Assembly: GCF_052425735.1 (NCBI RefSeq)
Contig: NC_135769.1
Span: 26,226,001-26,290,000, forward strand
Reading direction: 5' to 3'
Source: Oculina patagonica
Lineage: Eukaryota
Length of the DNA: 64,000 nt
The translations under genes were made by a program, and so were the position numbers. The notes below the pieces were generated by a model that worked only from the letters and a program-made list of their open reading frames with translations, made no database searches and was not told the DNA's origin. Position 1 is the first letter of the stretch. Every line of letters starts with the position of its first letter. This document shows, one piece after another, positions 1 through 64,000 of this stretch.

Positions 1-702
1 GGCGCAGGCAAGAACATTTGGCTTCAAAGGGGGTCATGCGAAAAATTCTGCTGTGTAAGGGGGTGTGGGTCATTGTATGATGGCATCTATAAATAGTCCA
101 CAACTTCTATCAGAATGCCTAAAATAGTGTTTCTGAGGTTCTGAAAATTATTTTTCCCAGGGGGCATGCATACAGACCCCCATAATTTGCTCTGGTCCGG
201 GCGAACACATCAACTCAACCCTATCAACTATTTTTTTTTTTTTTGCAAACACAGTTGACCCACACTAACAATCGCGTCCTTTCAATAAACAGTAAATCAA
301 AAGCACTAGCAGTATTATTATTATAACTTAAAAATACAGTTTGTTTGATATTCTGAAGTTCAGCTTGATAAGTTTTAGTTGCCATCTTTTTCGGGGGGGG
401 GGGGGGGGGGTCATATTAATTTTTTTGGATATTGTAGGGGGACCAGGGTAAAAATTTCCGATCAGGAAATTACAATTAACAGTAACTATCTATCAAATCC
501 CTTCAGCCCCAGCCCTCCTCCCCCACTCCCCCTCCCTCTTTGCGTTAATCTCAGATGCGCTGACAAAAAAATCTGTATCTGTAGGCGAACAAAAAATTCG
601 TACAAAGCTCAAACCCACCCTCCCCCCTCCCCACCCTTCCAGTGCGAAATAGTGTTTAAGAGGAAATCCGCCAGGACTTCGAGTAGTTATTGGACAAAAT
701 TA

Positions 703-1140
703 TGTACCAAAACTATTTACACCTGATTGCAAGCTTTTGTGTTACTGCTTTAAATATCTTATCGAAAGAAATCTTTTCTAACAACACCACACATCGAAAA
801 CACATTTTGAAGTTCCGCTGAATTCCACTGAATCGCTTAAAAGATGTAAGCTTTTGCCCATAGCTTGTGAACTTTAAATATCATTTTCTCAGACTCTGAT
901 AAGAAATTGTTGTACCAGAATTATTTTCACCTTATTGCAAACTTTTTTGTTACTGCTTCAAATATCTTATCAAAAGAAATCTTTTCTAACAACACCACAC
1001 ATCGAAAACACATTTTGAAGTTCCGCTGAATTCCACTGAATCGCTTAAGACGAATTTACAAAATGGCTACACGTGAGATTTTGCGCATACCTTGTGAACT
1101 TTGAAATTCATTTTCTCAGACTCTGATAAGAAATTGTTGT
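703..1140. repeat. Imperfect tandem duplication, unit ~210-230 bp
   Basis: aaagaaatcttttctaacaacaccacacatcgaaaacacattttgaagttccgctgaattccactgaatcgcttaa and attttctcagactctgataagaaattgttgt each occur twice (~703-912 and ~911-1140). Confidence 0.85.
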
Positions 1141-2045
1141 TGGCGTTATCACGGATAATTACTTACATCTTTACCTTTTATTAAGGGTAGGAAATAACGC
1201 AATAGGATTTAAATTATTCTGGAAATTGATTTTTGTCCAACTTTAATAAATATTACTCGACTTCCTAGTGGATTCCGTCTTAATTTATAATTTACCTAAT
1301 AAAGTATTAAGTCCGATCAGAATACAGGAGGAGTTAGATGGGCCTGGCTACAGGAGCACGTGGTATGTTTGCGCCGTAAGGAGTATCAGGTGTCGAAGCA
1401 AGCAGTAGCGACATGCTTACAACTGATATGGACCTTGACCGGTGACCCTCTCTTGAGCTTCCGCCTTCGTCTTCTTTCACAATGGCCCTACAAATAATCG
1501 AGGGGGGGGGGGGGGCATTGCGCCCTATTAGAAGCCGCAAAACCGAACAAAAAAATCATCAAAAACCGCAGAAAATTTCAACCAAAACTGAAAACCGCAC
1601 GCAGAAAATTCAAATTTACAAAGTCTAACCTTGACCTATTAACAAATAAAGTTTTTTTTTAAAAAAAAGTTTTCCTTATACATTTTGACATTTCTGTTCA
1701 TTTACAAGCTAAATCAAACTATTCAAACTAGCATTTGGAACAGAAAACCAAATGGAAAAACCGAAAACCACAACAAATACCAAATCCGAGAAAGCGCTTG
1801 AATTTTTGCCGAAAACCGAAAACCAAATGCCATAAGAAGATCAAGCTACAATCCGCATAAAACACCAAAACCGAAAAACCGCAATTTTCCGGGGCGAAAA
1901 CTGAGAAACCGATCTAAAAGAGTGAAAGCGTTCACAACCAAAACAAGAGCCAACATTTCTTTCTCTGATGACACTACGTTTGTGAAAACTATCCAGGGTT
2001 TTAAAACCTGTCAGATGTTAAAACATCTTACGCCATGTAAAAGTA

Positions 2046-2882
2046 GAGACAAACTTTACTCCCGAGTTGGGATTTCGAGTTGGATTTCGAGTTGGGATTT
2101 CGAGTTGGATTTTTGAGTTGGATTTTCGAGTTAGGATTTCGAGTTGGATTTTTGAGTAAGGATTTTCGAGTCAGGATGAAACGAAATCACCGAAACAAGC
2201 AAAAATTTACAGTTGATTTCAGTTTTCTTTGGCCGCCTACTTTGCGAAGTTCGTTGGGAAATTGTAAACTTCGATACGAAGTTGTCAATTTCGTTGCGAG
2301 TTTGCGAATCAAATTGCGAACAGTCGATACAAAGTTCCCAACTTCGGCTCGATTAAACTTCACAAGTTTGCTAGCTGAGGAGAAACAAGAAATACTGCAT
2401 GGCGATCTGAACTCGATAATTTTAAAGGAAACAAGGTAACAGTGTCAATATCCTAGCGACTCTTGCAGCTCAACTTTGAAAAAATAAACCAACATCAATA
2501 GAAACCTTGCATTGTTTTAAACTGGTGCATATTTTAAAAAATCTTCTGTAATTATGTTATTAAAAAGGATTTTGCTACGCTAAACTGTTGGAAACCAATG
2601 TCATAAAAATAAAATATAAAAACATATAAAAGGTTCAAAACATTTGATGTTCAGCGAGCCGTAAACATGTTGTCTTGACAAATTTTCCCTGTCGCGTCGC
2701 GTCGGCTTCGATTAAAATCAATTTTACATAAGGATGGGTAAACCATCCAGTTTCATACGGCTTACAAAGGCAGAAGACTTGAAATTGAAGATTATGCCCC
2801 ACACAAATCGTGAAATGTGTATTTTCATGCGGAAAATCTAAAATTTGACCAAATTTTTGCATGCAAAAAATTTATTAACCTC
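2046..2882. mobile_element. Non-autonomous DNA transposon with 9-bp TSD (Mutator-like) and internal ~14-bp tandem repeats
   Basis: Flanked by GTAAAAGTA at 2037-2045 and 2883-2891. The paralogous empty site upstream of K4 (~25613-25621) has one copy. Termini are GAG...CTC; cgagttggatttt-type repeats at ~2062-2170. Confidence 0.75.
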
Positions 2883-2903
2883 GTAAAAGTATCTTGTCGA
2901 TAT

Positions 2904-3061
2904 TGTAATGTTAGGCTAGCGCCTTAGGGTACCCCCCTAGAGAACTATTTAGTCACGTGACCCGTTGATGGTGCAATACCATGTGTTCAGTTGTAGATTC
3001 GAGTTGTTGTGATTAAACAAAGTTATAACGCTGAGTTTATCGGAGAATTTATGGCGTTACA
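2904..3061 (+). mobile_element. Gypsy LTR (158 bp), solo-LTR-like, with ATAT TSD on both sides
   Basis: TGTAA...TTACA ends; identical to 6760-6917. ATAT precedes and follows it; the empty site cgATATattag is at ~25628-25638. Confidence 0.9.
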
Positions 3062-3182
3062 ATATATTAGTGTCTTACGAACAAGACCAAAGTTCATGAC
3101 ATGTGCACGCGTGCGGTCACGCATACCTTCCTAACGTGAAAATGAGCATGTTTGGCATTGAAGAATTTACAGTGACGTCTTC

Positions 3183-6100
3183 GACTTTACCAGAGACCTT
3201 ACAGGAACTTCTTGAAAGGAGTACTGAGAACTTGATTAACAGTGAAACTGAGAGACTACAGGAGTTGTTGTACAATTACCAACATGTGTTCTCTCTCTCA
3301 GATGGGGATTTGGGCACCACACATCTGGCACAGCACAGAATTGAAACAGGCAATGTGCCCCCAATCCGACAACAGCCTCGACGCACCTCTCCTTGGAAAC
3401 ATGATGAAATCAAACGACAAGTTGCTGACCTTCTGCAGAAAGGGAAGGTGAAAGAATCGTCAAGTCCTTGGTCCTCTCCGGTTGTGCTGGTCAGTAAAAA
3501 GGATGGTAGCCAAAGGCTGTGCGTCGACTACCGCCAATTAAATGCAGCAACTGTAAAGGATGCCTTTCCTTTGCCACGAGTTGACGATTCACTCGCTGCT
3601 TTAAGCGGCTCAAGATGGTTCTCCACACTAGATCTTGCTTCTGGCTACTGGCAAGTGGCCATGGATGCGAACACACAGGAACAGGCAGCATTTGTTATTC
3701 CAAGCGGGTTGTATGAGTGGAATGTCGTGCCATTTGGACTGTGCAATGCACCAAGTACATTTGCCAGATTGATGGAACTTGCGTTGAAGGGCCTTCATTG
3801 GAAGATCTGCTTGTTGATGATGTGATTGTTATGGGACGCACGTTTGAAGAAGAGTTAGAGCGGTTGAAGCAGGTGTTTGAGCGACTAGCGTGTGCAGGAC
3901 TTAAGCTTAAGCCGAAGAAGTGTTTCCTCTTTCAGAAAAGGGTATCGTACCTTGGACATGTGGTCACAGAAGAAGGCATTACTGCAGACCCTGGAAAGGT
4001 GGAACAAGTTCGTACATGGCCCATTCCAGAGAACAGCACAGAGGTCAAAAGTTTCCTTGGACTCGCCTCGTATTACCGCCGGTTCATCCCTAATTTTGCA
4101 GCCGTAGCTCAACCACTGCATAAGCTAACAGAAGCTAAGACAGAGTTTGTTTGGACAGGACAATGTCAGCTGGCCTTCGACAGCCTAAAAGGTTTACTTA
4201 CGTCCGATAGAGTCCTGGCCTATCCGACCAGAGAGGGGAAGTTTGTGTTAGACACCGACGCATCGGACCATGGAATTGGTGCAGTGTTATCGCAGCTTCA
4301 GGATGGGGTGGAGAAACCTATTGCGTTTGCGAGCCGGACATTGTCCAAGTCTGAAAGGAACTATTGTGTGACTCGTCGTGAGCTATTGGCAATTGTTGAA
4401 TTTGTAAAGCAACATCGGCATTACTTACAGGGTGCAAGATTCTGCGTAAGAACTGACCATGCCCCTTTGCGTTCCGTCATTAGGGCAAAAGATCCTGAAG
4501 GACAACTGGCACGTTGGATTGAATTCTTAAGTACTTTTGACTTTGAGATCCAATATCGATCAGGACAGCAACACCAGAATGCTGATGTGCTCTCCCGTCG
4601 ACCTTGTGATGACCGTTGTAAGTGGTGTGTAGGTTGGAAGTCACAGAAGCAAGTGACTTTTGTTCACGTGGGTGTTCAGACTGAGGTACATGCCCCAAAC
4701 CAGGACAATGAACAGCCTGCAAACTGTGAGGGTCCTGTTGGTGATCGTTGTGGGACCGTAAAGTTAGAACCAACGTGGGCTTCCACCTTCTTGAGGGAGC
4801 AGCAGGAAGCAGATTCTGATCTCAAGGTCATTATTGGATGGAAGAAAGCCAGTGAAAGGAAACCATTGTGGGAGGATGTGTCACCTCAGAGTCGTGGGGT
4901 AAAGGCCTTGTGGGCACAATGGGACAGGCTGCTCTTCAGAAATGGTGTACTTTGTCGGAAATGGGAAAGTGACGCAGGAGATCAGACGACTAACCAGGTT
5001 GTTCTTCCAGAGAGTCTCCGAGAGACTGCTTTTGAAGCTCATCATAGTCACACGACAGCTAGTCATCGCGGTGTACGAAAGACCATGGGTACTCTTCAGT
5101 CTCGTTATTATTGGCCAGGACTTACTTCAGCAGTTCACTCACTGGTTACCAGGTGCCATGTCTGCGCTTCAAAGAAAACATGGGGAAAGAAACGTCGTGC
5201 TCCGTTGAAACAGTACGTGGTGGGAGCTCCCATGGAACGTATTGCGATTGACATTCTTGGCCCACTGCCAGAAACTCCACGGAAGAACAAGTTCATACTG
5301 GTGGTTAGTGATTATTTCACTAAATGGACTGAAAGCTACCCAATACCAAACCAGGAGGCCACTACTGTTGCTGAGAAGTTAGTGGACGAGTTCATTTGTC
5401 GCTTCGGTGTACCCCGTCAACTTCATAGCGACCAAGGGACTAACTTTGAATCGAAGGTGTTTGCTGAAATTTGCAAGCTGTTAGACATTGAGAAGACTCG
5501 CACCACTCCACTGCATCCCCAATCTGATGGGCAAGTGGAACGTTTTAACCGGACTCTTGTTGAAATGCTGCGTGGAAAGATTAACGAGGACCAAAAGGAC
5601 TGGGATCTTCAGCTTCCAGCTTGCATGATGGCATATCGAGTTGCTGTACACGAGTCGACAGGGGTTTCGCCTAATCTGTTAATGCTGGGTCGAGAACTGG
5701 AAGTTCCCTTGGATGCCATAACAGAGGCACCTCCTGATGCGTCGCCGCTCAAGATGGACTATGCCCAGGCTGTTCAAAAGAGGTTGGCCAGTGCACATGA
5801 TTTGGCTAGGCGACATTTGAACAAGGCAGCCATGCGCCAGAAGAGAAACTATGACAAACGACTTGCTGGAAGACCATTCAGTACTGGTGATTCTGTTTGG
5901 CTACACAATGTGAAGAGAAAGAGAGGGAGAAACCCTAAACTTGACTGTCCTTGGGAGGGACCTTACCTGGTGATATCAGTGCTATCAGATGTTGTTTACC
6001 GAATCCAGAAGAGCAAGAAGGCAAAGCCAAAGGTTGTTCACTCAGACCGATTAAAGCCTTACCTTGGGCCTCTACTGGAGGGATGGATTACAGAAAGGCA

Positions 6101-6530
6101 GACAGAGTTATCGAATCAGCAAGAGAAGAGTAAAGAAGCATCGGATGTTGATTCTCCGGTTTTTGTCGAAGATAGACAGTCAGCTCCAGTTAGTGATGGA
6201 GAGGGAGTTGAGCTTGTTGAAACGGAGTCAACGTTGGGAGGAGAGGAAACTGGTGCCACTCTGAGACCTGAGAATGATGATGCTACCCCGAGACCTCAGA
6301 GTGATTGCAATGGGGGTGATAACCGTGACCAGCCTGATGATGTGAGGGAACCCGAACCTCAAGTGGAATTGCCAATGGCTAGTGCAGATAACAGTAATCC
6401 AGAGGATTTCAGTCGTCAAACCGTGGAGCCAACTGGACAAGTTGTACCTGAGGCAGATTCCAGTGCTCATGGAAGACCCTCAAGACAGCGAAAGCCACCA
6501 AATTGGTACGGGACTTCGGTGGCTGGTTAA
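3183..6530 (+). pseudogene. pol: Gypsy pol, frameshifted at the RT YxDD motif (~3812); gag and protease absent
   Basis: ORFs 3103-3825 and 3717-6530 overlap in different frames; ICL[...]DDVIV lacks the Y of YxDD. Confidence 0.9.
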
Positions 6531-6917
6531 CTGATTTTTCCAGTGATGACTAAGAACTGATAGACTTTATGAAACAGATAAAGCAAATTGACAAGTTCAG
6601 GTGTTTTAATGTTTGCCTGAGAACTGTGGACATTTGTCATGTTCATGAACAGTCGTTAGAGACTTTTAGTTTGTTGTGTTACATTCAAATTGGTTCAAAA
6701 CACTCGGAAGTGACTTTCATAGTGGACACGCACTGCGACAGTGCTCATAGGGGGAGTGGTGTAATGTTAGGCTAGCGCCTTAGGGTACCCCCCTAGAGAA
6801 CTATTTAGTCACGTGACCCGTTGATGGTGCAATACCATGTGTTCAGTTGTAGATTCGAGTTGTTGTGATTAAACAAAGTTATAACGCTGAGTTTATCGGA
6901 GAATTTATGGCGTTACA
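3183..6917 (+). mobile_element. Gypsy/Ty3 LTR retrotransposon, 5'-truncated (RT-RNaseH-integrase, PPT, 3' LTR)
   Basis: RT motifs SPWSSPVVLV, LCVDYRQLN, LDLASGYWQV, PFGLCNAPSTF; RNase H DTDAS...RELLAIV...TDH; integrase HHCC, D-D-E (IDILG/SDQG/VERFN) and GPY. PPT agggggagtgg at 6749-6759; LTR 6760-6917. Confidence 0.95.
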
Positions 6918-7203
6918 ATATATTAGTGTCTTACGAACAAGACCAAAGTTCATGACATGTGCACGCGTGCGGTCACGCATACCTTCCTAACGTGAAAATG
7001 AGCATGTTTGGCATTGAAGAATTTACAGTGACGTCTTCATGCTATGAAAAGACGCACTCGATTAATCATGCCATGTTACTTTGGCGGTCGAAGAATATTT
7101 TCGTTCATCAGCGTGTTTTTTCGCACACAGCTCTGTGTAGTGTCAAAGGCCATGAACGTTCTAATCAAAAGACTTTGAGAGCAAAGATCATTTTGGCATA
7201 AAG

Positions 7204-9156
7204 ATGGCAACTTTACTTAAACCTGCTACTGAGCATGCTTCTCCAAGTAAAGACGTTTTCAGTGAAGTCAGTGAATTCTTTATGCCCAAAGACACACTCG
7301 ATCAGCCATGCGACGTTGTTTTGGTAGTCAAAGATGGCAAAAAATTCAAAGCTCACCGACAAGTTCTTTCAGAGGCAAGTCCTTTCTTCGAAAAGCTGCT
7401 GAACAATGACATGAAAGAGTCAAAAGAGGGAATAGTTCGGTTGGAGACGTTTTCCGAGTCCGTTGTGGGAAATACACTGACGTTTATTTACACCGGTAAT
7501 GTTCATGTATTGACTGAAGACAATTCCCGAGATCTGATCGTTATGGCCGATTATTTATTTGTTGAAAACTTAAAAAATCTCGCTAAGGAAGTTTTAGTAC
7601 AGAAGTTAAACACTTCAAATTGCATTTCTATTCACTACTTTTCCGAAAGATATCAGTGCACAGAACTTTTCTTCAACGCCACAAAATTCATCCTGGCCAA
7701 TTTCAGCGTTGTATACGCAGCCAGCCAGGAAGAAATTCTGAATATGTCGAGTAAAGAAATCCAAATGTGGATTTCAAGTGATGAAATAAATGTTACCGTC
7801 GAAGAAGACGTGTTCAACATCATTCTAGCATGGATTGATCATGACAAACGTAAGCGAAAGAAATACTTTCCCGAGTTATTTCGTCAAGTTCGACTGGTTT
7901 ATGTATCGCGTGACTTTCTATGCAGTAATATCTCAACAAATGACCTTGTGAATGACAATGAGGACCGTTTGGCTCTTGTGGAGGAAGCTATGAGGTTGAT
8001 TGAGTCTAGAAACTACGACAATCTCCCAGTCACCCCCAGAAAGTGCCTTTTGGTCCCCGTTATAGTAGCCTGTAGCCCATACAAGGGTCATCCTATTCAC
8101 TGTTATTTTCCTCGTGAGGATCGGTGTGGCACTTTAGGCGAGATGCCATTTCATTTCTTGAATAGCCATCTTATCCCTTGTCATGGTAAAATCTACGGTT
8201 TGAGGCCTGGATCCTCTTTCGACCGATGCCAAATGGCGAGTTTCGCTCCATACACTAACAATTGGATGCCATTACAATGCAAAGAAGACAGAATCTTGAA
8301 GCAAATATTTGTTGTGAATGAAAATGAAATGTACGCTTTGGTATCTGAAGCATGTGCGACGTGTCACACCACAAGACGTGTGCAACGTGTCACGGAGGAG
8401 GAGGGAGGGCAGTTTTTTTACGAATGGTCCTGCCGCAAGGAAAAACATATTTCCTTCATCACGAAGTACAAACCGGAATCAAACTCATGGGAAGACATTT
8501 CATCATTTGATCACATGCATTTAAGGGAAAATGTTTGCATTGTAGCCAAGGACAATTTTGTTTACTTTATTGGCGGTGCAGAATGTTGTTGTTGTGCAGA
8601 ATGTTGTAATCGGGATTCACGATACAACTACCTGACTGATGTTGAGAGGTATGACCTTCGCAAAAACCAGTGGGACAAAGTAGCTGACATTCACATAGAT
8701 GCAAGGAATCATATTACCAGTGCTGCGGCGCATGAAAAAATTTTCATTGCTGGCGGCCGTTTCTGTGAGGTGTTCATTGAAACAACAAATGAATGGCAGT
8801 TTGTTTCAACGCCTTATAGTTTTTATCCTCAATCGGAAAGAAAACTCCTGTCAATTGACGACAGGCTGTATATTCTGGCCAAAGTGGAAATCTTTAAAGT
8901 TCATGAAGGGAAAATTCAACACCGGATAGAGGTCAAGTGCTATGACCCTGACAAAAATGAATGGAGCCATAAAACTGAAATAAATGTCACCAAGGTGGAT
9001 TTCTTTTATGACAATCGGACCTATTGTTCAATACACCTTTTCAAAGGATTCCTCAATAATGAACCAGAGAAAGAGGACAAGCGGGAAACGCCCATTCTTC
9101 GCGCAGCTTGTCTTCGTTGCGCTTACAAGCAGAGAATACAAAACAGGCGGAAATGA
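7204..9156 (+). CDS. K1: intronless BTB-BACK-Kelch protein; 13-bp deletion at ~9090 shifts the ORF out of the repeat/CaaX tail (ancestral end 9515)
   Basis: BTB (CDVVLVV..FKAHRQVLSEASPFF), BACK (SSDEINV..EEDVF..ILAWIDHD), Kelch (YFIGG..VERYD..W; CYDPDKNEW). Alignment with K4 shows loss of aaatctccttccg. Confidence 0.9.
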   Translation: MATLLKPATEHASPSKDVFSEVSEFFMPKDTLDQPCDVVLVVKDGKKFKAHRQVLSEASPFFEKLLNNDMKESKEGIVRLETFSESVVGNTLTFIYTGNVHVLTEDNSRDLIVMADYLFVENLKNLAKEVLVQKLNTSNCISIHYFSERYQCTELFFNATKFILANFSVVYAASQEEILNMSSKEIQMWISSDEINVTVEEDVFNIILAWIDHDKRKRKKYFPELFRQVRLVYVSRDFLCSNISTNDLVNDNEDRLALVEEAMRLIESRNYDNLPVTPRKCLLVPVIVACSPYKGHPIHCYFPREDRCGTLGEMPFHFLNSHLIPCHGKIYGLRPGSSFDRCQMASFAPYTNNWMPLQCKEDRILKQIFVVNENEMYALVSEACATCHTTRRVQRVTEEEGGQFFYEWSCRKEKHISFITKYKPESNSWEDISSFDHMHLRENVCIVAKDNFVYFIGGAECCCCAECCNRDSRYNYLTDVERYDLRKNQWDKVADIHIDARNHITSAAAHEKIFIAGGRFCEVFIETTNEWQFVSTPYSFYPQSERKLLSIDDRLYILAKVEIFKVHEGKIQHRIEVKCYDPDKNEWSHKTEINVTKVDFFYDNRTYCSIHLFKGFLNNEPEKEDKRETPILRAACLRCAYKQRIQNRRK

Positions 9157-9462
9157 CATTTCCTTCTGCCCAATCTTCGCGCGACTTGTCTTCGTTGGGC
9201 TTACAAGCAGAGAATACAAAACAGGCGGAAATAACATCTCCTTCCGCCCAATCTTCGCGCGACTTGTCTTCCTTGCGCTTACAAGCAGAAAATACAAAAC
9301 AGGCGGAAATGGCATCTCCTTCCGCCCAATCTTCGCGCGACTTGAGCTTGTCTTCGTTGCGCTTACAAGCAGAGAATTCAAAACAGGCGGAAATGACATT
9401 TTCTCTCCATTCATCGCGCGACTTTTCTTCGTTGCGCTTTCAAGCAGAGAATACAAAAGAGG
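9085..9462 (+). repeat. 78-bp coding minisatellite, ~5 copies (K1)
   Basis: Unit gaaatgacatctccttccgcccaatcttcgcgcgacttgtcttcgttgcgcttacaagcagagaatacaaaacaggcg = EMTSPSAQSSRDLSSLRLQAENTKQA. Confidence 0.95.
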
Positions 9463-10727
9463 CATCTTTGAAGATGCGAAGGCAACCCAAATGCTGCAAA
9501 TGCTTAATCTTGTGACTACACTGGTAGGCTACGAACAGGAATCCGTATGCATTCCTTGGATTCCCGCCATGCAAAGGCCGTGTCCGAGGTGCAGACACTG
9601 GCAACCAGCGACCACTTTTAGTAAGCTGCGTTCTAATATTGATATGAGGACAAATATGCTGTCCAGTGTGTTACGGACTGGCGTGGTAATTCACCATGAA
9701 CTTTATACATTGTGTGTGTACCCTGGATTTTTTTCTAAAACTTGACAGAGACTGGAACCCATGGTCTGGAACCCAGGATATAGACTGCGTTCCAAGAGAA
9801 TGAGTTGATAGAGACAAATTTAATTGTCACGTTAACCTGTAATTACTCCTGATGCTTTCGACTAGCTCCCCATCCAGGGGAGGTAATGTAACTCCTAGAT
9901 AGGTGCATTATACTACAACGAGCAAACAGGTTTTTCCCTTGAAAATGAGAATGATAATATATATATGCACTGTACGTAACATCAATTGTAACTCACACAA
10001 TACTTCATAATATCTTGTAAAACGGTTCTGTTAGACGTTCTTTGTATAGTTTACAGTTACTGTTTGTTGTAAGTACTAACACTAATAAAACATTTAATGA
10101 AAAAAAACGTAACGGGCAAACGGTGCCAACATACTTATTTCAGTAACACAATTAGTTACAACACATTACATTTTCTCGCTAACTTGTCAAAACTCCTGGT
10201 GCTATCGACTAGCTCCCCATACACGGGAAATAGTGTTGCTCCTAGGTTGTCGGCACATACTACTTACTCAACGGACTCGCGGAGCCAACTATACAGTTAA
10301 CTGAGTTACTCGATTTGCTTCATCCAAACGATACACTGTCATGTTTAACGAACGTCTCTCCATCCAAGTTCCCACACAGACACTTTTAGAGGCATAGCTT
10401 ATTCTGTAGCTACAGCCTGATTTATATTTGGAAAAAAAGTCCAGATAAAAAGTGACATTCCTTTACAAAAAAAACATTGCGTGTGTAAAAAAAATAGTTT
10501 GTTCACTTTTGATATTTTGTCGCCTTTTTGAATTTTGAATTTTAAGATTTTAACTTTCCTAATTTTTACAATTAATATAATAATACTTGTTAAGAGCATC
10601 GAGACTACAGTTTGATGCGTTTTTAAATTTTTTAACATACATTGATCATCCGCCCGGTTACAGGTGGTGAAGCCAGTAGAGTAGCCTGCGAGCAGGCTCA
10701 CCGTTGGGTCAGATGCTCGAGCGAGTA

Positions 10728-13700
10728 TTTCGAAAGATATCAGTGCACAAAACTTTTCTCCAACGCTACAAAATTCATCCTGGCCAATTTCAGCGCCGTA
10801 TACGCAGCCAGCCGCGAAGAAATTCTGCAAATGTCGAGTAAAGAAATCCAAATGTGGATTTCAAGTGATGAAATTAATGTTACCGCCGAAGAAGACGTGT
10901 TCAACATCATTCTAGCATGGATTGATCATGACAAACGTAAGCGAAAGAAATATTTCGCCGAGTTATTTCGTCAAGTTCGACTGGTTTATGTATCGCATGA
11001 CTTTCTATGCAGTATTAGTATAAATCTACTAGCGTTCTATCACGAATGCTGTTCTCTGATTGGCTACGCTACTCACTATCTATTCTGTTGTAGAAGGTGA
11101 GTAGCGAAACAGCGTGCGGTTGTCAACAGAATGGTCGCCGCTTTTTCGCTTTTAAATTGACCGTAGAGAAGGACTTGGATTATTTACTATTCCAGGCGAT
11201 GTTGGAGAAGATAAAGACTGTACCGAAATATGTAATGAAGATTTTACACGGTAAGAAAAGCAATTAATCATTTACGCTTTTAAAAGCGGGCGAATCTATA
11301 ATTTTATAACATTCAGAGAAGCGTTTCACCGAGACATTTTGTGGAAATAAAGTTTAAAATGTCTTTGCAAACTAACACAGTTTCATCGTCCCATCGAGGA
11401 GCAGTAAAAGAAAGGCTAAACAAATTCGACCTGCAAGTTTTTTTGTACATCAATAAGACTTAAATAAAACAACAAAATTGAAAGCGAATTCAAGGTTGCG
11501 GGCGACTCGTTCAACTTTTCATAAATTTCTTATCGTTCACGTTTCCTACATTTAAAACATCTTGACTTCCAAAGGGCCTTTGTAAGTCAGTCTATCTTTA
11601 AATTGTCATTTTACAATGAAAATCCGGCTTTTAGTTCAATTTCGAGCAAACGACGGTTTAAATAAATCGTGAATGAAATGCAAAGGCGCGCACAGAAGCT
11701 AAACAGTGCAATGTGGTTTCTTCCTTGCGAACAACTCGCTTAACTTTTTTTTAATCTTTTACGTTTTCGAATTTTAAAAAAACTTGACTTCCAAGGGCCC
11801 TTGTATGTCAGTACAGCTTTCAATCGTCATTTTACAATAAAAAACTTGGCTTTTCCTTCCGTTTCGGGCATATAACGGTTTCAATAAATCGTGAATGAAA
11901 TGCAAACGCGCACACAGAAGCCAATGCAATGTGGTGCAGTTGTCAATTATCCGCGTGTTGTGTGACTTATTTACATCATTATTCAATAAAAACGAGAGCC
12001 TGTCTTGTTGATAAGTTTTGAACGTCTAGTAGATTTATACTAAAACAATTAGATTATTCGCTCTCGATTTCTATGTGTGGACTATCACACGTTATAGTTC
12101 ACCACTAAATTTTCTCCGATTCTGATTGGTTTGAATTGAACACGTGACGCGATAGTGCCCGTCCGCCGGAGGGCACTATCAGCCCATAGTGCCCTCCCGT
12201 GAAAAATGCCCGGATCGATAGTGCCCGCCCGTGACTGTTTTTTGTAAACAAGCTGCCTGCAGACAAAAAAACCCAACCAAATTCACTGCTTTTAGTGGGT
12301 TTCTCGTCTGGTTTTGTTTCGTTTGTTAAATTTCGGTTTTCAATTGAGTTTTTTATCCTCAAAAGTAAAAATAATTCACGATGCTTGTTTTTGTATGTGC
12401 GCGCGGAAGAAAACTTAGTGGTGAACAATAAAGACAATAGAGCGTTTCTGTCTCGGAACTATCGGTCTGATAGTTGCCCCTTGGAAATTTGATGTTCTTA
12501 AAACTAGCATATTTGCCCTCGAAGCTTCGCTTCTCGGGCAAATATTTGTTTTAAGAACATCAAATTTCCGCGGGGCAACTATCAGCCGATAGTTCCTCGA
12601 CAGGAACACTCTATTGTTAAATTAGCATAACCACACTGACCTACTATTGGTAATCGCACAATCTGATTGGCTACACAGGTTCCTACTATCGATCCGTAGA
12701 CGGCTCTCGGAGCGCGCGCTTAATTTTCGCTTAATTTTATCAATCAAAACCTTCAATAAATCAATTCTAGCGATATTATGAGTTTAATAGATCGGTCAGT
12801 GGGTTATGCTAACACAATAAGACGGCTCGCTCTCGGTTTCTACCGGCCTTTGATAGTTGGCTCGGGGCTTTGCCCCTCGCCAACTATCAGCCGATAGAAA
12901 CCTCGAGCTTGCCGTCTAATTGTTAAATAGAAATCTCGAGCTCATAATCTAATTGTTAAATATCGCGACAAATGACTTTGTGAATGACGATGAGGATTGT
13001 TTGGCTCTTGTACGAGTGGCGGACGCGGCTATGAGTTTAATGATTGAGTCTAAAAACTACGGCAATCTCCCACTCACCCCTAGAAAATGCCTTTGGGTCC
13101 CCGTTATAGTAGCCTGTAGCCCATACAAGGGTCATCCTATTCACTGTTATTTTCCTCGTGAGGATCGGTGTGGCACTTTAGGCGAGATGCCATTTCATTT
13201 CGTGAATAGCCATCTTATCCCTTGTCATGGTAAAATCTACGGTTTGAGGCCTGGATCCTCTTTCGACCGATGCCAAATGGCGAGTTTCGATCCATACACT
13301 AAATATTGGATGCCATTGCAATGCAAAGAAGACAGAGTCTTGAAGCAAATATTTGTTGTGAATGAAAATGAAATGTGCGCTTTGGTATCTGAACCATGTG
13401 CGTACCACGCAGTGAGAGAATGGACAGCGGCGAGAGATCTGTTTGATATAATGGTAGAGTTCTGCGACAAGGAAAAACATGTTTCCTTTATCACGAAGTA
13501 CAAACCGGAATCAAACTCATGGGAAGAAATTTCATCTTTTGATCACATGAATTTAAGGGAAAATGTCTGCATTGTAGTCAAGGACAATTTTGTTTACTTT
13601 ATTGGCGGTGCAGTATATCGTCACAGTGGTTGGGGTTCAAGATACAGCTACCTGACCGATGTTGAGAAGTATGATCTTTGCAAAAACCGGTGGGATAAAG

Positions 13701-13819
13701 TAGCTGACATTCACATAGATGCAAGGAATCATATAACCGGTGCTGCGGCCCATGAAAAAATTTTCATTGCTGACGGCCTTTTCTGTGAAGTGTTTATTGA
13801 AACAACAAATTTTGAATGA
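10728..13819 (+). pseudogene. K2: KLHL pseudogene, truncated at both ends and split by an insertion at ~11015-12959
   Basis: BACK fragment in ORF 10642-11100 and Kelch fragment in ORF 12953-13819 join across the insertion as DFLCS|NIATND. Homology ends at ETTN (~13810). Confidence 0.9.
11015..12959. mobile_element. Nest of three Crypton-like non-autonomous elements (paired inverted repeats, no TSD)
   Basis: Outer: IR 11015-11032/12026-12043 and IR 12044-12073/12928-12957. Inner elements ~12092-12620 and ~12622-12927 have the same A..A'B..B' layout. All three end attgttaaa. The host sequence is restored without duplication. Confidence 0.7.
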
Positions 13820-14217
13820 CAAACGACTTTGAGAAAGGCTATCAGTAGAGCACAAATAACGTGCGAAGAAAGAACAAATGTCTCGCGGTTTTTTTTACTA
13901 TACTCCGGAAGACCAGTTCACCTGTTGTCCTTGTATTCGTTTAGATCGCGTGAGGACGAGAAACACGGCCCCAGTTCATTTCAGGATTTCAAAACATAAA
14001 AACGTTGGATAATAAATCTCTTATTAATGTACCGCTGCACAGTTTTACTCTTTAGCTTGCTTACGACACACCCTACAGGCTCGTCCGGTTACTGCAGAAG
14101 GATCTAATATCTATTTCCTCGCCATCTCAAGACTATAGAGTCGCTGCCTTTCCTTTGCTTAGAAACTTTATCGTTCACACCCTAAGTAGTACCAAACCAG
14201 CTGAGCAACCTGGCCAG

Positions 14218-14275
14218 TAGCCAACTAGAGCAGCCGGTTTTTTCGGCTCGAAAAACCGGCCGCTCTCGCAGGCCA
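14218..14275. mobile_element. Tiny hairpin MITE (TAGCC end) with imperfect 9-bp TSD
   Basis: gagcagccggttttt...aaaaaccggccgctc hairpin; flanks cctggccag / ccgggccag. Confidence 0.5.
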
Positions 14276-14678
14276 CCGGGCCAGTGTGACATAAGGAGAC
14301 TCCCTCAAGCCCTTTATCCACCATCTTGAAAATATGCATGTGTATGTGTCTATCGTCTAACAGTGATCCATGTTAAGTTGCATGGAAACAAAAACTGAGA
14401 GATTGTTCATCATGTGTCCCATCCCGGCCTCATCCCCAGCCAATGTACACCGCCTACCCCACCCTTCTCAAAACAAGGAAAAGGGGCCGGACTATCCCCC
14501 CATTTGCTTTTCAGGGTGGGAGGTGGAGAGATGGGGGAAAGATGAACGCGGCGAATTCAGGCCATATCATGGAAATCGCACCGCCCTTTCAGTCCCACAC
14601 GACCACAGGATTACTCAAGAAATTTTTATACGGCGAAGCTTCACCCACGAGTCCAAACACTAACCCTTACAGAGATAC

Positions 14679-14990
14679 TAGTTATGCAACGCTTTCGAGT
14701 GGTATACTACGGAATATCCTACGAGTCACTTGTATTTTCTCGGTATATACACTAGCCTTTAGGCGAGTGTGTATACGAAGATAATACAAGTGACAAGTGG
14801 GATATTCCATAGTATACCACGAGAAAGTGTTGTGTAACTATTTTCTACCATGCCCTAGAAAATACGCTTACTAAATTTCGACGAGAATAAGATCGCAGCG
14901 CACGATGGCAAGGTTAGGTTGAAAACTGTCGAATATACAACGGCTTTCCTTAACTCTGATTGGATGTATTTTTTATGGCATGGTATAAAT
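14679..14990. mobile_element. Crypton-like non-autonomous element with ~160-bp hairpin
   Basis: Palindrome tagttatgcaac...gttgtgtaacta (14679-14840), followed by IR taccatgcc...ggcatggta. Confidence 0.55.
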
Positions 14991-15264
14991 AGTGGTATCC
15001 CTCTCACAAACCTACCGTAAAAAGACTGCACGATCCATTTTTTAATGATTTTTAACTTGAAGTACCCCCTCAATGCATTGTTTTTTACACTTAAAATATC
15101 AACGCTTTTTCGTAGACTGAGAGCACATTTGGAAGCCGTAAGAGAGAAAGATATTTGCCGGAAGCAAAAACAAATTTCTCTGGTAGAGCCCAGTAAAAAT
15201 AAATATAATTTAAATCGTCCTTGGTTACTAGTTACCAGTAGATGACCGTAAGTGGCGGCCATCT

Positions 15265-15660
15265 TGAATAAATATAATCCTCCTCTCTTCATTCTATTTT
15301 CAGCAGCAAACCAGACAGATCGAACCCTCTGACCTTGCGTCGGAGCGGAAGTTGTGTATACATGACAAACATCAGGTGCTAGTTTATGGAAAGTGGCAGG
15401 TTGAATGGATAAAAACATTTCGGATACTTAGTTCATAGAGAAAGTACATTTAAAAATCACCTGATAGAAACATGCATATGGTCACGTTTTTCTATACATT
15501 ATATTTTGCACCAGAGAATCTGGGAAACCTAATCTTGTGGATGCTAGGCCTTGCGTTATGACTCATCAGTTCATCTTTTAAAAGGCTCAAATGAAAGAGC
15601 ATTCACCTAAATCAACCAGCCACAATAAACAGTTTATATATTTTTATTCCTAAATAAACC
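15265..15660 (-). repeat. Dispersed promoter-like repeat; inverted copy at ~30700-31080
   Basis: Near-identical conceptual translations in ORFs 14855-15418(-) and 30934-31161(+). Contains cggaagt (ETS-like) and adjacent aagatggccgcc (YY1-like). Confidence 0.75.
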
Positions 15661-16148
15661 TTCACTCAATCTAGACGTGATGATGAACTTGATGATCGTG
15701 TGACCGATGAAACCTCAAGAATTTGTCCGGAATTCAATGCGCCAAGGGCCACTCTTTCGAGCCAATTCATAGGACTGACGTCCAAGATGCTTCACACTAC
15801 AAATTTGATGAGTTATTTTCGCAGTTATTTGCATCATACGATATCTATTTTTACGGTACAGAATTTGAACGCTGCAAAATCGTCGCCACGTCATCACATT
15901 TTTGGAATCCGCGACCGAAACCCACAGTGCGAGATACGGGCTAAAAAAAGCCACTCCAACAGACGGCTGTGATAAACAGTTTAGCCCAAAACTTCCAAGT
16001 TTCAAGACTGCAAGCCATATATTGTTTTTTGCTAATATAGCAAAGGCAAGAAAGCGACTCAACAGGTAACATAAAGTGGCGACCCTCCGAATATGTCCTT
16101 AAGTAGCGACCACATACTCAGAAAGTACATAAATAACCAGTTCTGACT

Positions 16149-16497
16149 ATGACTCAGCAGTACGTCAGAAAATTTTCAGAACTAAATATAAATAATGTTA
16201 GCATAACGAGCCGCAGTATCACAAATGTCTGATTATTCAGACCATATAAATCCAAGTAAAGACCTGTTTTAATAAAGAATTTTTCCCAAAAGAACATTCG
16301 ATCATGCGGCAGTGGAAATTAAACAGAACGTTTCGCTTTTTCCTCACCCACACTCAAGGAAACGCATAGTTTCGCTTCCGAAAGAAAAATATCAATTGAA
16401 AGGAACAAAAATGCTCAATACTGCAACCAACCAACCAACAAAATAACTCGTCAGCAAACACTTCAAGATAATTTCTGACGCACATCATGAGTCAGCA
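16149..16497 (+). promoter_or_regulatory. Two CNC-Maf/ARE consensus sites upstream of K3
   Basis: ATGACTCAGCA at 16149-16159 and ATGAGTCAGCA at 16487-16497 match RTGASTCAGCA. The second is conserved upstream of K7 (45122-45132). Confidence 0.4.
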
Positions 16498-16622
16498 ATC
16501 GGAGTCATAATCAAAACAACTATATTGGTCCTCGTACATGGCAGCCTCGATCATTTGAACCATTCGATAAAATTCTAAGTTGGTTCATCCGTTTGTCTGT
16601 TTTCGGCAAAACCGCTCAGATG

Positions 16623-17044
16623 CCCGGGGGGATACTCCCTATAATGGCCTATACGGGGAGGCTCCGCCCGAAAGGGGGTACCTTTTTAAGGCTTCAGGTA
16701 TATAAAAGGGTAGGGATTTCACGAGTTTAGGTATATGAAAGGGTATGGAAATCTGTCACTTAGGTATTTAAAAGGGCCTTTAATTAAAATATTTCGAACA
16801 GACGCAATTTATGGCTGTATTATTTTAATTTATTAAGCGCTACATGAAAATGACAAGAAAACGTTCTGTTTTAAGTCCACGCCACGTCTTTAAGGTATAT
16901 GAAAGGGGTATCTTTTTTCAGTTAAAAGTATACGAAAGGGGTACTATTTCTGTCATAAATGGTATATAAAAGGGTAAGGGGTTAGAACTCGGGGCGGAGC
17001 CTCCCCGTATAAAACTTTTTTGAGTACCCCCCCCCCCCCCCGGG
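16623..17044. mobile_element. MITE with CCCGGGGG termini and 8-bp TSD
   Basis: TSD CTCAGATG at 16615-16622 and 17045-17052; empty paralogous site at ~45260; subterminal IR tatacggggaggctccgccc. Confidence 0.9.
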
Positions 17045-17556
17045 CTCAGATGCTGTAAAATAGTGAACAACTCATTACCTATCGAGTAAAGATTGGAATT
17101 TCTTTCAGGTCATGGATTTAATTTACGCTGTTTCGTGCCTTAAATTTAAGAAATTTTCAAGGTTCAGTTACCCAGAGGTAATCAATCAACTGGGATTTCA
17201 TGGTTCATTTCTCCAACTTCCTACTCGCGGTTTATTCATGTGATTTCCGTTTACGCCACTGTTTGGTAGCAACAACATCATCAGAAAACTGAGGACTTAA
17301 AAGAAATCATTTAGCATCACGTTTTTTTCATAAAGATGGGAACCCTCTTTAAAGACACCTTTTCATGATTGTGAGCATCTTTCAACGAGTAAAGAATTTT
17401 CAGTTAAGTCCTCTTGCTTAAAGATGCGACGTTATTTTGGTAGTCGAAGAATATTATGTGTTCGTGTTTTTTCCGCTCTCGCCTCTGTGTGGTAGAAACG
17501 CCATGAACGTTGTCATCACAAGACTTTGAGAACTAAACAAAGATCATTTTGGCATT

Positions 17557-19494
17557 ATGATCGCGAGCTTGCTTAAACCTGCAAACACTGCCGAGCATAC
17601 TACTCCAAGTAAAGACGTTTCCAGTGAAGTCTTTATGCCGAAAGACACAATCGATCAGCCATTCGACGTTGTTTTGGTTGTCGAAGATGGAAACGAATTC
17701 AGAGCTCACAGACAAGTTCTTTCAGAGGCAAGTCCTTTCTTTGAAAAGCTGCTGAACAGCGACATGAAAGAGTCTCGAGAGGGAATTGTTCGGCTTGAAA
17801 TGTTTTCTGAGTCTGTTATGGGTAATACACTGGAGTTTATCTACACCAGTAATGTTCAGATATTGACTGAAGACAATGCCCGAGACTTGATCGTTATTGC
17901 CGATTTTTTATTCCTTGAAAACTTAAAAACTCTTGCTGAGGGAGTTCTACTACAAAAATTGAACGCTTCAAATTGCATTTCTATTTTCTACTTTTCCGAA
18001 AGATATCAATCCCATGAACTTGTTTATAAGGCCAAAAAAATCATCCTTGCAAATTTCACTACTTTGTTCGCAGGCGACAGGAAAGAGGGTTTGAATATGT
18101 CGAGCAAACAAGTCCAAATGTGGATTTCAAGTGATGAAATAAATGTTGCCGCCGAAGAAGATGTGTTCACGATCATCCTAACATGGATTGATCATGACAA
18201 TAGCAAGCGAAAGAAATATTTCGCCGAGTTATTTCGTGAAGTTCGACTGGTTTATGTATCGCTTGACTTTCTATGCAGTAATATCGCGACAAATGACCTT
18301 GTGAATGACAATGAAGACTGTTTGGCTCTTGTGGAGAAAGCTATGAGGTTGATTGAGTCTGGCAACTACCACAATCTCCCGGTCGCACCTAGAAAGTGGC
18401 TTGATGTCCCAGTTATCGTAGCCTGTAGTCAATTGAAGGGTCGTCCTATTCAGTGTTATTTTCTTCGAGAGGATCGGTGGTACGATTTAGGTAAGATGCC
18501 ATCTGATTTCTTCCATAGCTATCTTGCCCCTTGTCATGGTAAGATCTACGCTTTACAGACTGCCTCTCCTAACCGAGAATGCCGAATGGTAAGTTTCAGT
18601 CCATATACTAACAATTGGACGTTATTACCATGCATAGAAGACAGAGACGTAAAGCAAATATTTGTTGCAAATGAAAATGAAATGTATGCTTTAGTAACTG
18701 AACCATATAAGTACCATGGAATGCGATCGAGCATGCGCCGCCCTCTCGACAAAGAGATAGAATTCTGTGGCAAGGAGAAACATATTTCATTTATCACGAA
18801 GTACAAACCGGAATCAAACTCATGGGAAGACATTTCTTCTTTTGATCACATGAATTTAAGGGAAAATGTTTGCATTGTAGCCAATGACAGTTCTATCTAC
18901 TTTATTGGTGGCGAAGAAAAGAGTGGCACAGATTTCAAATTCCTCACTGATGTTGAGAGGTATGATCTTCGAAAAAACCAATGGGACAAAGTAGCTGACA
19001 TTCAAATTGCAAGGAGCTGGGCTACTGGTGCTGCGGCGAACGGAAAAATTGTCATTGCTGGTGGAGTTTATGACATGGGAAGGAGCGCAACAGGGTTGCG
19101 ATGTGAAGTGTTTAATGAAACAACAAATGAGTGGCACTTTATTAGTAATTTTGGTATACATCCTCAGTTTACACCCAAACTCCTGTCCGTTGATGACAGG
19201 CTGTTTGTTGTGGCCACAGAACCTCAGGAGTCAGTTTTATACCAAAGAAAGGTCGAATGCTATGATCCTGACAACGATGAATGGCACCAAAACACTTGCA
19301 TACCACTGACCAAAGTGGATCAAGTAATTACTTTTTGTTCAATGAGAATTTTCAAAGGATTCCTCGACACGCGGGAAACGGCATCTCTTTCCGTCCATTC
19401 TTCGTGCAATTTGTCTTCGTCGCGCTTACACGCAAAGAATAGAAAACAAGCCTCTATGAACGAGAGAAGGCAACGCAAATGCTTCATTCTGTGA
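17557..19494 (+). CDS. K3: intact intronless BTB-BACK-Kelch protein (645 aa) ending in polybasic CaaL (RRQRKCFIL)
   Basis: Uninterrupted ORF with all domains and one linker unit. Confidence 0.95.
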   Translation: MIASLLKPANTAEHTTPSKDVSSEVFMPKDTIDQPFDVVLVVEDGNEFRAHRQVLSEASPFFEKLLNSDMKESREGIVRLEMFSESVMGNTLEFIYTSNVQILTEDNARDLIVIADFLFLENLKTLAEGVLLQKLNASNCISIFYFSERYQSHELVYKAKKIILANFTTLFAGDRKEGLNMSSKQVQMWISSDEINVAAEEDVFTIILTWIDHDNSKRKKYFAELFREVRLVYVSLDFLCSNIATNDLVNDNEDCLALVEKAMRLIESGNYHNLPVAPRKWLDVPVIVACSQLKGRPIQCYFLREDRWYDLGKMPSDFFHSYLAPCHGKIYALQTASPNRECRMVSFSPYTNNWTLLPCIEDRDVKQIFVANENEMYALVTEPYKYHGMRSSMRRPLDKEIEFCGKEKHISFITKYKPESNSWEDISSFDHMNLRENVCIVANDSSIYFIGGEEKSGTDFKFLTDVERYDLRKNQWDKVADIQIARSWATGAAANGKIVIAGGVYDMGRSATGLRCEVFNETTNEWHFISNFGIHPQFTPKLLSVDDRLFVVATEPQESVLYQRKVECYDPDNDEWHQNTCIPLTKVDQVITFCSMRIFKGFLDTRETASLSVHSSCNLSSSRLHAKNRKQASMNERRQRKCFIL

Positions 19495-20226
19495 CCAAGC
19501 AGGTGGCCTCGAACAGGAATCCGTACCTGTATTTCTTGTTAACTCGCCTCGCAACTAACGCAATCGAATTTAAGACATGAACAATCAGCGAACACTTTTA
19601 AGTGACCTGCGTCCTATTCAGATGCTGCCCAGTGTGTTACGGACTAGCCTGGCCGCCACTTGTGTGAGGCGCCGTTGTTGCCTATAGCTTGCTTAGTGCT
19701 TTGCAGGTACTGTCGGAAATTCTGAAAATGTTTGCAGACGATACTAGCTACACTCTTCAGTCTTTTCTTTAATTTTCTTTAACAAACTTGACTGAAACCT
19801 GAAGCTGGGTAAGACAAATCTCCGCACCCGGAGTATAGACTGTGTTTCAAGAGTGTAAACAAGAAGCTTGAGAAGCTTAATAATTAATATCTGCTTTGAC
19901 TTGAAAGGCAGGATACAGTACAGAAAAAATCACTGGAAAAACAGTCACTTAGGTAGCACTCAGTCGGAGGTTTGCGTAAGTCACAGTCTGCATGAGTATT
20001 AGTGTGTAGAACATAATATCTGGATTGTTTTCAAGATTGCATTATTACTTAATGACATAATGGTCTCAATTTATAAATATATTTCGCACAATACAAATAA
20101 ACGATTGAACTAGACGACTAGAAAATATAAATTTTTAACAGCTGTCAAATGAAAAGGTAAACGCACGTGAGCACATTCCTTTGCTCAAAACGTTTTCTAC
20201 AATTTTGAAACGAACGGACCCGTGAC

Positions 20227-21981
20227 TAGGCTCTTACCGAAAAAGCTCGTGAAAAAAAAGCATTAAATGCTAAAAGAAGTGCAGGTTTTTTGCCAAAAAG
20301 TGCTCAAATAATGCTATTTTTTTAAAAAAAAACTGCTCGTGGGTAACATAAAAATGCTCCCTTTTTTCCGATTTTTTAAACATTGAATATTAAATTTTTC
20401 AGATTTTCAGTTACATTTTTCAACAATAAAATGTAACCACAGGGAGACCACAACAGTAAAAAAAATTAAATAAATAAATAAAAGAATATTATTCACGTGG
20501 TTTCGTTCGTTTTCTGTGTTGTTTTTCTTTATGCGTAGTCGATAGACACGACAGCACTGTTGTCGTATGCTGAGCTGTCTTGTGCGCGAGCGGATTTCAG
20601 ATATGCAAATTTCCTCTTTTCTTAATAATAATTGACAAGGGTGGCAACTCTTTCACCAAACGATTTGAACACGCTTTACAAAATCACTTTGAACTCTTTC
20701 CTTTCTCGCCTTTTAGCGACAAAAATCGACACAAAAGAATGCTGGATAAATTTTGAATACGCTCACCTGTCTGTTTCCTGAAAAGAAGCGTTTTCCAGAG
20801 AGAATTTGAGCTCCCTTTTAGATGTTTTCCTCGGGTTTTTTTTTCGTTATAGCTGCGGCCAGTTACCTTGGCACATTCGTCAGCGATTTACGTGCCATCT
20901 AGTGCGAATCAACTACGCTCCCTCCCTCGCAGAGATTTTTTGCGCGAACCATTCGAGGCTAATAACTTAAGAACTACACGGTCAAAGCTTTTATTTTTTA
21001 TATATTTATTTTACCAATGGACAAAACAAACGATTAAATAGATTGTTTGTTCGATCGTGTAAAATTTTGAACCGAGCGGGAAAAGTAAGTGTTCGCGCAA
21101 AAAATCTCTGCGAGGGAGGGAGCGTAGTTGATTCGCACTTGATGGCGCGTAAATCGCTGACGAATGTGCCAAGGTAACTGGCCGCAGCTATGACGAAAAA
21201 AAAACACCGAGGAAAACATCTAAAAGGGAGCTCAAATTCTCTCTGGAAAACGCTTCTTTTTAGGAAACAGACAGGTGAGCGTATTCAAAATTTATCCAGC
21301 ATTCTTTGGTGTCGATTTTGGTCGCAAAAAGGCGAGAAAGAAAAGAGTTCAAAGCGATTTCGTAAAGCGTGTTCAAATCGTTTGGTGAAAGAGTTGCCAC
21401 CCTTGTCAATTATTATTAAGAAAAGAGAAAATTTGCATATCTGAAATCCGCTCGCGCACAAGACAGCTCAGCATACGACAACAGTGCTGTCGTGTCTATC
21501 GACTACGCATAAAGAAAAACAACGCAGAAAACGAACGAAACCACGTGAATAATATTCTTTTATTTATTTATTTATTTTTACTGTTGTGGTCTCCCTGTGA
21601 TGTAACGATCAATGTTTGATGTCAGAGTACGCTCTCGAGCTACCTCTGCCTTGGCTGGCTGTCTTCCATTGTTCCTCGATGACAACGTGGATGACGTCAT
21701 CTTGGAACGAGTGTGATGGACTGGGTTTCTAGAAGGCAACCACTGACGTATCAAACCTATTCCCCAGGCCTCCACGGCTCCTTTGACTAAAATGAGGGCT
21801 AATGCATCTTTGGACGTCATAAATAAAGTCAGATTGTGCTTTTTAACACAAAATTAGACAAATAGTCAGTCGAAAATCCAAAATAATGCTAGCAGTGCTT
21901 TTTGGGATAAAATGTAAAAAAAATATGCTCGCAAAGCCAAATAATGCCAAAAAAAGTGCTAGCACTTTCGGTTAGAGCCTA
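20227..21981. mobile_element. hAT-like non-autonomous element, 8-bp TSD
   Basis: TIR taggctcttaccgaaa / tttcggttagagccta; TSD CCCGTGAC at 20219-20226 and 21982-21989. Confidence 0.85.
20438..21599. mobile_element. Foldback element with ~510-bp TIRs and 7-bp TSD (P/Galileo-like)
   Basis: Arms 20438-20949 and 21091-21599 are near-perfect reverse complements; CACAGGG...CCCTGTG termini; TSD ATGTAAC at 20431-20437 and 21600-21606. Confidence 0.85.
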
Positions 21982-22398
21982 CCCGTGACTCGGTACCGAT
22001 CGGCTACTTCCTTAAACAGCCCTCGAAAATAACCCGATGCAGGATCCCCTCCTTCAGCTATAATGCAATCGACTATGCTGCCTCGTAGGCTGTCGTCTAT
22101 ATTTTTTCCACGGATAAAAGACCTTCCCTTGCTATTAACGGATAAGCCCGCCATCTCTCCTGCCTCAGGAATGTAAGGGAATGTGATCACGTGTGCATCC
22201 CAATGTGGCGTTAGTTGTAAATCACGTGGGCTTACTGAACTCAAAGACCTGTCTCGACAACGGCAACTGTTTCGCGCGTCTCCGAAAAAACAGTCTACCT
22301 AATTCGGTAACCAAAACTGAAAACCACACACAAAAAATTCAAATTTCCAAACCCTAACCTTGACCTATTGACAAATAGAGATTTTTTATCATTTTTTT

Positions 22399-25208
22399 AA
22401 GCGATGACGTAGTCGAGCTTTATGCCCTTGGAAATGTTCTGTCGTTCTCGTTCGAACAACCGAATAGGACTGGGAACTAACTACGGGAGAACAAAGATTA
22501 AGTTTAGCACAACAAGAAATCGCCGCGAAGAACACAAAGCAAAATACTCATGGGAAGTTAAAAAGGACTAATAAAAGATATGAACGAAAGAGACAAATTA
22601 TATTTGACAAATTCTATTAGATTCAGTAAACAGACATATGTACAATTGACCTGTGTAAAGGAGAATAATGCGCCAGATAGAAGAAATATGTTGCTTTTGT
22701 TTCGGGGTTACTGCCCCTTCTTCTGTGAAATAAATTGAAATGCAAGTTGATTTTTTCCACCAAAGAAGGGACAGAAACCCCGAAACGTATGGAACATATT
22801 TCTTTTATCTGGCGCCATGTTCACCATTTAAAACCAGCATATAAAATCACTGTTTATATGCGCTACGCAGTCGCTCGAAATTATACAATGGGTCTGTGTG
22901 GTCCGGTCAGAGACAGAACTTGACCTTGCATGTCCGGTCGCTCGCGAAAGGTATCGTGTATCGTAGATTTGATGTCACGCTATAAGGTAACGCAACTAGA
23001 ATAAAACGCATAGCTTGAAGAAAGTTTTCATTTTTTAGGCGGTGACGCACGCCTATATGTTGTCGCCCGTGGACGGGCAATGTTACGATTACTCCAACCG
23101 AGTAGCACTGGGAACTATGCACTTTGATTGTTTACTCAGTTTCGGTACGCCATCTTTGATTGTCATGAGTATAAATCATGCAAAAGGCATTTGATTTCTA
23201 CAGTGGAACGGAGGTATGGGGTCAGGAGAGAATGATGTACTGGATAATTGTGAGCTCGCTTACAGAACTTTTTAACCGTTGTATGTGTATTCATCAAAAT
23301 CGGCATACGCGATAAGAATTTGACGAGTGAAAGCCGTTTAGTGTCATAACTTTTGAGACCGTTCCAGTTTAAAAAGGCCGGCCAACCGATAGCAGTAATA
23401 ATCTTGATTAGATTGCAAAGGTGAGCTATCTGCTCTTTGTTTGTTTTGGCGTGCATTGTTATCGATAATAATGTAAGTTTAGGCAGTTTAGGTTAATGTT
23501 ATTTCCCCTTTCCTTCGCGACTCGCCATTCTTTTTTCTGTTTTATCTCAAGCCATTAAAAACAAAACAGTGACGGTATCCGTATTCCTATTTGTATGAGA
23601 AGCCAGAATTCGAAAAGAATTTCTACCCAATTGCTGATTTAGCTGATCTAAAATGTTTTGTTTGATAAGTTGCATAAATACATGTAAGTGATTCTTGTTA
23701 GCGGTGTTGACTTGATTACATTTCAATACGAAAAAATGTCACACAATCTTCAGTATCGACTTTGTGTGGAAATCAATCCTGGGCCTTTCTGTTGCCAAAT
23801 AATGAAGTTCATAATAATTAAATGTGCTTATTTTATTATAATGTACGTATGAAATGTATTGAAAGTTCGTTTTGTAGTTAAAGCAAATCAAAAATTAAAA
23901 TAAATAAAAAAATGCAATTTCTGGGATCAACATTGTAAAGCTTCATCGCCTGTGCATGCATGTATGCGTGCCGGTTATCTAACGAGGTGCAATAAGCACA
24001 CAATCGTTACAAATGGAAAAATGTATGGTGCAAAGATAATATAAGCAGTGACCGAAAAGTACCCGTAAAGCGAGGTAAACTTTGTATGAGAGCGTTTCAC
24101 TTGGTTCACAGTAGAAAGTGTCTGTTGTCCGTTATTACAGGTTGCTAATGGGGGTACCCAATTGTCAGTTAACTACTAATTTTTAGGCCAATTGTCAGTT
24201 AACTACTAATTTTAGTTATCTAGTAACTTTCATTTTCTTACAGCGAAAATTATTGCGCCATAACCTGGATTTTCTTTACTTCAGCACGTCAGTGATAAAA
24301 AATAGAATGACAGGCATGCACGACTCTCGTGCACGTGTATTAGCCATTTTCGATTCATAGTTTCGGTCTCACGAGTATATCTTTGAGATACCTACATCTG
24401 TAAGCAGCATGCAGTCTTAAGGCCTCACCTTTGATGAACTCCCGGGGGTTGACACGAGGAGTAATAAGTATATTGAAATGTTTCAGTGGGCTTGTAATCG
24501 GTGCGTATGTCAAGCACTTATTCGTATAATTTGACCGCCATTTTAGTGCCTATGGCAGCTCGGTGTGTTTGCACTGAGATCAAACTTTTCCGCTTGTCGT
24601 TCGATTTCCATGAATTCAAATCCATCAAATGTTTACAAGCCATGTCCATTGAATTGTGCTTTGCCATGTTAAACGGTGCGCGACCTCTTTGTCGTTCGAT
24701 TGCCGATCGTTTGTCATCATCTCGATAAATACTCAGAATTACTTTGACCACGCCCCACTCGACGCCATCACGGAGATCAACATGTGCCTGGTACGACCCT
24801 GCTACCTTTCGCATGTAAAATCTGTTAATATTTCACCTGGTAACACAGCGGGACAGGTAAATGTCACAAAAATAGCCTTCCTATCAGGAAAAACTTGGGA
24901 TTTTTATTGACAACAACAATCGTATTCAGAAAAGTTAATAGAATGTCAGTTAACTGTTAACGTTTCATTTATCAGTTAACTACTAATTTATTGGCCAAAT
25001 ACTACTATTTTTTTGGCCAATTGTCAGTTAACTGTTAACCCCATTAGCACCCTCTTATTAGCGTAATGTTAGAGAAAATGTATGGACAAACAAAACTGTT
25101 CGTATTAAGTGGGTGCCGTAAAGCGGTGTTCCACTGAACTTTAATTTACGTTAATTTTTGACAAATTTCCTAAAAATATATAAAACCCTTAGTAAAACGT
25201 CATCGCTT
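22399..25208. mobile_element. TIR element (AAGCGATGACGT / ACGTCATCGCTT) hosting two further nested elements
   Basis: 12-bp IR; the block is absent from the paralogous K1 upstream sequence (1580-1700 is contiguous). Contains a CAGTGGAAC...GTTCCACTG Tc1/pogo-like element at 23201-25136. Confidence 0.65.
24138..25054. mobile_element. Innermost TIR element with subterminal repeats
   Basis: caggttgctaatgggg / ccccattagcaccctc ends; TTATTA direct repeat at 24132-24137 and 25055-25060; caattgtcagttaact repeats near both ends. Confidence 0.7.
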
Positions 25209-25924
25209 TTGCATGCATTGCGTGCCATTTTTTAAAAAAGGTTTTCCTTATATCTTGTGACATTTCTGTTCATTTACAAGCTAAATCAAACTATTCAAAC
25301 TAGCATTGTGAACAAAAAACCAAATGGAAAAACCGAAAACCACAACAAATACCAAATCCGAAAAAGCGCTTGAATTTTTGCCGAAAACCGAAAACCAAAT
25401 GCCATATAAAGAAGAAAAACCTACAATCTGCATAAAACACCAAAACGGAAAAACCGCAATTTTAAGGGGCGAAAACTGAGAAACCGATCTAAAAGCGTGA
25501 AAGCGTTCGCAACCAAAACAAGAGCCAACATTTCTTTCTCTGATGGCACTACGTTTGTGAAAACTATCCAGGTTTTTTAAAACCTGTCAGATGTTAAAAC
25601 ATCTTACGCCATGTAAAAGTATCTTGTCGATATATTAGCGTCTTACGAACAAGACCAAAGGTCATGACAGATCAGTTCCAATGTGCACGCGTGCGGTCAC
25701 GCATACCTTCCTAACGTGAAAATGAGCATGTTCCGCATTGACGAATTTTCAGTGACGTCTTCGTGCTATAAAAGGACACACTCTATTACTCATGCCATGT
25801 TATTTTGGCGGTTGAAGAGTATTTTTGTTCACCGGCGTGTTTTTTTGCACACAGCTCTGTGTAGTGGCAAAGCCATGAACGTTTTCATCACAAGACTGAG
25901 AGCAAAGATCATTTTGGCATAAAG

Positions 25925-28447
25925 ATGGCAACTTTGCTTAAACCTGCTACTGAGCATGCTTCTCCAAGTAAAGATGCTTTCAGTGAAGTCAATGAAGTCT
26001 TTATGCCCAAAGACACACTCGATCAGCCATGCAACGTTGTTTTGGTAGTCAAAGATGGCAAAGAATTCAAAGCTCACAGACAAGTTCTTTCAGAGGCAAG
26101 TCCTTTCTTCGAAAAGCTGCTCAACAGCGACATGAAAGAGTCAAAAGAGGGAATAGTTCGGTTGGAGACGTTCTCCGAGTCCGTTGTGGGAAATACACTG
26201 GAGTTTATCTACAACGGTAATGTTCAGATATTAACTGAAGACAATGCCCGAGATCTGATCGTCATGGCCGATTATTTATTTGTTAAAAACTTAAAAACTC
26301 TCGCTGAGGAAGTTTTAGTACAGAAGTTAAACACTTCAAATTGCATTTCTATTCACTACTTTTCCGAAAGATATCAGTGCACAGAACTTTTCTCCAACGC
26401 CACAAAATTCATCCTGGCCAATTTCAGCGCCGTATACGCAGCCAGCCGCGAAGAAATTCTGAATATGTCGAGTAAAGAGATCCAAATGTGGATTTCAAGT
26501 GATGAAATAAATGTTACCGCCGAAGAAGACGTGTTCAACATCATTCTAGCATGGATTGATCATGGCACACGTAAGCGCAAGAAATACTTCCCCGAGTTAT
26601 TTCGTCAAGTTCGACTGGTTTATGTATCGCGTGACTTTCTATGGAGTAATATCGCGACAAATGACCTTGTGAACGACGATGAGGACTGTTTGAGTCTTGT
26701 GGAAGACGCTATGAGGTTGATTGAGTCTAGAAACTACGACAATCTTCCTGTCACCCCTAGAAAGTGCCTTTGGGTCCCCGTTATAGTAGCCTGTAGGCCA
26801 TTCAAGGGTCATCCTATTCACTGTTATTTTCCTCGTGAGGATTGGTGTGGCACTTTAGGCGAGATGTCATTTGATTTCGTGAATAGCCATCTTATCTCTT
26901 GTCATGGTAAAATATACGGTTTAAGACCGGGATCCTCTCTCGACCGATGCGAAATGGCGAGTTTCGATCCATACTCTAAATATTGGATGCCATTACAATG
27001 CAAAGAAGACAGAGTCTTGGAGCAAATATTTGTTGTGAATGAAAATGAAATGTGCGCTTTGGTATCTGAACCATGTGCGTACCACGCAGTGAGAGAATGG
27101 ACAGCGGCGGCGAGAGATCTGTTTGATCTAATGATAGAGTTCTGCGACAAGGAAAAACATGTTTCCTTTATCACGAAGTACAAACCGGAATCAAACTCAT
27201 GGGAAGAAATTTCATCTTTTGATCACATGAATTTAAGGGAAAATGTCTGCATTGTAGTCAATGACAATTTTGTTTACTTTATTGGCGGTGCAGTATATCG
27301 TCACAGTGGCTGGGGTTCAAGATACAGCTACCTGACTGATGTTGAGAGGTATGATCTTTGCAAAAACCGGTGGGATAAAGTAGCTGACATTCACATAGAT
27401 GCAAGGAATCATATAACCGGTGCTGCGGCCCATGAAAAAATTTTCATTGCTGACGGCCTTTTCTGTGAAGTGTTTATTGAAACAACAAATGAATGGCAAT
27501 TTGTTTCAACGCCTGATGTTTTTAATCTTAACGCGGAATGCAGACTTCTGTCAATTGACGACAGGCTGTATATGTTGGCCAAAGTGGTAAACTTTAAAGT
27601 TTATGAAGGAAAAGTTCAACACCGGATAAAGGTCGAGTGCTATGACCCTGACAAAAATGAATGGAGCCAGAAAACTGAAATACCTATCACCTACGTGGAT
27701 TTCTTTTATTACAATTGGACCTATTGTTCAATAAACCTTTTCAAAGGATTCCTTAATAATGAACCAGAGAAAGAGGACACGCGGGAAACGAAATCTCCTT
27801 CCGCCCAATCTTCGCGCAGCTTGTCCTCGTTGCGCTTACAAGCAGAGAATACAAAACAGGCAGAAATGACATCTCCTTCCGCCCATTCTTTGCGCGACTT
27901 GTTTTCGTTGCGCTTACAAGCAGAGAATTCAAAACAGGCGGAAATAACATCTCCTTCCGCCCAATCTTCGCGCGATTTGTCTTCGTTGCGCTTACAAGCA
28001 GAGAATACAAAACAGGCGGAAATGACATCTCCTTTCGCCCAATCTCCGCGCGACTTGTCCTCGTTGCGCTTACAAGCAGAGAATACAAAACAGGCAGAAA
28101 TGGCATTTTCTTCCGCCCAATCTTCGCGCGACTTGCCTTCGTTCCGCTTACAAGCAGAGAATTCAAAACAGGCGGAAATGGCATGTCCTTCCGCCCAATC
28201 TTCGCGCGATTTGTCTTCGTTGCGCTTACAAGCAGAGAATACAAAACAGGCGGAAATGACATCTCCTTCTAACCATTCATCGAGCGACTTTTCTTCGTTG
28301 GGCTTACAAGCAGAGAATACAAAACAGGCAGAAATGACATCTCATTCCGTCCAATCTTCGCGCGACTTGTCCTCGTTGCGCTTACAAGCACAGAATACAA
28401 AACAGGCGGAAATGATATCTCCTTCCGCCCAATCCTCGCGCGACTAG
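25925..28447 (+). CDS. K4: intronless BTB-BACK-Kelch protein (840 aa) with ~9 linker repeats; premature TAG removes the CaaX tail (ancestral end 28541)
   Basis: Open ORF; TTG>TAG at 28445 and GGGG insertion at 28464-28467 precede the cryptic KVRRQRKCCKCLIL. Confidence 0.92.
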   Translation: MATLLKPATEHASPSKDAFSEVNEVFMPKDTLDQPCNVVLVVKDGKEFKAHRQVLSEASPFFEKLLNSDMKESKEGIVRLETFSESVVGNTLEFIYNGNVQILTEDNARDLIVMADYLFVKNLKTLAEEVLVQKLNTSNCISIHYFSERYQCTELFSNATKFILANFSAVYAASREEILNMSSKEIQMWISSDEINVTAEEDVFNIILAWIDHGTRKRKKYFPELFRQVRLVYVSRDFLWSNIATNDLVNDDEDCLSLVEDAMRLIESRNYDNLPVTPRKCLWVPVIVACRPFKGHPIHCYFPREDWCGTLGEMSFDFVNSHLISCHGKIYGLRPGSSLDRCEMASFDPYSKYWMPLQCKEDRVLEQIFVVNENEMCALVSEPCAYHAVREWTAAARDLFDLMIEFCDKEKHVSFITKYKPESNSWEEISSFDHMNLRENVCIVVNDNFVYFIGGAVYRHSGWGSRYSYLTDVERYDLCKNRWDKVADIHIDARNHITGAAAHEKIFIADGLFCEVFIETTNEWQFVSTPDVFNLNAECRLLSIDDRLYMLAKVVNFKVYEGKVQHRIKVECYDPDKNEWSQKTEIPITYVDFFYYNWTYCSINLFKGFLNNEPEKEDTRETKSPSAQSSRSLSSLRLQAENTKQAEMTSPSAHSLRDLFSLRLQAENSKQAEITSPSAQSSRDLSSLRLQAENTKQAEMTSPFAQSPRDLSSLRLQAENTKQAEMAFSSAQSSRDLPSFRLQAENSKQAEMACPSAQSSRDLSSLRLQAENTKQAEMTSPSNHSSSDFSSLGLQAENTKQAEMTSHSVQSSRDLSSLRLQAQNTKQAEMISPSAQSSRD

Positions 28448-28490
28448 TCCTCGTTGCGCTTACGGGGAAGCAGAGAATACAAAACAGGCA
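27785..28490 (+). repeat. 78-bp coding minisatellite, 9 copies (K4)
   Basis: Period 78 bp (units start at 27785, 27863, ...). Confidence 0.95.
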
Positions 28491-30178
28491 TCTTTGAAGG
28501 TGCGAAGGCAACGCAAATGCTGCAAATGCTTAATCTTGTGACTACACTGGTAGGCTACGAACAGGAATCCGTATGCATTCCTTGGATTCCCGCCATGCAA
28601 AGGCTGTATCCGTGGTGTAGACACTGACAATCAACGACCACTTTCAGTGAGCTGCGTTCTAATACTGACATGAGGACAAATATGCTGCCCAGTGTGTTAC
28701 AGACTGGTGTGGTATTTCACAGTGAACTGAATACTTTGTGTGAGGCGTTGCAGCCTAACGGTTTTTGCATTGCAGAAAGTGTCCCAAATTCTAGGTTCAA
28801 CCCTAGCTAAAACAAGTCGGCTCTCTTCGTTTGTAGGCGTTTTAGCTTAAGGTGCTTATATTGTGGACCCGGCCTGGAATTTTTCTCAAACTTTACAGAG
28901 ACTAGAACCCAGGCTCGGAAACCCAGAATAAAGACTGCGTTTCAAGAGAGTGAATTGATACCAACAAATTAAATTGTCTCGTTAACCTGTACCTGATGCT
29001 ATAAACTAGCTCCCCATTCTGGGAAGTAATGTTACTCCTAAGTGGTCATCCAATACTACTCTCGGGCCCATGGCACCGACATACTTATTTCAGTTGCATG
29101 ATTAGTACCAACACATTAAATTGTCTCGCTAACTTGTCAACACTCCTGATGCTATCGACTAGCTCCCCATCAAGGGGAGGTAATGTTACTCCTAGATAGG
29201 TGCCTTATACTACTTAACGAGCAAACGGGGTTTTTCCCTTGAAAATAAGTATGATAATAAATATATGCGCTGTACGTAACATCAATTGTAACTCACGTAT
29301 ATACTTCATATTATCTTGTAAAACGCTTCTGTTAGACGTACCTTGTATAGTTTACAGTTACTGTTTGTTGTAAATACTAACACTAACAACGGGCAAACGG
29401 CGCCAACATACCTATTTCAGTAACACGATTAGTGCCAGTACATTAAATTTTCTCGCTAACTTAGCAAAACTTCTGATGCTATCGACTAGCTCTCCCATAC
29501 AAGAGAAGTAGTTTTACTCCTAGGTTGTCGGCAAACACTACTTACTGCAACGGACTCGCTGAGCTATCTATATAGTTATCTCAGTTACTCGATTTGCTTC
29601 ATACAAACCATACATTGACATGTTCAACGAACGTCTCTCCATCCCAAGATGAAACAGACACTTTCGGAGGCCGGGCTTATTCTCTAGCTACGCCCTGTTT
29701 TATATTTTTTTTTTTATTATTTTTACAAGGGACCAAGTTTGGACCTTCAATAGGCGCCAAAAGTGTCGAGACACTCGGCACTTTTTGAGTACCTTCGACA
29801 AATTTTACCCCTCACCCCTTCGATATCACCCCCTCCCCCCCAAAACAATGTTGGATTTGCTATCTGAAAGACTTGCCTCGTTTGTGTACAACATCGAAAA
29901 GGGGGAGGGGGAGTGGTTCACAAGCTGCACAAGATTAAAGGTGGAAAAACGGGAATGTTAATTTAGTATTAATTTCAACCAACTGTCTCAAGGTTTTTGG
30001 GGCCCATTGTTGGTTGTTCATTTTAAAGATTGATGACGTTAACAACAGCAATTCAGAAATATCGAAGTACGTGGCTTGGACGACACAACCATCGCCGAGT
30101 CTGTGGCCAACAACTAAGCAAGTACGACTCAGGACTAGGTGAACGGTCTGGTCGCCAAGTCCGATGAGAACAAGTTTC

Positions 30179-30341
30179 AATAGGCTCGAGCTCCTTTCGA
30201 TGTATTAAAATTCAACTTGCTAGCGAGGCCTACAGGACACAAACAAAAGAAATTTTACAAGCATGTTTATTCATTTCTTTTGTGTGTGTCCTCTAGGCCT
30301 CGCTACCAAGCTGAATTTTAATATATCGAAAGAAGCCTATT
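30179..30341. mobile_element. Hairpin MITE, ~160 bp
   Basis: aataggc..tttcgatgtattaaaattc..tagcgaggccta mirrored by taggcctcgcta..gaattttaatatatcgaaa..gcctatt. Confidence 0.65.
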
Positions 30342-31163
30342 GAACGAAAGCAAATGTAAAGAGATGCGTGTCTACTTTGTTAAGAATGAGGCTAAGTTCG
30401 CTCCTATTGTCATCAACGGGAAGGCTATGATTGGTTTAAGAACAATATCCTAGAGAAAGAGTGGTGCTCTGATTGGCTGTGTTTAAAAAGTATAACTTCC
30501 GGTAGAAGGCTTTCAAAATGGCGACTTGTAAATTAAAAGTAAGAAGAATCCTAATATTGAACTGTGGTGGAGCATGATGACTGTGGGGGGGGGGGGGGGG
30601 GAGGTAATTCTAATCACAGCGAGAACACAAAACAATATCTTTGATTCTATTAGGTTCTACCGTTGGGTAGTTTATAATTATAAAAAAATATGATTATAAT
30701 GTTATTATCCTGTATAAATTGATAAACTGTATATTGTGGTATGGTAGATTTAGTTGACTGCTCTTTGAGTTGAGCCTTTTAAAAGATAAATATGAGTCGT
30801 AACGCAAGGCATCCACAAGACTTGGTTTTCCGGATCCTCTGGTGCAAAATATATTAAATGTATAGAAAAACGTGACCATGTTTTCAATGAGGTGATTTGT
30901 AAATGTACTAACTCCATGAACTGAGCACCCGAAATGTTTTTATCCATACAACTCGTGACTTCCCATAAACTAGCACCTGATGTTTGTCATGTATACACAA
31001 CTTCCGCTCTGACGCGAGGTCAGAGGGTTCGATCTGTCTGGTTTGTTGCTGAAAATAGAATGAAGAGAGGATTATATTTACTTAGACTAAAGTTTCTCGG
31101 AATCACAAACACAATAGACGGGTGTGTTCGATTTCACTGTCGTTTCGCAATCTGTATTTAACG

Positions 31164-33416
31164 ATGGAGTCTCTCTTGAAAAACCTCAAAAAACAAGTTA
31201 CTTGTTCGATCTGTTTGGATACTTATACCAATCCTAAGACAATAACTTGTCTTCATACCTTCTGCTGTGCCTGCTTGGAGAAATGCGCATCAACCAGCCA
31301 AAGACAAGGAAAATTTCGTTGCCCTGACTGTCAGGAAGAAGTTGGCATCCCTGAAGGAAATCGTTTTGATAATTTGCCGACCAGTTTTCTTCACAACAGT
31401 TTGTTGCGTCTTCTCGCTGTTCGACAAAGTGTGTAAATGGTGAGATGGAAGAGAGATCAGTTGCGGTGTTTGTAAGAAAAAGAGCGCTGAGATCAGCTAT
31501 TGCTTTGATTGCGAAAAATTGTTGTGCCCTGACTGTGTAAACGCACATAAAGTGTTCCAAGCTGCAGCCATGGCATTCGAAGGTCACAAAATCACGCCAG
31601 TTAAACAGTTTCAAGCCCAAGACTACGAGGTCCTTCTAAAGCGACAATGTCTTTGCTCTCAGCAGTACCACGAGAAAGAAGTAATGAGGTCCCATTTTCT
31701 GTCTTAGTTTGTCAAACTTGTGTTTGTGAACCCACACACTATTTGCATAAACATGGATCACCAGGATCACAATGTTGATCAGGTGTGAAAAAGCAGCAGA
31801 TAAAGGAAGAAAGCATTATCATTAACATCATGGCGCGCGTTGAGTTGATGAAAGAAAGGAGAAAAGTTTACAGTGATGTGATGCGTCAACTTGAAGAAAC
31901 AGATTCCATGCTGGAAGATAATGTCACCACCGCTATTCGTGAAGTTTCGCAAGCAGCTGAACAAATTATCGCTAAGATTCGAGAAAGCGAGCTGGAGGCC
32001 ATTACCGCCCTCAAGAATACACGCGGATCGAGAACGGAGAAATTAGACTGTGCCAAGGAACAAGTAGAGTCCTCGACCAAGCGGATCGAACAAGCAGTTG
32101 AGTTTGCTATTGACCTGGTTCAAGGAAGCTCAAGCCTAGATTTTATGCAAAGCAAGGGGTATTTGGAACAGCGATTTGAAGAACTTAACAAGACCCCAAT
32201 CCCAGCACTTCCGGTTAGTTCATTTGTGAAGTTTTTCGCCACTGTTACACCTGAGACTTTAAACCTGGGTTTCATAGCGACCAGCGAAACAGATGTACGT
32301 CTGTCTACAGTAGAAGGACTGACTAAAAATTTCCAAGCTGGTTTAGAATCAGAGTTTGTGATCTGTCCTAAAATATCGAAAGAAGAACTAAATAGTGAAG
32401 CTCAACATCAATTTCACGTTGAAGTGCTCGTTGAACCCACTGATAAAGTGCAAAGTTTGATTATTTGTGAAAAAGAAGATGGAAATTTCCAGGTGAAATT
32501 TATACCAAAAGTACCAGGTACCTACAACATCACAGTAAAGATAAATGGCAACAAACTTGCTAACAGTCCTTTCATTGCCCAGGTAAGGGAGCTACGCCTT
32601 GATGTTGTGGGCGAGTTAGATTTAAAAGGAGAAATTCCCCAACAGCCACATGGGATTGCTGTTAATAGGAAAGGGCTGATCGCTGTAGCTGACCGTGCCA
32701 GACACTGCATTTTAACATTTGACAGGGAAGGAAAGTTTGTGCGCAAACTTGGTTGCTATGGAAGGAATCCTGGACAGTTAAACATTCCACAGGGCGTCAC
32801 ATACCTGAATGATGACGAGATTCTAGTGGCCGATGAACTCAATCACCGCATTCAACAGTTCAATGTACAGACAGGGAACTTTGTGAAAAGCTATGGAAAT
32901 TTCGGGACAGGAAAGGGCGAGTTTAAAAATCCATTAAGCGTTTGTATGGATTACGAAGGACATGTTGTTGTAGCCGACCTCTGCAACAACAGAATCCAGG
33001 TGTTAACAAAGAATGGCAAACCTGTGATGAAATTTGAAGACAGCGGCCTAGAAAAACTCAACCATCCCACTGGATGCATTTTTCACAAAAACATGTTCAT
33101 TGTATCTGACAACTTGAACCATTGTTTGAAAGTCTTTGACAGTTCAGGAAAGTTTTTGTACAAGATTGGAGAAGAAGGCAAGGCTGACGGACAGTTCTTC
33201 AATCCCTGGGGTTTTTGTGCTGAGAAGTATGGCAACCGTCGGAATCTTCTTGTATGTGACAGAGACAATGGTCGCATTCAACAGTTTACAGTGGAAGGTT
33301 GTTTTACTGGCAAAACTGTATCTGGTCTACAAGATCCATTATACATAGCTACAACACCAGATGGTCGCATTTTGGTTTCAGATTGCAAAGCGAAAAAAAT
33401 ATATGTGCTAAAATAA
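31164..33416 (+). pseudogene. Intronless TRIM-NHL (TRIM2/3/71-like) E3 ligase with frameshifts
   Basis: RING (CSICLD..CLHTFC..C..CPDC), two B-boxes (CGVC..YCFDCEKLLCPDCVNAH; CSQQYHEKE), coiled coil, filamin repeat (DGNFQVKFIPKVPGTYNITVKING..SPF), NHL repeats (PHGIAV..ADR, NHRIQQF). Frame breaks near 31430, 31690 and 31780. Confidence 0.9.
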
Positions 33417-34337
33417 CTGGCAAAATATGAAAGAGAACGTTGTCGAACGTTAAAATTATGTGAAAAGCAGCTAGTATGTTTCTCACAAAACAAGTGTGAT
33501 AAATCATTACAAACTTCTTTGTTCAATTCAGTAAATTACCTGCAAAGTAGGAAACAAATCTTGTATTCAGAACTTCTCCGTTTCTAGGACGCTTAACTCG
33601 AATATATTTGATTATTTATTGTGTGGCGTCTTTTTGCAATTAGACAAAGAACAATTATTTCCTGTCACCAGCTGCCAAGAGTGTGTGAAGTAGAAAGCCA
33701 TTAGCTGTAAAATTAATTTAGTAAACATATACATACATATTGCTTTAACAAATATTCTAAATATAGAAACTCCAAGAGGTTATTGCCTTGCAGAATAAGA
33801 CTAAATTTTCAAGATTAAAAGGTAGCCGCCCATTCAGAGTGTGTAATAAGTGTTAATTCAGGCTAAAAAAGGGTTATAAGTGTTAATTCCTAAATAAATT
33901 AAACCTCTAAGTTAAAGTTCACATTTCCGTTTATTATTCATTTTTCTACAATAAAAATTTGTTCATATTTATTTTATAGAAAGGAGGTGGTTCAGAAGAG
34001 TAGAAAAAATGAAAGGTCCCGGTACTTAACGGGAAAACGTTGATTTATCTCTCTTGCGAGCTAAGCCGTATAGAAAAAGCCAACATTTTCTTGATGTGCA
34101 CACGCAAATCACGCGTAGAATTATACGCAGTACGGGATGCGCAATGCAATACAGAGGAATTTCCTTAAAACAGGTCTTTATTTGGATTAATATACTCTGA
34201 ATAATCAGCGATTTGTGACACGGCTGCTGCTCGTAATGCCAACGTAACATTATTTATTTTTTATGTTACCTGTTTAGTCGCTTTCTTGCCTCCGCTATAT
34301 TAAAGAAAATAATATATGGCTTGCAGTCTAGAAAGGT

Positions 34338-34415
34338 TAGCCTGCAGAACAGGCGGTTTATTTTTCCTTCGCGCTTCGTGCGACCTGCAAAATAAACCGC
34401 CTATTCTGCAGGCTA
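34338..34415. mobile_element. 78-bp hairpin MITE (TAGCC...GGCTA)
   Basis: TIR tagcctgcagaacaggcggtttattt / aaataaaccgcctattctgcaggcta; TSD agaaaggt/agaaacgt; empty site in the related repeat at ~15990-16015. Confidence 0.75.
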
Positions 34416-35333
34416 AGAAACGTGGAAGTTTGTATGGCCTACTGTTTATCACAGCCGTCTGCTAGAGTGGCTTTTTTAGGCCGTATCTCGCACTGTAGGT
34501 TTCGGTCACGGATTCCAAAAAACGTGATCAGGTGGCGACGATTTTTCAAATTCTGTACCGTAGAAATGCATATCGTATGATGCAAATAACTGCGAAAACA
34601 AATCTAAAAAGCGCATCAAACTACGGTCTCGATGCCCTTACAAAATAGTATTGTATAAATTAGAAAAATTAAGAAGTTTAAAATCTCAAAGTTCAACATT
34701 TTAAAGGTGACACTGAAAAAGCTATATAAAATAACAAAAGTGAAGAAATTATTGTTTTACTGCCAATGAGTCATTGAGTCCCTTTCCTTCCTTGAACTTA
34801 TCTGGACGTTTTTCCAAATTTAAATCAGGGTGTAGCTAGAGAATAAGCTCTGCCTCCGAAAGTGTCTGTTTCATCTTGGGACGGAGAAACGTTCATTGAA
34901 CGTGTCAATGTACGGTTTGGATGAAGCAAATCGAGTTACTGAGATAACTATATAGATGGCTGCGCGAGTGCGTTGAGTTGTATGTGGCGACAACTAATGC
35001 AAGGAGTAACGTTACTTCTTCTGGATGAAGAGCTAGTTGATGTCATCAGCAAAGTTGACAGGTAAGCGAGACAATTTAATGTGTTGGTTAGGTTACTAAT
35101 CGTGTTAACGAAATAAGTATGTTGGCGCCGTTTTCCCGTAAAGTTTTTTTATTAAATACTTTATTAGTGTTAGTACGTATTTATTCGATTAAGCGCCCAA
35201 CCTCGAATAAGCGCCCCCCTCGAATAAGCGCCCACCCTGAAGGTAAGAAAATTTTAACCCCCCCCTCGATAGCCCCCCCCCCCCCCCCTCCAAAATTGGT
35301 TTTTTTTTTTTTATTTTTTTTTTAAAATTTAAA

Positions 35334-35383
<50 letters not shown>

Positions 35384-36661
35384 AAACCCCCCCCAACCCC
35401 CCCCCACAAAAAAAAAAAAAACCCCCCCGCGCCAAAAAAAAATTACAACAAACAGTAACTGAAGACTATACAAAGTACGTCTAAAAGAAGCGTTTTACAA
35501 GATAATATGAAGTATATACGTGGGTTAGAGTTGATTTTACGTACAGCGCATATATTTATTATCATACTTATTTTCAAGGGCAAAAACCCGTTTGCTCGTT
35601 AAGTAGTATAAGGCACCTATCTAGTTACCTCCCCTGGATGAGAGCTAGTCGAAAGCATCAGGACTTTTGACAAGTTACCGAGACAATTTAATGTGTTGGT
35701 ATTTATCGTGTACCTTATTACATGAAATTTTCGCGACACGTTAATTTCGCGAATTTCGCGATTCCAAAAAAATCGCGAAATTAAAGTGACGGGAACAATA
35801 AATGTCGCGAACATAACATAACGCGAAAATTGAATGACTTACATTAAATCAACTGATCAAGAAAAATAAGTTTACTACCCATGAAGGAAGGAATTTTCAA
35901 CGTATTCAACTCATGCACGTACAAGCATGACGGCTACTTGTAGACATTGTGAGAACTGCTCTGTTGTTGCTATTGCGACAGTTGTGTTGTTAATTTGACG
36001 TTACGGTTCCTTTGATGAAGTCGTTTTATTTAATTCAAGGGCATGTTCATTCGGCATGTTAAATAATGTAGCCAAGGAAAAGTAAATTTTGTCTTACGCA
36101 AAATCGCGAAATTTACGTGTCGCGAATTATGCGCACCTTAAAGTATTGGACGACTACCTAGGATTAACATTGCTTCCCTGGATGGGGAGCTAGTCGATAG
36201 CATCAGGAGTAATTACAGGTTGACAAGACAATTCTTTTCTGTTGGTATCAATTCATTCTCTTGGAACGCAGTTTATATCCTGGGTTCCAGACCCTGGGTT
36301 CAAGTCTCTGTCAAGTTTGACAAAAAAGTTCAAGTTACACAATATAAGCAACGTGAGCTAAAACGTCTGCAAACGAAATAGGCCGACTTATCTTAGCCAG
36401 GGTCGAACTTAGAATTTGGGACACTTACTGAAATGCAAAAATCGTTAGGCTACAACGTCTCACACAAAGTATAAAGTTCATGGTGAATTACCAAGCTAGT
36501 CCATAACAGACTGGGCAGCATATTTGTCCTCATATCAATAATAGAACGCAGCTCACTGAAAGTGGTCGCTGGTTGCCAGTGTCTTCACCTCGGATACGGC
36601 CTTTGCATGGCGGGAATCCAAGGTATGCAAACAGATCCCTGTTCGTAGCCTACCAGTGTAG

Positions 36662-38896
36662 TCACAAGATAAAACATTTGTAGCATTTGCGTTGCCTTCG
36701 CACCTTCAAAGATGCCTGTTTTGTATTCTCTGCTTCTAAGCGCAACGAGGACAAGTCGAGCGAACATTGGGCAGAAGAAGATGTTATTTCCGCCTGTTTT
36801 TTATTCTCTGCTTGTAAGCGCAACGAGGACACGTCGCGCGAAGATTGAACGGAAGGAGATGTCATTTTCGCCTGTTTTGTATTCTCTGCTTGTAAGCGCA
36901 ACGAAGACAAGTCGCGCGAAGATTGAGTGGAAGGAGATGTCATTTCCGCCTGTTTTGTATTCTCTGCTTGTAAGCGCGACGAGGACAAGTGGCGCGAAGA
37001 CTGGGCGGAAGGAGATGTCGTTTCTCGCGTGGCCTCTTTCTTTGGTTCATTATTGAAGAATCCTTTGAGAACTTTTATTGAACAATAGGTCCAATTGTTA
37101 TAAAAACTATCCACCAAGGTGACAGGTATTTCAGTTTTCTGGTTCCATTCATTTTTGTCAGGGTCATAGCATTTGACTTTTATTCGGTGTTGAACTTTTC
37201 TTTCACGAACTTTTACGTTTACCACTTTCGCCAAAACATATAGCCTGTCGTCAACTGACAGGAGTTTGCGTTCCGAATTAGGATTAAAACCATCAGGCGT
37301 TGATACAAACTGCCATTCATTTGTTGTTTCAATAAACACTTCACATTTGAAAAAGGTGCCACCAGCAATGAAAATTTTTCCATGCGCTACAGCACCGGTA
37401 ATATTATCCCTTGCAATCTGAATGTCAGCTACTTTGTCCCACTGGTATTTGCGAAGATCATACCTCTCAACAATAGTGAGGTAGTTGTACTGGTTGTATC
37501 CTGAATCCCAACCACGCCGGCGATGCCATTCTGCGCCGCCAATAAAGTAAACAAAATTGTCCTTGGCTACAATGCAAACATTTTCCCTTAAATTCATGTG
37601 ATCAATTGATGCAATGTCTTCTCATGAGTTTGATTCCGGTTTGTACTTCGTGATTAAGGAAACATGTTTTACCCTGTCGCAGGGAAACACGAAATCCATC
37701 TCCACTGTCCATGGTCTCACTGCGTGGTACGCGCATGCTAAAGATACGTAAGCGTACATTTCATTTCCATTCACAACAAATATTTGCTCCAAGACTCTGT
37801 CTTCTTTGCATTGTAATGGCATCCAATTGTTGGTGTATGGATCGAAACTCGCCATTTCGCATCGGTCGAAAGAGGATCCAGGCCTCAAACCGTAGATTTT
37901 ACCATGACAAGGGATAAAATGGCTATTCACGAAATCAAATGCCATCTCGCCTAAAGTGCCACACCGATCCTCGCGAGGAAAATAACAGTGAATAGGATGA
38001 CCCTTGTATGGCCTACAGGCTACTATAACGGGGATCCAAAGGCACTTTCTAGGGGTGACTGGGAGATTGCCGTAGTTTGAAGACTCCATCATTAAACTCA
38101 TAGCCGCGTCCGCCACGCGTACAAGAGCCAAACAATCCTCATCGTCATTCACAAGGTCATTTGTCGCGATATTACTCCATAGAAAGTCACGCGATACATA
38201 AACCAGTCGAACTTGACGAAATAACTCGGGGAAGTATTTCTTTCGCTTACGTTTGTCATGATCAGTCCATGCTAGAATGATGTTGAACACGTCTTCTTCG
38301 GCGGTAACATTAATCTCATCACTTGAAATCCACATTCGGATTTCTTTACTCGACATTTGCAGAATTTCTTCGCGGCTGGCTTCGTATACGGCGCTGAAAT
38401 TGGCCAGGATGAACTTTGTGGTGTTGGAGAAAAGTTCTGTGCACTGATATCTTTTGGAAAAGTAGTGAATAGAAATGCAATTTAAAGTGTTTAACTTCTG
38501 TACTAAAACTCCGTCAGCGAGAGTTTTTAAGTTTTTAAGAAACAAATAATCGGCCATGACGATCAGATCTCGGGCATTGTCTTCAGTCAATATCTGAACA
38601 TTACCGGTGTAGATAAACTCCAGTGTATTTCCCACAACGGACTCGGAAAACGTCTCCAGCCGAACTACTCCCTCTTTTGACTCTTTCATGTCGCTGCTCA
38701 GCAGCTTTTCGAAGAAAGGACTTGCCTCTGAAAGAACTTGTCTGTGAGCTTTGAATTCTTTGCCACCTTTGACTACCAAAACAACGTCGCATGGCTGATC
38801 GAGTGTGTCTTTTGGCATAAAGACTTCATTGACTTCACTGAAAGCATCTTTACTTGGAGAAGCATGCTCAGTAGCAGGTTGAAGCAAAGTTGCCAT
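36662..38896 (-). pseudogene. K5: KLHL gene with a single in-frame nonsense codon (TGG>TGA at 37622-37624), 4 linker repeats, ends RRQRKCYKCFIL
   Basis: ORFs 37622-38929 and 36662-37597 are in the same frame; paralogues have W in PESNSWED. Confidence 0.9.
36710..37024 (-). repeat. 78-bp coding minisatellite, 4 copies (K5)
   Basis: Four EMTSPSAQSSRDLSSLRLQAENTKQA-type units in ORF 36662-37597. Confidence 0.92.
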
Positions 38897-39435
38897 GTTT
38901 ATATATGCCAAAATGATCTTTGCTCTCAAAGTCTTTTGATTAAAACGTTCATGGCTTCGCCACTACACAGGGCTGTGTGCGAAAATACACGCTGATGAAC
39001 AAAATATTCTTCGAGCGCGAAAATAACATGGCATGAGTAATCGAGTGTGTCTTTTAACATAAAGACGTCACTGAAAATTATTTACTATGTCGAAACATGC
39101 CAGAAGCATGCTCATTGTCACGTTAGGAAGTTATGGGTGACTGCATGCGTGCACATTGGAACTGGATCTGTGTCTACCAGATACTTTTACATGGCGTCAG
39201 ATGTTGGCTGTTTTCCATTTACAAAAAAATACCAATACCGTTAAGTCAGGTTGGGATATAAACGTAAATGGAACACGGTTCGTTCCACTGGAAAATTTCT
39301 TAAACAACATCTAACGCCATGGAAAAGTATCTGGTTCACCCATAACTTCTAACGTGACAATGAGCATGCTTGTGGCATGTTAAGACAAAGTAAATAGTTT
39401 TAAGTGACTTCTTTATGTTAAAGACACACTCGATA

Positions 39436-41429
39436 AATATTTCCCCGAGTCATTTCGTCACGTTCGACTGATTTATGTATCGCGTGATTTTCTTTGCAGT
39501 GATGTCGTGACAAATGATCACGTGAAAGACAATGAAGGTTGTTTGGGTCTTGTGGAGGATCAGGACGCTATGAGGTTGATTGAGTCTAGAAACTACGACA
39601 ATCTCCCAGTCATCCCTAGAAAGTGCCTTGAAGTCCCTGTTATTGTAGCCTGTAGTCCATTAAATGGTCAGCATATTCACTGTTATTTTCCTCGCGAGGA
39701 TCGGTGGTACAGTTTAGGCGAGATGCAACTCTCTTTCGAGGGTAGCTATCTTGTCTCTTGTCATGGGAAAATCTACGGTATACACAATACATCTCCTTAC
39801 CACCGATGCCGAATAGTTCTTTTCAATCCATACACTAGAAATTGGATGTTATTACCATGCAAAGAAGACAGAGACTTAAATCAAATATTTGTTGCAAATG
39901 AAGATGAAATGTACGCCTTTGTGTCTGAACCATGTGAGTACCATGGACGGCGGCCGGGCCTGGGCCGCCCTTTCGACACGAGATAGAGTTCTGTGGCAAG
40001 GAGAAACATGTTTCCTTTATCACGAAGTACAAACCCGAATCAAACTCATGGGAAGACATTTCATCATTTGATCACATGAATTTAAGGAAAAATGTTTGCA
40101 TTGTAGCCAAGGACAATTTTATTTACTTTATTGGCGGTACAGAATGGCGTGGCACAAGGTACACCTTCCTCACTGATGTTGAGAGGTATGATCTTCGCAA
40201 AAACAACTCAAGTGAATTAAGGAATGGGTCAAGCTAAATTTTGGAGGAGGGGTGGTCTAATCTAAAAGTTATTTAAGTTTTCGCTTATAAACTTGCATAA
40301 AGTGAAATGTTTGTACGAAATGTTTCAGTTTTTGGTTTAAAAGTTATTCCTGCTTGGTCACGTGACATACGACACCCAATTATTGATATAAATTTCAAAC
40401 CAAATTTACGAGAACTTGCAAATATAACGATTGACTAATTTTGATTTCTGCGAATGGCTGTAACTACCAAGTATAGAGAAATAATCGGGGATTTACAAAT
40501 TCAATTCTTTTGTTTCAATTACAACGTCTTTTCTTTGGAGAGGGACTGGGACTAGGCAAAAATAGGAAATATTGAAGAAATAATAAACATTTTTCAGAAT
40601 CCCCGTTTAGCCGGACGTTTGACTAGGTGAGGTAAAGGTTTTGAGAGAAAACACGAGAGTTTTCTTGTACATTTACTTCCCGTAACTTAAATGCACATAT
40701 TTTTTACAATTGTGGGCGTGGTCAGTCACGTGACCACTTAGAGCTGAGCCAATCATTAGAAAATTTCATTTTATATATAATCAAACAAAAAGAAGCAACG
40801 TTTTTAAGGAAAAGAACAAATCAAGAAGAATTGACCAAGACGTCGCATGAAAACAAGAACCATGCCTTAATTCACATGAGAAGTGGGACAAAATAGCTGA
40901 CATTCAAATTGCAAGGAGCTCTGCTACCGGTGCTGCGGCGAACGGAAAAATTTTCATTGCTGGTGGTGACGCAAATCTCACGGGATGCTGTCCGGAAAAA
41001 TGGCAATGTGAAGTGTTCATTGAAACAACAAATGAATGGCAGTTTATTCCAACGTTTGGTCTACATCCTAAGTCGAGACCCAAACTCGTGTCCGTTGACG
41101 ACAGGCTGTATGTTCTGGCCAAGTGGGCAAACATTTATGCCATCAGCAAATCAGATCAATACCAGAAAAATGTCAAATGCTATGACCCTGACAAAAATAA
41201 ATGGAACCAGAAAACTAAAATACCTGCCAAAATGAGATCTGCATTTAATTCTTGTTCAATGAGGATTTTCAAAGGATTCCTCTATAATGAAGGAGAGGAA
41301 GAGGGCACGCGGGATTCGACATCTCCTTCCGCCCGGTCTGCGCGCGTCTTGTCATCGTCGCCCTTAAAGGAGAATTGAAAACAAGCCTGTCTAAAGAAGA
41401 GAAAGCAGCGCAAATGCTTCATCTTGTGA
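39436..41429 (+). pseudogene. K6: KLHL pseudogene lacking the start codon, BTB and most of BACK; frameshift ~39980, MITE insertion, stop at 41376
   Basis: Leader gacacactcgat is fused directly to aaatatttccccgag (KYFPE). Kelch fragments in ORFs 39507-39986 and 41013-41378; cryptic KKRKQRKCFIL. Confidence 0.9.
40207..40880. mobile_element. Non-autonomous TIR element with 2-bp TSD (EnSpm/CMC-like)
   Basis: TIR ctcaagtgaattaaggaatgg / ccatgccttaattcacatgag; AA duplicated; removal restores RKNKWD. Confidence 0.85.
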
Positions 41430-41535
41430 CCAAGCTGGTAGCCTGCTTGCATGGAATCCGTATGCGTTTCGTGAACACCCGCCTCGCAAAGGCCGCATCC
41501 AAGGTGAAGACATTGACAATCAGCGACCACTTTCA

Positions 41536-41548
41536 TAATAATAATAAC

Positions 41549-41613
<65 letters not shown>

Positions 41614-43415
41614 GACTATATTTAACGAAGGTAACATAGTTTACTGGTGACCCAGTAGTTTACAATATGGCCCTCCCTAATTAACTACATATTATATACT
41701 TAACTACATATTATATAAACCTAACTACATATTATATACTTAAGTAATAAAAATTTGAACTTAATTTAATACAATAAGAACTAAAAAGTGCTGCTGATTT
41801 TAAAATGTTTTAGTCCAGCATTTTGTTTTAGTAGCCTTTGGTGTAGTTTTCTTGTAAACTGTTTGCGCGATGTAGCATTACGAATGGAAACCTCAACATT
41901 GTTCCAGAGGCGGGTTGCGCTAGTGTGAAAGGTTCTGCAACCCGAAATTCTTTTGTATTTAGAAAGAACTAGGTTATTCTTTGTTGTAGCTTTAGTGTTG
42001 TAGCTATGAGTGTCCTTTAGATAATGTATATATGGAATGAAATAATCTGGACAGTGACCAAAGCTAATCTTATGTAATAGATAAAGCTTTCTGCTACGTA
42101 TAATATTGTCTATGGGGAGCCATCCTAATTTAGTAAATAATTTCACAGAGTCATCAGAGAACTTAGCATCAAGTATTAATCGCGCACACCGTTTTTGGAT
42201 TCTTAGTAGTCTTATTAAATTCTCATTAGAGCAATAACCCCAGACAGTGCAACAGTACTCTAGGATAGGCTTGATTATGCATTATAAAGCAACTTCCTAC
42301 AATGAAGCAACTTCCTACAATGAGTTGTTAAATAACATCTTGCACACTTTAAGAGACAAATTCTGGACTTTAGTTTACTAATTAGATAGTCAATGTGTTT
42401 GTCCAATTTTAAATGTTTATCAATCTTTACTCCAGGAATCTTTTCATCAGTAGGCTTCGTCTAGCCTGGTGTTGTTCAGGAACAGATCCAAAGAGTCTTT
42501 GTCTGCATGACAGACCTTCTGGGCTGTACCAATTAGTAGCTGTTTGGTCTTTGTTGTGTTTGGCATCATACCATTAGCTTTGAACCACTTTCCTGCACTA
42601 TCCAATGTATCCTGTAATTTCTGTTGGATCTCCTCACAAGTATTACCACTTGACCAGATTGTTGTGTCGTCTGCGTAGATATCTACTTCGGCTTTCTTAA
42701 GTGATAGTGGTAGGTCGTTGATGTAGATGGAGAAGAGAGAAGGCCCTAATATGGACCCTTGTGGGACCCCTAGTTTGAGTTCTAGAGGGCTGGACAATGA
42801 ATGACATGGAGCATTGCTGTGAGCGGTTACAGAGGTATGAAGTGAACCATTCTAGGGCTTTAGAGCTTATATGGTATTTAGCAAGCTTGGATCGAAGAAT
42901 ATCGTGATTAACTAGGTCAAAGGCCTTACTTTAAGGTCCATAAAGACAGTTTCAACAAGTTTACTATTATCCATTTCTTTGAGCCATTTGTCGGTGATGT
43001 TAAGAAGAGCAGTTTCACAGGAGTGATTGGCTCTATAAGCTGATTGGTTGATGTAAAGCAGCTTATTGGTTTTCAAGTGTTCGTGGAATGCTAGTGATAC
43101 ATGTCTTTCGAGAGGTTTCGAGAGTATCGGCAGGACCGAGATTGGACGAAAGTTGCCTCTTTGGTGAGCTGAATCTTTTTTGTGAACAGGAGTTACTTTG
43201 GCTTTTTTAAAAGCATCCGAGAAGATACCACTTGAAATACTTGCATTATAGATGTTTTCAAGACTTGGAGATATCGCTGGCAAGGCTGACTTTAGTAGGC
43301 GGATACTTATTTCATCCAGACCAGTTGCTTTGTTGAGTGAGACCTTTCTGAGGTCCTGTTCTATAATATTCCTGGTGATAGGTGGTATTTCAAAGGGAGG
43401 TGGTGTATTGAATGA
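41536..43415 (-). mobile_element. 5'-truncated CR1/L2-group LINE with (TTA)n tail
   Basis: RT motifs KATGLD, FRPISVLP, QSAYR..HSCETAL, GVPQGSILGP, YADDT; (AAT)n at 41536-41613; TTCA duplicated at both ends within the K6 3' flank; frameshifted. Confidence 0.92.
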
Positions 43416-45783
43416 TTCAGTGAGCTGCATCCTAATATTGATATGAGGACAAATCAGACCCTGCTTAGTGTGTTACGGACTAGCGTGATAAATCACAGTA
43501 AACGTTCAGTTTTACATTTTGTGATACATTGCATTGCAGTTAAAAATTCTGGGTTGGAGCCTGACTAAGATTAGTCGGCCTACTTCGTTTGCAGACGTTT
43601 TAGCCCACAATCCTTATACTATGCATCCTACGGTCAGCTTTTCTTCTGTTGTTTGTTTGTTTTTATTTGTTTGGGTTTTTTTTGTCAATCAAACTTCACC
43701 GAGACTGGAAGCTGCGTAAGACAAGCCTTCGGCACCCAGGGTATAGACTGTGTTTCAAGAGGATAAATTGGTACCAGCACATTTAACTGCCTCGCTAACC
43801 TGCGTGTAAAAACTACGGATGCTATAGACTAGCTCCTCATCCAGGGAAAGTAGTGTTACTCCTAGGTTGACGCCTCATACTACTCATCAGACTTGCAGCG
43901 CCAACATACTTATTCAGTCAGTCGCTTGCATCATCCAAAGTATATATTGTATCAATAAAATGTATACTATATTATACTAACTTTACAGTGTATAGGTGTA
44001 TACTATACAAGCTATACACTGAATAAACGAACTTCTCTCCATCCGAAAATCAAACCCTGGCTGACAGTTTCGGGGGCAGGGCATATTCTGTAGCTTCACC
44101 TCGATTTATATTTTGAACAAAAATAATTTCCATTAAGTAATTCATTGCGTGTAAAGCTGAAGTTTTTCAATATGGCCAATAATTTGGTTAACGTTGTATA
44201 TTGTATATAGCTTTTTGTCACCTTTTTACGATTTAGATTTTTTACATTTTAAACATTTCAATTTTGAACTAATGTTTTATTTGTTACACGCATTGAGACT
44301 AACGTTTGATGAGTTTTCAAGACTTTGTCGAAACATGGTTCGCAAATGTGATTGTAGCGCAGATAGCTCACTACAGCCCATTTTCCGAAAAAAAAAAAAA
44401 ACATCATTTCAGTGTTGGCTGCCTCAAAGGGAACGTGGCTAATTTGCATTCAAACATGAAAACCATAATGGCGGCTGTCGTGAATACGGTCTATTTGAAC
44501 GCTGCCAAGGTTCGTCGCGTGATCTATTCTTGGGGAATCTGGGACCGAAACCACATCCACCACTGCCTTCAACAGACGTGTGTGGTTCATGGTTAATTAT
44601 AACTTCCACGTTTTTACAGCACTGCAAGCAAACTCGTCCTTTATATTTTGCATAAAAATAAAAATTGGCGACTGAACAGCCGCCGTAATACTAAAGTAGC
44701 GAGCCTCCAAAGGAAACAAACCTCCGAACATGTCTGAAAGTAGCGACCAACATACGGAGAAAGAACACAATTATAAGCATCATATCAGTTCTGACCATGA
44801 CTCTGAAGTGCGTCATTAAATTTTCAGAACTAAATATAAATAATTTTGGCATTACGAGTCGCAGCCTTATTAAAGATTGCTGATAATTCTCAACATATTA
44901 ATACAAGAAATTTATCCGCCAGAAGAACATTCTAACAGCAGGGGAAATTAAAAAATACCCTTCGCTATTTCCTTGCGCACATTTAAAGAAACGTATATTT
45001 TCGCTTCAGAAAAGCAAAATGTATATATTGGAAGGAACTAATATGCTAACTACTGCTTTCCCATTCGTACCAATCCAATGACTCGACAGCAGATACTTCA
45101 GGGTTATTTCTGACGCACATCATGAGTCAGCAATCGGAGTCATAATCAAAACAACTATATTGGTCCTTAGACATTTACATGGCAGCCTCATTAAAACTAT
45201 TTGATAAAATTCTAAATTGGCCATCTGTTTGTCTGGTTTTTCTGTTTTCGGCAAAACCGCTCAGATTCTCTAAAATAGAGAAGAACAACTCAGTGAGTTA
45301 CTCATTTCCTATCGTGTAAAGATTGGGAATTCTTTACTTAAAGAAATCAATTTAATTTACGCTGTATCGTCTCTTCAATTCAAGAAAACTTTAAGGTTCA
45401 GTAACCCAGAGACAATCAAACAACTGGGATTTCATGGTTCATTTCTCTAACTTTCTACTCATGACTTATCGATCGTGTGACTACTGTTTTAGCCTCTGTT
45501 TGGTAGCAGCAAAATAAAAGACTTCGTCATCAGAAAACTGAGGACTGTAAACCAAATCATTTGGCAAACAGAGATGACAGCCCTCCTAGTGCCTTTTCAA
45601 GATTATGGTCATCTTTCGACAAGTAAAGAAGATTCAGTGGTCTTCTTGCTAAAAGATGCGACGTTATTTTGGTAGTCGAACAATATTATGGTGTTGTGTG
45701 GTTCCGCTAGCTCTTGGCTCTCTGTGGCAGCAACGCCATAAACGTTGTCGCCAGAACTAAACAAATATCATTTTGACCAAAAG

Positions 45784-47721
45784 ATGGCTACAATGCCAAA
45801 ACCTGCAGACACTGCTAAGCATGCTACTCCAAGCAAAGAAGTTTCCAGCACAATCTTTTTCCCGAAAGACACACTCCATCAGCCATGCGACGTTGTTTTG
45901 GTTGTCGAAGATGGTAAAGAATTCAGAGCGCACAGACAAGTTCTTTCAGAGGCAAGTCCTTTCTTCCAAAAGCTGCTGAACAGCGACATGAAAGAATCTA
46001 AAGAAGGAATTGTTCGGCTGGAGATGTTTTCCGAGTCCGTTATGGGAAATACACTGGAGTTTATTTACGCTGGTAATGTTCAGATATTGACCGAGGACAG
46101 TGCCTGGGAACTAATCATTATGGCCGATTATTTATTCCTACAAAACTTAAAAACTCTCGCTGAGGGAGTTTTACTACAGAAGTTGGAAATTTCGAATTGT
46201 ATTTCTACTTACTACTTATCCGATAGATATCAATGTACAGAACTTTTTTCCAAGACCACAGAATTCATCCATGAAAATTTCAGCGACGTATGCGACATAT
46301 TCAAGGTTTTGAATATGACGAGCAAACAAATCCAAATGTGGATTTCAACAGATGAAATAAATGTTAACACCGAAGAAGATGTGTTCAAGATCATCCTTGC
46401 ATGGATTGATCATGACAAAGACAATCGAAAGAAATATTTTGCCGAGTTATTTCGTCAAGTTCGGCTGGTTTATGTATCGCGTGACTTTCTGTGCAATGAT
46501 ATCTCGACAAATGACCTCGTGAATGACAATGAGGACAGTCTGGCACTTGTGGAGGAAGCTATGAGGTTGTTTGAGTCTAGAAACTACGATAATCTCCCTG
46601 TCACCCCTAGAAAGTGCCTTGAGGTCCCCGTTATAGTGGCCAGTAGTCTATTAATGGGTCAACCGATTCGGTGTTATTTTCCTCGTGAGGATCGGTGGTA
46701 TACTTTAGGCGAGATGCCACTTTCTTTCAAGGTTAGCAATCTTGTCTCTTGTCGTGGGAAAATCTACGGTATACAGACTCGTTATAAACGTAATCACCGA
46801 ATGGTGAGTTTCAATCCATACACTAACAATTGGATGAGATTACCATACAAAGAACAAAGAGACTTAAAACAAATATTTGCTGCAAATGAAGACGAAATGT
46901 ATGCTTTAGTAACTGGACGGGCATGTAAGTGTCGTGGACTGCGGTCGGTAGAGACAGAGATAGAGCTCTGTGGCAAGGAGAAACATGTTTCCTTTATCAT
47001 AAAGTACAAACCCGAATCAAACTCATGGGAAGACATTTCATCTTTTGATCATTTGAATTTAAGGCAAGATGTTTGCATTGTAGCCAAAGGCAATTTTATT
47101 TACTTTATTGGCGGCAAAGAATGGCTTGATCCAGGTTACAAATTCCACACTGATGTTGATAGGTATGATCTTCGCAAAAACCAGTGGGACAAAGTAGCTG
47201 GCATTCAAATTGCGAGGAGCTGTGCTACCGGTGCTGTGGCGCACGGAAAAATTTTCATTGCTGGTGGCACTAATCTTAATGGAAACAGGCCGGAACTATT
47301 CCATTGTGAAATGTTTATTGAAACAACAAATGAATGGCAGTTTACTACAATAATTGGCGTACATCTTAGATCGAAACCCAAACTTCTGTCAGTTGACGAC
47401 AGACTCTATGTTCTGGCCAAAATGGCAAGCATTTCTGGCATGGAACCAGTTCGGAGAAAGGTCGATTGCTATGATCCTGAAGAAGATGAATGGGACCAGA
47501 AAACTGAAATTCCTCTCGTTTTGATGGATCATTTCCTTAACTATTGTTCAATAAAAATCTTCAAAGGATTTCTCAATAATGAACCAGAGAAAGAGGACAC
47601 ACAGGAATTGACATCTCCTTTTGCTCAATCTTCGCACGACTTGTCTTCATCGCCCTTACAAGACAATAGAAAACATGCCTCTCTAAAGAAGATAAGACAA
47701 CAGAATTGCTTCATCTTGTGA
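45784..47721 (+). CDS. K7: intact intronless BTB-BACK-Kelch protein (645 aa) ending KKIRQQNCFIL
   Basis: Uninterrupted ORF; ATG in the aagATGG context used by most paralogues. Confidence 0.95.
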   Translation: MATMPKPADTAKHATPSKEVSSTIFFPKDTLHQPCDVVLVVEDGKEFRAHRQVLSEASPFFQKLLNSDMKESKEGIVRLEMFSESVMGNTLEFIYAGNVQILTEDSAWELIIMADYLFLQNLKTLAEGVLLQKLEISNCISTYYLSDRYQCTELFSKTTEFIHENFSDVCDIFKVLNMTSKQIQMWISTDEINVNTEEDVFKIILAWIDHDKDNRKKYFAELFRQVRLVYVSRDFLCNDISTNDLVNDNEDSLALVEEAMRLFESRNYDNLPVTPRKCLEVPVIVASSLLMGQPIRCYFPREDRWYTLGEMPLSFKVSNLVSCRGKIYGIQTRYKRNHRMVSFNPYTNNWMRLPYKEQRDLKQIFAANEDEMYALVTGRACKCRGLRSVETEIELCGKEKHVSFIIKYKPESNSWEDISSFDHLNLRQDVCIVAKGNFIYFIGGKEWLDPGYKFHTDVDRYDLRKNQWDKVAGIQIARSCATGAVAHGKIFIAGGTNLNGNRPELFHCEMFIETTNEWQFTTIIGVHLRSKPKLLSVDDRLYVLAKMASISGMEPVRRKVDCYDPEEDEWDQKTEIPLVLMDHFLNYCSIKIFKGFLNNEPEKEDTQELTSPFAQSSHDLSSSPLQDNRKHASLKKIRQQNCFIL

Positions 47722-47984
47722 TCAAGCTTGCAGCCTGCGATCATGATTCCGTATGCGTTTCTTGGACACCCATCTCACAAAGGTCGCATCTTGAGCATCT
47801 GAGTAATGACACTGACAATCAGCGACCACTTTCAGTGAGTCGAGTCCTAATATTGATATTTAGAGGACGAATCAAATGCTGCTCAGTATGTTATTAACTA
47901 GCGCGGTAATTCATCATGAACTTTATACATTGTGTGAGACGTTGTAACCTAACGGTTTTCGTATTGCAGTTAGTGTCCGAAATT

Positions 47985-48269
47985 CGGCTTTAGTTACTTT
48001 TAGTGGTGCCGCGCTATATAGGGAAAACAACTGTCTAAATGCACGCGCAAAATGGCGAAAACAAAAGAAGTACTATGCGAGTGGTCCACAGTTATTTATT
48101 TTGAAAAAATGCTGCCCTTGCTAAACAAATAAAAGCCAGCCGCAAGCAAACCGGGGTGAAACTAACCGCAAGCACACAAGTTTGAAATATTTCGTTCACT
48201 TTTAGACAGTTTCATTTGAAAGCTGTTTTCCCTATAGAGCGCGGCACCACTAAAAGTAACTAAAGCACG
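47985..48269. mobile_element. MITE with ~45-bp TIRs
   Basis: gctttagttacttttagtggtgccgcgctatatagggaaaaca mirrored at ~48225-48269; AAATT flanks (TSD length ambiguous). Confidence 0.85.
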
Positions 48270-49556
48270 AAATTCTAGCTAGGTTGCAGTTAGTGTCCGA
48301 AATTCTAGGTCACTGGCAAAGATTCATCGGCCTATTTCGTTTGCAGCGTTTTAGCCCACGGTCCTTATAACGTGTACCCTGGACATTTTTCTCAATCTTG
48401 CCCGAGACTGGAACCCAGGGACTGAACCCCAGGATATATATAAACTGTGTTCCAATAGTATGAATTGATGCCAACAACAAATTGAAGTGTCTCCCTAACC
48501 TGTCAAACATCCTGATGAATTTGGACTGGCTCCCCATCCAGGAAAGTAATTATATATAATGTTACTTCTAGGTAGTCGTCCAATACTACTCAACGGGCTC
48601 ATTGCACCGACATACCTATTTCAGCTGCACGATTAGTACCAACACGTTAAATTGTCTCCCTAACCTGGTCACCTGGTAACCTGGTGCTATCGACTAGTTC
48701 CCTATCAAGTAATGTTACTCTTATGTTGTCGCCACATACGACTCCACGGATTTGCGGAGCCATCTATATAGTTATTTCACTTACTCGATCTGTTTCATCC
48801 AAACCATACATTGGCACGTTCAACGACGTCTCTCTATCCTAGATCCCACGCAGACACTTTCAGAAAAAGGGTTTATTCTGTAGCTACACCCTGATTTATA
48901 TTTGGAGGAACGTCCAAATTAATTAAAGGAAGGGGACTCGATGACTTCCTTAAAAAAACTAATTTCGAGTAAAGCAATAATTTGTTCACTTTTGATATTT
49001 TATGTAGCTTTTTCACCTTTTTAAATTTTCAACTTTAAGATTTTAAACTTTCTAATTTTTATTATTAATGATTAATATTTGATAAGAGTTTGATGTGTTT
49101 TTTTATCAGATTTCCAACATTACTACAGACATGTTGCTACTCTGCTAGACATTGACATTGATCAGCCGCATTGTTCTGCGCGCGCCTATTTATAATGGTA
49201 ATAGGACTGAGTGGAGTCCAATTCGGTCTGTAATCATACGAGTAGCTAATGTCCAAACATTTACCCTTTTATATACCATTTCTGACAGAAAAGTAATCCT
49301 TTCGAATACCTTGCATAGACAATGGTATATTACAAGTGTGATTTTTTCTTCAATTTGTCATTAACATTTCTTGACAATGGCGTCATGAAGACCCTGAAAC
49401 GTCGGTTATTTTCGCTTATTTTCACGTTTGTGTTTAGCAAAATCATTATCAATCAGAACGTTTCTATTGTGCGTAATACTCAATGATACTTGTGACTTTC
49501 TTGAGCATAACAGCTTATCAAAAATAAAACATACAGACAAATAAAATCCCCTTTAA

Positions 49557-49956
49557 CCCTATTCAGACCGGGGGGGGGGGACTTTTGAGGCCCGCGCTGA
49601 TTTTGAACTTTTATAACTTTTTTTAAGATTAATCCAAACGCTGCCTGACAGGCATGTTTTCCCAAATTTTTAATTTTGTGTGTTTCTGTTACTAAAAATC
49701 AACTTAAATGGAATCGGTTTTATATTTTTACGGGTTTAAAGCACATTTTTATTCATTTTGAGTACTTTCAGTTATTTTGGATGGTTTTCTGGCATCTTGG
49801 AAAAAAAAAATGAAATCCAAGATGGCGGCGGACGTACTATACATCCTATAAGTTTCATGGTGATTGCTTAAATATTCTGGAAGCTACATGGAGGGGGGGT
49901 CTTACCGCCCCCCCCCCCGGTCTGAGAAGGTCCAAAAAAGCCTGGTCTGAATAGGG
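49557..49956. mobile_element. piggyBac-like MITE
   Basis: TTAA|CCCTATTCAGACC...GGTCTGAATAGGG|TTAA. Confidence 0.85.
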
Positions 49957-50399
49957 TTAATTCGATGGGTGTTGCTCATTTACTCCGAAAGAAACAAATA
50001 AAAAAAAAGCATCGTTTACACGGACGCGGTTATCAAATCAACACGGTTTCATGACCTCGAAACCGCATCGAAAACGACACGGTTTCGAAGTGTTTATAAG
50101 AAACATATCCTACCGTTTTACAAATGTTTTTGAACGTGATTGTATAAGCAAGCGCTGCACTCTGTGCGAGGCTCGTCATGTTTACTCTTCGCGATCCAGT
50201 CAATTTGTGGCAAAATACTTGACCGTTTTCAAATTGATGGGGTTTTGCTGTTTACACGACCAATGACACCGTATCGTTTTGAAAACGCTCCAATTTTTAC
50301 AGCGTTTTTAAAACGATCTGGTTTCAGTTGTGTCTCGATCAGCGCCGTGTAAACGAAAGGCGAAACCGCATCGAAAGCGATGCGGTTACAAAAAAATAC

Positions 50400-51183
50400 T
50401 AGCCAGCATAGCTTGGCGTTCTAGTCAGTCGGGGAGAGCGAGAAATCGCGCGCGCGAGCAAAGCGGCGGCGGAAGACAGAATTGAATTGGCTTCTTGTCT
50501 TTAAATGGAAACTCTTACCTGTCATTGGAAAAGAATAAGTGCTTGGCAATGAAAAGTGGCAAAACTGTTTAAAAAACAATTAAGTCTTCCTCTTTCAACA
50601 AAGTGCTGATGTTCTAAGTTCCTTTCAATGAGGAAGCAAGCGAGAGTCCAGCTGCTTAATTGGGCTCCAAGTGGTCTGGGATCGAGTTTAACATTGGCGA
50701 TGGCGAATGGCGAATACGCACGCGCAATGTCAGCTACTTCAACCATTAATGTCGTTTACATGCAGCTTAATGCATGCTAACAGCTTATGTGTTTATTTTA
50801 AGTTTAAACGAAAGAGAATGAAATCTATTTTACAGGCTTATGTAGAGAAATGGCAGGCGACATATCTGTGAAACGAACCTGCGAAATATGCAAACCACGC
50901 CTTCTTCAAGCCTGAACTAGTATCCGTATTTCTTTATTACATTTGCGTGTAACTCACCTTAATTATTTTCAAAATGACTTGATATATTCATTAGTATATT
51001 GCGCACAAGATATCAGTCGACTGAAAGCACGGACTATTTTTCACTTCGTTTTCTTTTTTCGACCAAGAAAACGATATACTTCGAAAATTTCAAATAAAAC
51101 TAAAAAATCAACCTGTTTTGAGACTGACGGGAGTGCGCGCGATTTCTCGCTCTCCCCGACTGACTAGAACGCTACGCTGGCTA
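50400..51183. mobile_element. Academ-like non-autonomous element (TAG...CTA, 9-bp TSD) inside an older gtttacac-type repeat
   Basis: TIR gcgttctagtcagtcggggagagcgagaaatcgcgcgc; TSD AAAAAATAC at 50391-50399 and 51184-51192. Confidence 0.8.
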
Positions 51184-52424
51184 AAAAAATACGAAACGCG
51201 GCCAATATTGAAAAGCGGTAAACAAACAATAATACATAAGATCAGAATGAAATTTTTGTTTCTTCTCTACACAAGTCACACGTAGTATTACAAACATTAG
51301 AAGACTTAACTTAAGTTAGGGGTCGACTGAACTTATTTGGGGCAACATAACTTCAGTTTTGTGGCGACCTGACCTAAAATGGGACAACGTAACTTGGGGC
51401 AACATGACCTACATGCTCTTGGAACACAGTCTATACTCCGGGTGCCGGAGATTTGTCTTACGCAGCTTTAGGCTTCGGTCAAGTTTGAAAAAGAAGACGA
51501 AAAGAAAAAATGAAGGGAATGAGGATCGTGGACTGAAACGTTTGCAAACAAAGTAAGAATTTCCAACGTCTCACACAATGTACAAAGTTCACTGTGAATT
51601 ACTGTGCTAGTCTGCATCACACTGCAGCTGGCCGGTATCTGATTAGGACGTAGGTCACTAAACATTGGTCGCTGATTGTCCATGTAATGCATGTCTTCAT
51701 TCGAATGCGGTAGTTCCGAGGCGGTTTTCCAATCAAGAAATGCAGACGGATTCCTATTCGGGGCTACCAGCTTGGTCACAGAATGAAGCATTTGCGTTGC
51801 CTTCTCTCGTTCATAGAGGCTTGTTTTCTATTCATCGCTTGTAAGCGAGACGAAGACAAGGCGCACGAAGAATGAACGGAAGGAGAAGCCGTTTCCCGCG
51901 TGTCCTCTTTCTCCTCATCATAATCGAGGAATCCTTTGAAAATCCTCATTGAGCAAGAGTTGATAATATGATTCATTTTGGAAGGTATTTCAGTTTTCTG
52001 GCTCCATTCTTTTTTGTCAGGATCATAGCATTTAACCTTTCTCTGAAGTGGAACTGGTCTGTTATACAAGGTTTCGTCATACATGGTCAAGGTTTGTGCG
52101 GCCAGAACGTACAGCTTGTCATCCACTGACAGGAGTTTGGGAATCGACCTAGGATGTATGTCAGACCTTGGAATAAACTGCCACTCATTTGTTGTTTCAT
52201 TAAACACTTCACATTCCCACTCATGCCCTTCCATTTGTTTAATTCCACCAGCAATGTAAATGTTTCCGTTCGCTGCTGCTCCATCAGCACATCTCCTCGC
52301 TATCTTAATGTCAGCAATTTTCTCCCATTGGTTCTTGTTAAGGTCATACCTGTCGACATCATTAAGGGAAAAAAGCCTTGGTTGATGCTGGGTGCTATAC
52401 CACTTTGCACCGCCAATAAAATAA

Positions 52425-55400
52425 TGTATTTTCTACTGGTATGCAGTCAATACAGTTCATTAACAGGTTTTTGGTTATTTATTTCGCTGTGTATGACACG
52501 CCGCTTGGGCGTGTCCCTTGGGTATCTCTGATTGGTTTGATAAGGTATTTATAGACTGTTCAGAGTTGTTCAGTCCTCTCGCTTTCGCATTCCATGCTGA
52601 CATTGAAGTTGTAAACCCGCCCGCCCGCCCGCCCATTTCGTTTTTGTTATCTCGTCTAATTGATTGCTTGTCAATTTTATACATGTTTTTTTGTCCGAAC
52701 AGAATGTGTTGCAGGTGTTAGTTTTTATTTCAAACGGCGGAGAGTGGGCTAAGGACTGCAGGTTCGGAAACTTTTGCAGACTGCAGTAAAACTAAAGTAG
52801 TTGAACTTCCCATTAATTACTGGAGCAGCGCCGCTTCCACTAAGCCCGCCGGCATCAGGAGCACGCAATGATGGGGCATCGAAATGATATTGGTAATGTC
52901 GATCTGTTTGACGAATTGAATGAGGTAACACAAAAATCAGATTTGAGCGTGAAGTTTCTACTAGACCAGGTGTGTTGCAAGTTATTAAAGGGCAGTCTGG
53001 GAAGAAATTTTCATTTCTGTTATTTTTAGGCGTCTCAGAGATTATTGTATCATTTGTTTTAGATGGTTTTCGTCTTCCTTTCAAGAAGATTCCCTCTGAA
53101 ATTTTTCAAAAGCTATGTGTCATCTTTGCATCATTCTGTATTTGTAGATAAGCTATTTAGTGCCTTTACATTTTACCGGGTTGGCAGAAGTTAAGGCTCC
53201 TTCTTATATGGTTTACCCTTTAGTGTTTCGAATTAACCCTATGGAAGAAGAGATAAACATTTTTATGAACAAGGATTTAGTGCGTAAACGGGAATATCAC
53301 TTTGCCCTATTCTAAAAGGGAGTATTTATGGTTTTGTTTGGTCCAAGTGGCTATTACCTATCACCTATATAGCTATTCACACCCTGATCATCGCACATTT
53401 ATATTGTTAGGTTTTCGCTTGCTTTTCGTTAGGTGACGCTTAGTTTAGGTGTTTTTCTGTTTACTGTATTTCCTTTTGGGTTGGATGTTTATTCCATGCC
53501 TCAAGTCGCTCGAACTGAATATTGAAGGATTCAAGGGGGTCAACATTGTTCTATTCCTGGACGAGGAGAAGTTGATCCATATTGATTATTACTCTTGTGC
53601 AGTCTTAGATCCAGTTTACGGAAGTTCAGATTTATTTTTTAGCTATGGCGGAAAGTTTTAGTGGACCCTTGTTAATTTTCGAATGGTATAGTATAGAACA
53701 CTATCTATAGAACAATTCCTATTTCGGATAGACGGTTATTTTTACTTCGCATTTCTGTATGTCTTCATAATTGTTTCAGAAAAAAGTTTATGGGGAATTG
53801 TTTAGCCTGGCTTGGGGGAATTTGTTTACATTGGTGTAGTATTTGAGGACATTTCCCGAATTATGACTAGTTATTACAACAAGGACATTGAGGCTGCGCA
53901 GGATTACGATTTCACTAGACGTTTACTTTGGCCCAATTTATTCTCTAAGAAAACATGTTGAGTATTGAAGTGGACTGGACAGGATGAATTTGAAAAGTCA
54001 TTATGGATTGGCCCGTCTTATTGTATTGTTAGCTCAGATGCTAGTGCCACAAAATGTGGCGTCCATTTAGGTAACAGTGAACAAGTGCGCCATAATGATA
54101 ACTGGGTGCATGTATACACGTTTGTGGTATGACTTGTCTGGAAAAGTTTTTGTCATTTCAGCAAGGCTCTTATGTTAAGTTGGTTTTAGATAGTTGTTCG
54201 TTTGCAGAGTATTACATTCGAGTAGCACGAAGTTGAAGTTTACATGTTATATAGCCCAAAATTTTCAGCTCCTATTGACAGCGGTGTCAAATTGTATGCT
54301 ATGGTTTCCCGTACGGAGCTCGTTGTGAGGATTATAAAGTCGCATTATTTATACATAAATGGTTGACTAATTTCAAGTCATCATGTTTTCAAGCATTGAA
54401 TATGGGTGGGAATCCCATATAGTGGTCTACTTTGTCAGTTTGGCAACAACTAGGTATGTTTTCACTTTAGTTTTTGAAACCCATGCAGGACTTACGGAGT
54501 GGATTTATTAATTCACTAGGTATTCACTTCTCGTGTACATGCAAGGCCATTACCACATTTATCGTACTGTTCTGGACCTCGTCTCGTTTTTTCCTAAACT
54601 TTCAGAATAATTGCTCGTTTTGCAATAGATGGCAAGCTGTTTATAGTCTTTATAGCAAGAGTGTACTGGAACATCGGCGAAATACTGTTTTACTTCGAGC
54701 AGATTCTTTCATTTCAACATTGGTAGCTGTTTGTATAAAGTTTTCGCTGATTACAAGACCGCTGGGCCAGTTTCTATTTATGTTTGGTTAAGATTGATTG
54801 ACGTTATCAGAAAGGAGGTGCTGGCCTGACTTTGGGACGCTTGTCCATTCACTCATCAGAAGGAGGCGCTGGCCTGTTTTTGGGACGCTTGTCCATTCAC
54901 TCATCAGAAGGAGGCGCTGGCCTGTTTTTGAGACGCTTGTCCATTCACCTTTCAGAAAGGAGGCGCTGGCCTGATTTTGCAGAGCAATTTGTCTGCATTC
55001 AGCTTATGTTAGTTTATTTCAGTTTATGTGCTCGCTCGCTTCCATGTAGGTTTATATGGATACAAATGCCTGTCACTTCTCTTTTTTCTTCATTATAGAT
55101 GTTAACTATTCAAGGTTATCAGAGGAGCCCCCAGCTAGCAAGAAACCAAGCACGAAGGACGTCCTGAAGTTGTTTATGAAGGTTACTTCACAGCAAAAAG
55201 ATATTCAAAAAAAAAAAAAAAAAATCGTCAAGTTCTTTATAAGATGCGGTATCTTGTCCTCATACTGTCTCAGTTTCAGTTGTATCGCTTTACAAGCCGC
55301 ATGCGCATCTTACGTAGTTTCAAGTCTTATGCTGCTTTTATTTTGATTCATGTCCGCATTATCATTAATCATTTGGCCGGATAGTTCAATTTGAAATAGT

Positions 55401-56154
55401 TTTTTAATAGCGGTTCAGCGTTTGTTAGGGTGTTTATCTCTGCTAATAAAATCAACAAGCCTGAAGGACTTGCGCTTAGCTTGCATATGTTTGTTAGGTA
55501 GCGAAAGATTCTTCGAAATGATGTATTGAATAGTTTGTTACCTTAAGCTTAGCTTTTGGCATTTTGGCTGTTCATTCTAGTTATTTGTTCCTTACGTACA
55601 TGTGGAAATCTACTGATGTTTACAGTGAAGGGACTAATGTTTAAATTAAGAGGTTATGTAACTATATTATCTCGTCTCAACAACAGCTTAACATTATTGG
55701 ATCAATAAGTTTTTTGTGGTTTTTCAATACCGTCTAGCAAAATGGTACCAAGCTGTTATGCGCAAGATGTAGGGAGCTATTGAAGAACTGTAAAGGATCT
55801 TGCTCTGAGTATTTTATTGTCATTGATAGCATAAGTTCGAAGAAGCTACATCCGTGGTTAAAAGTAGCGCCAATTTATCACAACGATTACTTTTATTACA
55901 TTGTACATATAATTATTTTGAAATAACTGCTCACCTTATCCTAACTGATTTAATAAGTATTTTGGTACTTCTATTTTTTCTGGTAGGCGTCAACATTAGC
56001 TCCAAACGTTCCTTTTTCACTGTATGAAATGTATCAATAAATGTCAGCTTGGATTGCCTGAGCATCCAACCATCATTCCCTTGGTGTGTATTTTTTGCAG
56101 TATTGAAGAAGAAAATAATTTACGTTCGTTTGAGCGTAGCGAATTAGAACGTAA
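52425..56154 (+). mobile_element. Heavily decayed DIRS/Ngaro-like tyrosine-recombinase retrotransposon
   Basis: Remnants resembling DIRS pol (FVLDGFRLPF ~53055; SDAS ~54035); start sequence repeated near 55970; terminal hairpin tttacgttc...gaacgtaaa; no clear TSD. Confidence 0.55.
54806..54975. repeat. 48-bp tandem repeat, ~3.5 copies
   Basis: Unit atcagaaggaggcgctggcctgtttttgggacgcttgtccattcactc. Confidence 0.9.
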
Positions 56155-59100
56155 AATAAAATTGTCTTTAGCTACAATGCAAACGTCTTGTCTTAAATTG
56201 AAATGACGAAATGACGATATGTCTTCCCATGTGTTTGATTCCGGTTTGTACTTTGTGATGAAGGAAACATGATGATCCTTTTCACAGAGCACTACCTGTA
56301 GTTGAGGAAGGCAATAACCCGGGACGCGTATCAAACGCTGACTTAGTTTAAAACATCTCCGGCACTCAGCACACGGTTCAGAAACCAATGCGTACATTTC
56401 ATCATCATTTCCAAGAAATAATTGCTTGAAATATCTCGTCTCATTGAAAGGCAATGGCATCCAATCGTTAGAGTATGGATTATAGCTCACCATTCGGCAT
56501 CCATGTGACTGGTTTGCGGCGTTTGCATGCCAGGACTCTGGGCAGTGAGATGCAATCTGTATACCATAGATTTTACCATGACACGGGACAAGGTAGCTAT
56601 CACCGAAATAAAATGGCATCTTTCCTAAGCTATACCACCGGTCCTCCTGAGGAAAAAAACACTGAATATCTTGACCTGTATATAAACTAAACGCTATTAA
56701 AACATGAGTGGCAAGCGACTTTCTAGGGGGGATAGAAAGATAATTGTAGTTTCTAGATCCAATTAAGTTCACAGCGTCAGCCACAAGAGCCAAACACTCT
56801 TCGCTGTCATTCACGAGGTCATTTGTCTGGATGTCACTGCACTGCATAGAAAGTCACGCGACACATAAACCAGTCGAACGTGACGAAATAACTCGGCGAA
56901 ATATTTCTTTCGCTTGCTTTTGTCATGATTAATCCATGCTAGGATGATCTTGAACACATCTTCTTCGGCGGTAACATTTATTTCGTCACTTGAAATCCAC
57001 ATTTGGACTTGTTTGCTCGACATATTCAGAATTTCTTCGCGGCTGGCTGCGCATACGGTGCTGAAATTGGCATGGATGAATTTTGTGGTCTTGGAAAAAA
57101 GTTCTCTGCATTGATATGTTTCGGAAAAGTAGTAAAAAGAAATGCAATTTGAAGTGTTCAGCTTCTGCAGTAAAAATCCCTCAGCGAAAGATTTTATGTT
57201 TTGAAGGAATAAATAATCGGCAATAACGATCAGGTCTCGAGCATTGTCCTCGGTCACTATCTGAACATTATCGGTGTAGATAAACTCCAGTGTATTTCCC
57301 ACCACAGACTCGGAAAACATCTCCAGCCGAACAACTCCTTCTTTAAACTCTTTCATGTCGCTGTTCAGCAGCTTTGTGAAGAAAGGACTTGCCTCTGAAA
57401 GAACTTGTCTGTGAGCTTTGAATTGTTTGCCATCTTCGACTACCAAAATAACATCGCAAGGCTGATCGAGTGTGTCTTTCGGCATAAAGACTTCACTGGA
57501 AACTTCTTTGCTTTGAGTAGCACGCTCAACACTGTCTGCAGGTAGCAAGGTTGCCATCTTAATGCCAAAACGATCTTCGTTTAGTTCCCAAAAATAAATC
57601 TTAGCTTGTGATGGCGTTTATATCGTTGCTACCACACGGCGCTGAGAGCGGAAACCACACGGATAAATTTCAAGTGGTACTTAAAGCCGTATTGAAGGAC
57701 CATTTCCTATAGCTAGATGTTTGAAAATGAGTTTTGATTGGCAGAAAAATGATAATTTTTTTTATAATATGGAGCTTTTTAACATATCAAAGGTGCGTTA
57801 GGGTCATTGAATCTTAATATTGAAGGCGCGAAATTGTGGCCTTAAGGCCTTAAAAATAACTCAACAGGTATTGATTTGAATGTTCTTTTCGATTTTTATC
57901 CTAGAGTATCTACTCATTGAATACCTGTGAGCGGCGTTGCGGAAAACAGAAGTTCAACTTGTGAAATTCAATCAAAGGGCTTTTGAGCCAGCTTATTTAT
58001 GTAATGGCTAATTTTGCATTGTCTTCTTGTACTTAATAAAATATTGGTACAGTTGGACGCTGCTTTTGTAAACCATGCTAAAAGAAGAAGTAACAGCACA
58101 GGCAGCCCAAGCGATGGCTTCGTTAATTATTTGCAACAGTCGTTGTCGGTTTGACTCAAGCGATCGATAAAATATGCCCCATAAATCGATGGATTTGAGA
58201 TCTTTCGTTCCTTAATTACAATAAACTGTAAGCCAGATAAATAAAGGTCACTTACCTATTGTTGATTGTGTGTTATTATTCGATGCAATTTTTTCTTCCT
58301 TTTCATTGGCCGATAGCCCACGACGTGATCTACCGATAACTGCCTACAAATAATGGTCTGCTCGTGCGCATTAGCGTCTGACAGTGATTTTGCTACAAAT
58401 AATATTCTGCTCATGCGTAGTTGTGTCCACTTCCGAGAAAAATGGCAGCTAGTTTTTCAGAGATGAAGAAGGGCGGTTGGATTTGTCTACTAGGTCCGAA
58501 AAAACAGCGAAGCTACAAAGAAGGCAATGGAATTTCCTCTTATTGTATTTCGGCAATATCTGAAAGAAAGAGAATTGGATGAAGACCAGCTCGTATTATG
58601 AAAGGCGAAGTTACGCTTTCGTCTGCATTAATTTAGCAAGATATAGTGCGGTTTCCACGCAGTTCCTGAAGGTACTTTGTGCGAAACAAATTCAGTGATC
58701 AATTATTTGCCGAAGCCGAAGTTGAAGTAAGCGGGAACTGCAGGGGCTGTATTTTTGTCACTGGTATTATTGATTGCCTGTCTGTGTTCAGTGACAAGTT
58801 TCCGAAAAGTATGTTTAGTTTCTTCTTCATATTGTTTATTACGGTTCACTTATGTCCAGGATTGAACGCACCTACAATAAGTGGACATATCTCATTTTTT
58901 TTTAAGATTGAATTGAGCGGCGTCACGCAAAAAGCAAATTCCGCAGCAAGCAAGGTCGCGGCGTACACGGCACAATAAAGGACCATCGACATCAATAATT
59001 AAAGGCGTCAAATGGACTCCACTTATCTTAGATTGCTGTAAAAAAAATATACAACGGCGGGGGCAGCTTTAATGACAACTACTTCTAGAAAATAAAATTT

Positions 59101-59329
59101 CAAATGTGAACCAAATGATTGCCTTCAAGTCATCGAGTCCAAATCTTTTAAGTTTTGTTTTTTAAATATAAATCACGGCGTAGCTTTTAGCTATACAGGC
59201 TAAATAAACTCTGCCTCCGAAACTGCCTTTGTTAAATCTTGGGATAGAGAGAAGTTCGTCAAAGGTCCCGGTGTACAGTTGGTAGGATGCATACGAGTAA
59301 CTGAAATATGAATATTGGCGCCACGAGTC

Positions 59330-59660
59330 CTTTGAGCAGTATGAGGCGAATTCCTAGAACTAACATTACTTCCTGGAGCTAGTCGATAGCATCAGAAGTT
59401 ATTAGGTTAAAGACGAGACAGTTTAATTTGTTGGTATCGATTAATTATCTTGGAAAGCAGTCTATATCCTGGGTTCGAGACCTTGGGTTCTAGTCTCGAT
59501 AAAGTTTGAGAAAAAAGTCGTCAGTACAAAATATATAAGGATCGTGGGCGAAAACTTCTACAAACGACCGGAAATAGGCCTACTATCTTAGCCAGGGTCG
59601 AACCTACACTTTCGGACACTAACAGCAATGCATAAACCGTTAGGCTACAACGCCTCACCC
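59330..59660 (-). mobile_element. Degenerate tRNA-derived SINE in the K9 3' flank, with homologues behind other paralogues
   Basis: A box TAGCCTAACGG (59637-59647, minus strand) and B box GGTTCGACC (59596-59604); downstream gactagctcc..gtaatgtta body. Confidence 0.5.
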
Positions 59661-59864
59661 AATGTATATAGTTCATGGTGAATTTCCACCCTAGTTACAC
59701 ACTGGGCAGCATCTGATTTGTCCTCATATCAATATTAGGGCGACGAAGTTAACTGAAACTCCGCCGTTGTCGCTGATTGTCAGTGTCTTCATTCAGATGC
59801 GACCTTTGTGAGGTGGGTGTCCAGGAAACAAATACGGATTCCTGTTCGCTGGCTACCAGCTTGG

Positions 59865-62800
59865 TCACAAGATGAAGCATTTGCGTTGTCTTCTCTTCTT
59901 TAGACAGGCTTGTTTTTCTGTTGTCTTTCAAGGTGATGAAGGCAAGACGCGCGAAGATTGGGCGGAAGGGGAGGTCGTTTCCCGCGTGTCCTCTTTCTCC
60001 TTATCATTATCGAGGAGTCCTTTGAAAATCCTCATTGAACAAGAGTTAATTACAGGACCCACGCTTGTCAGAGGTATTTCAGTTTTCTGACTCCATTCAT
60101 TTTTAACTCGGAAAATTCCGAGTTTTGGTGAGTGGGCCCGATTTCACTCCTTCCCTCCTTCACTCCTTCCCTCCTTCACTCGATTCCTGTAAACATTTTA
60201 ATTGAATTAATTAATTAATATCAAATTGAATTAATCAATTAATCTTGTGAAGCGGGTAGGGGGTTGGCTAAAATGCGAACTTTATCCGTGTTACTTTATA
60301 TGAAGTACACAAAGGCTATATATTTGTTTCTGAAAACCAAATGTTCTCCTTGTGGTATGCATTCTTCCAGGCGTAGACCCAAGCACACGGAATTTTGTGC
60401 TGAACGCATGCGCATATATGAAGTACACAAAGACGATATATTTTCACCAAATCTTACTGAGAACTGGTTAAAATTCAACAAAATTTGGGGTTCGATTTAT
60501 CGCCGAGTATTTCCGAAAAAAAATTAGATGGTACTAGAAAAGAGTGCAATTTGAATGAAATAATCATCTATAAGCCGAGCGGTCATCAACAAACGAAAAT
60601 TAACAAGCGTTTGTATTTATTCTTGGTCATTACCTTTTATTTTAGTGGCGGCTCCTTAAAAGCCATTTGGTTTAATGAAGCAACGTTAGGAATGAAGTTT
60701 TTATTCGTCTTTTCTTCGCTATTTAGGCTGGAACTCGTCCTCCACCAGCTCGCACTGGAATATTATTTGTTTTGTTTGCGTATGAGATCGTCTTTTGAAC
60801 TGACGAGGGAATTCGAAATCCCGCATGTCGTAAACAATGTCCTCGCAATCTCTTCTACAATAATTATTTCTGCCTGAGACTGTTTCTGTTCCTTTCCTTC
60901 GGTTCCTTTCTTTAAGTTTAGTTAATTTGCAGAGTCACTGCTAACGTGACTTTTCAAGAGAAGAAGGGTCAAGAAGGAATCGATCTATTTGACTAGCTGT
61001 CGCGACACCAAAAACTGGCCAATCAGAAGCGGTCGTTCTCACGCGCTTGGTAAACATTGTAACACGATCTGACAGAAATCGGCTGCATGTAATATTTTTG
61101 TTCAAAAGCGAAAACTTAAAAATACCACGACTTCTCTGCTAAAAGAAACCACTTCAGAAGAGTTTGATTGAATTGAGGATACTCGACAAAAACTGGTAAC
61201 AGCACATGTTTCGTTTTGGTGACATTTAAAGTTCACCCGCTTGACCTGCTTGATCTTTTCGCTGGCGAATTGCGACGAACTGAAGATTCACTGAATCATC
61301 AGGAATCATCCCGTATTCTCTGGCAATTTTGCAGTTGTTCTGAACTGTTTCTACCTCGGCAACAACTTTCAACTTGAACGTTTCGTGATAAAACCAGTAG
61401 CTTTTGGCATGATGATCGATAACTGCTTAATTCTTCTGAAGAATGCGTGATTGTTTGAGATTGGATTCTGAACTCAGGTGAATGTTTTGTCACGCTTGTG
61501 TACGGTTCTATTCAGTAAATTCATTCTTTGTCAGTGATTTGTTGTTTTTCAATTACATAGTTGTAATTTAGCGATATGTTGATTCGCTGCATGTGGACTG
61601 TTTCATAGCTTGAAGGAAAAATTGGGTCTAGCTTATAGCTGAGTGATTTGGGTTTATTTTTTGTCAGTTTAACTGGTTCCAAAAACTAAAAGTCTAGGGT
61701 TTCGGCTAATAGCCGAATAAATACGGTACATGCATGCTTTACTACCAGCCGAAATATTGTATTAATGTCAGTTTTCTTGAAATAGACCAAAACTTATTTT
61801 TTCTAATGATATTATTATTTTGCCTAACCTTCAAAAACAAAAAGGAAAAATAAAAAGAAAGAAAACAATTTGCAACCGATGGGAACTCTATCACTTGCCC
61901 TTTCGGCCTGCTCTCGATGAGCAGCTAGATGACAATGAAACTAAGTGAAGTGAACTGAATTGTGGAAAGTTAAGCATCATTTGTTTTAGCAAATCTCTAT
62001 TTGTCAGTTTGTTGTTTTCGATTCTTGTTTCATAATAAATTTTCCGAGTTTAGTGGCTCGTAGCCACTTTGAATAGTTATTGTCAGAGTCATAGCATTTG
62101 AGCTCTCTCCGGTACGCAACTGGTCGGCTGACCCAAAAAATGTTTGCCCCTTTGACCAGAACATACAGCCTGTTACCAACTGAAAGGAGTTTGGGAATCG
62201 ACCAAGAATATAAGCCAAACTTTGAAGTAAGCTGCCACTCATTTGTTGTTTCAATGAACACTTCACATCGCCAGGCTTCAGGCAAGCTTCCCGTGAGATT
62301 AGCGCCATCAGCAATGAAAATTTTCCGTTTGCCACAGTACCGATAGCAGAGCTCCTTGCGATTTGAATATCAGCTACTTTGTCCCACTTGTTTTTGCGAA
62401 GGTCATACCTGACAACATCTGTAAGGTAAGTGTGACGCGCGCCTTTCTACACCACCAATCAAATAAATAAAATTGTCCTTGGCTACAATGCAGACATCTT
62501 GCCTTAAATTCATGTGATCAAATGATGTTATGTCTTCCCAAGAGTTTAATTCGGGTTTGTACTTCGTGATAAAGGAAACATGTTTTTCCTTTTCACAGAA
62601 CTGTATTTCTGTGTCGGGAGTGTTGCACATGCCCGGTCGCAGTCCATGTACTCACACGGTTCAGATACCAAAGCGTACATTTCATCTTCATTTGCAACAA
62701 ATATTTGCTTTAAGTCTCTGTCCTCTTTGCATGGTAATGACATCCAGTTGTTAGTGTATAGATTATAACTAACTATTTGGCATCGGTGGCACCGAGATGC

Positions 62801-63839
62801 AGTCTGTTTACCGTAGATTTTACTGTGACAAGGGGTAAAATTACTATCCACAAAAGAAAATGGCATCTTGCCTAAACTGCACCACTGGTCCTCACAAAGA
62901 GAATAGCACTGAATTTGATGACCCTTTAATGGACTACAGGCCACTATAACAGTGATCTCAAGCCACTTTCTAGGGGTGACATGGAGATTGTCGTAGTTTT
63001 TAGACTCAATCAATCTTATAGCTTCCTCCACAAGATTCAAACAGTCCTCATTGTCATTCACAAGGTCATTTGTCGCGATATAACTGCGTAAAACTGAAGT
63101 CAAGCGATAAACCAATCGTACTTGACGAAATAACTCAGGGAAAAATTCCTTTCGCTTACTTTTGTCATGATCAATCCATGCTAGAATGATGTTGAACACA
63201 TCTGCTTCGGCGGTAACATTTATTTCATCACTTGAAATCCACATTTGGACTTCTTTATACTCGACATATTAAAGACCTGTTCGCGGTTGGCTTCGTATAA
63301 AGTGGTGAAATTTGCAAGGATGAATTGTTTGGTCTTTATAAAGTGGTGAAATTTGCAAGGATGAATTGTTTGGTCTTTGAAACAAGTTCTTCGCATTGAT
63401 ATCTTTCGGAAAAGTGGTAAGTGGAAATACAATTTGAAATGTTCAATTTCTGTAGCAAAACTTTCTCAGCGATATTTTTTAAGTTTAGAAGGAATAAATA
63501 ATCCGCTACAATAATCAGGTCTTGGGCACTGTCTTCAGTCAATATCTGAACATTACCGGTGTATATAAACTCCAGTGTATTTCCCAAAACAGACTCGGAA
63601 AACATCTCCAGCCGAATAACTCCTTCTTTAGATTCTTTCATGTCGCTGCTCAGCAGCTTTTCGAAGAATGGACTTGCCTCTGAAAGAACTTGCCTGTGAG
63701 CTTTGATTTTTTTGCCATCTTCGACTACCAAAATAACGTCGCATGGCTGATCAAGTGTGTCTTTCGGCATAAAGACTTCACTGAAAACGTCTTTACTTGG
63801 AAAAGCATGCTCCGTAGCAGAATGAAACAAAGTTGGCAT
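59865..63839 (-). pseudogene. K9: KLHL pseudogene with 41-bp tandem duplication, several frameshifts and a 2-kb insertion; ends KKRRQRKCFIL
   Basis: Fragments in ORFs 63336-63839, 62546-63244, 62403-62630 and 62004-62285; duplication at ~63296-63377; C-terminus at 59865-60104. Confidence 0.9.
60105..62079 (+). mobile_element. Helentron-like (HINE/DINE-1-type) non-autonomous rolling-circle element
   Basis: Asymmetric subterminal IRs AACTCGGAAAATT (60105-60117) / AATTTTCCGAGTT (62038-62050); 3' stem-loop AGTGGCT-cgt-AGCCACT (62052-62068); inserted in a T run; short tandem repeat near the 5' end. Confidence 0.75.
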
Positions 63840-64000
63840 CTTTATGCCAAAATGATCTTTGCTCTCAAGTCAAAATGATCTGTGCTCACGCGTGCACATT
63901 GGAACTGGATCTGTCATCATGAACGTTGGTCATGCTCGGTCAGGCGCTTATATATCGACTAGATACTTTTAAATAGCGTCAGATGTTTAAACCTGGATAG

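Follow-up and report, generated by a model that had tools for sequence, protein, structure and literature searches.

A conserved cullin-docking module joined to a fast-evolving substrate domain, with tandem lineage-specific expansion and many pseudogenes, has been described for the BATH (MATH-BTB) and F-box families of nematodes and for the MATH-BTB family of grasses (PMC1257465, PMC8120010, PMC3030570). The array of BTB-BACK-Kelch genes described here, from the coral Oculina patagonica, shares with these families the conserved docking module, the fast-changing substrate domain and the tandem expansion accompanied by pseudogenes. It differs from them in that a Kelch propeller takes the place of the MATH, FTH or LRR substrate domain, in that its products carry a predicted lipid anchor, and in that positive selection is not robustly supported in the array. 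A further point of comparison is RhoBTB3, a BTB Cul3 adaptor whose C-terminal CaaX isoprenylation motif aids its localisation to membranes, namely those of the Golgi (PMC4931677, PMC3812982). Both RhoBTB3 and the array proteins combine BTB with a C-terminal CaaX motif; RhoBTB3, however, contains a Rho-like domain and two BTB domains, lacks Kelch repeats and is encoded by a single conserved gene.

The vertebrate KLHL/KBTBD proteins (KEAP1, KLHL3, KLHL12, KLHL22, KBTBD2 and KBTBD4) resemble the array proteins in their three domains, six-bladed propeller and BTB phi-x-E motif, and the variable loops of the array correspond to their substrate-contact B-C and D-A loops. They share only 15-21% identity with the array protein. 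Whereas KLHL/KBTBD genes are stable orthologues, those of the array are single-exon, lie in dense tandem arrays, form clades that are restricted to one species and rich in pseudogenes, and encode a polybasic CaaX motif behind a repeat spacer. In the literature searched, the coverage of which was incomplete, no account was found of this family, of an expanding and diversifying Cul3 adaptor family in cnidarians or of BTB-Kelch proteins bearing a Ras-like polybasic CaaX anchor; this is weak evidence of novelty. Nor did that literature yield experimental data on binding of, or responses to, foreign proteins or on polymorphism between individuals.

Nine BTB-BACK-Kelch loci (K1 to K9) were identified by tblastn between positions 7204 and 63839 of the window, the whole 64,000-nucleotide stretch of O. 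patagonica chromosome CM126646.1 that was analysed. Pairwise identity among these paralogues is 62-82%. The initial annotation had described them as intronless genes with constant framework motifs and differing loops: all of the strings that it quoted are present as written, and the annotated product of 645 amino acids is identical to the ORF, with the coding sequence of the array genes consisting of a single exon. We estimate a probability of roughly 0.6 that these single-exon BTB-BACK-Kelch genes make up a young, lineage-specific tandem array that arose by DNA-level segmental duplication with birth-and-death turnover, and whose intact proteins act as membrane-tethered Cul3 adaptors with a nearly unconstrained substrate face.

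Two of the copies, K3 (17557..19494) and K7 (45784..47721), both on the forward strand, are fully intact; each encodes 645 amino acids, with the C-termini RRQRKCFIL and RQQNCFIL, respectively. Tentative signs of transcription of these two genes come from index shares in runs presumed to be RNA. K1 (7204..9156, forward strand) has an intact BTB-BACK-Kelch ORF of 650 amino acids, but a tail frameshift near 9091 deprives it of the spacer repeats and CaaX motif. These are found out of frame with the K1 ORF in a displaced tail (9089..9515, same strand), which consists of 4.8 copies of a 78-bp (26-aa) repeat followed by a polybasic CCKCLIL segment and a stop. In K4 (25925..28447, forward strand; 840 amino acids) the BTB-BACK-Kelch body is also intact and is followed by nine 26-aa tail repeats. 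A stop precedes its CaaX segment, and a displaced polybasic CCKCLIL segment with its stop lies in a different frame at 28524..28541 of the forward strand.

The bodies of the other five copies are broken. K5 (36662..38896, reverse strand) is a frame of 744 codons, complete with four tail repeats and CYKCFIL but for one TGA, which falls in the ESNSW turn of blade III (37622-37624). K2 (10714..13819, forward strand) is a fragment running from BACK to blade V, without BTB or a 3' end and with an interruption of approximately 1.9 kb at 11053-12964. K6 (39420..41429, forward strand) is missing its N-terminus, including BTB and most of BACK, and has a frameshift near 39953-39980, one stop and a 673-bp MITE-like insertion with terminal inverted repeats (40208-40880). 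K8 (51776..57557, reverse strand) has a frameshift at 56814-56847, and its blade IV contains 3.7 kb of inserted sequence (52424-56154), bounded by a target-site duplication (ATTTTAT) but not by GT-AG ends. K9 (59865..63839, reverse strand) has at least three frameshifts, four stops and an interruption of approximately 1.9 kb at 60105-62030. The CaaX segment is kept in K6, K8 and K9. The target-site duplication and lack of GT-AG ends in K8, together with the terminal inverted repeats of K6, rule out a reading of the interruptions as introns. Five of nine copies had been called dead in the initial annotation; this count holds for the gene bodies, but with the tails of K1 and K4 also lost, a lesion is present in seven of the nine, and K3 and K7 alone are intact along their full length.

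All copies having an N-terminus matched the Pfam BTB model (PF00651) at 70-77 bits against a cut-off of 20.5, with BACK (PF07707) following at 75-94 bits against a cut-off of 20.9. An AlphaFold2 model of K3 (pLDDT 85, pTM 0.80) shows 24 propeller strands in six blades. Foldseek matched this model to KBTBD2-CUL3, KLHL22-CUL3, KBTBD4 and the Kelch domains of KLHL3, KEAP1 and KLHL12 with TM scores of 0.72-0.77. A protein-atlas search returned generic BTB-Kelch clusters only. The residues M70-K71-E72 align with F-S-E of KLHL11 and L-R-E of KEAP1, the phi-x-E motif, which we take, from the KLHL11-Cul3 structure, to be the Cul3-contact motif of BTB. None of these three residues varies among the intact copies, and across 111 relatives their conservation is at least 90%. 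The earlier proposal of a Cul3-adaptor architecture is thus borne out in its BTB, BACK and Kelch domains and conserved phi-x-E motif, and the array proteins are probably Cullin-3 adaptors. In K3 and K7 the BTB domain would dimerise and, together with the 3-box of BACK, would dock Cullin-3 via Met-Lys-Glu.

A CaaX segment was identified in all eight copies that have a 3' end. It is in frame at the true C-terminus (CFIL) in K3 and K7 and is also present in K1, K4, K5, K6, K8 and K9; among homologues, 90 of 120 have a polybasic CaaX end. The segment is preceded by a flexible, Ser-rich spacer with 1-9 copies of the 26-aa unit. Spacer and polybasic CaaX, the latter ending in Leu, may together tether the ligase to membranes, and the lipid would probably be geranylgeranyl.

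Variation among the copies is concentrated on one side of the propeller. Faces were assigned from the DSSP strand order and propeller topology; in KEAP1 and KLHL3 the face bearing the B-C and D-A loops (the top loops) is the substrate-binding side, and the loop following IAGG in the array aligns with the GGRNNS B-C loop of KEAP1. By this model topology all of the variable segments lie on the face homologous to the KEAP1/KLHL substrate face, as had been expected. Length changes (indels) occur only in top loops, and every bottom loop is of fixed length. At least five segments differ in length, one more than the four loops first reported. Entropy across the 111 relatives is 2.87 bits for top loops versus 1.37 bits for bottom loops (p=3e-13), and model M1a is favoured over M0 with a 2dl of approximately 315; the heterogeneity is therefore far beyond chance, and the pattern of constant framework and variable loops is confirmed.

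The copies in the window group together in a clade confined to this species (99% support). This, with the damage to seven of nine copies, agrees with the suggestion of a lineage-specific expansion by birth and death in which one-to-one orthologues are lacking. The flanks of the copies are homologous, which indicates segmental duplication at the DNA level and excludes a retrocopy origin. At 0.11-0.13, framework pS matches the level of divergence in the non-coding flanks (0.09-0.14), and a specific homogenisation of the framework was therefore rejected. Gene conversion was detected as a tract shared by K1 and K2 (columns 338-379, p<=5e-4) and as several marginal tracts, few of which pass multiple-test correction; K2, in other respects the sister of K4, also has an insertion in common with K5. 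It is very improbable that conversion produced the whole pattern, homogenising the framework such that copies older than they appear only seem to have hypervariable loops: the tracts, the K2 insertion and a loop pS about twice that of the framework are in keeping with it, but the agreement of framework and flanks would then demand conversion of entire units, and few tracts survive correction.

The framework is subject to purifying selection. By partition, omega was 0.3 for BTB, 0.55 for BACK, 0.6 for strands, 0.4 for bottom loops and approximately 0.9 for top loops, with a whole-gene value of 0.6. On terminal branches the framework omega is approximately 0.5 for intact and broken copies alike (p<1e-6 versus 1; p=3e-8 for the broken copies), which implies that the broken copies spent most of their history as functional genes. 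Selection maintains BTB, BACK, the beta-strands and the bottom loops (omega 0.3-0.6), while the propeller would display its B-C and D-A loops as a substrate face. Essentially free of constraint, this face diverges no more slowly than expected under neutrality, through indels, short duplications and multi-nucleotide replacements; a minority of its sites are perhaps positively selected. New copies could by this route quickly gain different binding surfaces, although most copies are soon lost, and we infer that different copies bind different substrates.

An adaptive intracellular recognition repertoire, in which diversifying selection fits the loops to bind pathogen, symbiont or non-self proteins for Cul3-dependent ubiquitination, is considered unlikely, although several results favour it, the lineage-specific array and its birth-and-death turnover among them. 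Model M2a was preferred to M1a (2dl 62-95, p<1e-13), with 7-11% of sites at omega 4-12, and 20 of the 23 candidate selected sites (P>0.9) are in or adjoin top (B-C or D-A) loops, with none in BTB or in bottom loops. The excess of sites with dN/dS>1 that had been predicted for the loops is therefore found under M2a, but it disappears once variation in the synonymous rate is allowed: adding a fast neutral class to the null model gives a fit equal to that of M2a, freeing omega in the fast class yields 1.4-2.2 (p=0.11-0.5), and the top loops as a class stay near 0.9. Since top-loop pS is also raised, to about double that of the framework, M2a was not accepted at face value. Pairwise top-loop dN/dS is 0.6-1.0, never above 1, and on strictly aligned columns top-loop omega is 1.6-1.7 (p=0.08-0.15). 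The mosaicism left by gene conversion also inflates or biases site tests. As a methodological caution, the standard site test thus returned p<1e-13 for a signal that is not specific to amino-acid-changing substitutions.

Other results also favour an adaptive repertoire. In the top loops of blades I-II, a small subset that has omega above 1 and was chosen post hoc, all of the many changes are nonsynonymous (p=0.002-0.004). On terminal branches, top-loop omega is 1.14 for intact versus 0.69 for broken copies. Top-loop pN exceeds both framework pS and flank divergence for K1-K4 and K1-K5 (p 5e-5 to 2e-8), and in pairs including K1 top-loop divergence is 2-2.7-fold above the neutral yardsticks, but this excess is absent from the K4-K5 pair. 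M2a and the K1 pairs could mean that there has been more adaptive change than the preferred reading, a turning-over array with a nearly unconstrained substrate face, allows. The lesions in seven of nine copies also weigh against that reading in that this array may be largely spent.

A wider proposal, rather unlikely in our estimation, is that large coral families of membrane-anchored single-exon Cul3 adaptors with rapid turnover, this Kelch array included, constitute an intracellular recognition repertoire. They would tag foreign or symbiont proteins at membranes such as those of the phagosome or symbiosome for ubiquitination, with the loops as diversified binding sites and the variable-length spacer setting the reach from the membrane. 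Were these proteins indeed membrane-tethered ligases with fast-changing substrate faces, they would be candidates for how a coral cell polices the proteins present at its membranes, including the interface with algal symbionts and bacteria. This idea is testable in O. patagonica, in which facultative symbiosis and Vibrio-associated bleaching have classically been studied.

Under genomic drift, the array would have arisen neutrally in a region prone to duplication, and redundant copies would lose constraint on their binding face and then die, leaving one or two to act; this is judged improbable. The damage to seven of nine copies would be expected of it, as would a top-loop omega of approximately 0.9-1.0 beside a whole-gene value of 0.6. 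Transposon fragments lie interspersed among the array genes, and a second array, with five copies in 21 kb, is likewise mostly broken. An account by drift has been put forward for the F-box families of plants (PMC3030570). The purifying selection on the framework along broken-copy branches argues against it, as do the retention of the CaaX tail and phi-x-E motif across the family and the divergence of top loops in the K1 lineage above neutral yardsticks. The array itself extends past the window, with a broken K3-like copy located approximately 30 kb upstream.

The window lies on chromosome CM126646.1 (33.5 Mb) of the stony coral Oculina patagonica (assembly GCA_052425735.1), and tblastn searches of the window with the intact ORFs as queries identified nine BTB-BACK-Kelch loci (K1 to K9), on both strands, between positions 7204 and 63839. 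These paralogues share 62-82% identity, and Pfam scores for BTB and BACK were well over threshold in all copies possessing an N-terminus. The annotated K3 product (645 aa) matches the uninterrupted ORF exactly and its coding sequence is therefore single-exon; a relative from a second coral assembly likewise has a single exon and is tandemly repeated. An AlphaFold2 model of K3, made with 111 aligned relatives, has six blades with 24 propeller strands and closure by the C-terminal strand (pLDDT 85, pTM 0.80). Its top Foldseek matches were full-length Cul3 adaptors complexed with CUL3 (KBTBD2, KLHL22 and KBTBD4) and the Kelch domains of KLHL3, KEAP1 and KLHL12 (TM 0.72-0.77, identity just 15-21%). 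The BTB residues M70-K71-E72 align with the phi-x-E motif for Cul3 contact in KLHL11 and KEAP1; they are invariant among the intact copies and conserved at 90% or above in the 111 relatives. By every sequence and fold criterion tested, the window genes belong to the BTB-BACK-Kelch adaptor class.

The constant motifs and variable loop strings described in the initial annotation were all reproduced in an alignment of every copy, in which breaks were marked X. An antiparallel four-stranded blade places its A-B and C-D turns (bottom loops) on one face and its B-C and D-A loops (top loops) on the opposite face; the loop face is fixed by strand order, and faces were therefore assigned from topology without coordinates. 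Blades II-VI contribute their B-C loops, and blades I, V and VI their D-A loops, to the variable segments, which on this basis are predicted to occupy one propeller face, as had been claimed. Length variation is confined to these loops, every A-B and C-D turn being constant in length in all copies. Among the 111 relatives, mean column entropy was 0.91 bits for BTB, 1.11 for BACK, 1.63 for strands, 1.37 for bottom loops and 2.87 for top loops (top over bottom loops, p=3e-13). Sequence alignment places K3 V504-D506 (after IAGG) with the GGRNNS loop of KEAP1 and T539 with the Arg of its PRNRIG segment, positions which we take to be substrate contacts in KEAP1-Nrf2 structures.

Synonymous divergence has not reached saturation (dS 0.1-0.6), and omega over the whole gene is ~0.6. 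With a purpose-written program for codon likelihoods (GY94, F3x4, pruning that allows for missing data), M2a exceeded M1a by 2dl of 95 for ten sequences, 72 for six and 62 for the four intact genes, with omega of 4-12 at 7-11% of sites. Posterior probability was above 0.9 at 23 sites; 20 of them fall in top loops or adjoining strand ends and one in BACK, with BTB and the bottom loops contributing none. The preference for M2a is decisive and by itself would bear out the predicted excess of dN/dS above 1 in the loops, but three controls weaken it. When only columns at least two positions from any gap were kept, the likelihood-ratio statistic fell to 2dl=19.7, and a null whose fast class was fixed to omega=1 (rate x3.5) fitted slightly better than M2a; when freed, the omega of that class was 1.5 (p=0.5), and with all columns 1.4-2.2 (p=0.11-0.43). 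Counts by structural class gave top-loop pairwise dN/dS of 0.6-1.0, never above 1, with pS about twice that of the remaining gene. Fixed-partition likelihood gave an omega of 0.9 for top loops overall and 1.6-1.7 for the strictly aligned ones (p=0.08-0.15). The sole significant subset, chosen post hoc, comprised 19 codons of the blade I-II loops with zero synonymous changes (p=0.002-0.004). Recombination is known to produce false positives in site tests; in a GENECONV-style permutation test, K1 and K2 clearly shared one tract and several further tracts were marginal, and K2 is visibly mosaic. Codon homology is doubtful in the largest loops; copies differ there by indels, runs of altered codons and short internal duplications, such as a repeated GCAGAATGTTGT unit in a K1 loop. 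The Cys-rich K1 loop after FIGG (8695-8742; AECCCCAECC) arose from internal duplication of a 12-nt unit and TGT repeats, and loops seem to vary in length partly through slippage.

Purifying selection acts on the framework, with omega of 0.3 in BTB, 0.55 in BACK, 0.6 in strands and 0.4 in bottom loops. Under a branch model, framework omega was ~0.5 on the terminal branches of intact and broken copies alike (p<1e-6 versus 1 for each class), which means that the broken copies stayed functional through most of their history and were disabled recently. Retrocopying is ruled out as the mode of duplication by homologous flanks extending 130-300 bp upstream (>1 kb in one clade) and 200-1100 bp downstream, and the duplication was therefore segmental. 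Special homogenisation of the framework is likewise ruled out, as flank divergence (0.09-0.14) equals framework pS (0.11-0.13). Against these two yardsticks the K1 top loops diverge 2-2.7x faster (p from 5e-5 to 2e-8), while no top-loop excess was found in the K4-K5 pair. The substrate face thus keeps pace with the neutral rate and sometimes outstrips it, but the excess is not confined to nonsynonymous substitutions.

Five of the nine copies had been called dead, and body lesions were located in each. K2 lacks BTB and is interrupted; K5 has a lone TGA (37622-37624), the remaining 744-codon frame being open; K6 is without its N-terminus and has a frameshift, a stop and, inserted in blade IV, a 673-bp element (40208-40880) with terminal inverted repeats (GTGAATTAAGG / CCTTAATTCAC) that looks like a MITE; K8 has a frameshift and a 3.7-kb insertion flanked by duplicated ATTTTAT, without GT-AG ends; and K9 has multiple frameshifts and stops. 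As the tails of K1 (frameshift near 9091) and K4 (stop and frameshift) are also severed, K3 and K7 are the sole copies intact end to end. In a sequence index, K3 had word shares of 0.45-0.61 among runs tentatively classed as RNA (three organism labels, three studies); the K7 share was 0.49 in a single run of this kind and at most 0.20 in the others.

A polybasic CaaX segment, an addition to the earlier account, is encoded by all eight window copies with a 3' end (among them 19465-19494 in K3, 47692-47721 in K7, 9498-9515 in K1, 28524-28541 in K4 and 36662-36679 in K5). It reads RRQRKCFIL in one clade and CCKCLIL or CYKCFIL in the other (clade A), where the extra cysteines immediately upstream (CCKC, CYKC) resemble palmitoylation sites. 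The terminal residue is Leu in the window's clade, which predicts geranylgeranylation, and Met in most of the 90 CaaX-bearing relatives. Between propeller and CaaX box lies a Ser-rich 26-aa (78-bp) tandem repeat of 1-9 copies: 4.8 in K1 (9089-9463), 9.0 in K4 (27784-28489), 4.0 in K5 (36714-37024) and one in the K3/K7 clade. RhoBTB3 is the sole precedent for such a tail among BTB adaptors (PMC4931677), and the literature searched yielded no description of CaaX-tailed BTB-Kelch proteins or of their expansion in cnidarians.

A tree of 119 relatives grouped nine rows derived from the window (eight window copies and L1, a K3-like copy upstream) and one neighbouring gene in an O. patagonica-only clade with 99% support, with K8 just outside in a polytomy. 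The remaining clades are also source-specific, and the genome holds at least 29 paralogues at 47% identity or above; no stable 1:1 orthology is thus apparent for the array. Expanded nematode and plant adaptor families share its tandem lineage-specific expansion, pseudogene load and concentration of variation at the binding face (PMC1257465, PMC8120010). Their defining claim, however, is robust positive selection, whereas the coral array offers an M2a signal weakened by its controls, and genomic drift has been put forward to explain expanded adaptor families (PMC3030570). An immune-like repertoire, as proposed in the initial annotation, is possible but unproven. We favour a birth-and-death family of Cul3 adaptors, probably membrane-anchored, whose substrate face is unconstrained and fast-changing.

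The array extends past the window: L1, ~30 kb upstream, shares 97-98% identity with K3 over the propeller and has a frameshifted BACK domain. At 23.66 Mb of the same chromosome (23656814-23678274; L003:1-21461) lies a separate array, in which five BTB-Kelch copies occupy 21 kb; most are broken, with frameshifts in at least three. Within the window, a Ty3/gypsy-type pol gene (3103-6530, plus strand; protease-like, RT, RNase H and integrase in two overlapping ORFs) is directly upstream of K1, and reverse-transcriptase (RVT_1) fragments (42447-43430, minus strand) lie between K6 and K7. A RING-finger ORF (31122-31436, plus strand) followed by a Filamin and NHL-repeat ORF (31785-33416), together spanning 31122-33416, represents a putative TRIM-NHL-like E3 ligase gene inside the Kelch array. 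On a contig of another coral-derived assembly (ENA ERZ26858540; L004:1-21989), the closest relatives, which are 55% identical, single-exon and CaaX-tailed, alternate with 7TM rhodopsin-type GPCR genes as a repeating unit.

Follow-up and report, generated by a model that had tools for sequence, protein, structure and literature searches.

Can a BTB-Kelch protein carry a membrane anchor of its own? BTB-Kelch proteins form the largest class of CUL3 receptors and are regarded as soluble and recruited by other factors. The question is raised by a window of 64,000 nt from the stony coral Oculina patagonica (GCF_052425735.1, contig NC_135769.1, positions 26,226,001-26,290,000 of the forward strand; positions below are those of the window), in which ~10 copies of an intronless BTB-BACK-Kelch gene form a tandem array (Table 1). 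Cullin-RING ligases act on membrane-bound substrates, and to our knowledge only a handful of their receptors are known to be lipid-anchored (FBXL2, FBXO10 and RhoBTB3). A sequence-only reading of the window had claimed that the eight copies retaining a 3' end all encode a polybasic C-a-a-L-stop tail, which would direct geranylgeranylation and hold the proteins at cytosolic membrane faces. The observation itself was confirmed and its interpretation was supported in part, as detailed below.

Table 1. Copies of the BTB-BACK-Kelch gene in the window, with parts of K3.
Feature	Positions	Strand	Structure	C-terminus and its position in the six-frame scan
K1	7204..9515	+	main ORF 7204-9156, frame change within a 78-bp repeat array	RRQPKCCKCLIL-stop, 9501-9515; frame differs from main ORF, open from 9063 onward only
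K2	10726..13810	+	two fragments (residues 145-255 and 244-524), without 3' end	
K3	17557..19494	+	intact single-exon BTB-BACK-Kelch ORF, 645 aa	RRQRKCFIL-stop, 19480-19494
K3 linker	19372..19479	+	residues 606-641, disordered, contains polybasic patch NRKQASMNERRQRK	
K3 CaaX box	19480..19494	+	C-F-I-L and stop codon (sequence, six-frame scan)	
K4	25925..28541	+	ORF 25925-28447, 840 aa, nine 26-aa repeats	RRQRKCCKCLIL-stop, 28527-28541; out of frame with main ORF, open from 28416 only
K5	36662..38896	-	full-length, four 26-aa repeats, one in-frame stop (37622-37624) in place of the nearly invariant Trp of KPESNSW	RRQRKCYKCFIL-stop, 36662-36676
K6	39435..41429	+	pseudogene, 5'-truncated, frameshifted; stop 16 codons upstream of the tail	KKRKQRKCFIL-stop, 41415-41429
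K7	45784..47721	+	intact, 645 aa from ATG at 45784; Pfam BTB, BACK, Kelch	KKIRQQNCFIL-stop, 47707-47721
K8	51776..57557	-	frameshifted (near 56850) and split by ~3.7 kb non-coding insert; 57557-56155, BTB-BACK and first propeller half; 52432-51776, second propeller half and tail	NERRQRKCFIL-stop, RRQRKCFIL at 51776-51790
K9	59865..63821	-	frameshifted copy 63821-62076 and detached tail piece 60101-59865 with in-frame stop 20 codons upstream of the tail	KKRRQRKCFIL-stop, RRQRKCFIL at 59865-59879

In a six-frame scan of the window, all eight tails were found where the reading had placed them, and no others. The six frames hold 204 C-x-x-x-stop strings in total, so that a lone one is unremarkable. 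Moreover ~150 nt of 3' flank are alignable among the copies together with the tails, the 3' UTRs being conserved as well as the tails themselves; because the flanks align too, the eight tails of these recent tandem copies were counted as one event, inherited from one ancestral tail, and were dismissed as independent observations. As sequences, then, all eight tails are present, but an uninterrupted ORF runs through to the tail only in K3 and K7, the other eight of the ~10 copies being disrupted by frameshifts, stops, truncations or insertions. In K3, positions 19440-19494 translate to ..NRKQASMNERRQRKCFIL-stop in frame with the 645-aa ORF, and its last 20 residues include seven basic and one acidic. 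For K8, the GenBank model ACROYT_G038611 proposes a splice from 56814 to 52348.

The extent of this damage, the equal conservation of 3' UTRs and tails, and the dN/dS of 0.6-0.76 among K1, K4 and K5 would all suit a graveyard of pseudogenes, in which copies from recent duplications are now decaying and the tail, being only inherited, does nothing in the window today. However, K3 and K7 are intact over 645 aa and are under purifying selection: the dN/dS of intact copies was 0.4-0.5 overall (0.49 for K7 versus K3, at a dS of ~0.4) and 0.28-0.40 in the BTB-BACK part. Further against the graveyard, the box is retained in hundreds of diverged homologues with unalignable linkers, and some of the frame breaks of one base in the repeat arrays, as in K1 (about 9063-9090) and K4 (about 28416-28447), may stem from errors of assembly. 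We consider mere inheritance quite unlikely, and the cluster is best explained as a birth-and-death tandem array of BTB-BACK-Kelch genes. As for transcripts, a fraction of 0.6-0.75 of the 31-mers of the K3 tail and 3' flank was present in runs guessed to be RNA. Logan contigs showed no poly(A), and those from 17 runs of one study had identical ends; they were dismissed as proof of transcription, since identical ends fit breaks in the assembly graph as well as mRNAs.

Conservation across the family was more informative than the array. The tail is more than chance, because 90 of the best 120 database homologues end in C-x-x-X despite a Cys content of 2.9% in these proteins. Among full-length closest homologues 88 of 113 have Cys at position -4 (132 of 231 in a wider set), with the consensus K-C-[VFLI]-[IV]-[M>L,A]. 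Several features characterize these 88 boxes: i) Lys occupies position -5 in 77; ii) the first aliphatic position is V, F, L or I in 79 and the second is I or V in 85; iii) the final residue is M in 59, L in 10 and A in nine, with V, T and I next; iv) the six residues before the Cys contain on average 2.75 K/R, against a background of 12%; v) CVIM, which is the box of K-Ras4B, ranks third (11 of 88); vi) a second Cys lies within four residues of the box Cys (KCKC-a-a-X) in 10, which are intact homologues from outside the window.

In a tree computed with the tail left out, a clade of 156 leaves (support 100) included 117 with a CaaX box, its sister clade of 38 leaves 12, and the outgroup three of 32. 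Mean pairwise identity was 0.55 over the box and 0.54 at position -5 versus 0.09-0.15 over the preceding 35 residues; that is, in this stony-coral family the linker has diverged beyond alignment while K-C-a-a-X was retained. CaaX-bearing members have a median of 34 residues between the propeller-end motif and the C-terminus. Since genomic contigs (e.g., L002) carry the homologues as unbroken ORFs, and K3 and K7 each consist of one ORF, an origin of the tail as a splicing artefact of gene models was dismissed. Named members come from Oculina, Pocillopora, Acropora and Montipora, i.e., from both major stony-coral lineages; in cluster listings and homologue searches the homologues with an organism name were all stony corals, and the family appears to be spread across no fewer than seven Oculina contigs of chromosome size. 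About a quarter of the close homologues are without the box: P0029 and P0033 stop exactly ahead of the Cys (...APERK), and P0060 has Tyr in its place. Therefore the anchor would be dispensable for some members.

The comparative evidence thus strongly supports the core of the earlier idea, namely that K-C-a-a-X on these putative BTB-Kelch cullin adaptors is a genuine CaaX prenylation signal under selection, accompanied by a basic or Cys-containing second signal. A final L directs GGTase-I, while a final M, A, S or Q directs FTase. The proposed CaaL signal for GGTase-I accordingly suits this cluster but not the family, whose boxes are mainly CaaM or CaaA; from the box sequences, CaaL is read as a switch within the small subclade holding this cluster and CaaM (farnesyl) as the predicted usual signal. 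Likewise the proposed CCKC/CYKC subfamily is represented in the window by K1, K4 and K5, all disrupted, although intact KCKC-a-a-X homologues occur elsewhere. In humanised yeast, human enzymes fully geranylgeranylated CIIL and CVIL and farnesylated CVIM, CIIM and CLIM (PMC11152559). All five boxes occur in the coral family; CFIL and CLIL were absent from the boxes tested in that study (PMC11152559).

Could the conserved C-terminus instead be a protein-binding motif, such as a class II PDZ ligand or a C-terminal degron? Its consensus, [VFLI]-[IV]-[ML]-COOH, is indeed hydrophobic at P0 and P-2. However, conservation is strongest at the Cys at -4 and the Lys at -5, which class II PDZ recognition does not need, the permitted final residues (M, L and A, then V, T and I) are the prenyltransferase set, and the recurrent extra Cys (KCKC) and basic patches are classic second membrane signals (PMC9988375). 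We therefore regard a binding motif in place of a lipidation site as very improbable.

The remainder of the protein resembles a CUL3 adaptor. In K3, Pfam identified a BTB domain (PF00651, residues 34-134, E = 1.9e-19), a BACK domain (PF07707, residues 140-241, E = 4.6e-21) and only some of the Kelch blades. The AlphaFold2 model (mean pLDDT 86.9) is confident up to residue ~605 and shows a six-bladed Kelch propeller of ~26 strands over residues 283-599, which superposes on the Kelch domains of Keap1, KLHL3 and KLHL17 (TM by target 0.71-0.77). The last ~40 residues are disordered, with pLDDT below 50 over 617-645, which provides an accessible flexible segment ahead of the box. Over the full length, the nearest solved structures were CUL3-bound KBTBD2, KBTBD4 and KLHL22, all CRL3 adaptors. 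The BTB-BACK half aligned to BTB-BACK crystal constructs of KLHL11 and KLHL3 (E ~1e-29), proteins whose CUL3 complexes have been solved. In KLHL-CUL3 structures the phi-x-E motif of the BTB domain is a CUL3 contact; M70-K71-E72 of K3 falls on the position of F-S-E in KLHL11, and M70 and E72 are conserved at 90% or more in 80 homologues. At the level of sequence, a single polypeptide thus joins a predicted cullin-binding module to a C-terminal prenylation box and a second membrane signal (a polybasic patch or a nearby palmitoylatable Cys).

As CUL3 binding is predicted from sequence and Pfam recovers the propeller in part, the tail might be prenylated on a protein that is no ligase adaptor at all and serves as a scaffold tethered to the membrane or as a Kelch protein that binds actin, and non-ligase roles do exist for some BTB-Kelch proteins. 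This has only a small chance of being correct in our estimate, given that BTB, BACK and phi-x-E are conserved, with alignments to KLHL11 and KLHL3, and that constraint on the protein is strongest in BTB-BACK.

Canonical KLHL and KBTBD proteins (KLHL3, KLHL11, KLHL20, KBTBD2 and KBTBD4) share with K3 the BTB-BACK-Kelch architecture, the fold and the phi-x-E position. Unlike K3, the best 30 Swiss-Prot structural matches, at ~20-24% identity to it, end a few residues past the last propeller strand and are without the linker-plus-CaaX extension. The tail is foreign to canonical KLHLs: the Swiss-Prot models of KLHL3, KLHL2 and KLHL20 end where residue 600 of K3 aligns. The closer likeness of the tail is to the hypervariable regions of K-Ras4B and Rho, which are disordered C-termini with a Lys/Arg patch and a CaaX box, with Lys at -5; those belong to small GTPases, whereas the coral basic patch is shorter and the cargo is dimeric, at ~70 kDa per chain.

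Literature searches returned no paper on a prenylated KLHL or BTB-Kelch protein; a coral paper (PMC12630909) was rejected as a precedent because it concerns KCTD7, a member of a different family. Prenylated cullin adaptors do exist, in keeping with the earlier reading, in FBXL2 (PMC9988375) and RhoBTB3 (PMC4931677), so that membrane tethering would be new for the BTB-Kelch class, while prenylated cullin-RING receptors as such are already known. FBXL2 is an SCF/CRL1 receptor with a geranylgeranylated CVIL box and palmitoylated C417 and C419; its CaaL box is required for membrane localisation and substrate engagement, and the adjacent Cys serve as a reversible second lipid signal (PMC9988375). 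The CCKC-LIL and CYKC-FIL variants of the window share this layout, as do the KCKC-a-a-X homologues. On the other hand, FBXL2 is a single conserved gene of unrelated fold (F-box and LRR, on CUL1), while the coral family is BTB-BACK-Kelch (CUL3 type), mostly CaaM and greatly expanded. RhoBTB3 is a Golgi-associated BTB adaptor of CUL3 whose C-terminal isoprenylation motif aids membrane localisation (PMC4931677; PMC3812982). It differs in that it combines a Rho-like ATPase domain with BTB domains in tandem and lacks a Kelch propeller, and its CAAX derives from Rho ancestry, whereas the coral tail was added onto a Kelch propeller. FBXO10, an SCF receptor, is reported to be geranylgeranylated and to act at the outer mitochondrial membrane, and is alike in being a prenylated cullin-RING receptor for the substrates of a specific membrane (PMC11042265); as an F-box protein that works with CUL1, it is not homologous to the coral proteins.

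Since most of the coral family carries a Ras-like lipid-attachment signal, these BTB-Kelch adaptors are predicted to be, and probably are, tethered to membranes. For K3 and K7 themselves we consider it likely that they are CUL3-type adaptors held at a membrane by lipid, through a disordered linker, a basic patch and the CaaX box. The Cys at -4 would be prenylated: in this cluster, where X = L, GGTase-I would attach geranylgeranyl, and in most of the family, where X = M or A, FTase would attach farnesyl. The -aaX residues would next be clipped and the new end carboxymethylated. Lipid and basic patch, or a palmitoylated neighbouring Cys in the KCKC/CCKC variants, would then anchor the BTB dimer at the cytosolic membrane face, where the variable propeller may offer membrane-proximal substrates to CUL3-RBX1. 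The analysis shows the sequences, the domain architecture, the disordered tail and the position-specific conservation of K-C-a-a-X in the family; lipid attachment, residence at a membrane, CUL3 binding and the choice of membrane and of substrates are inferred, and the plasma membrane, phagosome or symbiosome as the site of these adaptors is speculation.

If true, a BTB-Kelch family with a conserved Ras-type anchor represents a new way to compartmentalise CRL3 activity. It would also offer a natural experiment, in which one scaffold is combined with anchors of farnesyl or geranylgeranyl type, with or without an extra Cys, on spacers of varied length. For coral biology, a lineage-expanded and rapidly evolving family would be placed by prediction at the membrane interface that handles symbionts and pathogens. 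A broader proposal, which we hold to be doubtful, is that stony corals possess many lipid-anchored CUL3 receptors, a repertoire that diversifies fast and surveys cytosolic membrane faces as an intracellular system for recognition and defence or for symbiosis control. Under that proposal a conserved ligase-docking half would be paired with a variable propeller, with phagosomes or symbiosomes among the membranes surveyed, and the tether would be tunable through farnesyl or geranylgeranyl, the presence or absence of a palmitoyl Cys, and a spacer of 6-270 residues.

K3, the reference among the window's copies (K1-K9) of one intronless BTB-BACK-Kelch gene, is an ORF of 645 codons (17557-19494, +) whose 3' end, 19440-19494, reads ...NRKQASMNERRQRKCFIL-stop. 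Eight such tails, each a polybasic end followed by a CaaX box, had been listed in the sequence-only reading; a six-frame scan of the window recovered all of them with the sequences as given, thus confirming the observation. The tails together with ~150 nt of 3' flank were alignable throughout, so the eight are descendants of one ancestral tail, and they offer no independent test of the tail against chance. The tail alignment also traced the CCKC and CYKC tails to a tandem duplication of 9 nt (GCAAATGCT) that repeated the Lys-Cys codons immediately upstream of the box. At K6, an (ATA)26 microsatellite (41535-41613) starts ~100 nt past the stop, in place of the 3' flank common to the other copies.

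Tails, duplicated-Cys tail regions and spacer repeats of the Kelch copies
Feature	Position	Strand	Source
Tail	9501-9515	+	six-frame scan
Tail (K3)	19480-19494	+	six-frame scan
Tail	28527-28541	+	six-frame scan
Tail	36662-36676	-	six-frame scan
Tail	41415-41429	+	six-frame scan
Tail (K7)	47707-47721	+	six-frame scan
Tail	51776-51790	-	six-frame scan
Tail	59865-59879	-	six-frame scan
CCKC/CYKC tail region	9480-9515		tail alignment
CCKC/CYKC tail region	28506-28541		tail alignment
CCKC/CYKC tail region	36662-36697		tail alignment
78-bp repeat array (K1)	9089-9463		
78-bp repeat array (K4)	27784-28489		
78-bp repeat array (K5)	36714-37024		

The decisive sequence evidence that the tail exceeds chance is comparative. 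Among the best 120 homologues (clustered at 90%), 90 had a C-x-x-X ending, as did 88 of the 113 full-length ones; Cys accounts for 2.9% of all residues in this homologue set. The residues seen within these 88 were V (28), F (24), L (20) and I (7) at a1, I (73) and V (12) at a2, and M (59), L (10), A (9) and V (5) at X; Lys occupied position -5 in 77, the six residues preceding the Cys held a mean of 2.75 K/R, and a second Cys (KCKC) was present in 10. When CaaX-bearing members were aligned from the C-terminal end, pairwise identity averaged 0.55 in the box and 0.54 at -5, versus 0.15 at -10 to -6, 0.10 at -20 to -11 and 0.09 at -40 to -21. Therefore selection acted specifically on K-C-a-a-X, while the linker drifted past alignment. 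Conservation of the tail, like the tail itself, is solid; its biochemistry is a well-founded prediction.

In an exhaustive HMMER search (50% representatives), the box was common in relatives above ~40% identity and rare in representatives at ~30%; a more divergent subfamily (query P0235, a database homologue) carried it in 31 of 65. On a tree of 231 full-length sequences from which the last 45 residues had been left out, CaaX members numbered 117 in a 156-leaf clade (support 100), 12 in its 38-leaf sister clade and three among 32 more basal sequences, with a minimum of 34 changes between CaaX and none. Members lacking the box mostly end shortly after the propeller (median distance from the propeller-end motif to the C-terminus, 15 residues versus 34 with the box), and some losses are still visible: the homologues P0029 and P0033 end right before the Cys, which P0060 replaces with Tyr. 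Named members come from Oculina, Pocillopora verrucosa, five Acropora species and two Montipora species, spanning both major stony-coral lineages, and in Oculina the family is apparently dispersed over at least seven chromosome-sized contigs. Two more distant Oculina BTB-Kelch proteins outside the window, P0300 (KLHL7-like) and P0222 (KLHL21-like), end in CCQIL and CAIT respectively, so further coral BTB-Kelch lineages may bear terminal Cys boxes as well.

Pfam BTB, BACK and Kelch repeats were present in K3, K7 and K1. AlphaFold2, given 80 homologues, modelled K3 confidently (mean pLDDT 86.9, pTM 0.82) and placed BTB-BACK helices before a propeller at 283-599 and a short helix ending at 605; the last 40 residues were disordered (pLDDT <50 at 617-645). 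The best full-length structural matches were CUL3-bound KBTBD2, KBTBD4 and KLHL22. The propeller superposed on the Kelch domains of Keap1 and KLHL3, and the BTB-BACK half aligned to KLHL11 and KLHL3 constructs with solved CUL3 complexes, where K3 M70-K-E72 corresponds to the F-S-E contact motif of KLHL11 (M70 and E72 each at least 90% conserved within the family). For the best 30 Swiss-Prot structural matches, among them KLHL3, KLHL2, KLHL20, KLHL17, diablo and KLHL40b, the alignment stopped a few residues short of the match's C-terminus, at about K3 residue 600. Therefore the linker and CaaX box are an appended extension absent from canonical KLHLs. This linker is a spacer of variable length, extended in K1, K4 and K5 by 4.8, 9.0 and 4.0 copies respectively of a 78-bp tandem unit (26 aa, SPSAQSSRDLSSLRLQAENTKQAEMT-like) between propeller and box.

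By the established rule, X = L directs a protein to the geranylgeranyl-adding GGTase-I, and X = M, A, S or Q to the farnesyl-adding FTase. Given the prevalence of X = M, the family is mainly predicted to be farnesylated. The window cluster belongs to a subclade of 13-15 leaves (support 96), nine of which have X = L. Enclosing it is a 111-leaf clade where X = M predominates (55), and the tree requires at least seven changes between L and non-L; for the subclade, a switch to geranylgeranyl is predicted. Thus the CaaL/GGTase-I signal of the sequence-only reading holds for the window subclade but not as the family norm. In humanised yeast, geranylgeranylation by human GGTase-I was complete for CIIL, CTIL and CVIL, and farnesylation was complete for CVIM, CIIM and CLIM, which also underwent alternate geranylgeranylation, in a set of boxes that excludes the window's own CFIL and CLIL (PMC11152559).

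Full-text literature searches turned up no BTB-Kelch or KLHL protein described as prenylated. The closest known systems, FBXL2, FBXO10 and RhoBTB3, are functional analogues, not homologues: i) FBXL2 is geranylgeranylated on its CVIL box and palmitoylated on the adjacent C417 and C419, and its lipids control which membrane's substrates get degraded (PMC9988375); ii) FBXO10 is geranylgeranylated, with its action at the outer mitochondrial membrane (PMC11042265); iii) among RhoBTB proteins, RhoBTB3 alone has a CAAX motif, which contributes to its Golgi localisation (PMC4931677). The tail also resembles the hypervariable region of K-Ras4B, with its basic patch, Lys at -5 and CVIM.

Prenyl-processing enzymes are universal in eukaryotes and were assumed for corals. 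The Cys at -4 would be prenylated and the adaptor presumably processed next by RCE1 and ICMT, with membrane hold helped by the basic patch or, in KCKC/CCKC variants, by palmitoylation. Each adaptor would carry two anchors because BTB domains dimerise, and the disordered spacer would determine how far the propeller extends from the membrane. In this scheme we infer lipid attachment, membrane identity, CUL3 binding and substrates; the phagosome or symbiosome, suggested in the sequence-only reading as the site of action, is speculation. Such a protein would be a lipid-anchored cullin-RING receptor, with the anchor on a scaffold for which none was described earlier, in an unusually large family.

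The Kelch copies in the window form a birth-and-death array: tblastn with K3 detected ~10 copies of one gene on both strands, and only K3 and K7 (45784-47721) retain an uninterrupted ORF through the tail. In K1 and K4 the frame changes within the 78-bp arrays, the tail frames being open only from 9063 and 28416 respectively; in K5 an in-frame stop (37622-37624) takes the place of the Trp in KPESNSW, which is nearly invariant; K6 lacks its 5' part and is frameshifted, with a stop 16 codons upstream of its end; K9 is frameshifted, with a stop 20 codons upstream of its end; K2 consists of two fragments without a 3' end. K8 carries a frameshift near 56850 and is split by ~3.7 kb of non-coding DNA, an AT-skewed insert that contains a 48-bp tandem repeat (3.6 copies, 54806-54979). 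The GenBank model at this locus, ACROYT_G038611 (P0058, 438 aa; 51776-57557, -), connects 57557-56814 with 52348-51779 by predicting a 4.4-kb intron (GTGAAT...CAG pair, 56814 to 52348) which bypasses both frameshift and insert, reading 10 out-of-frame residues (SAVTSRQMTS) ahead of the donor. Nothing was found to show this intron real, and the model probably reflects a gene predictor rescuing a pseudogene.

For pairs among K3, K7, K4 and K1, dN/dS was 0.40-0.49 at dS ~0.4-0.5, and within the young K1/K4/K5 group 0.6-0.76; constraint was tighter in BTB-BACK (0.28-0.40) than in the propeller (0.47-0.74). Among sampled 31-mers, 0.49-0.62 of those from 17400-19700 and 0.57-0.75 of those from 19330-19640 (tail, stop and 3' flank) occurred in runs guessed to be RNA, which is compatible with an unspliced transcript across the CaaX codons, though weakly so because the run type was only guessed.

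Other ORFs lie beside or among the Kelch copies. Directly upstream of K1 lies a Ty3/gypsy-type retrotransposon pol gene (3103-6530, +; two overlapping ORFs) encoding RT, RNase H, an integrase zinc finger and an integrase core. Between K6 and K7, a short ORF (42912-43430, -) matches reverse transcriptase weakly (PF00078, E 1.1e-5) and is probably the decayed remnant of a retroelement. Mid-array, a 543-aa ORF (31785-33416, +) encodes a filamin repeat and NHL repeats, without RING or B-box, and corresponds to a TRIM-NHL-like C-terminal half.
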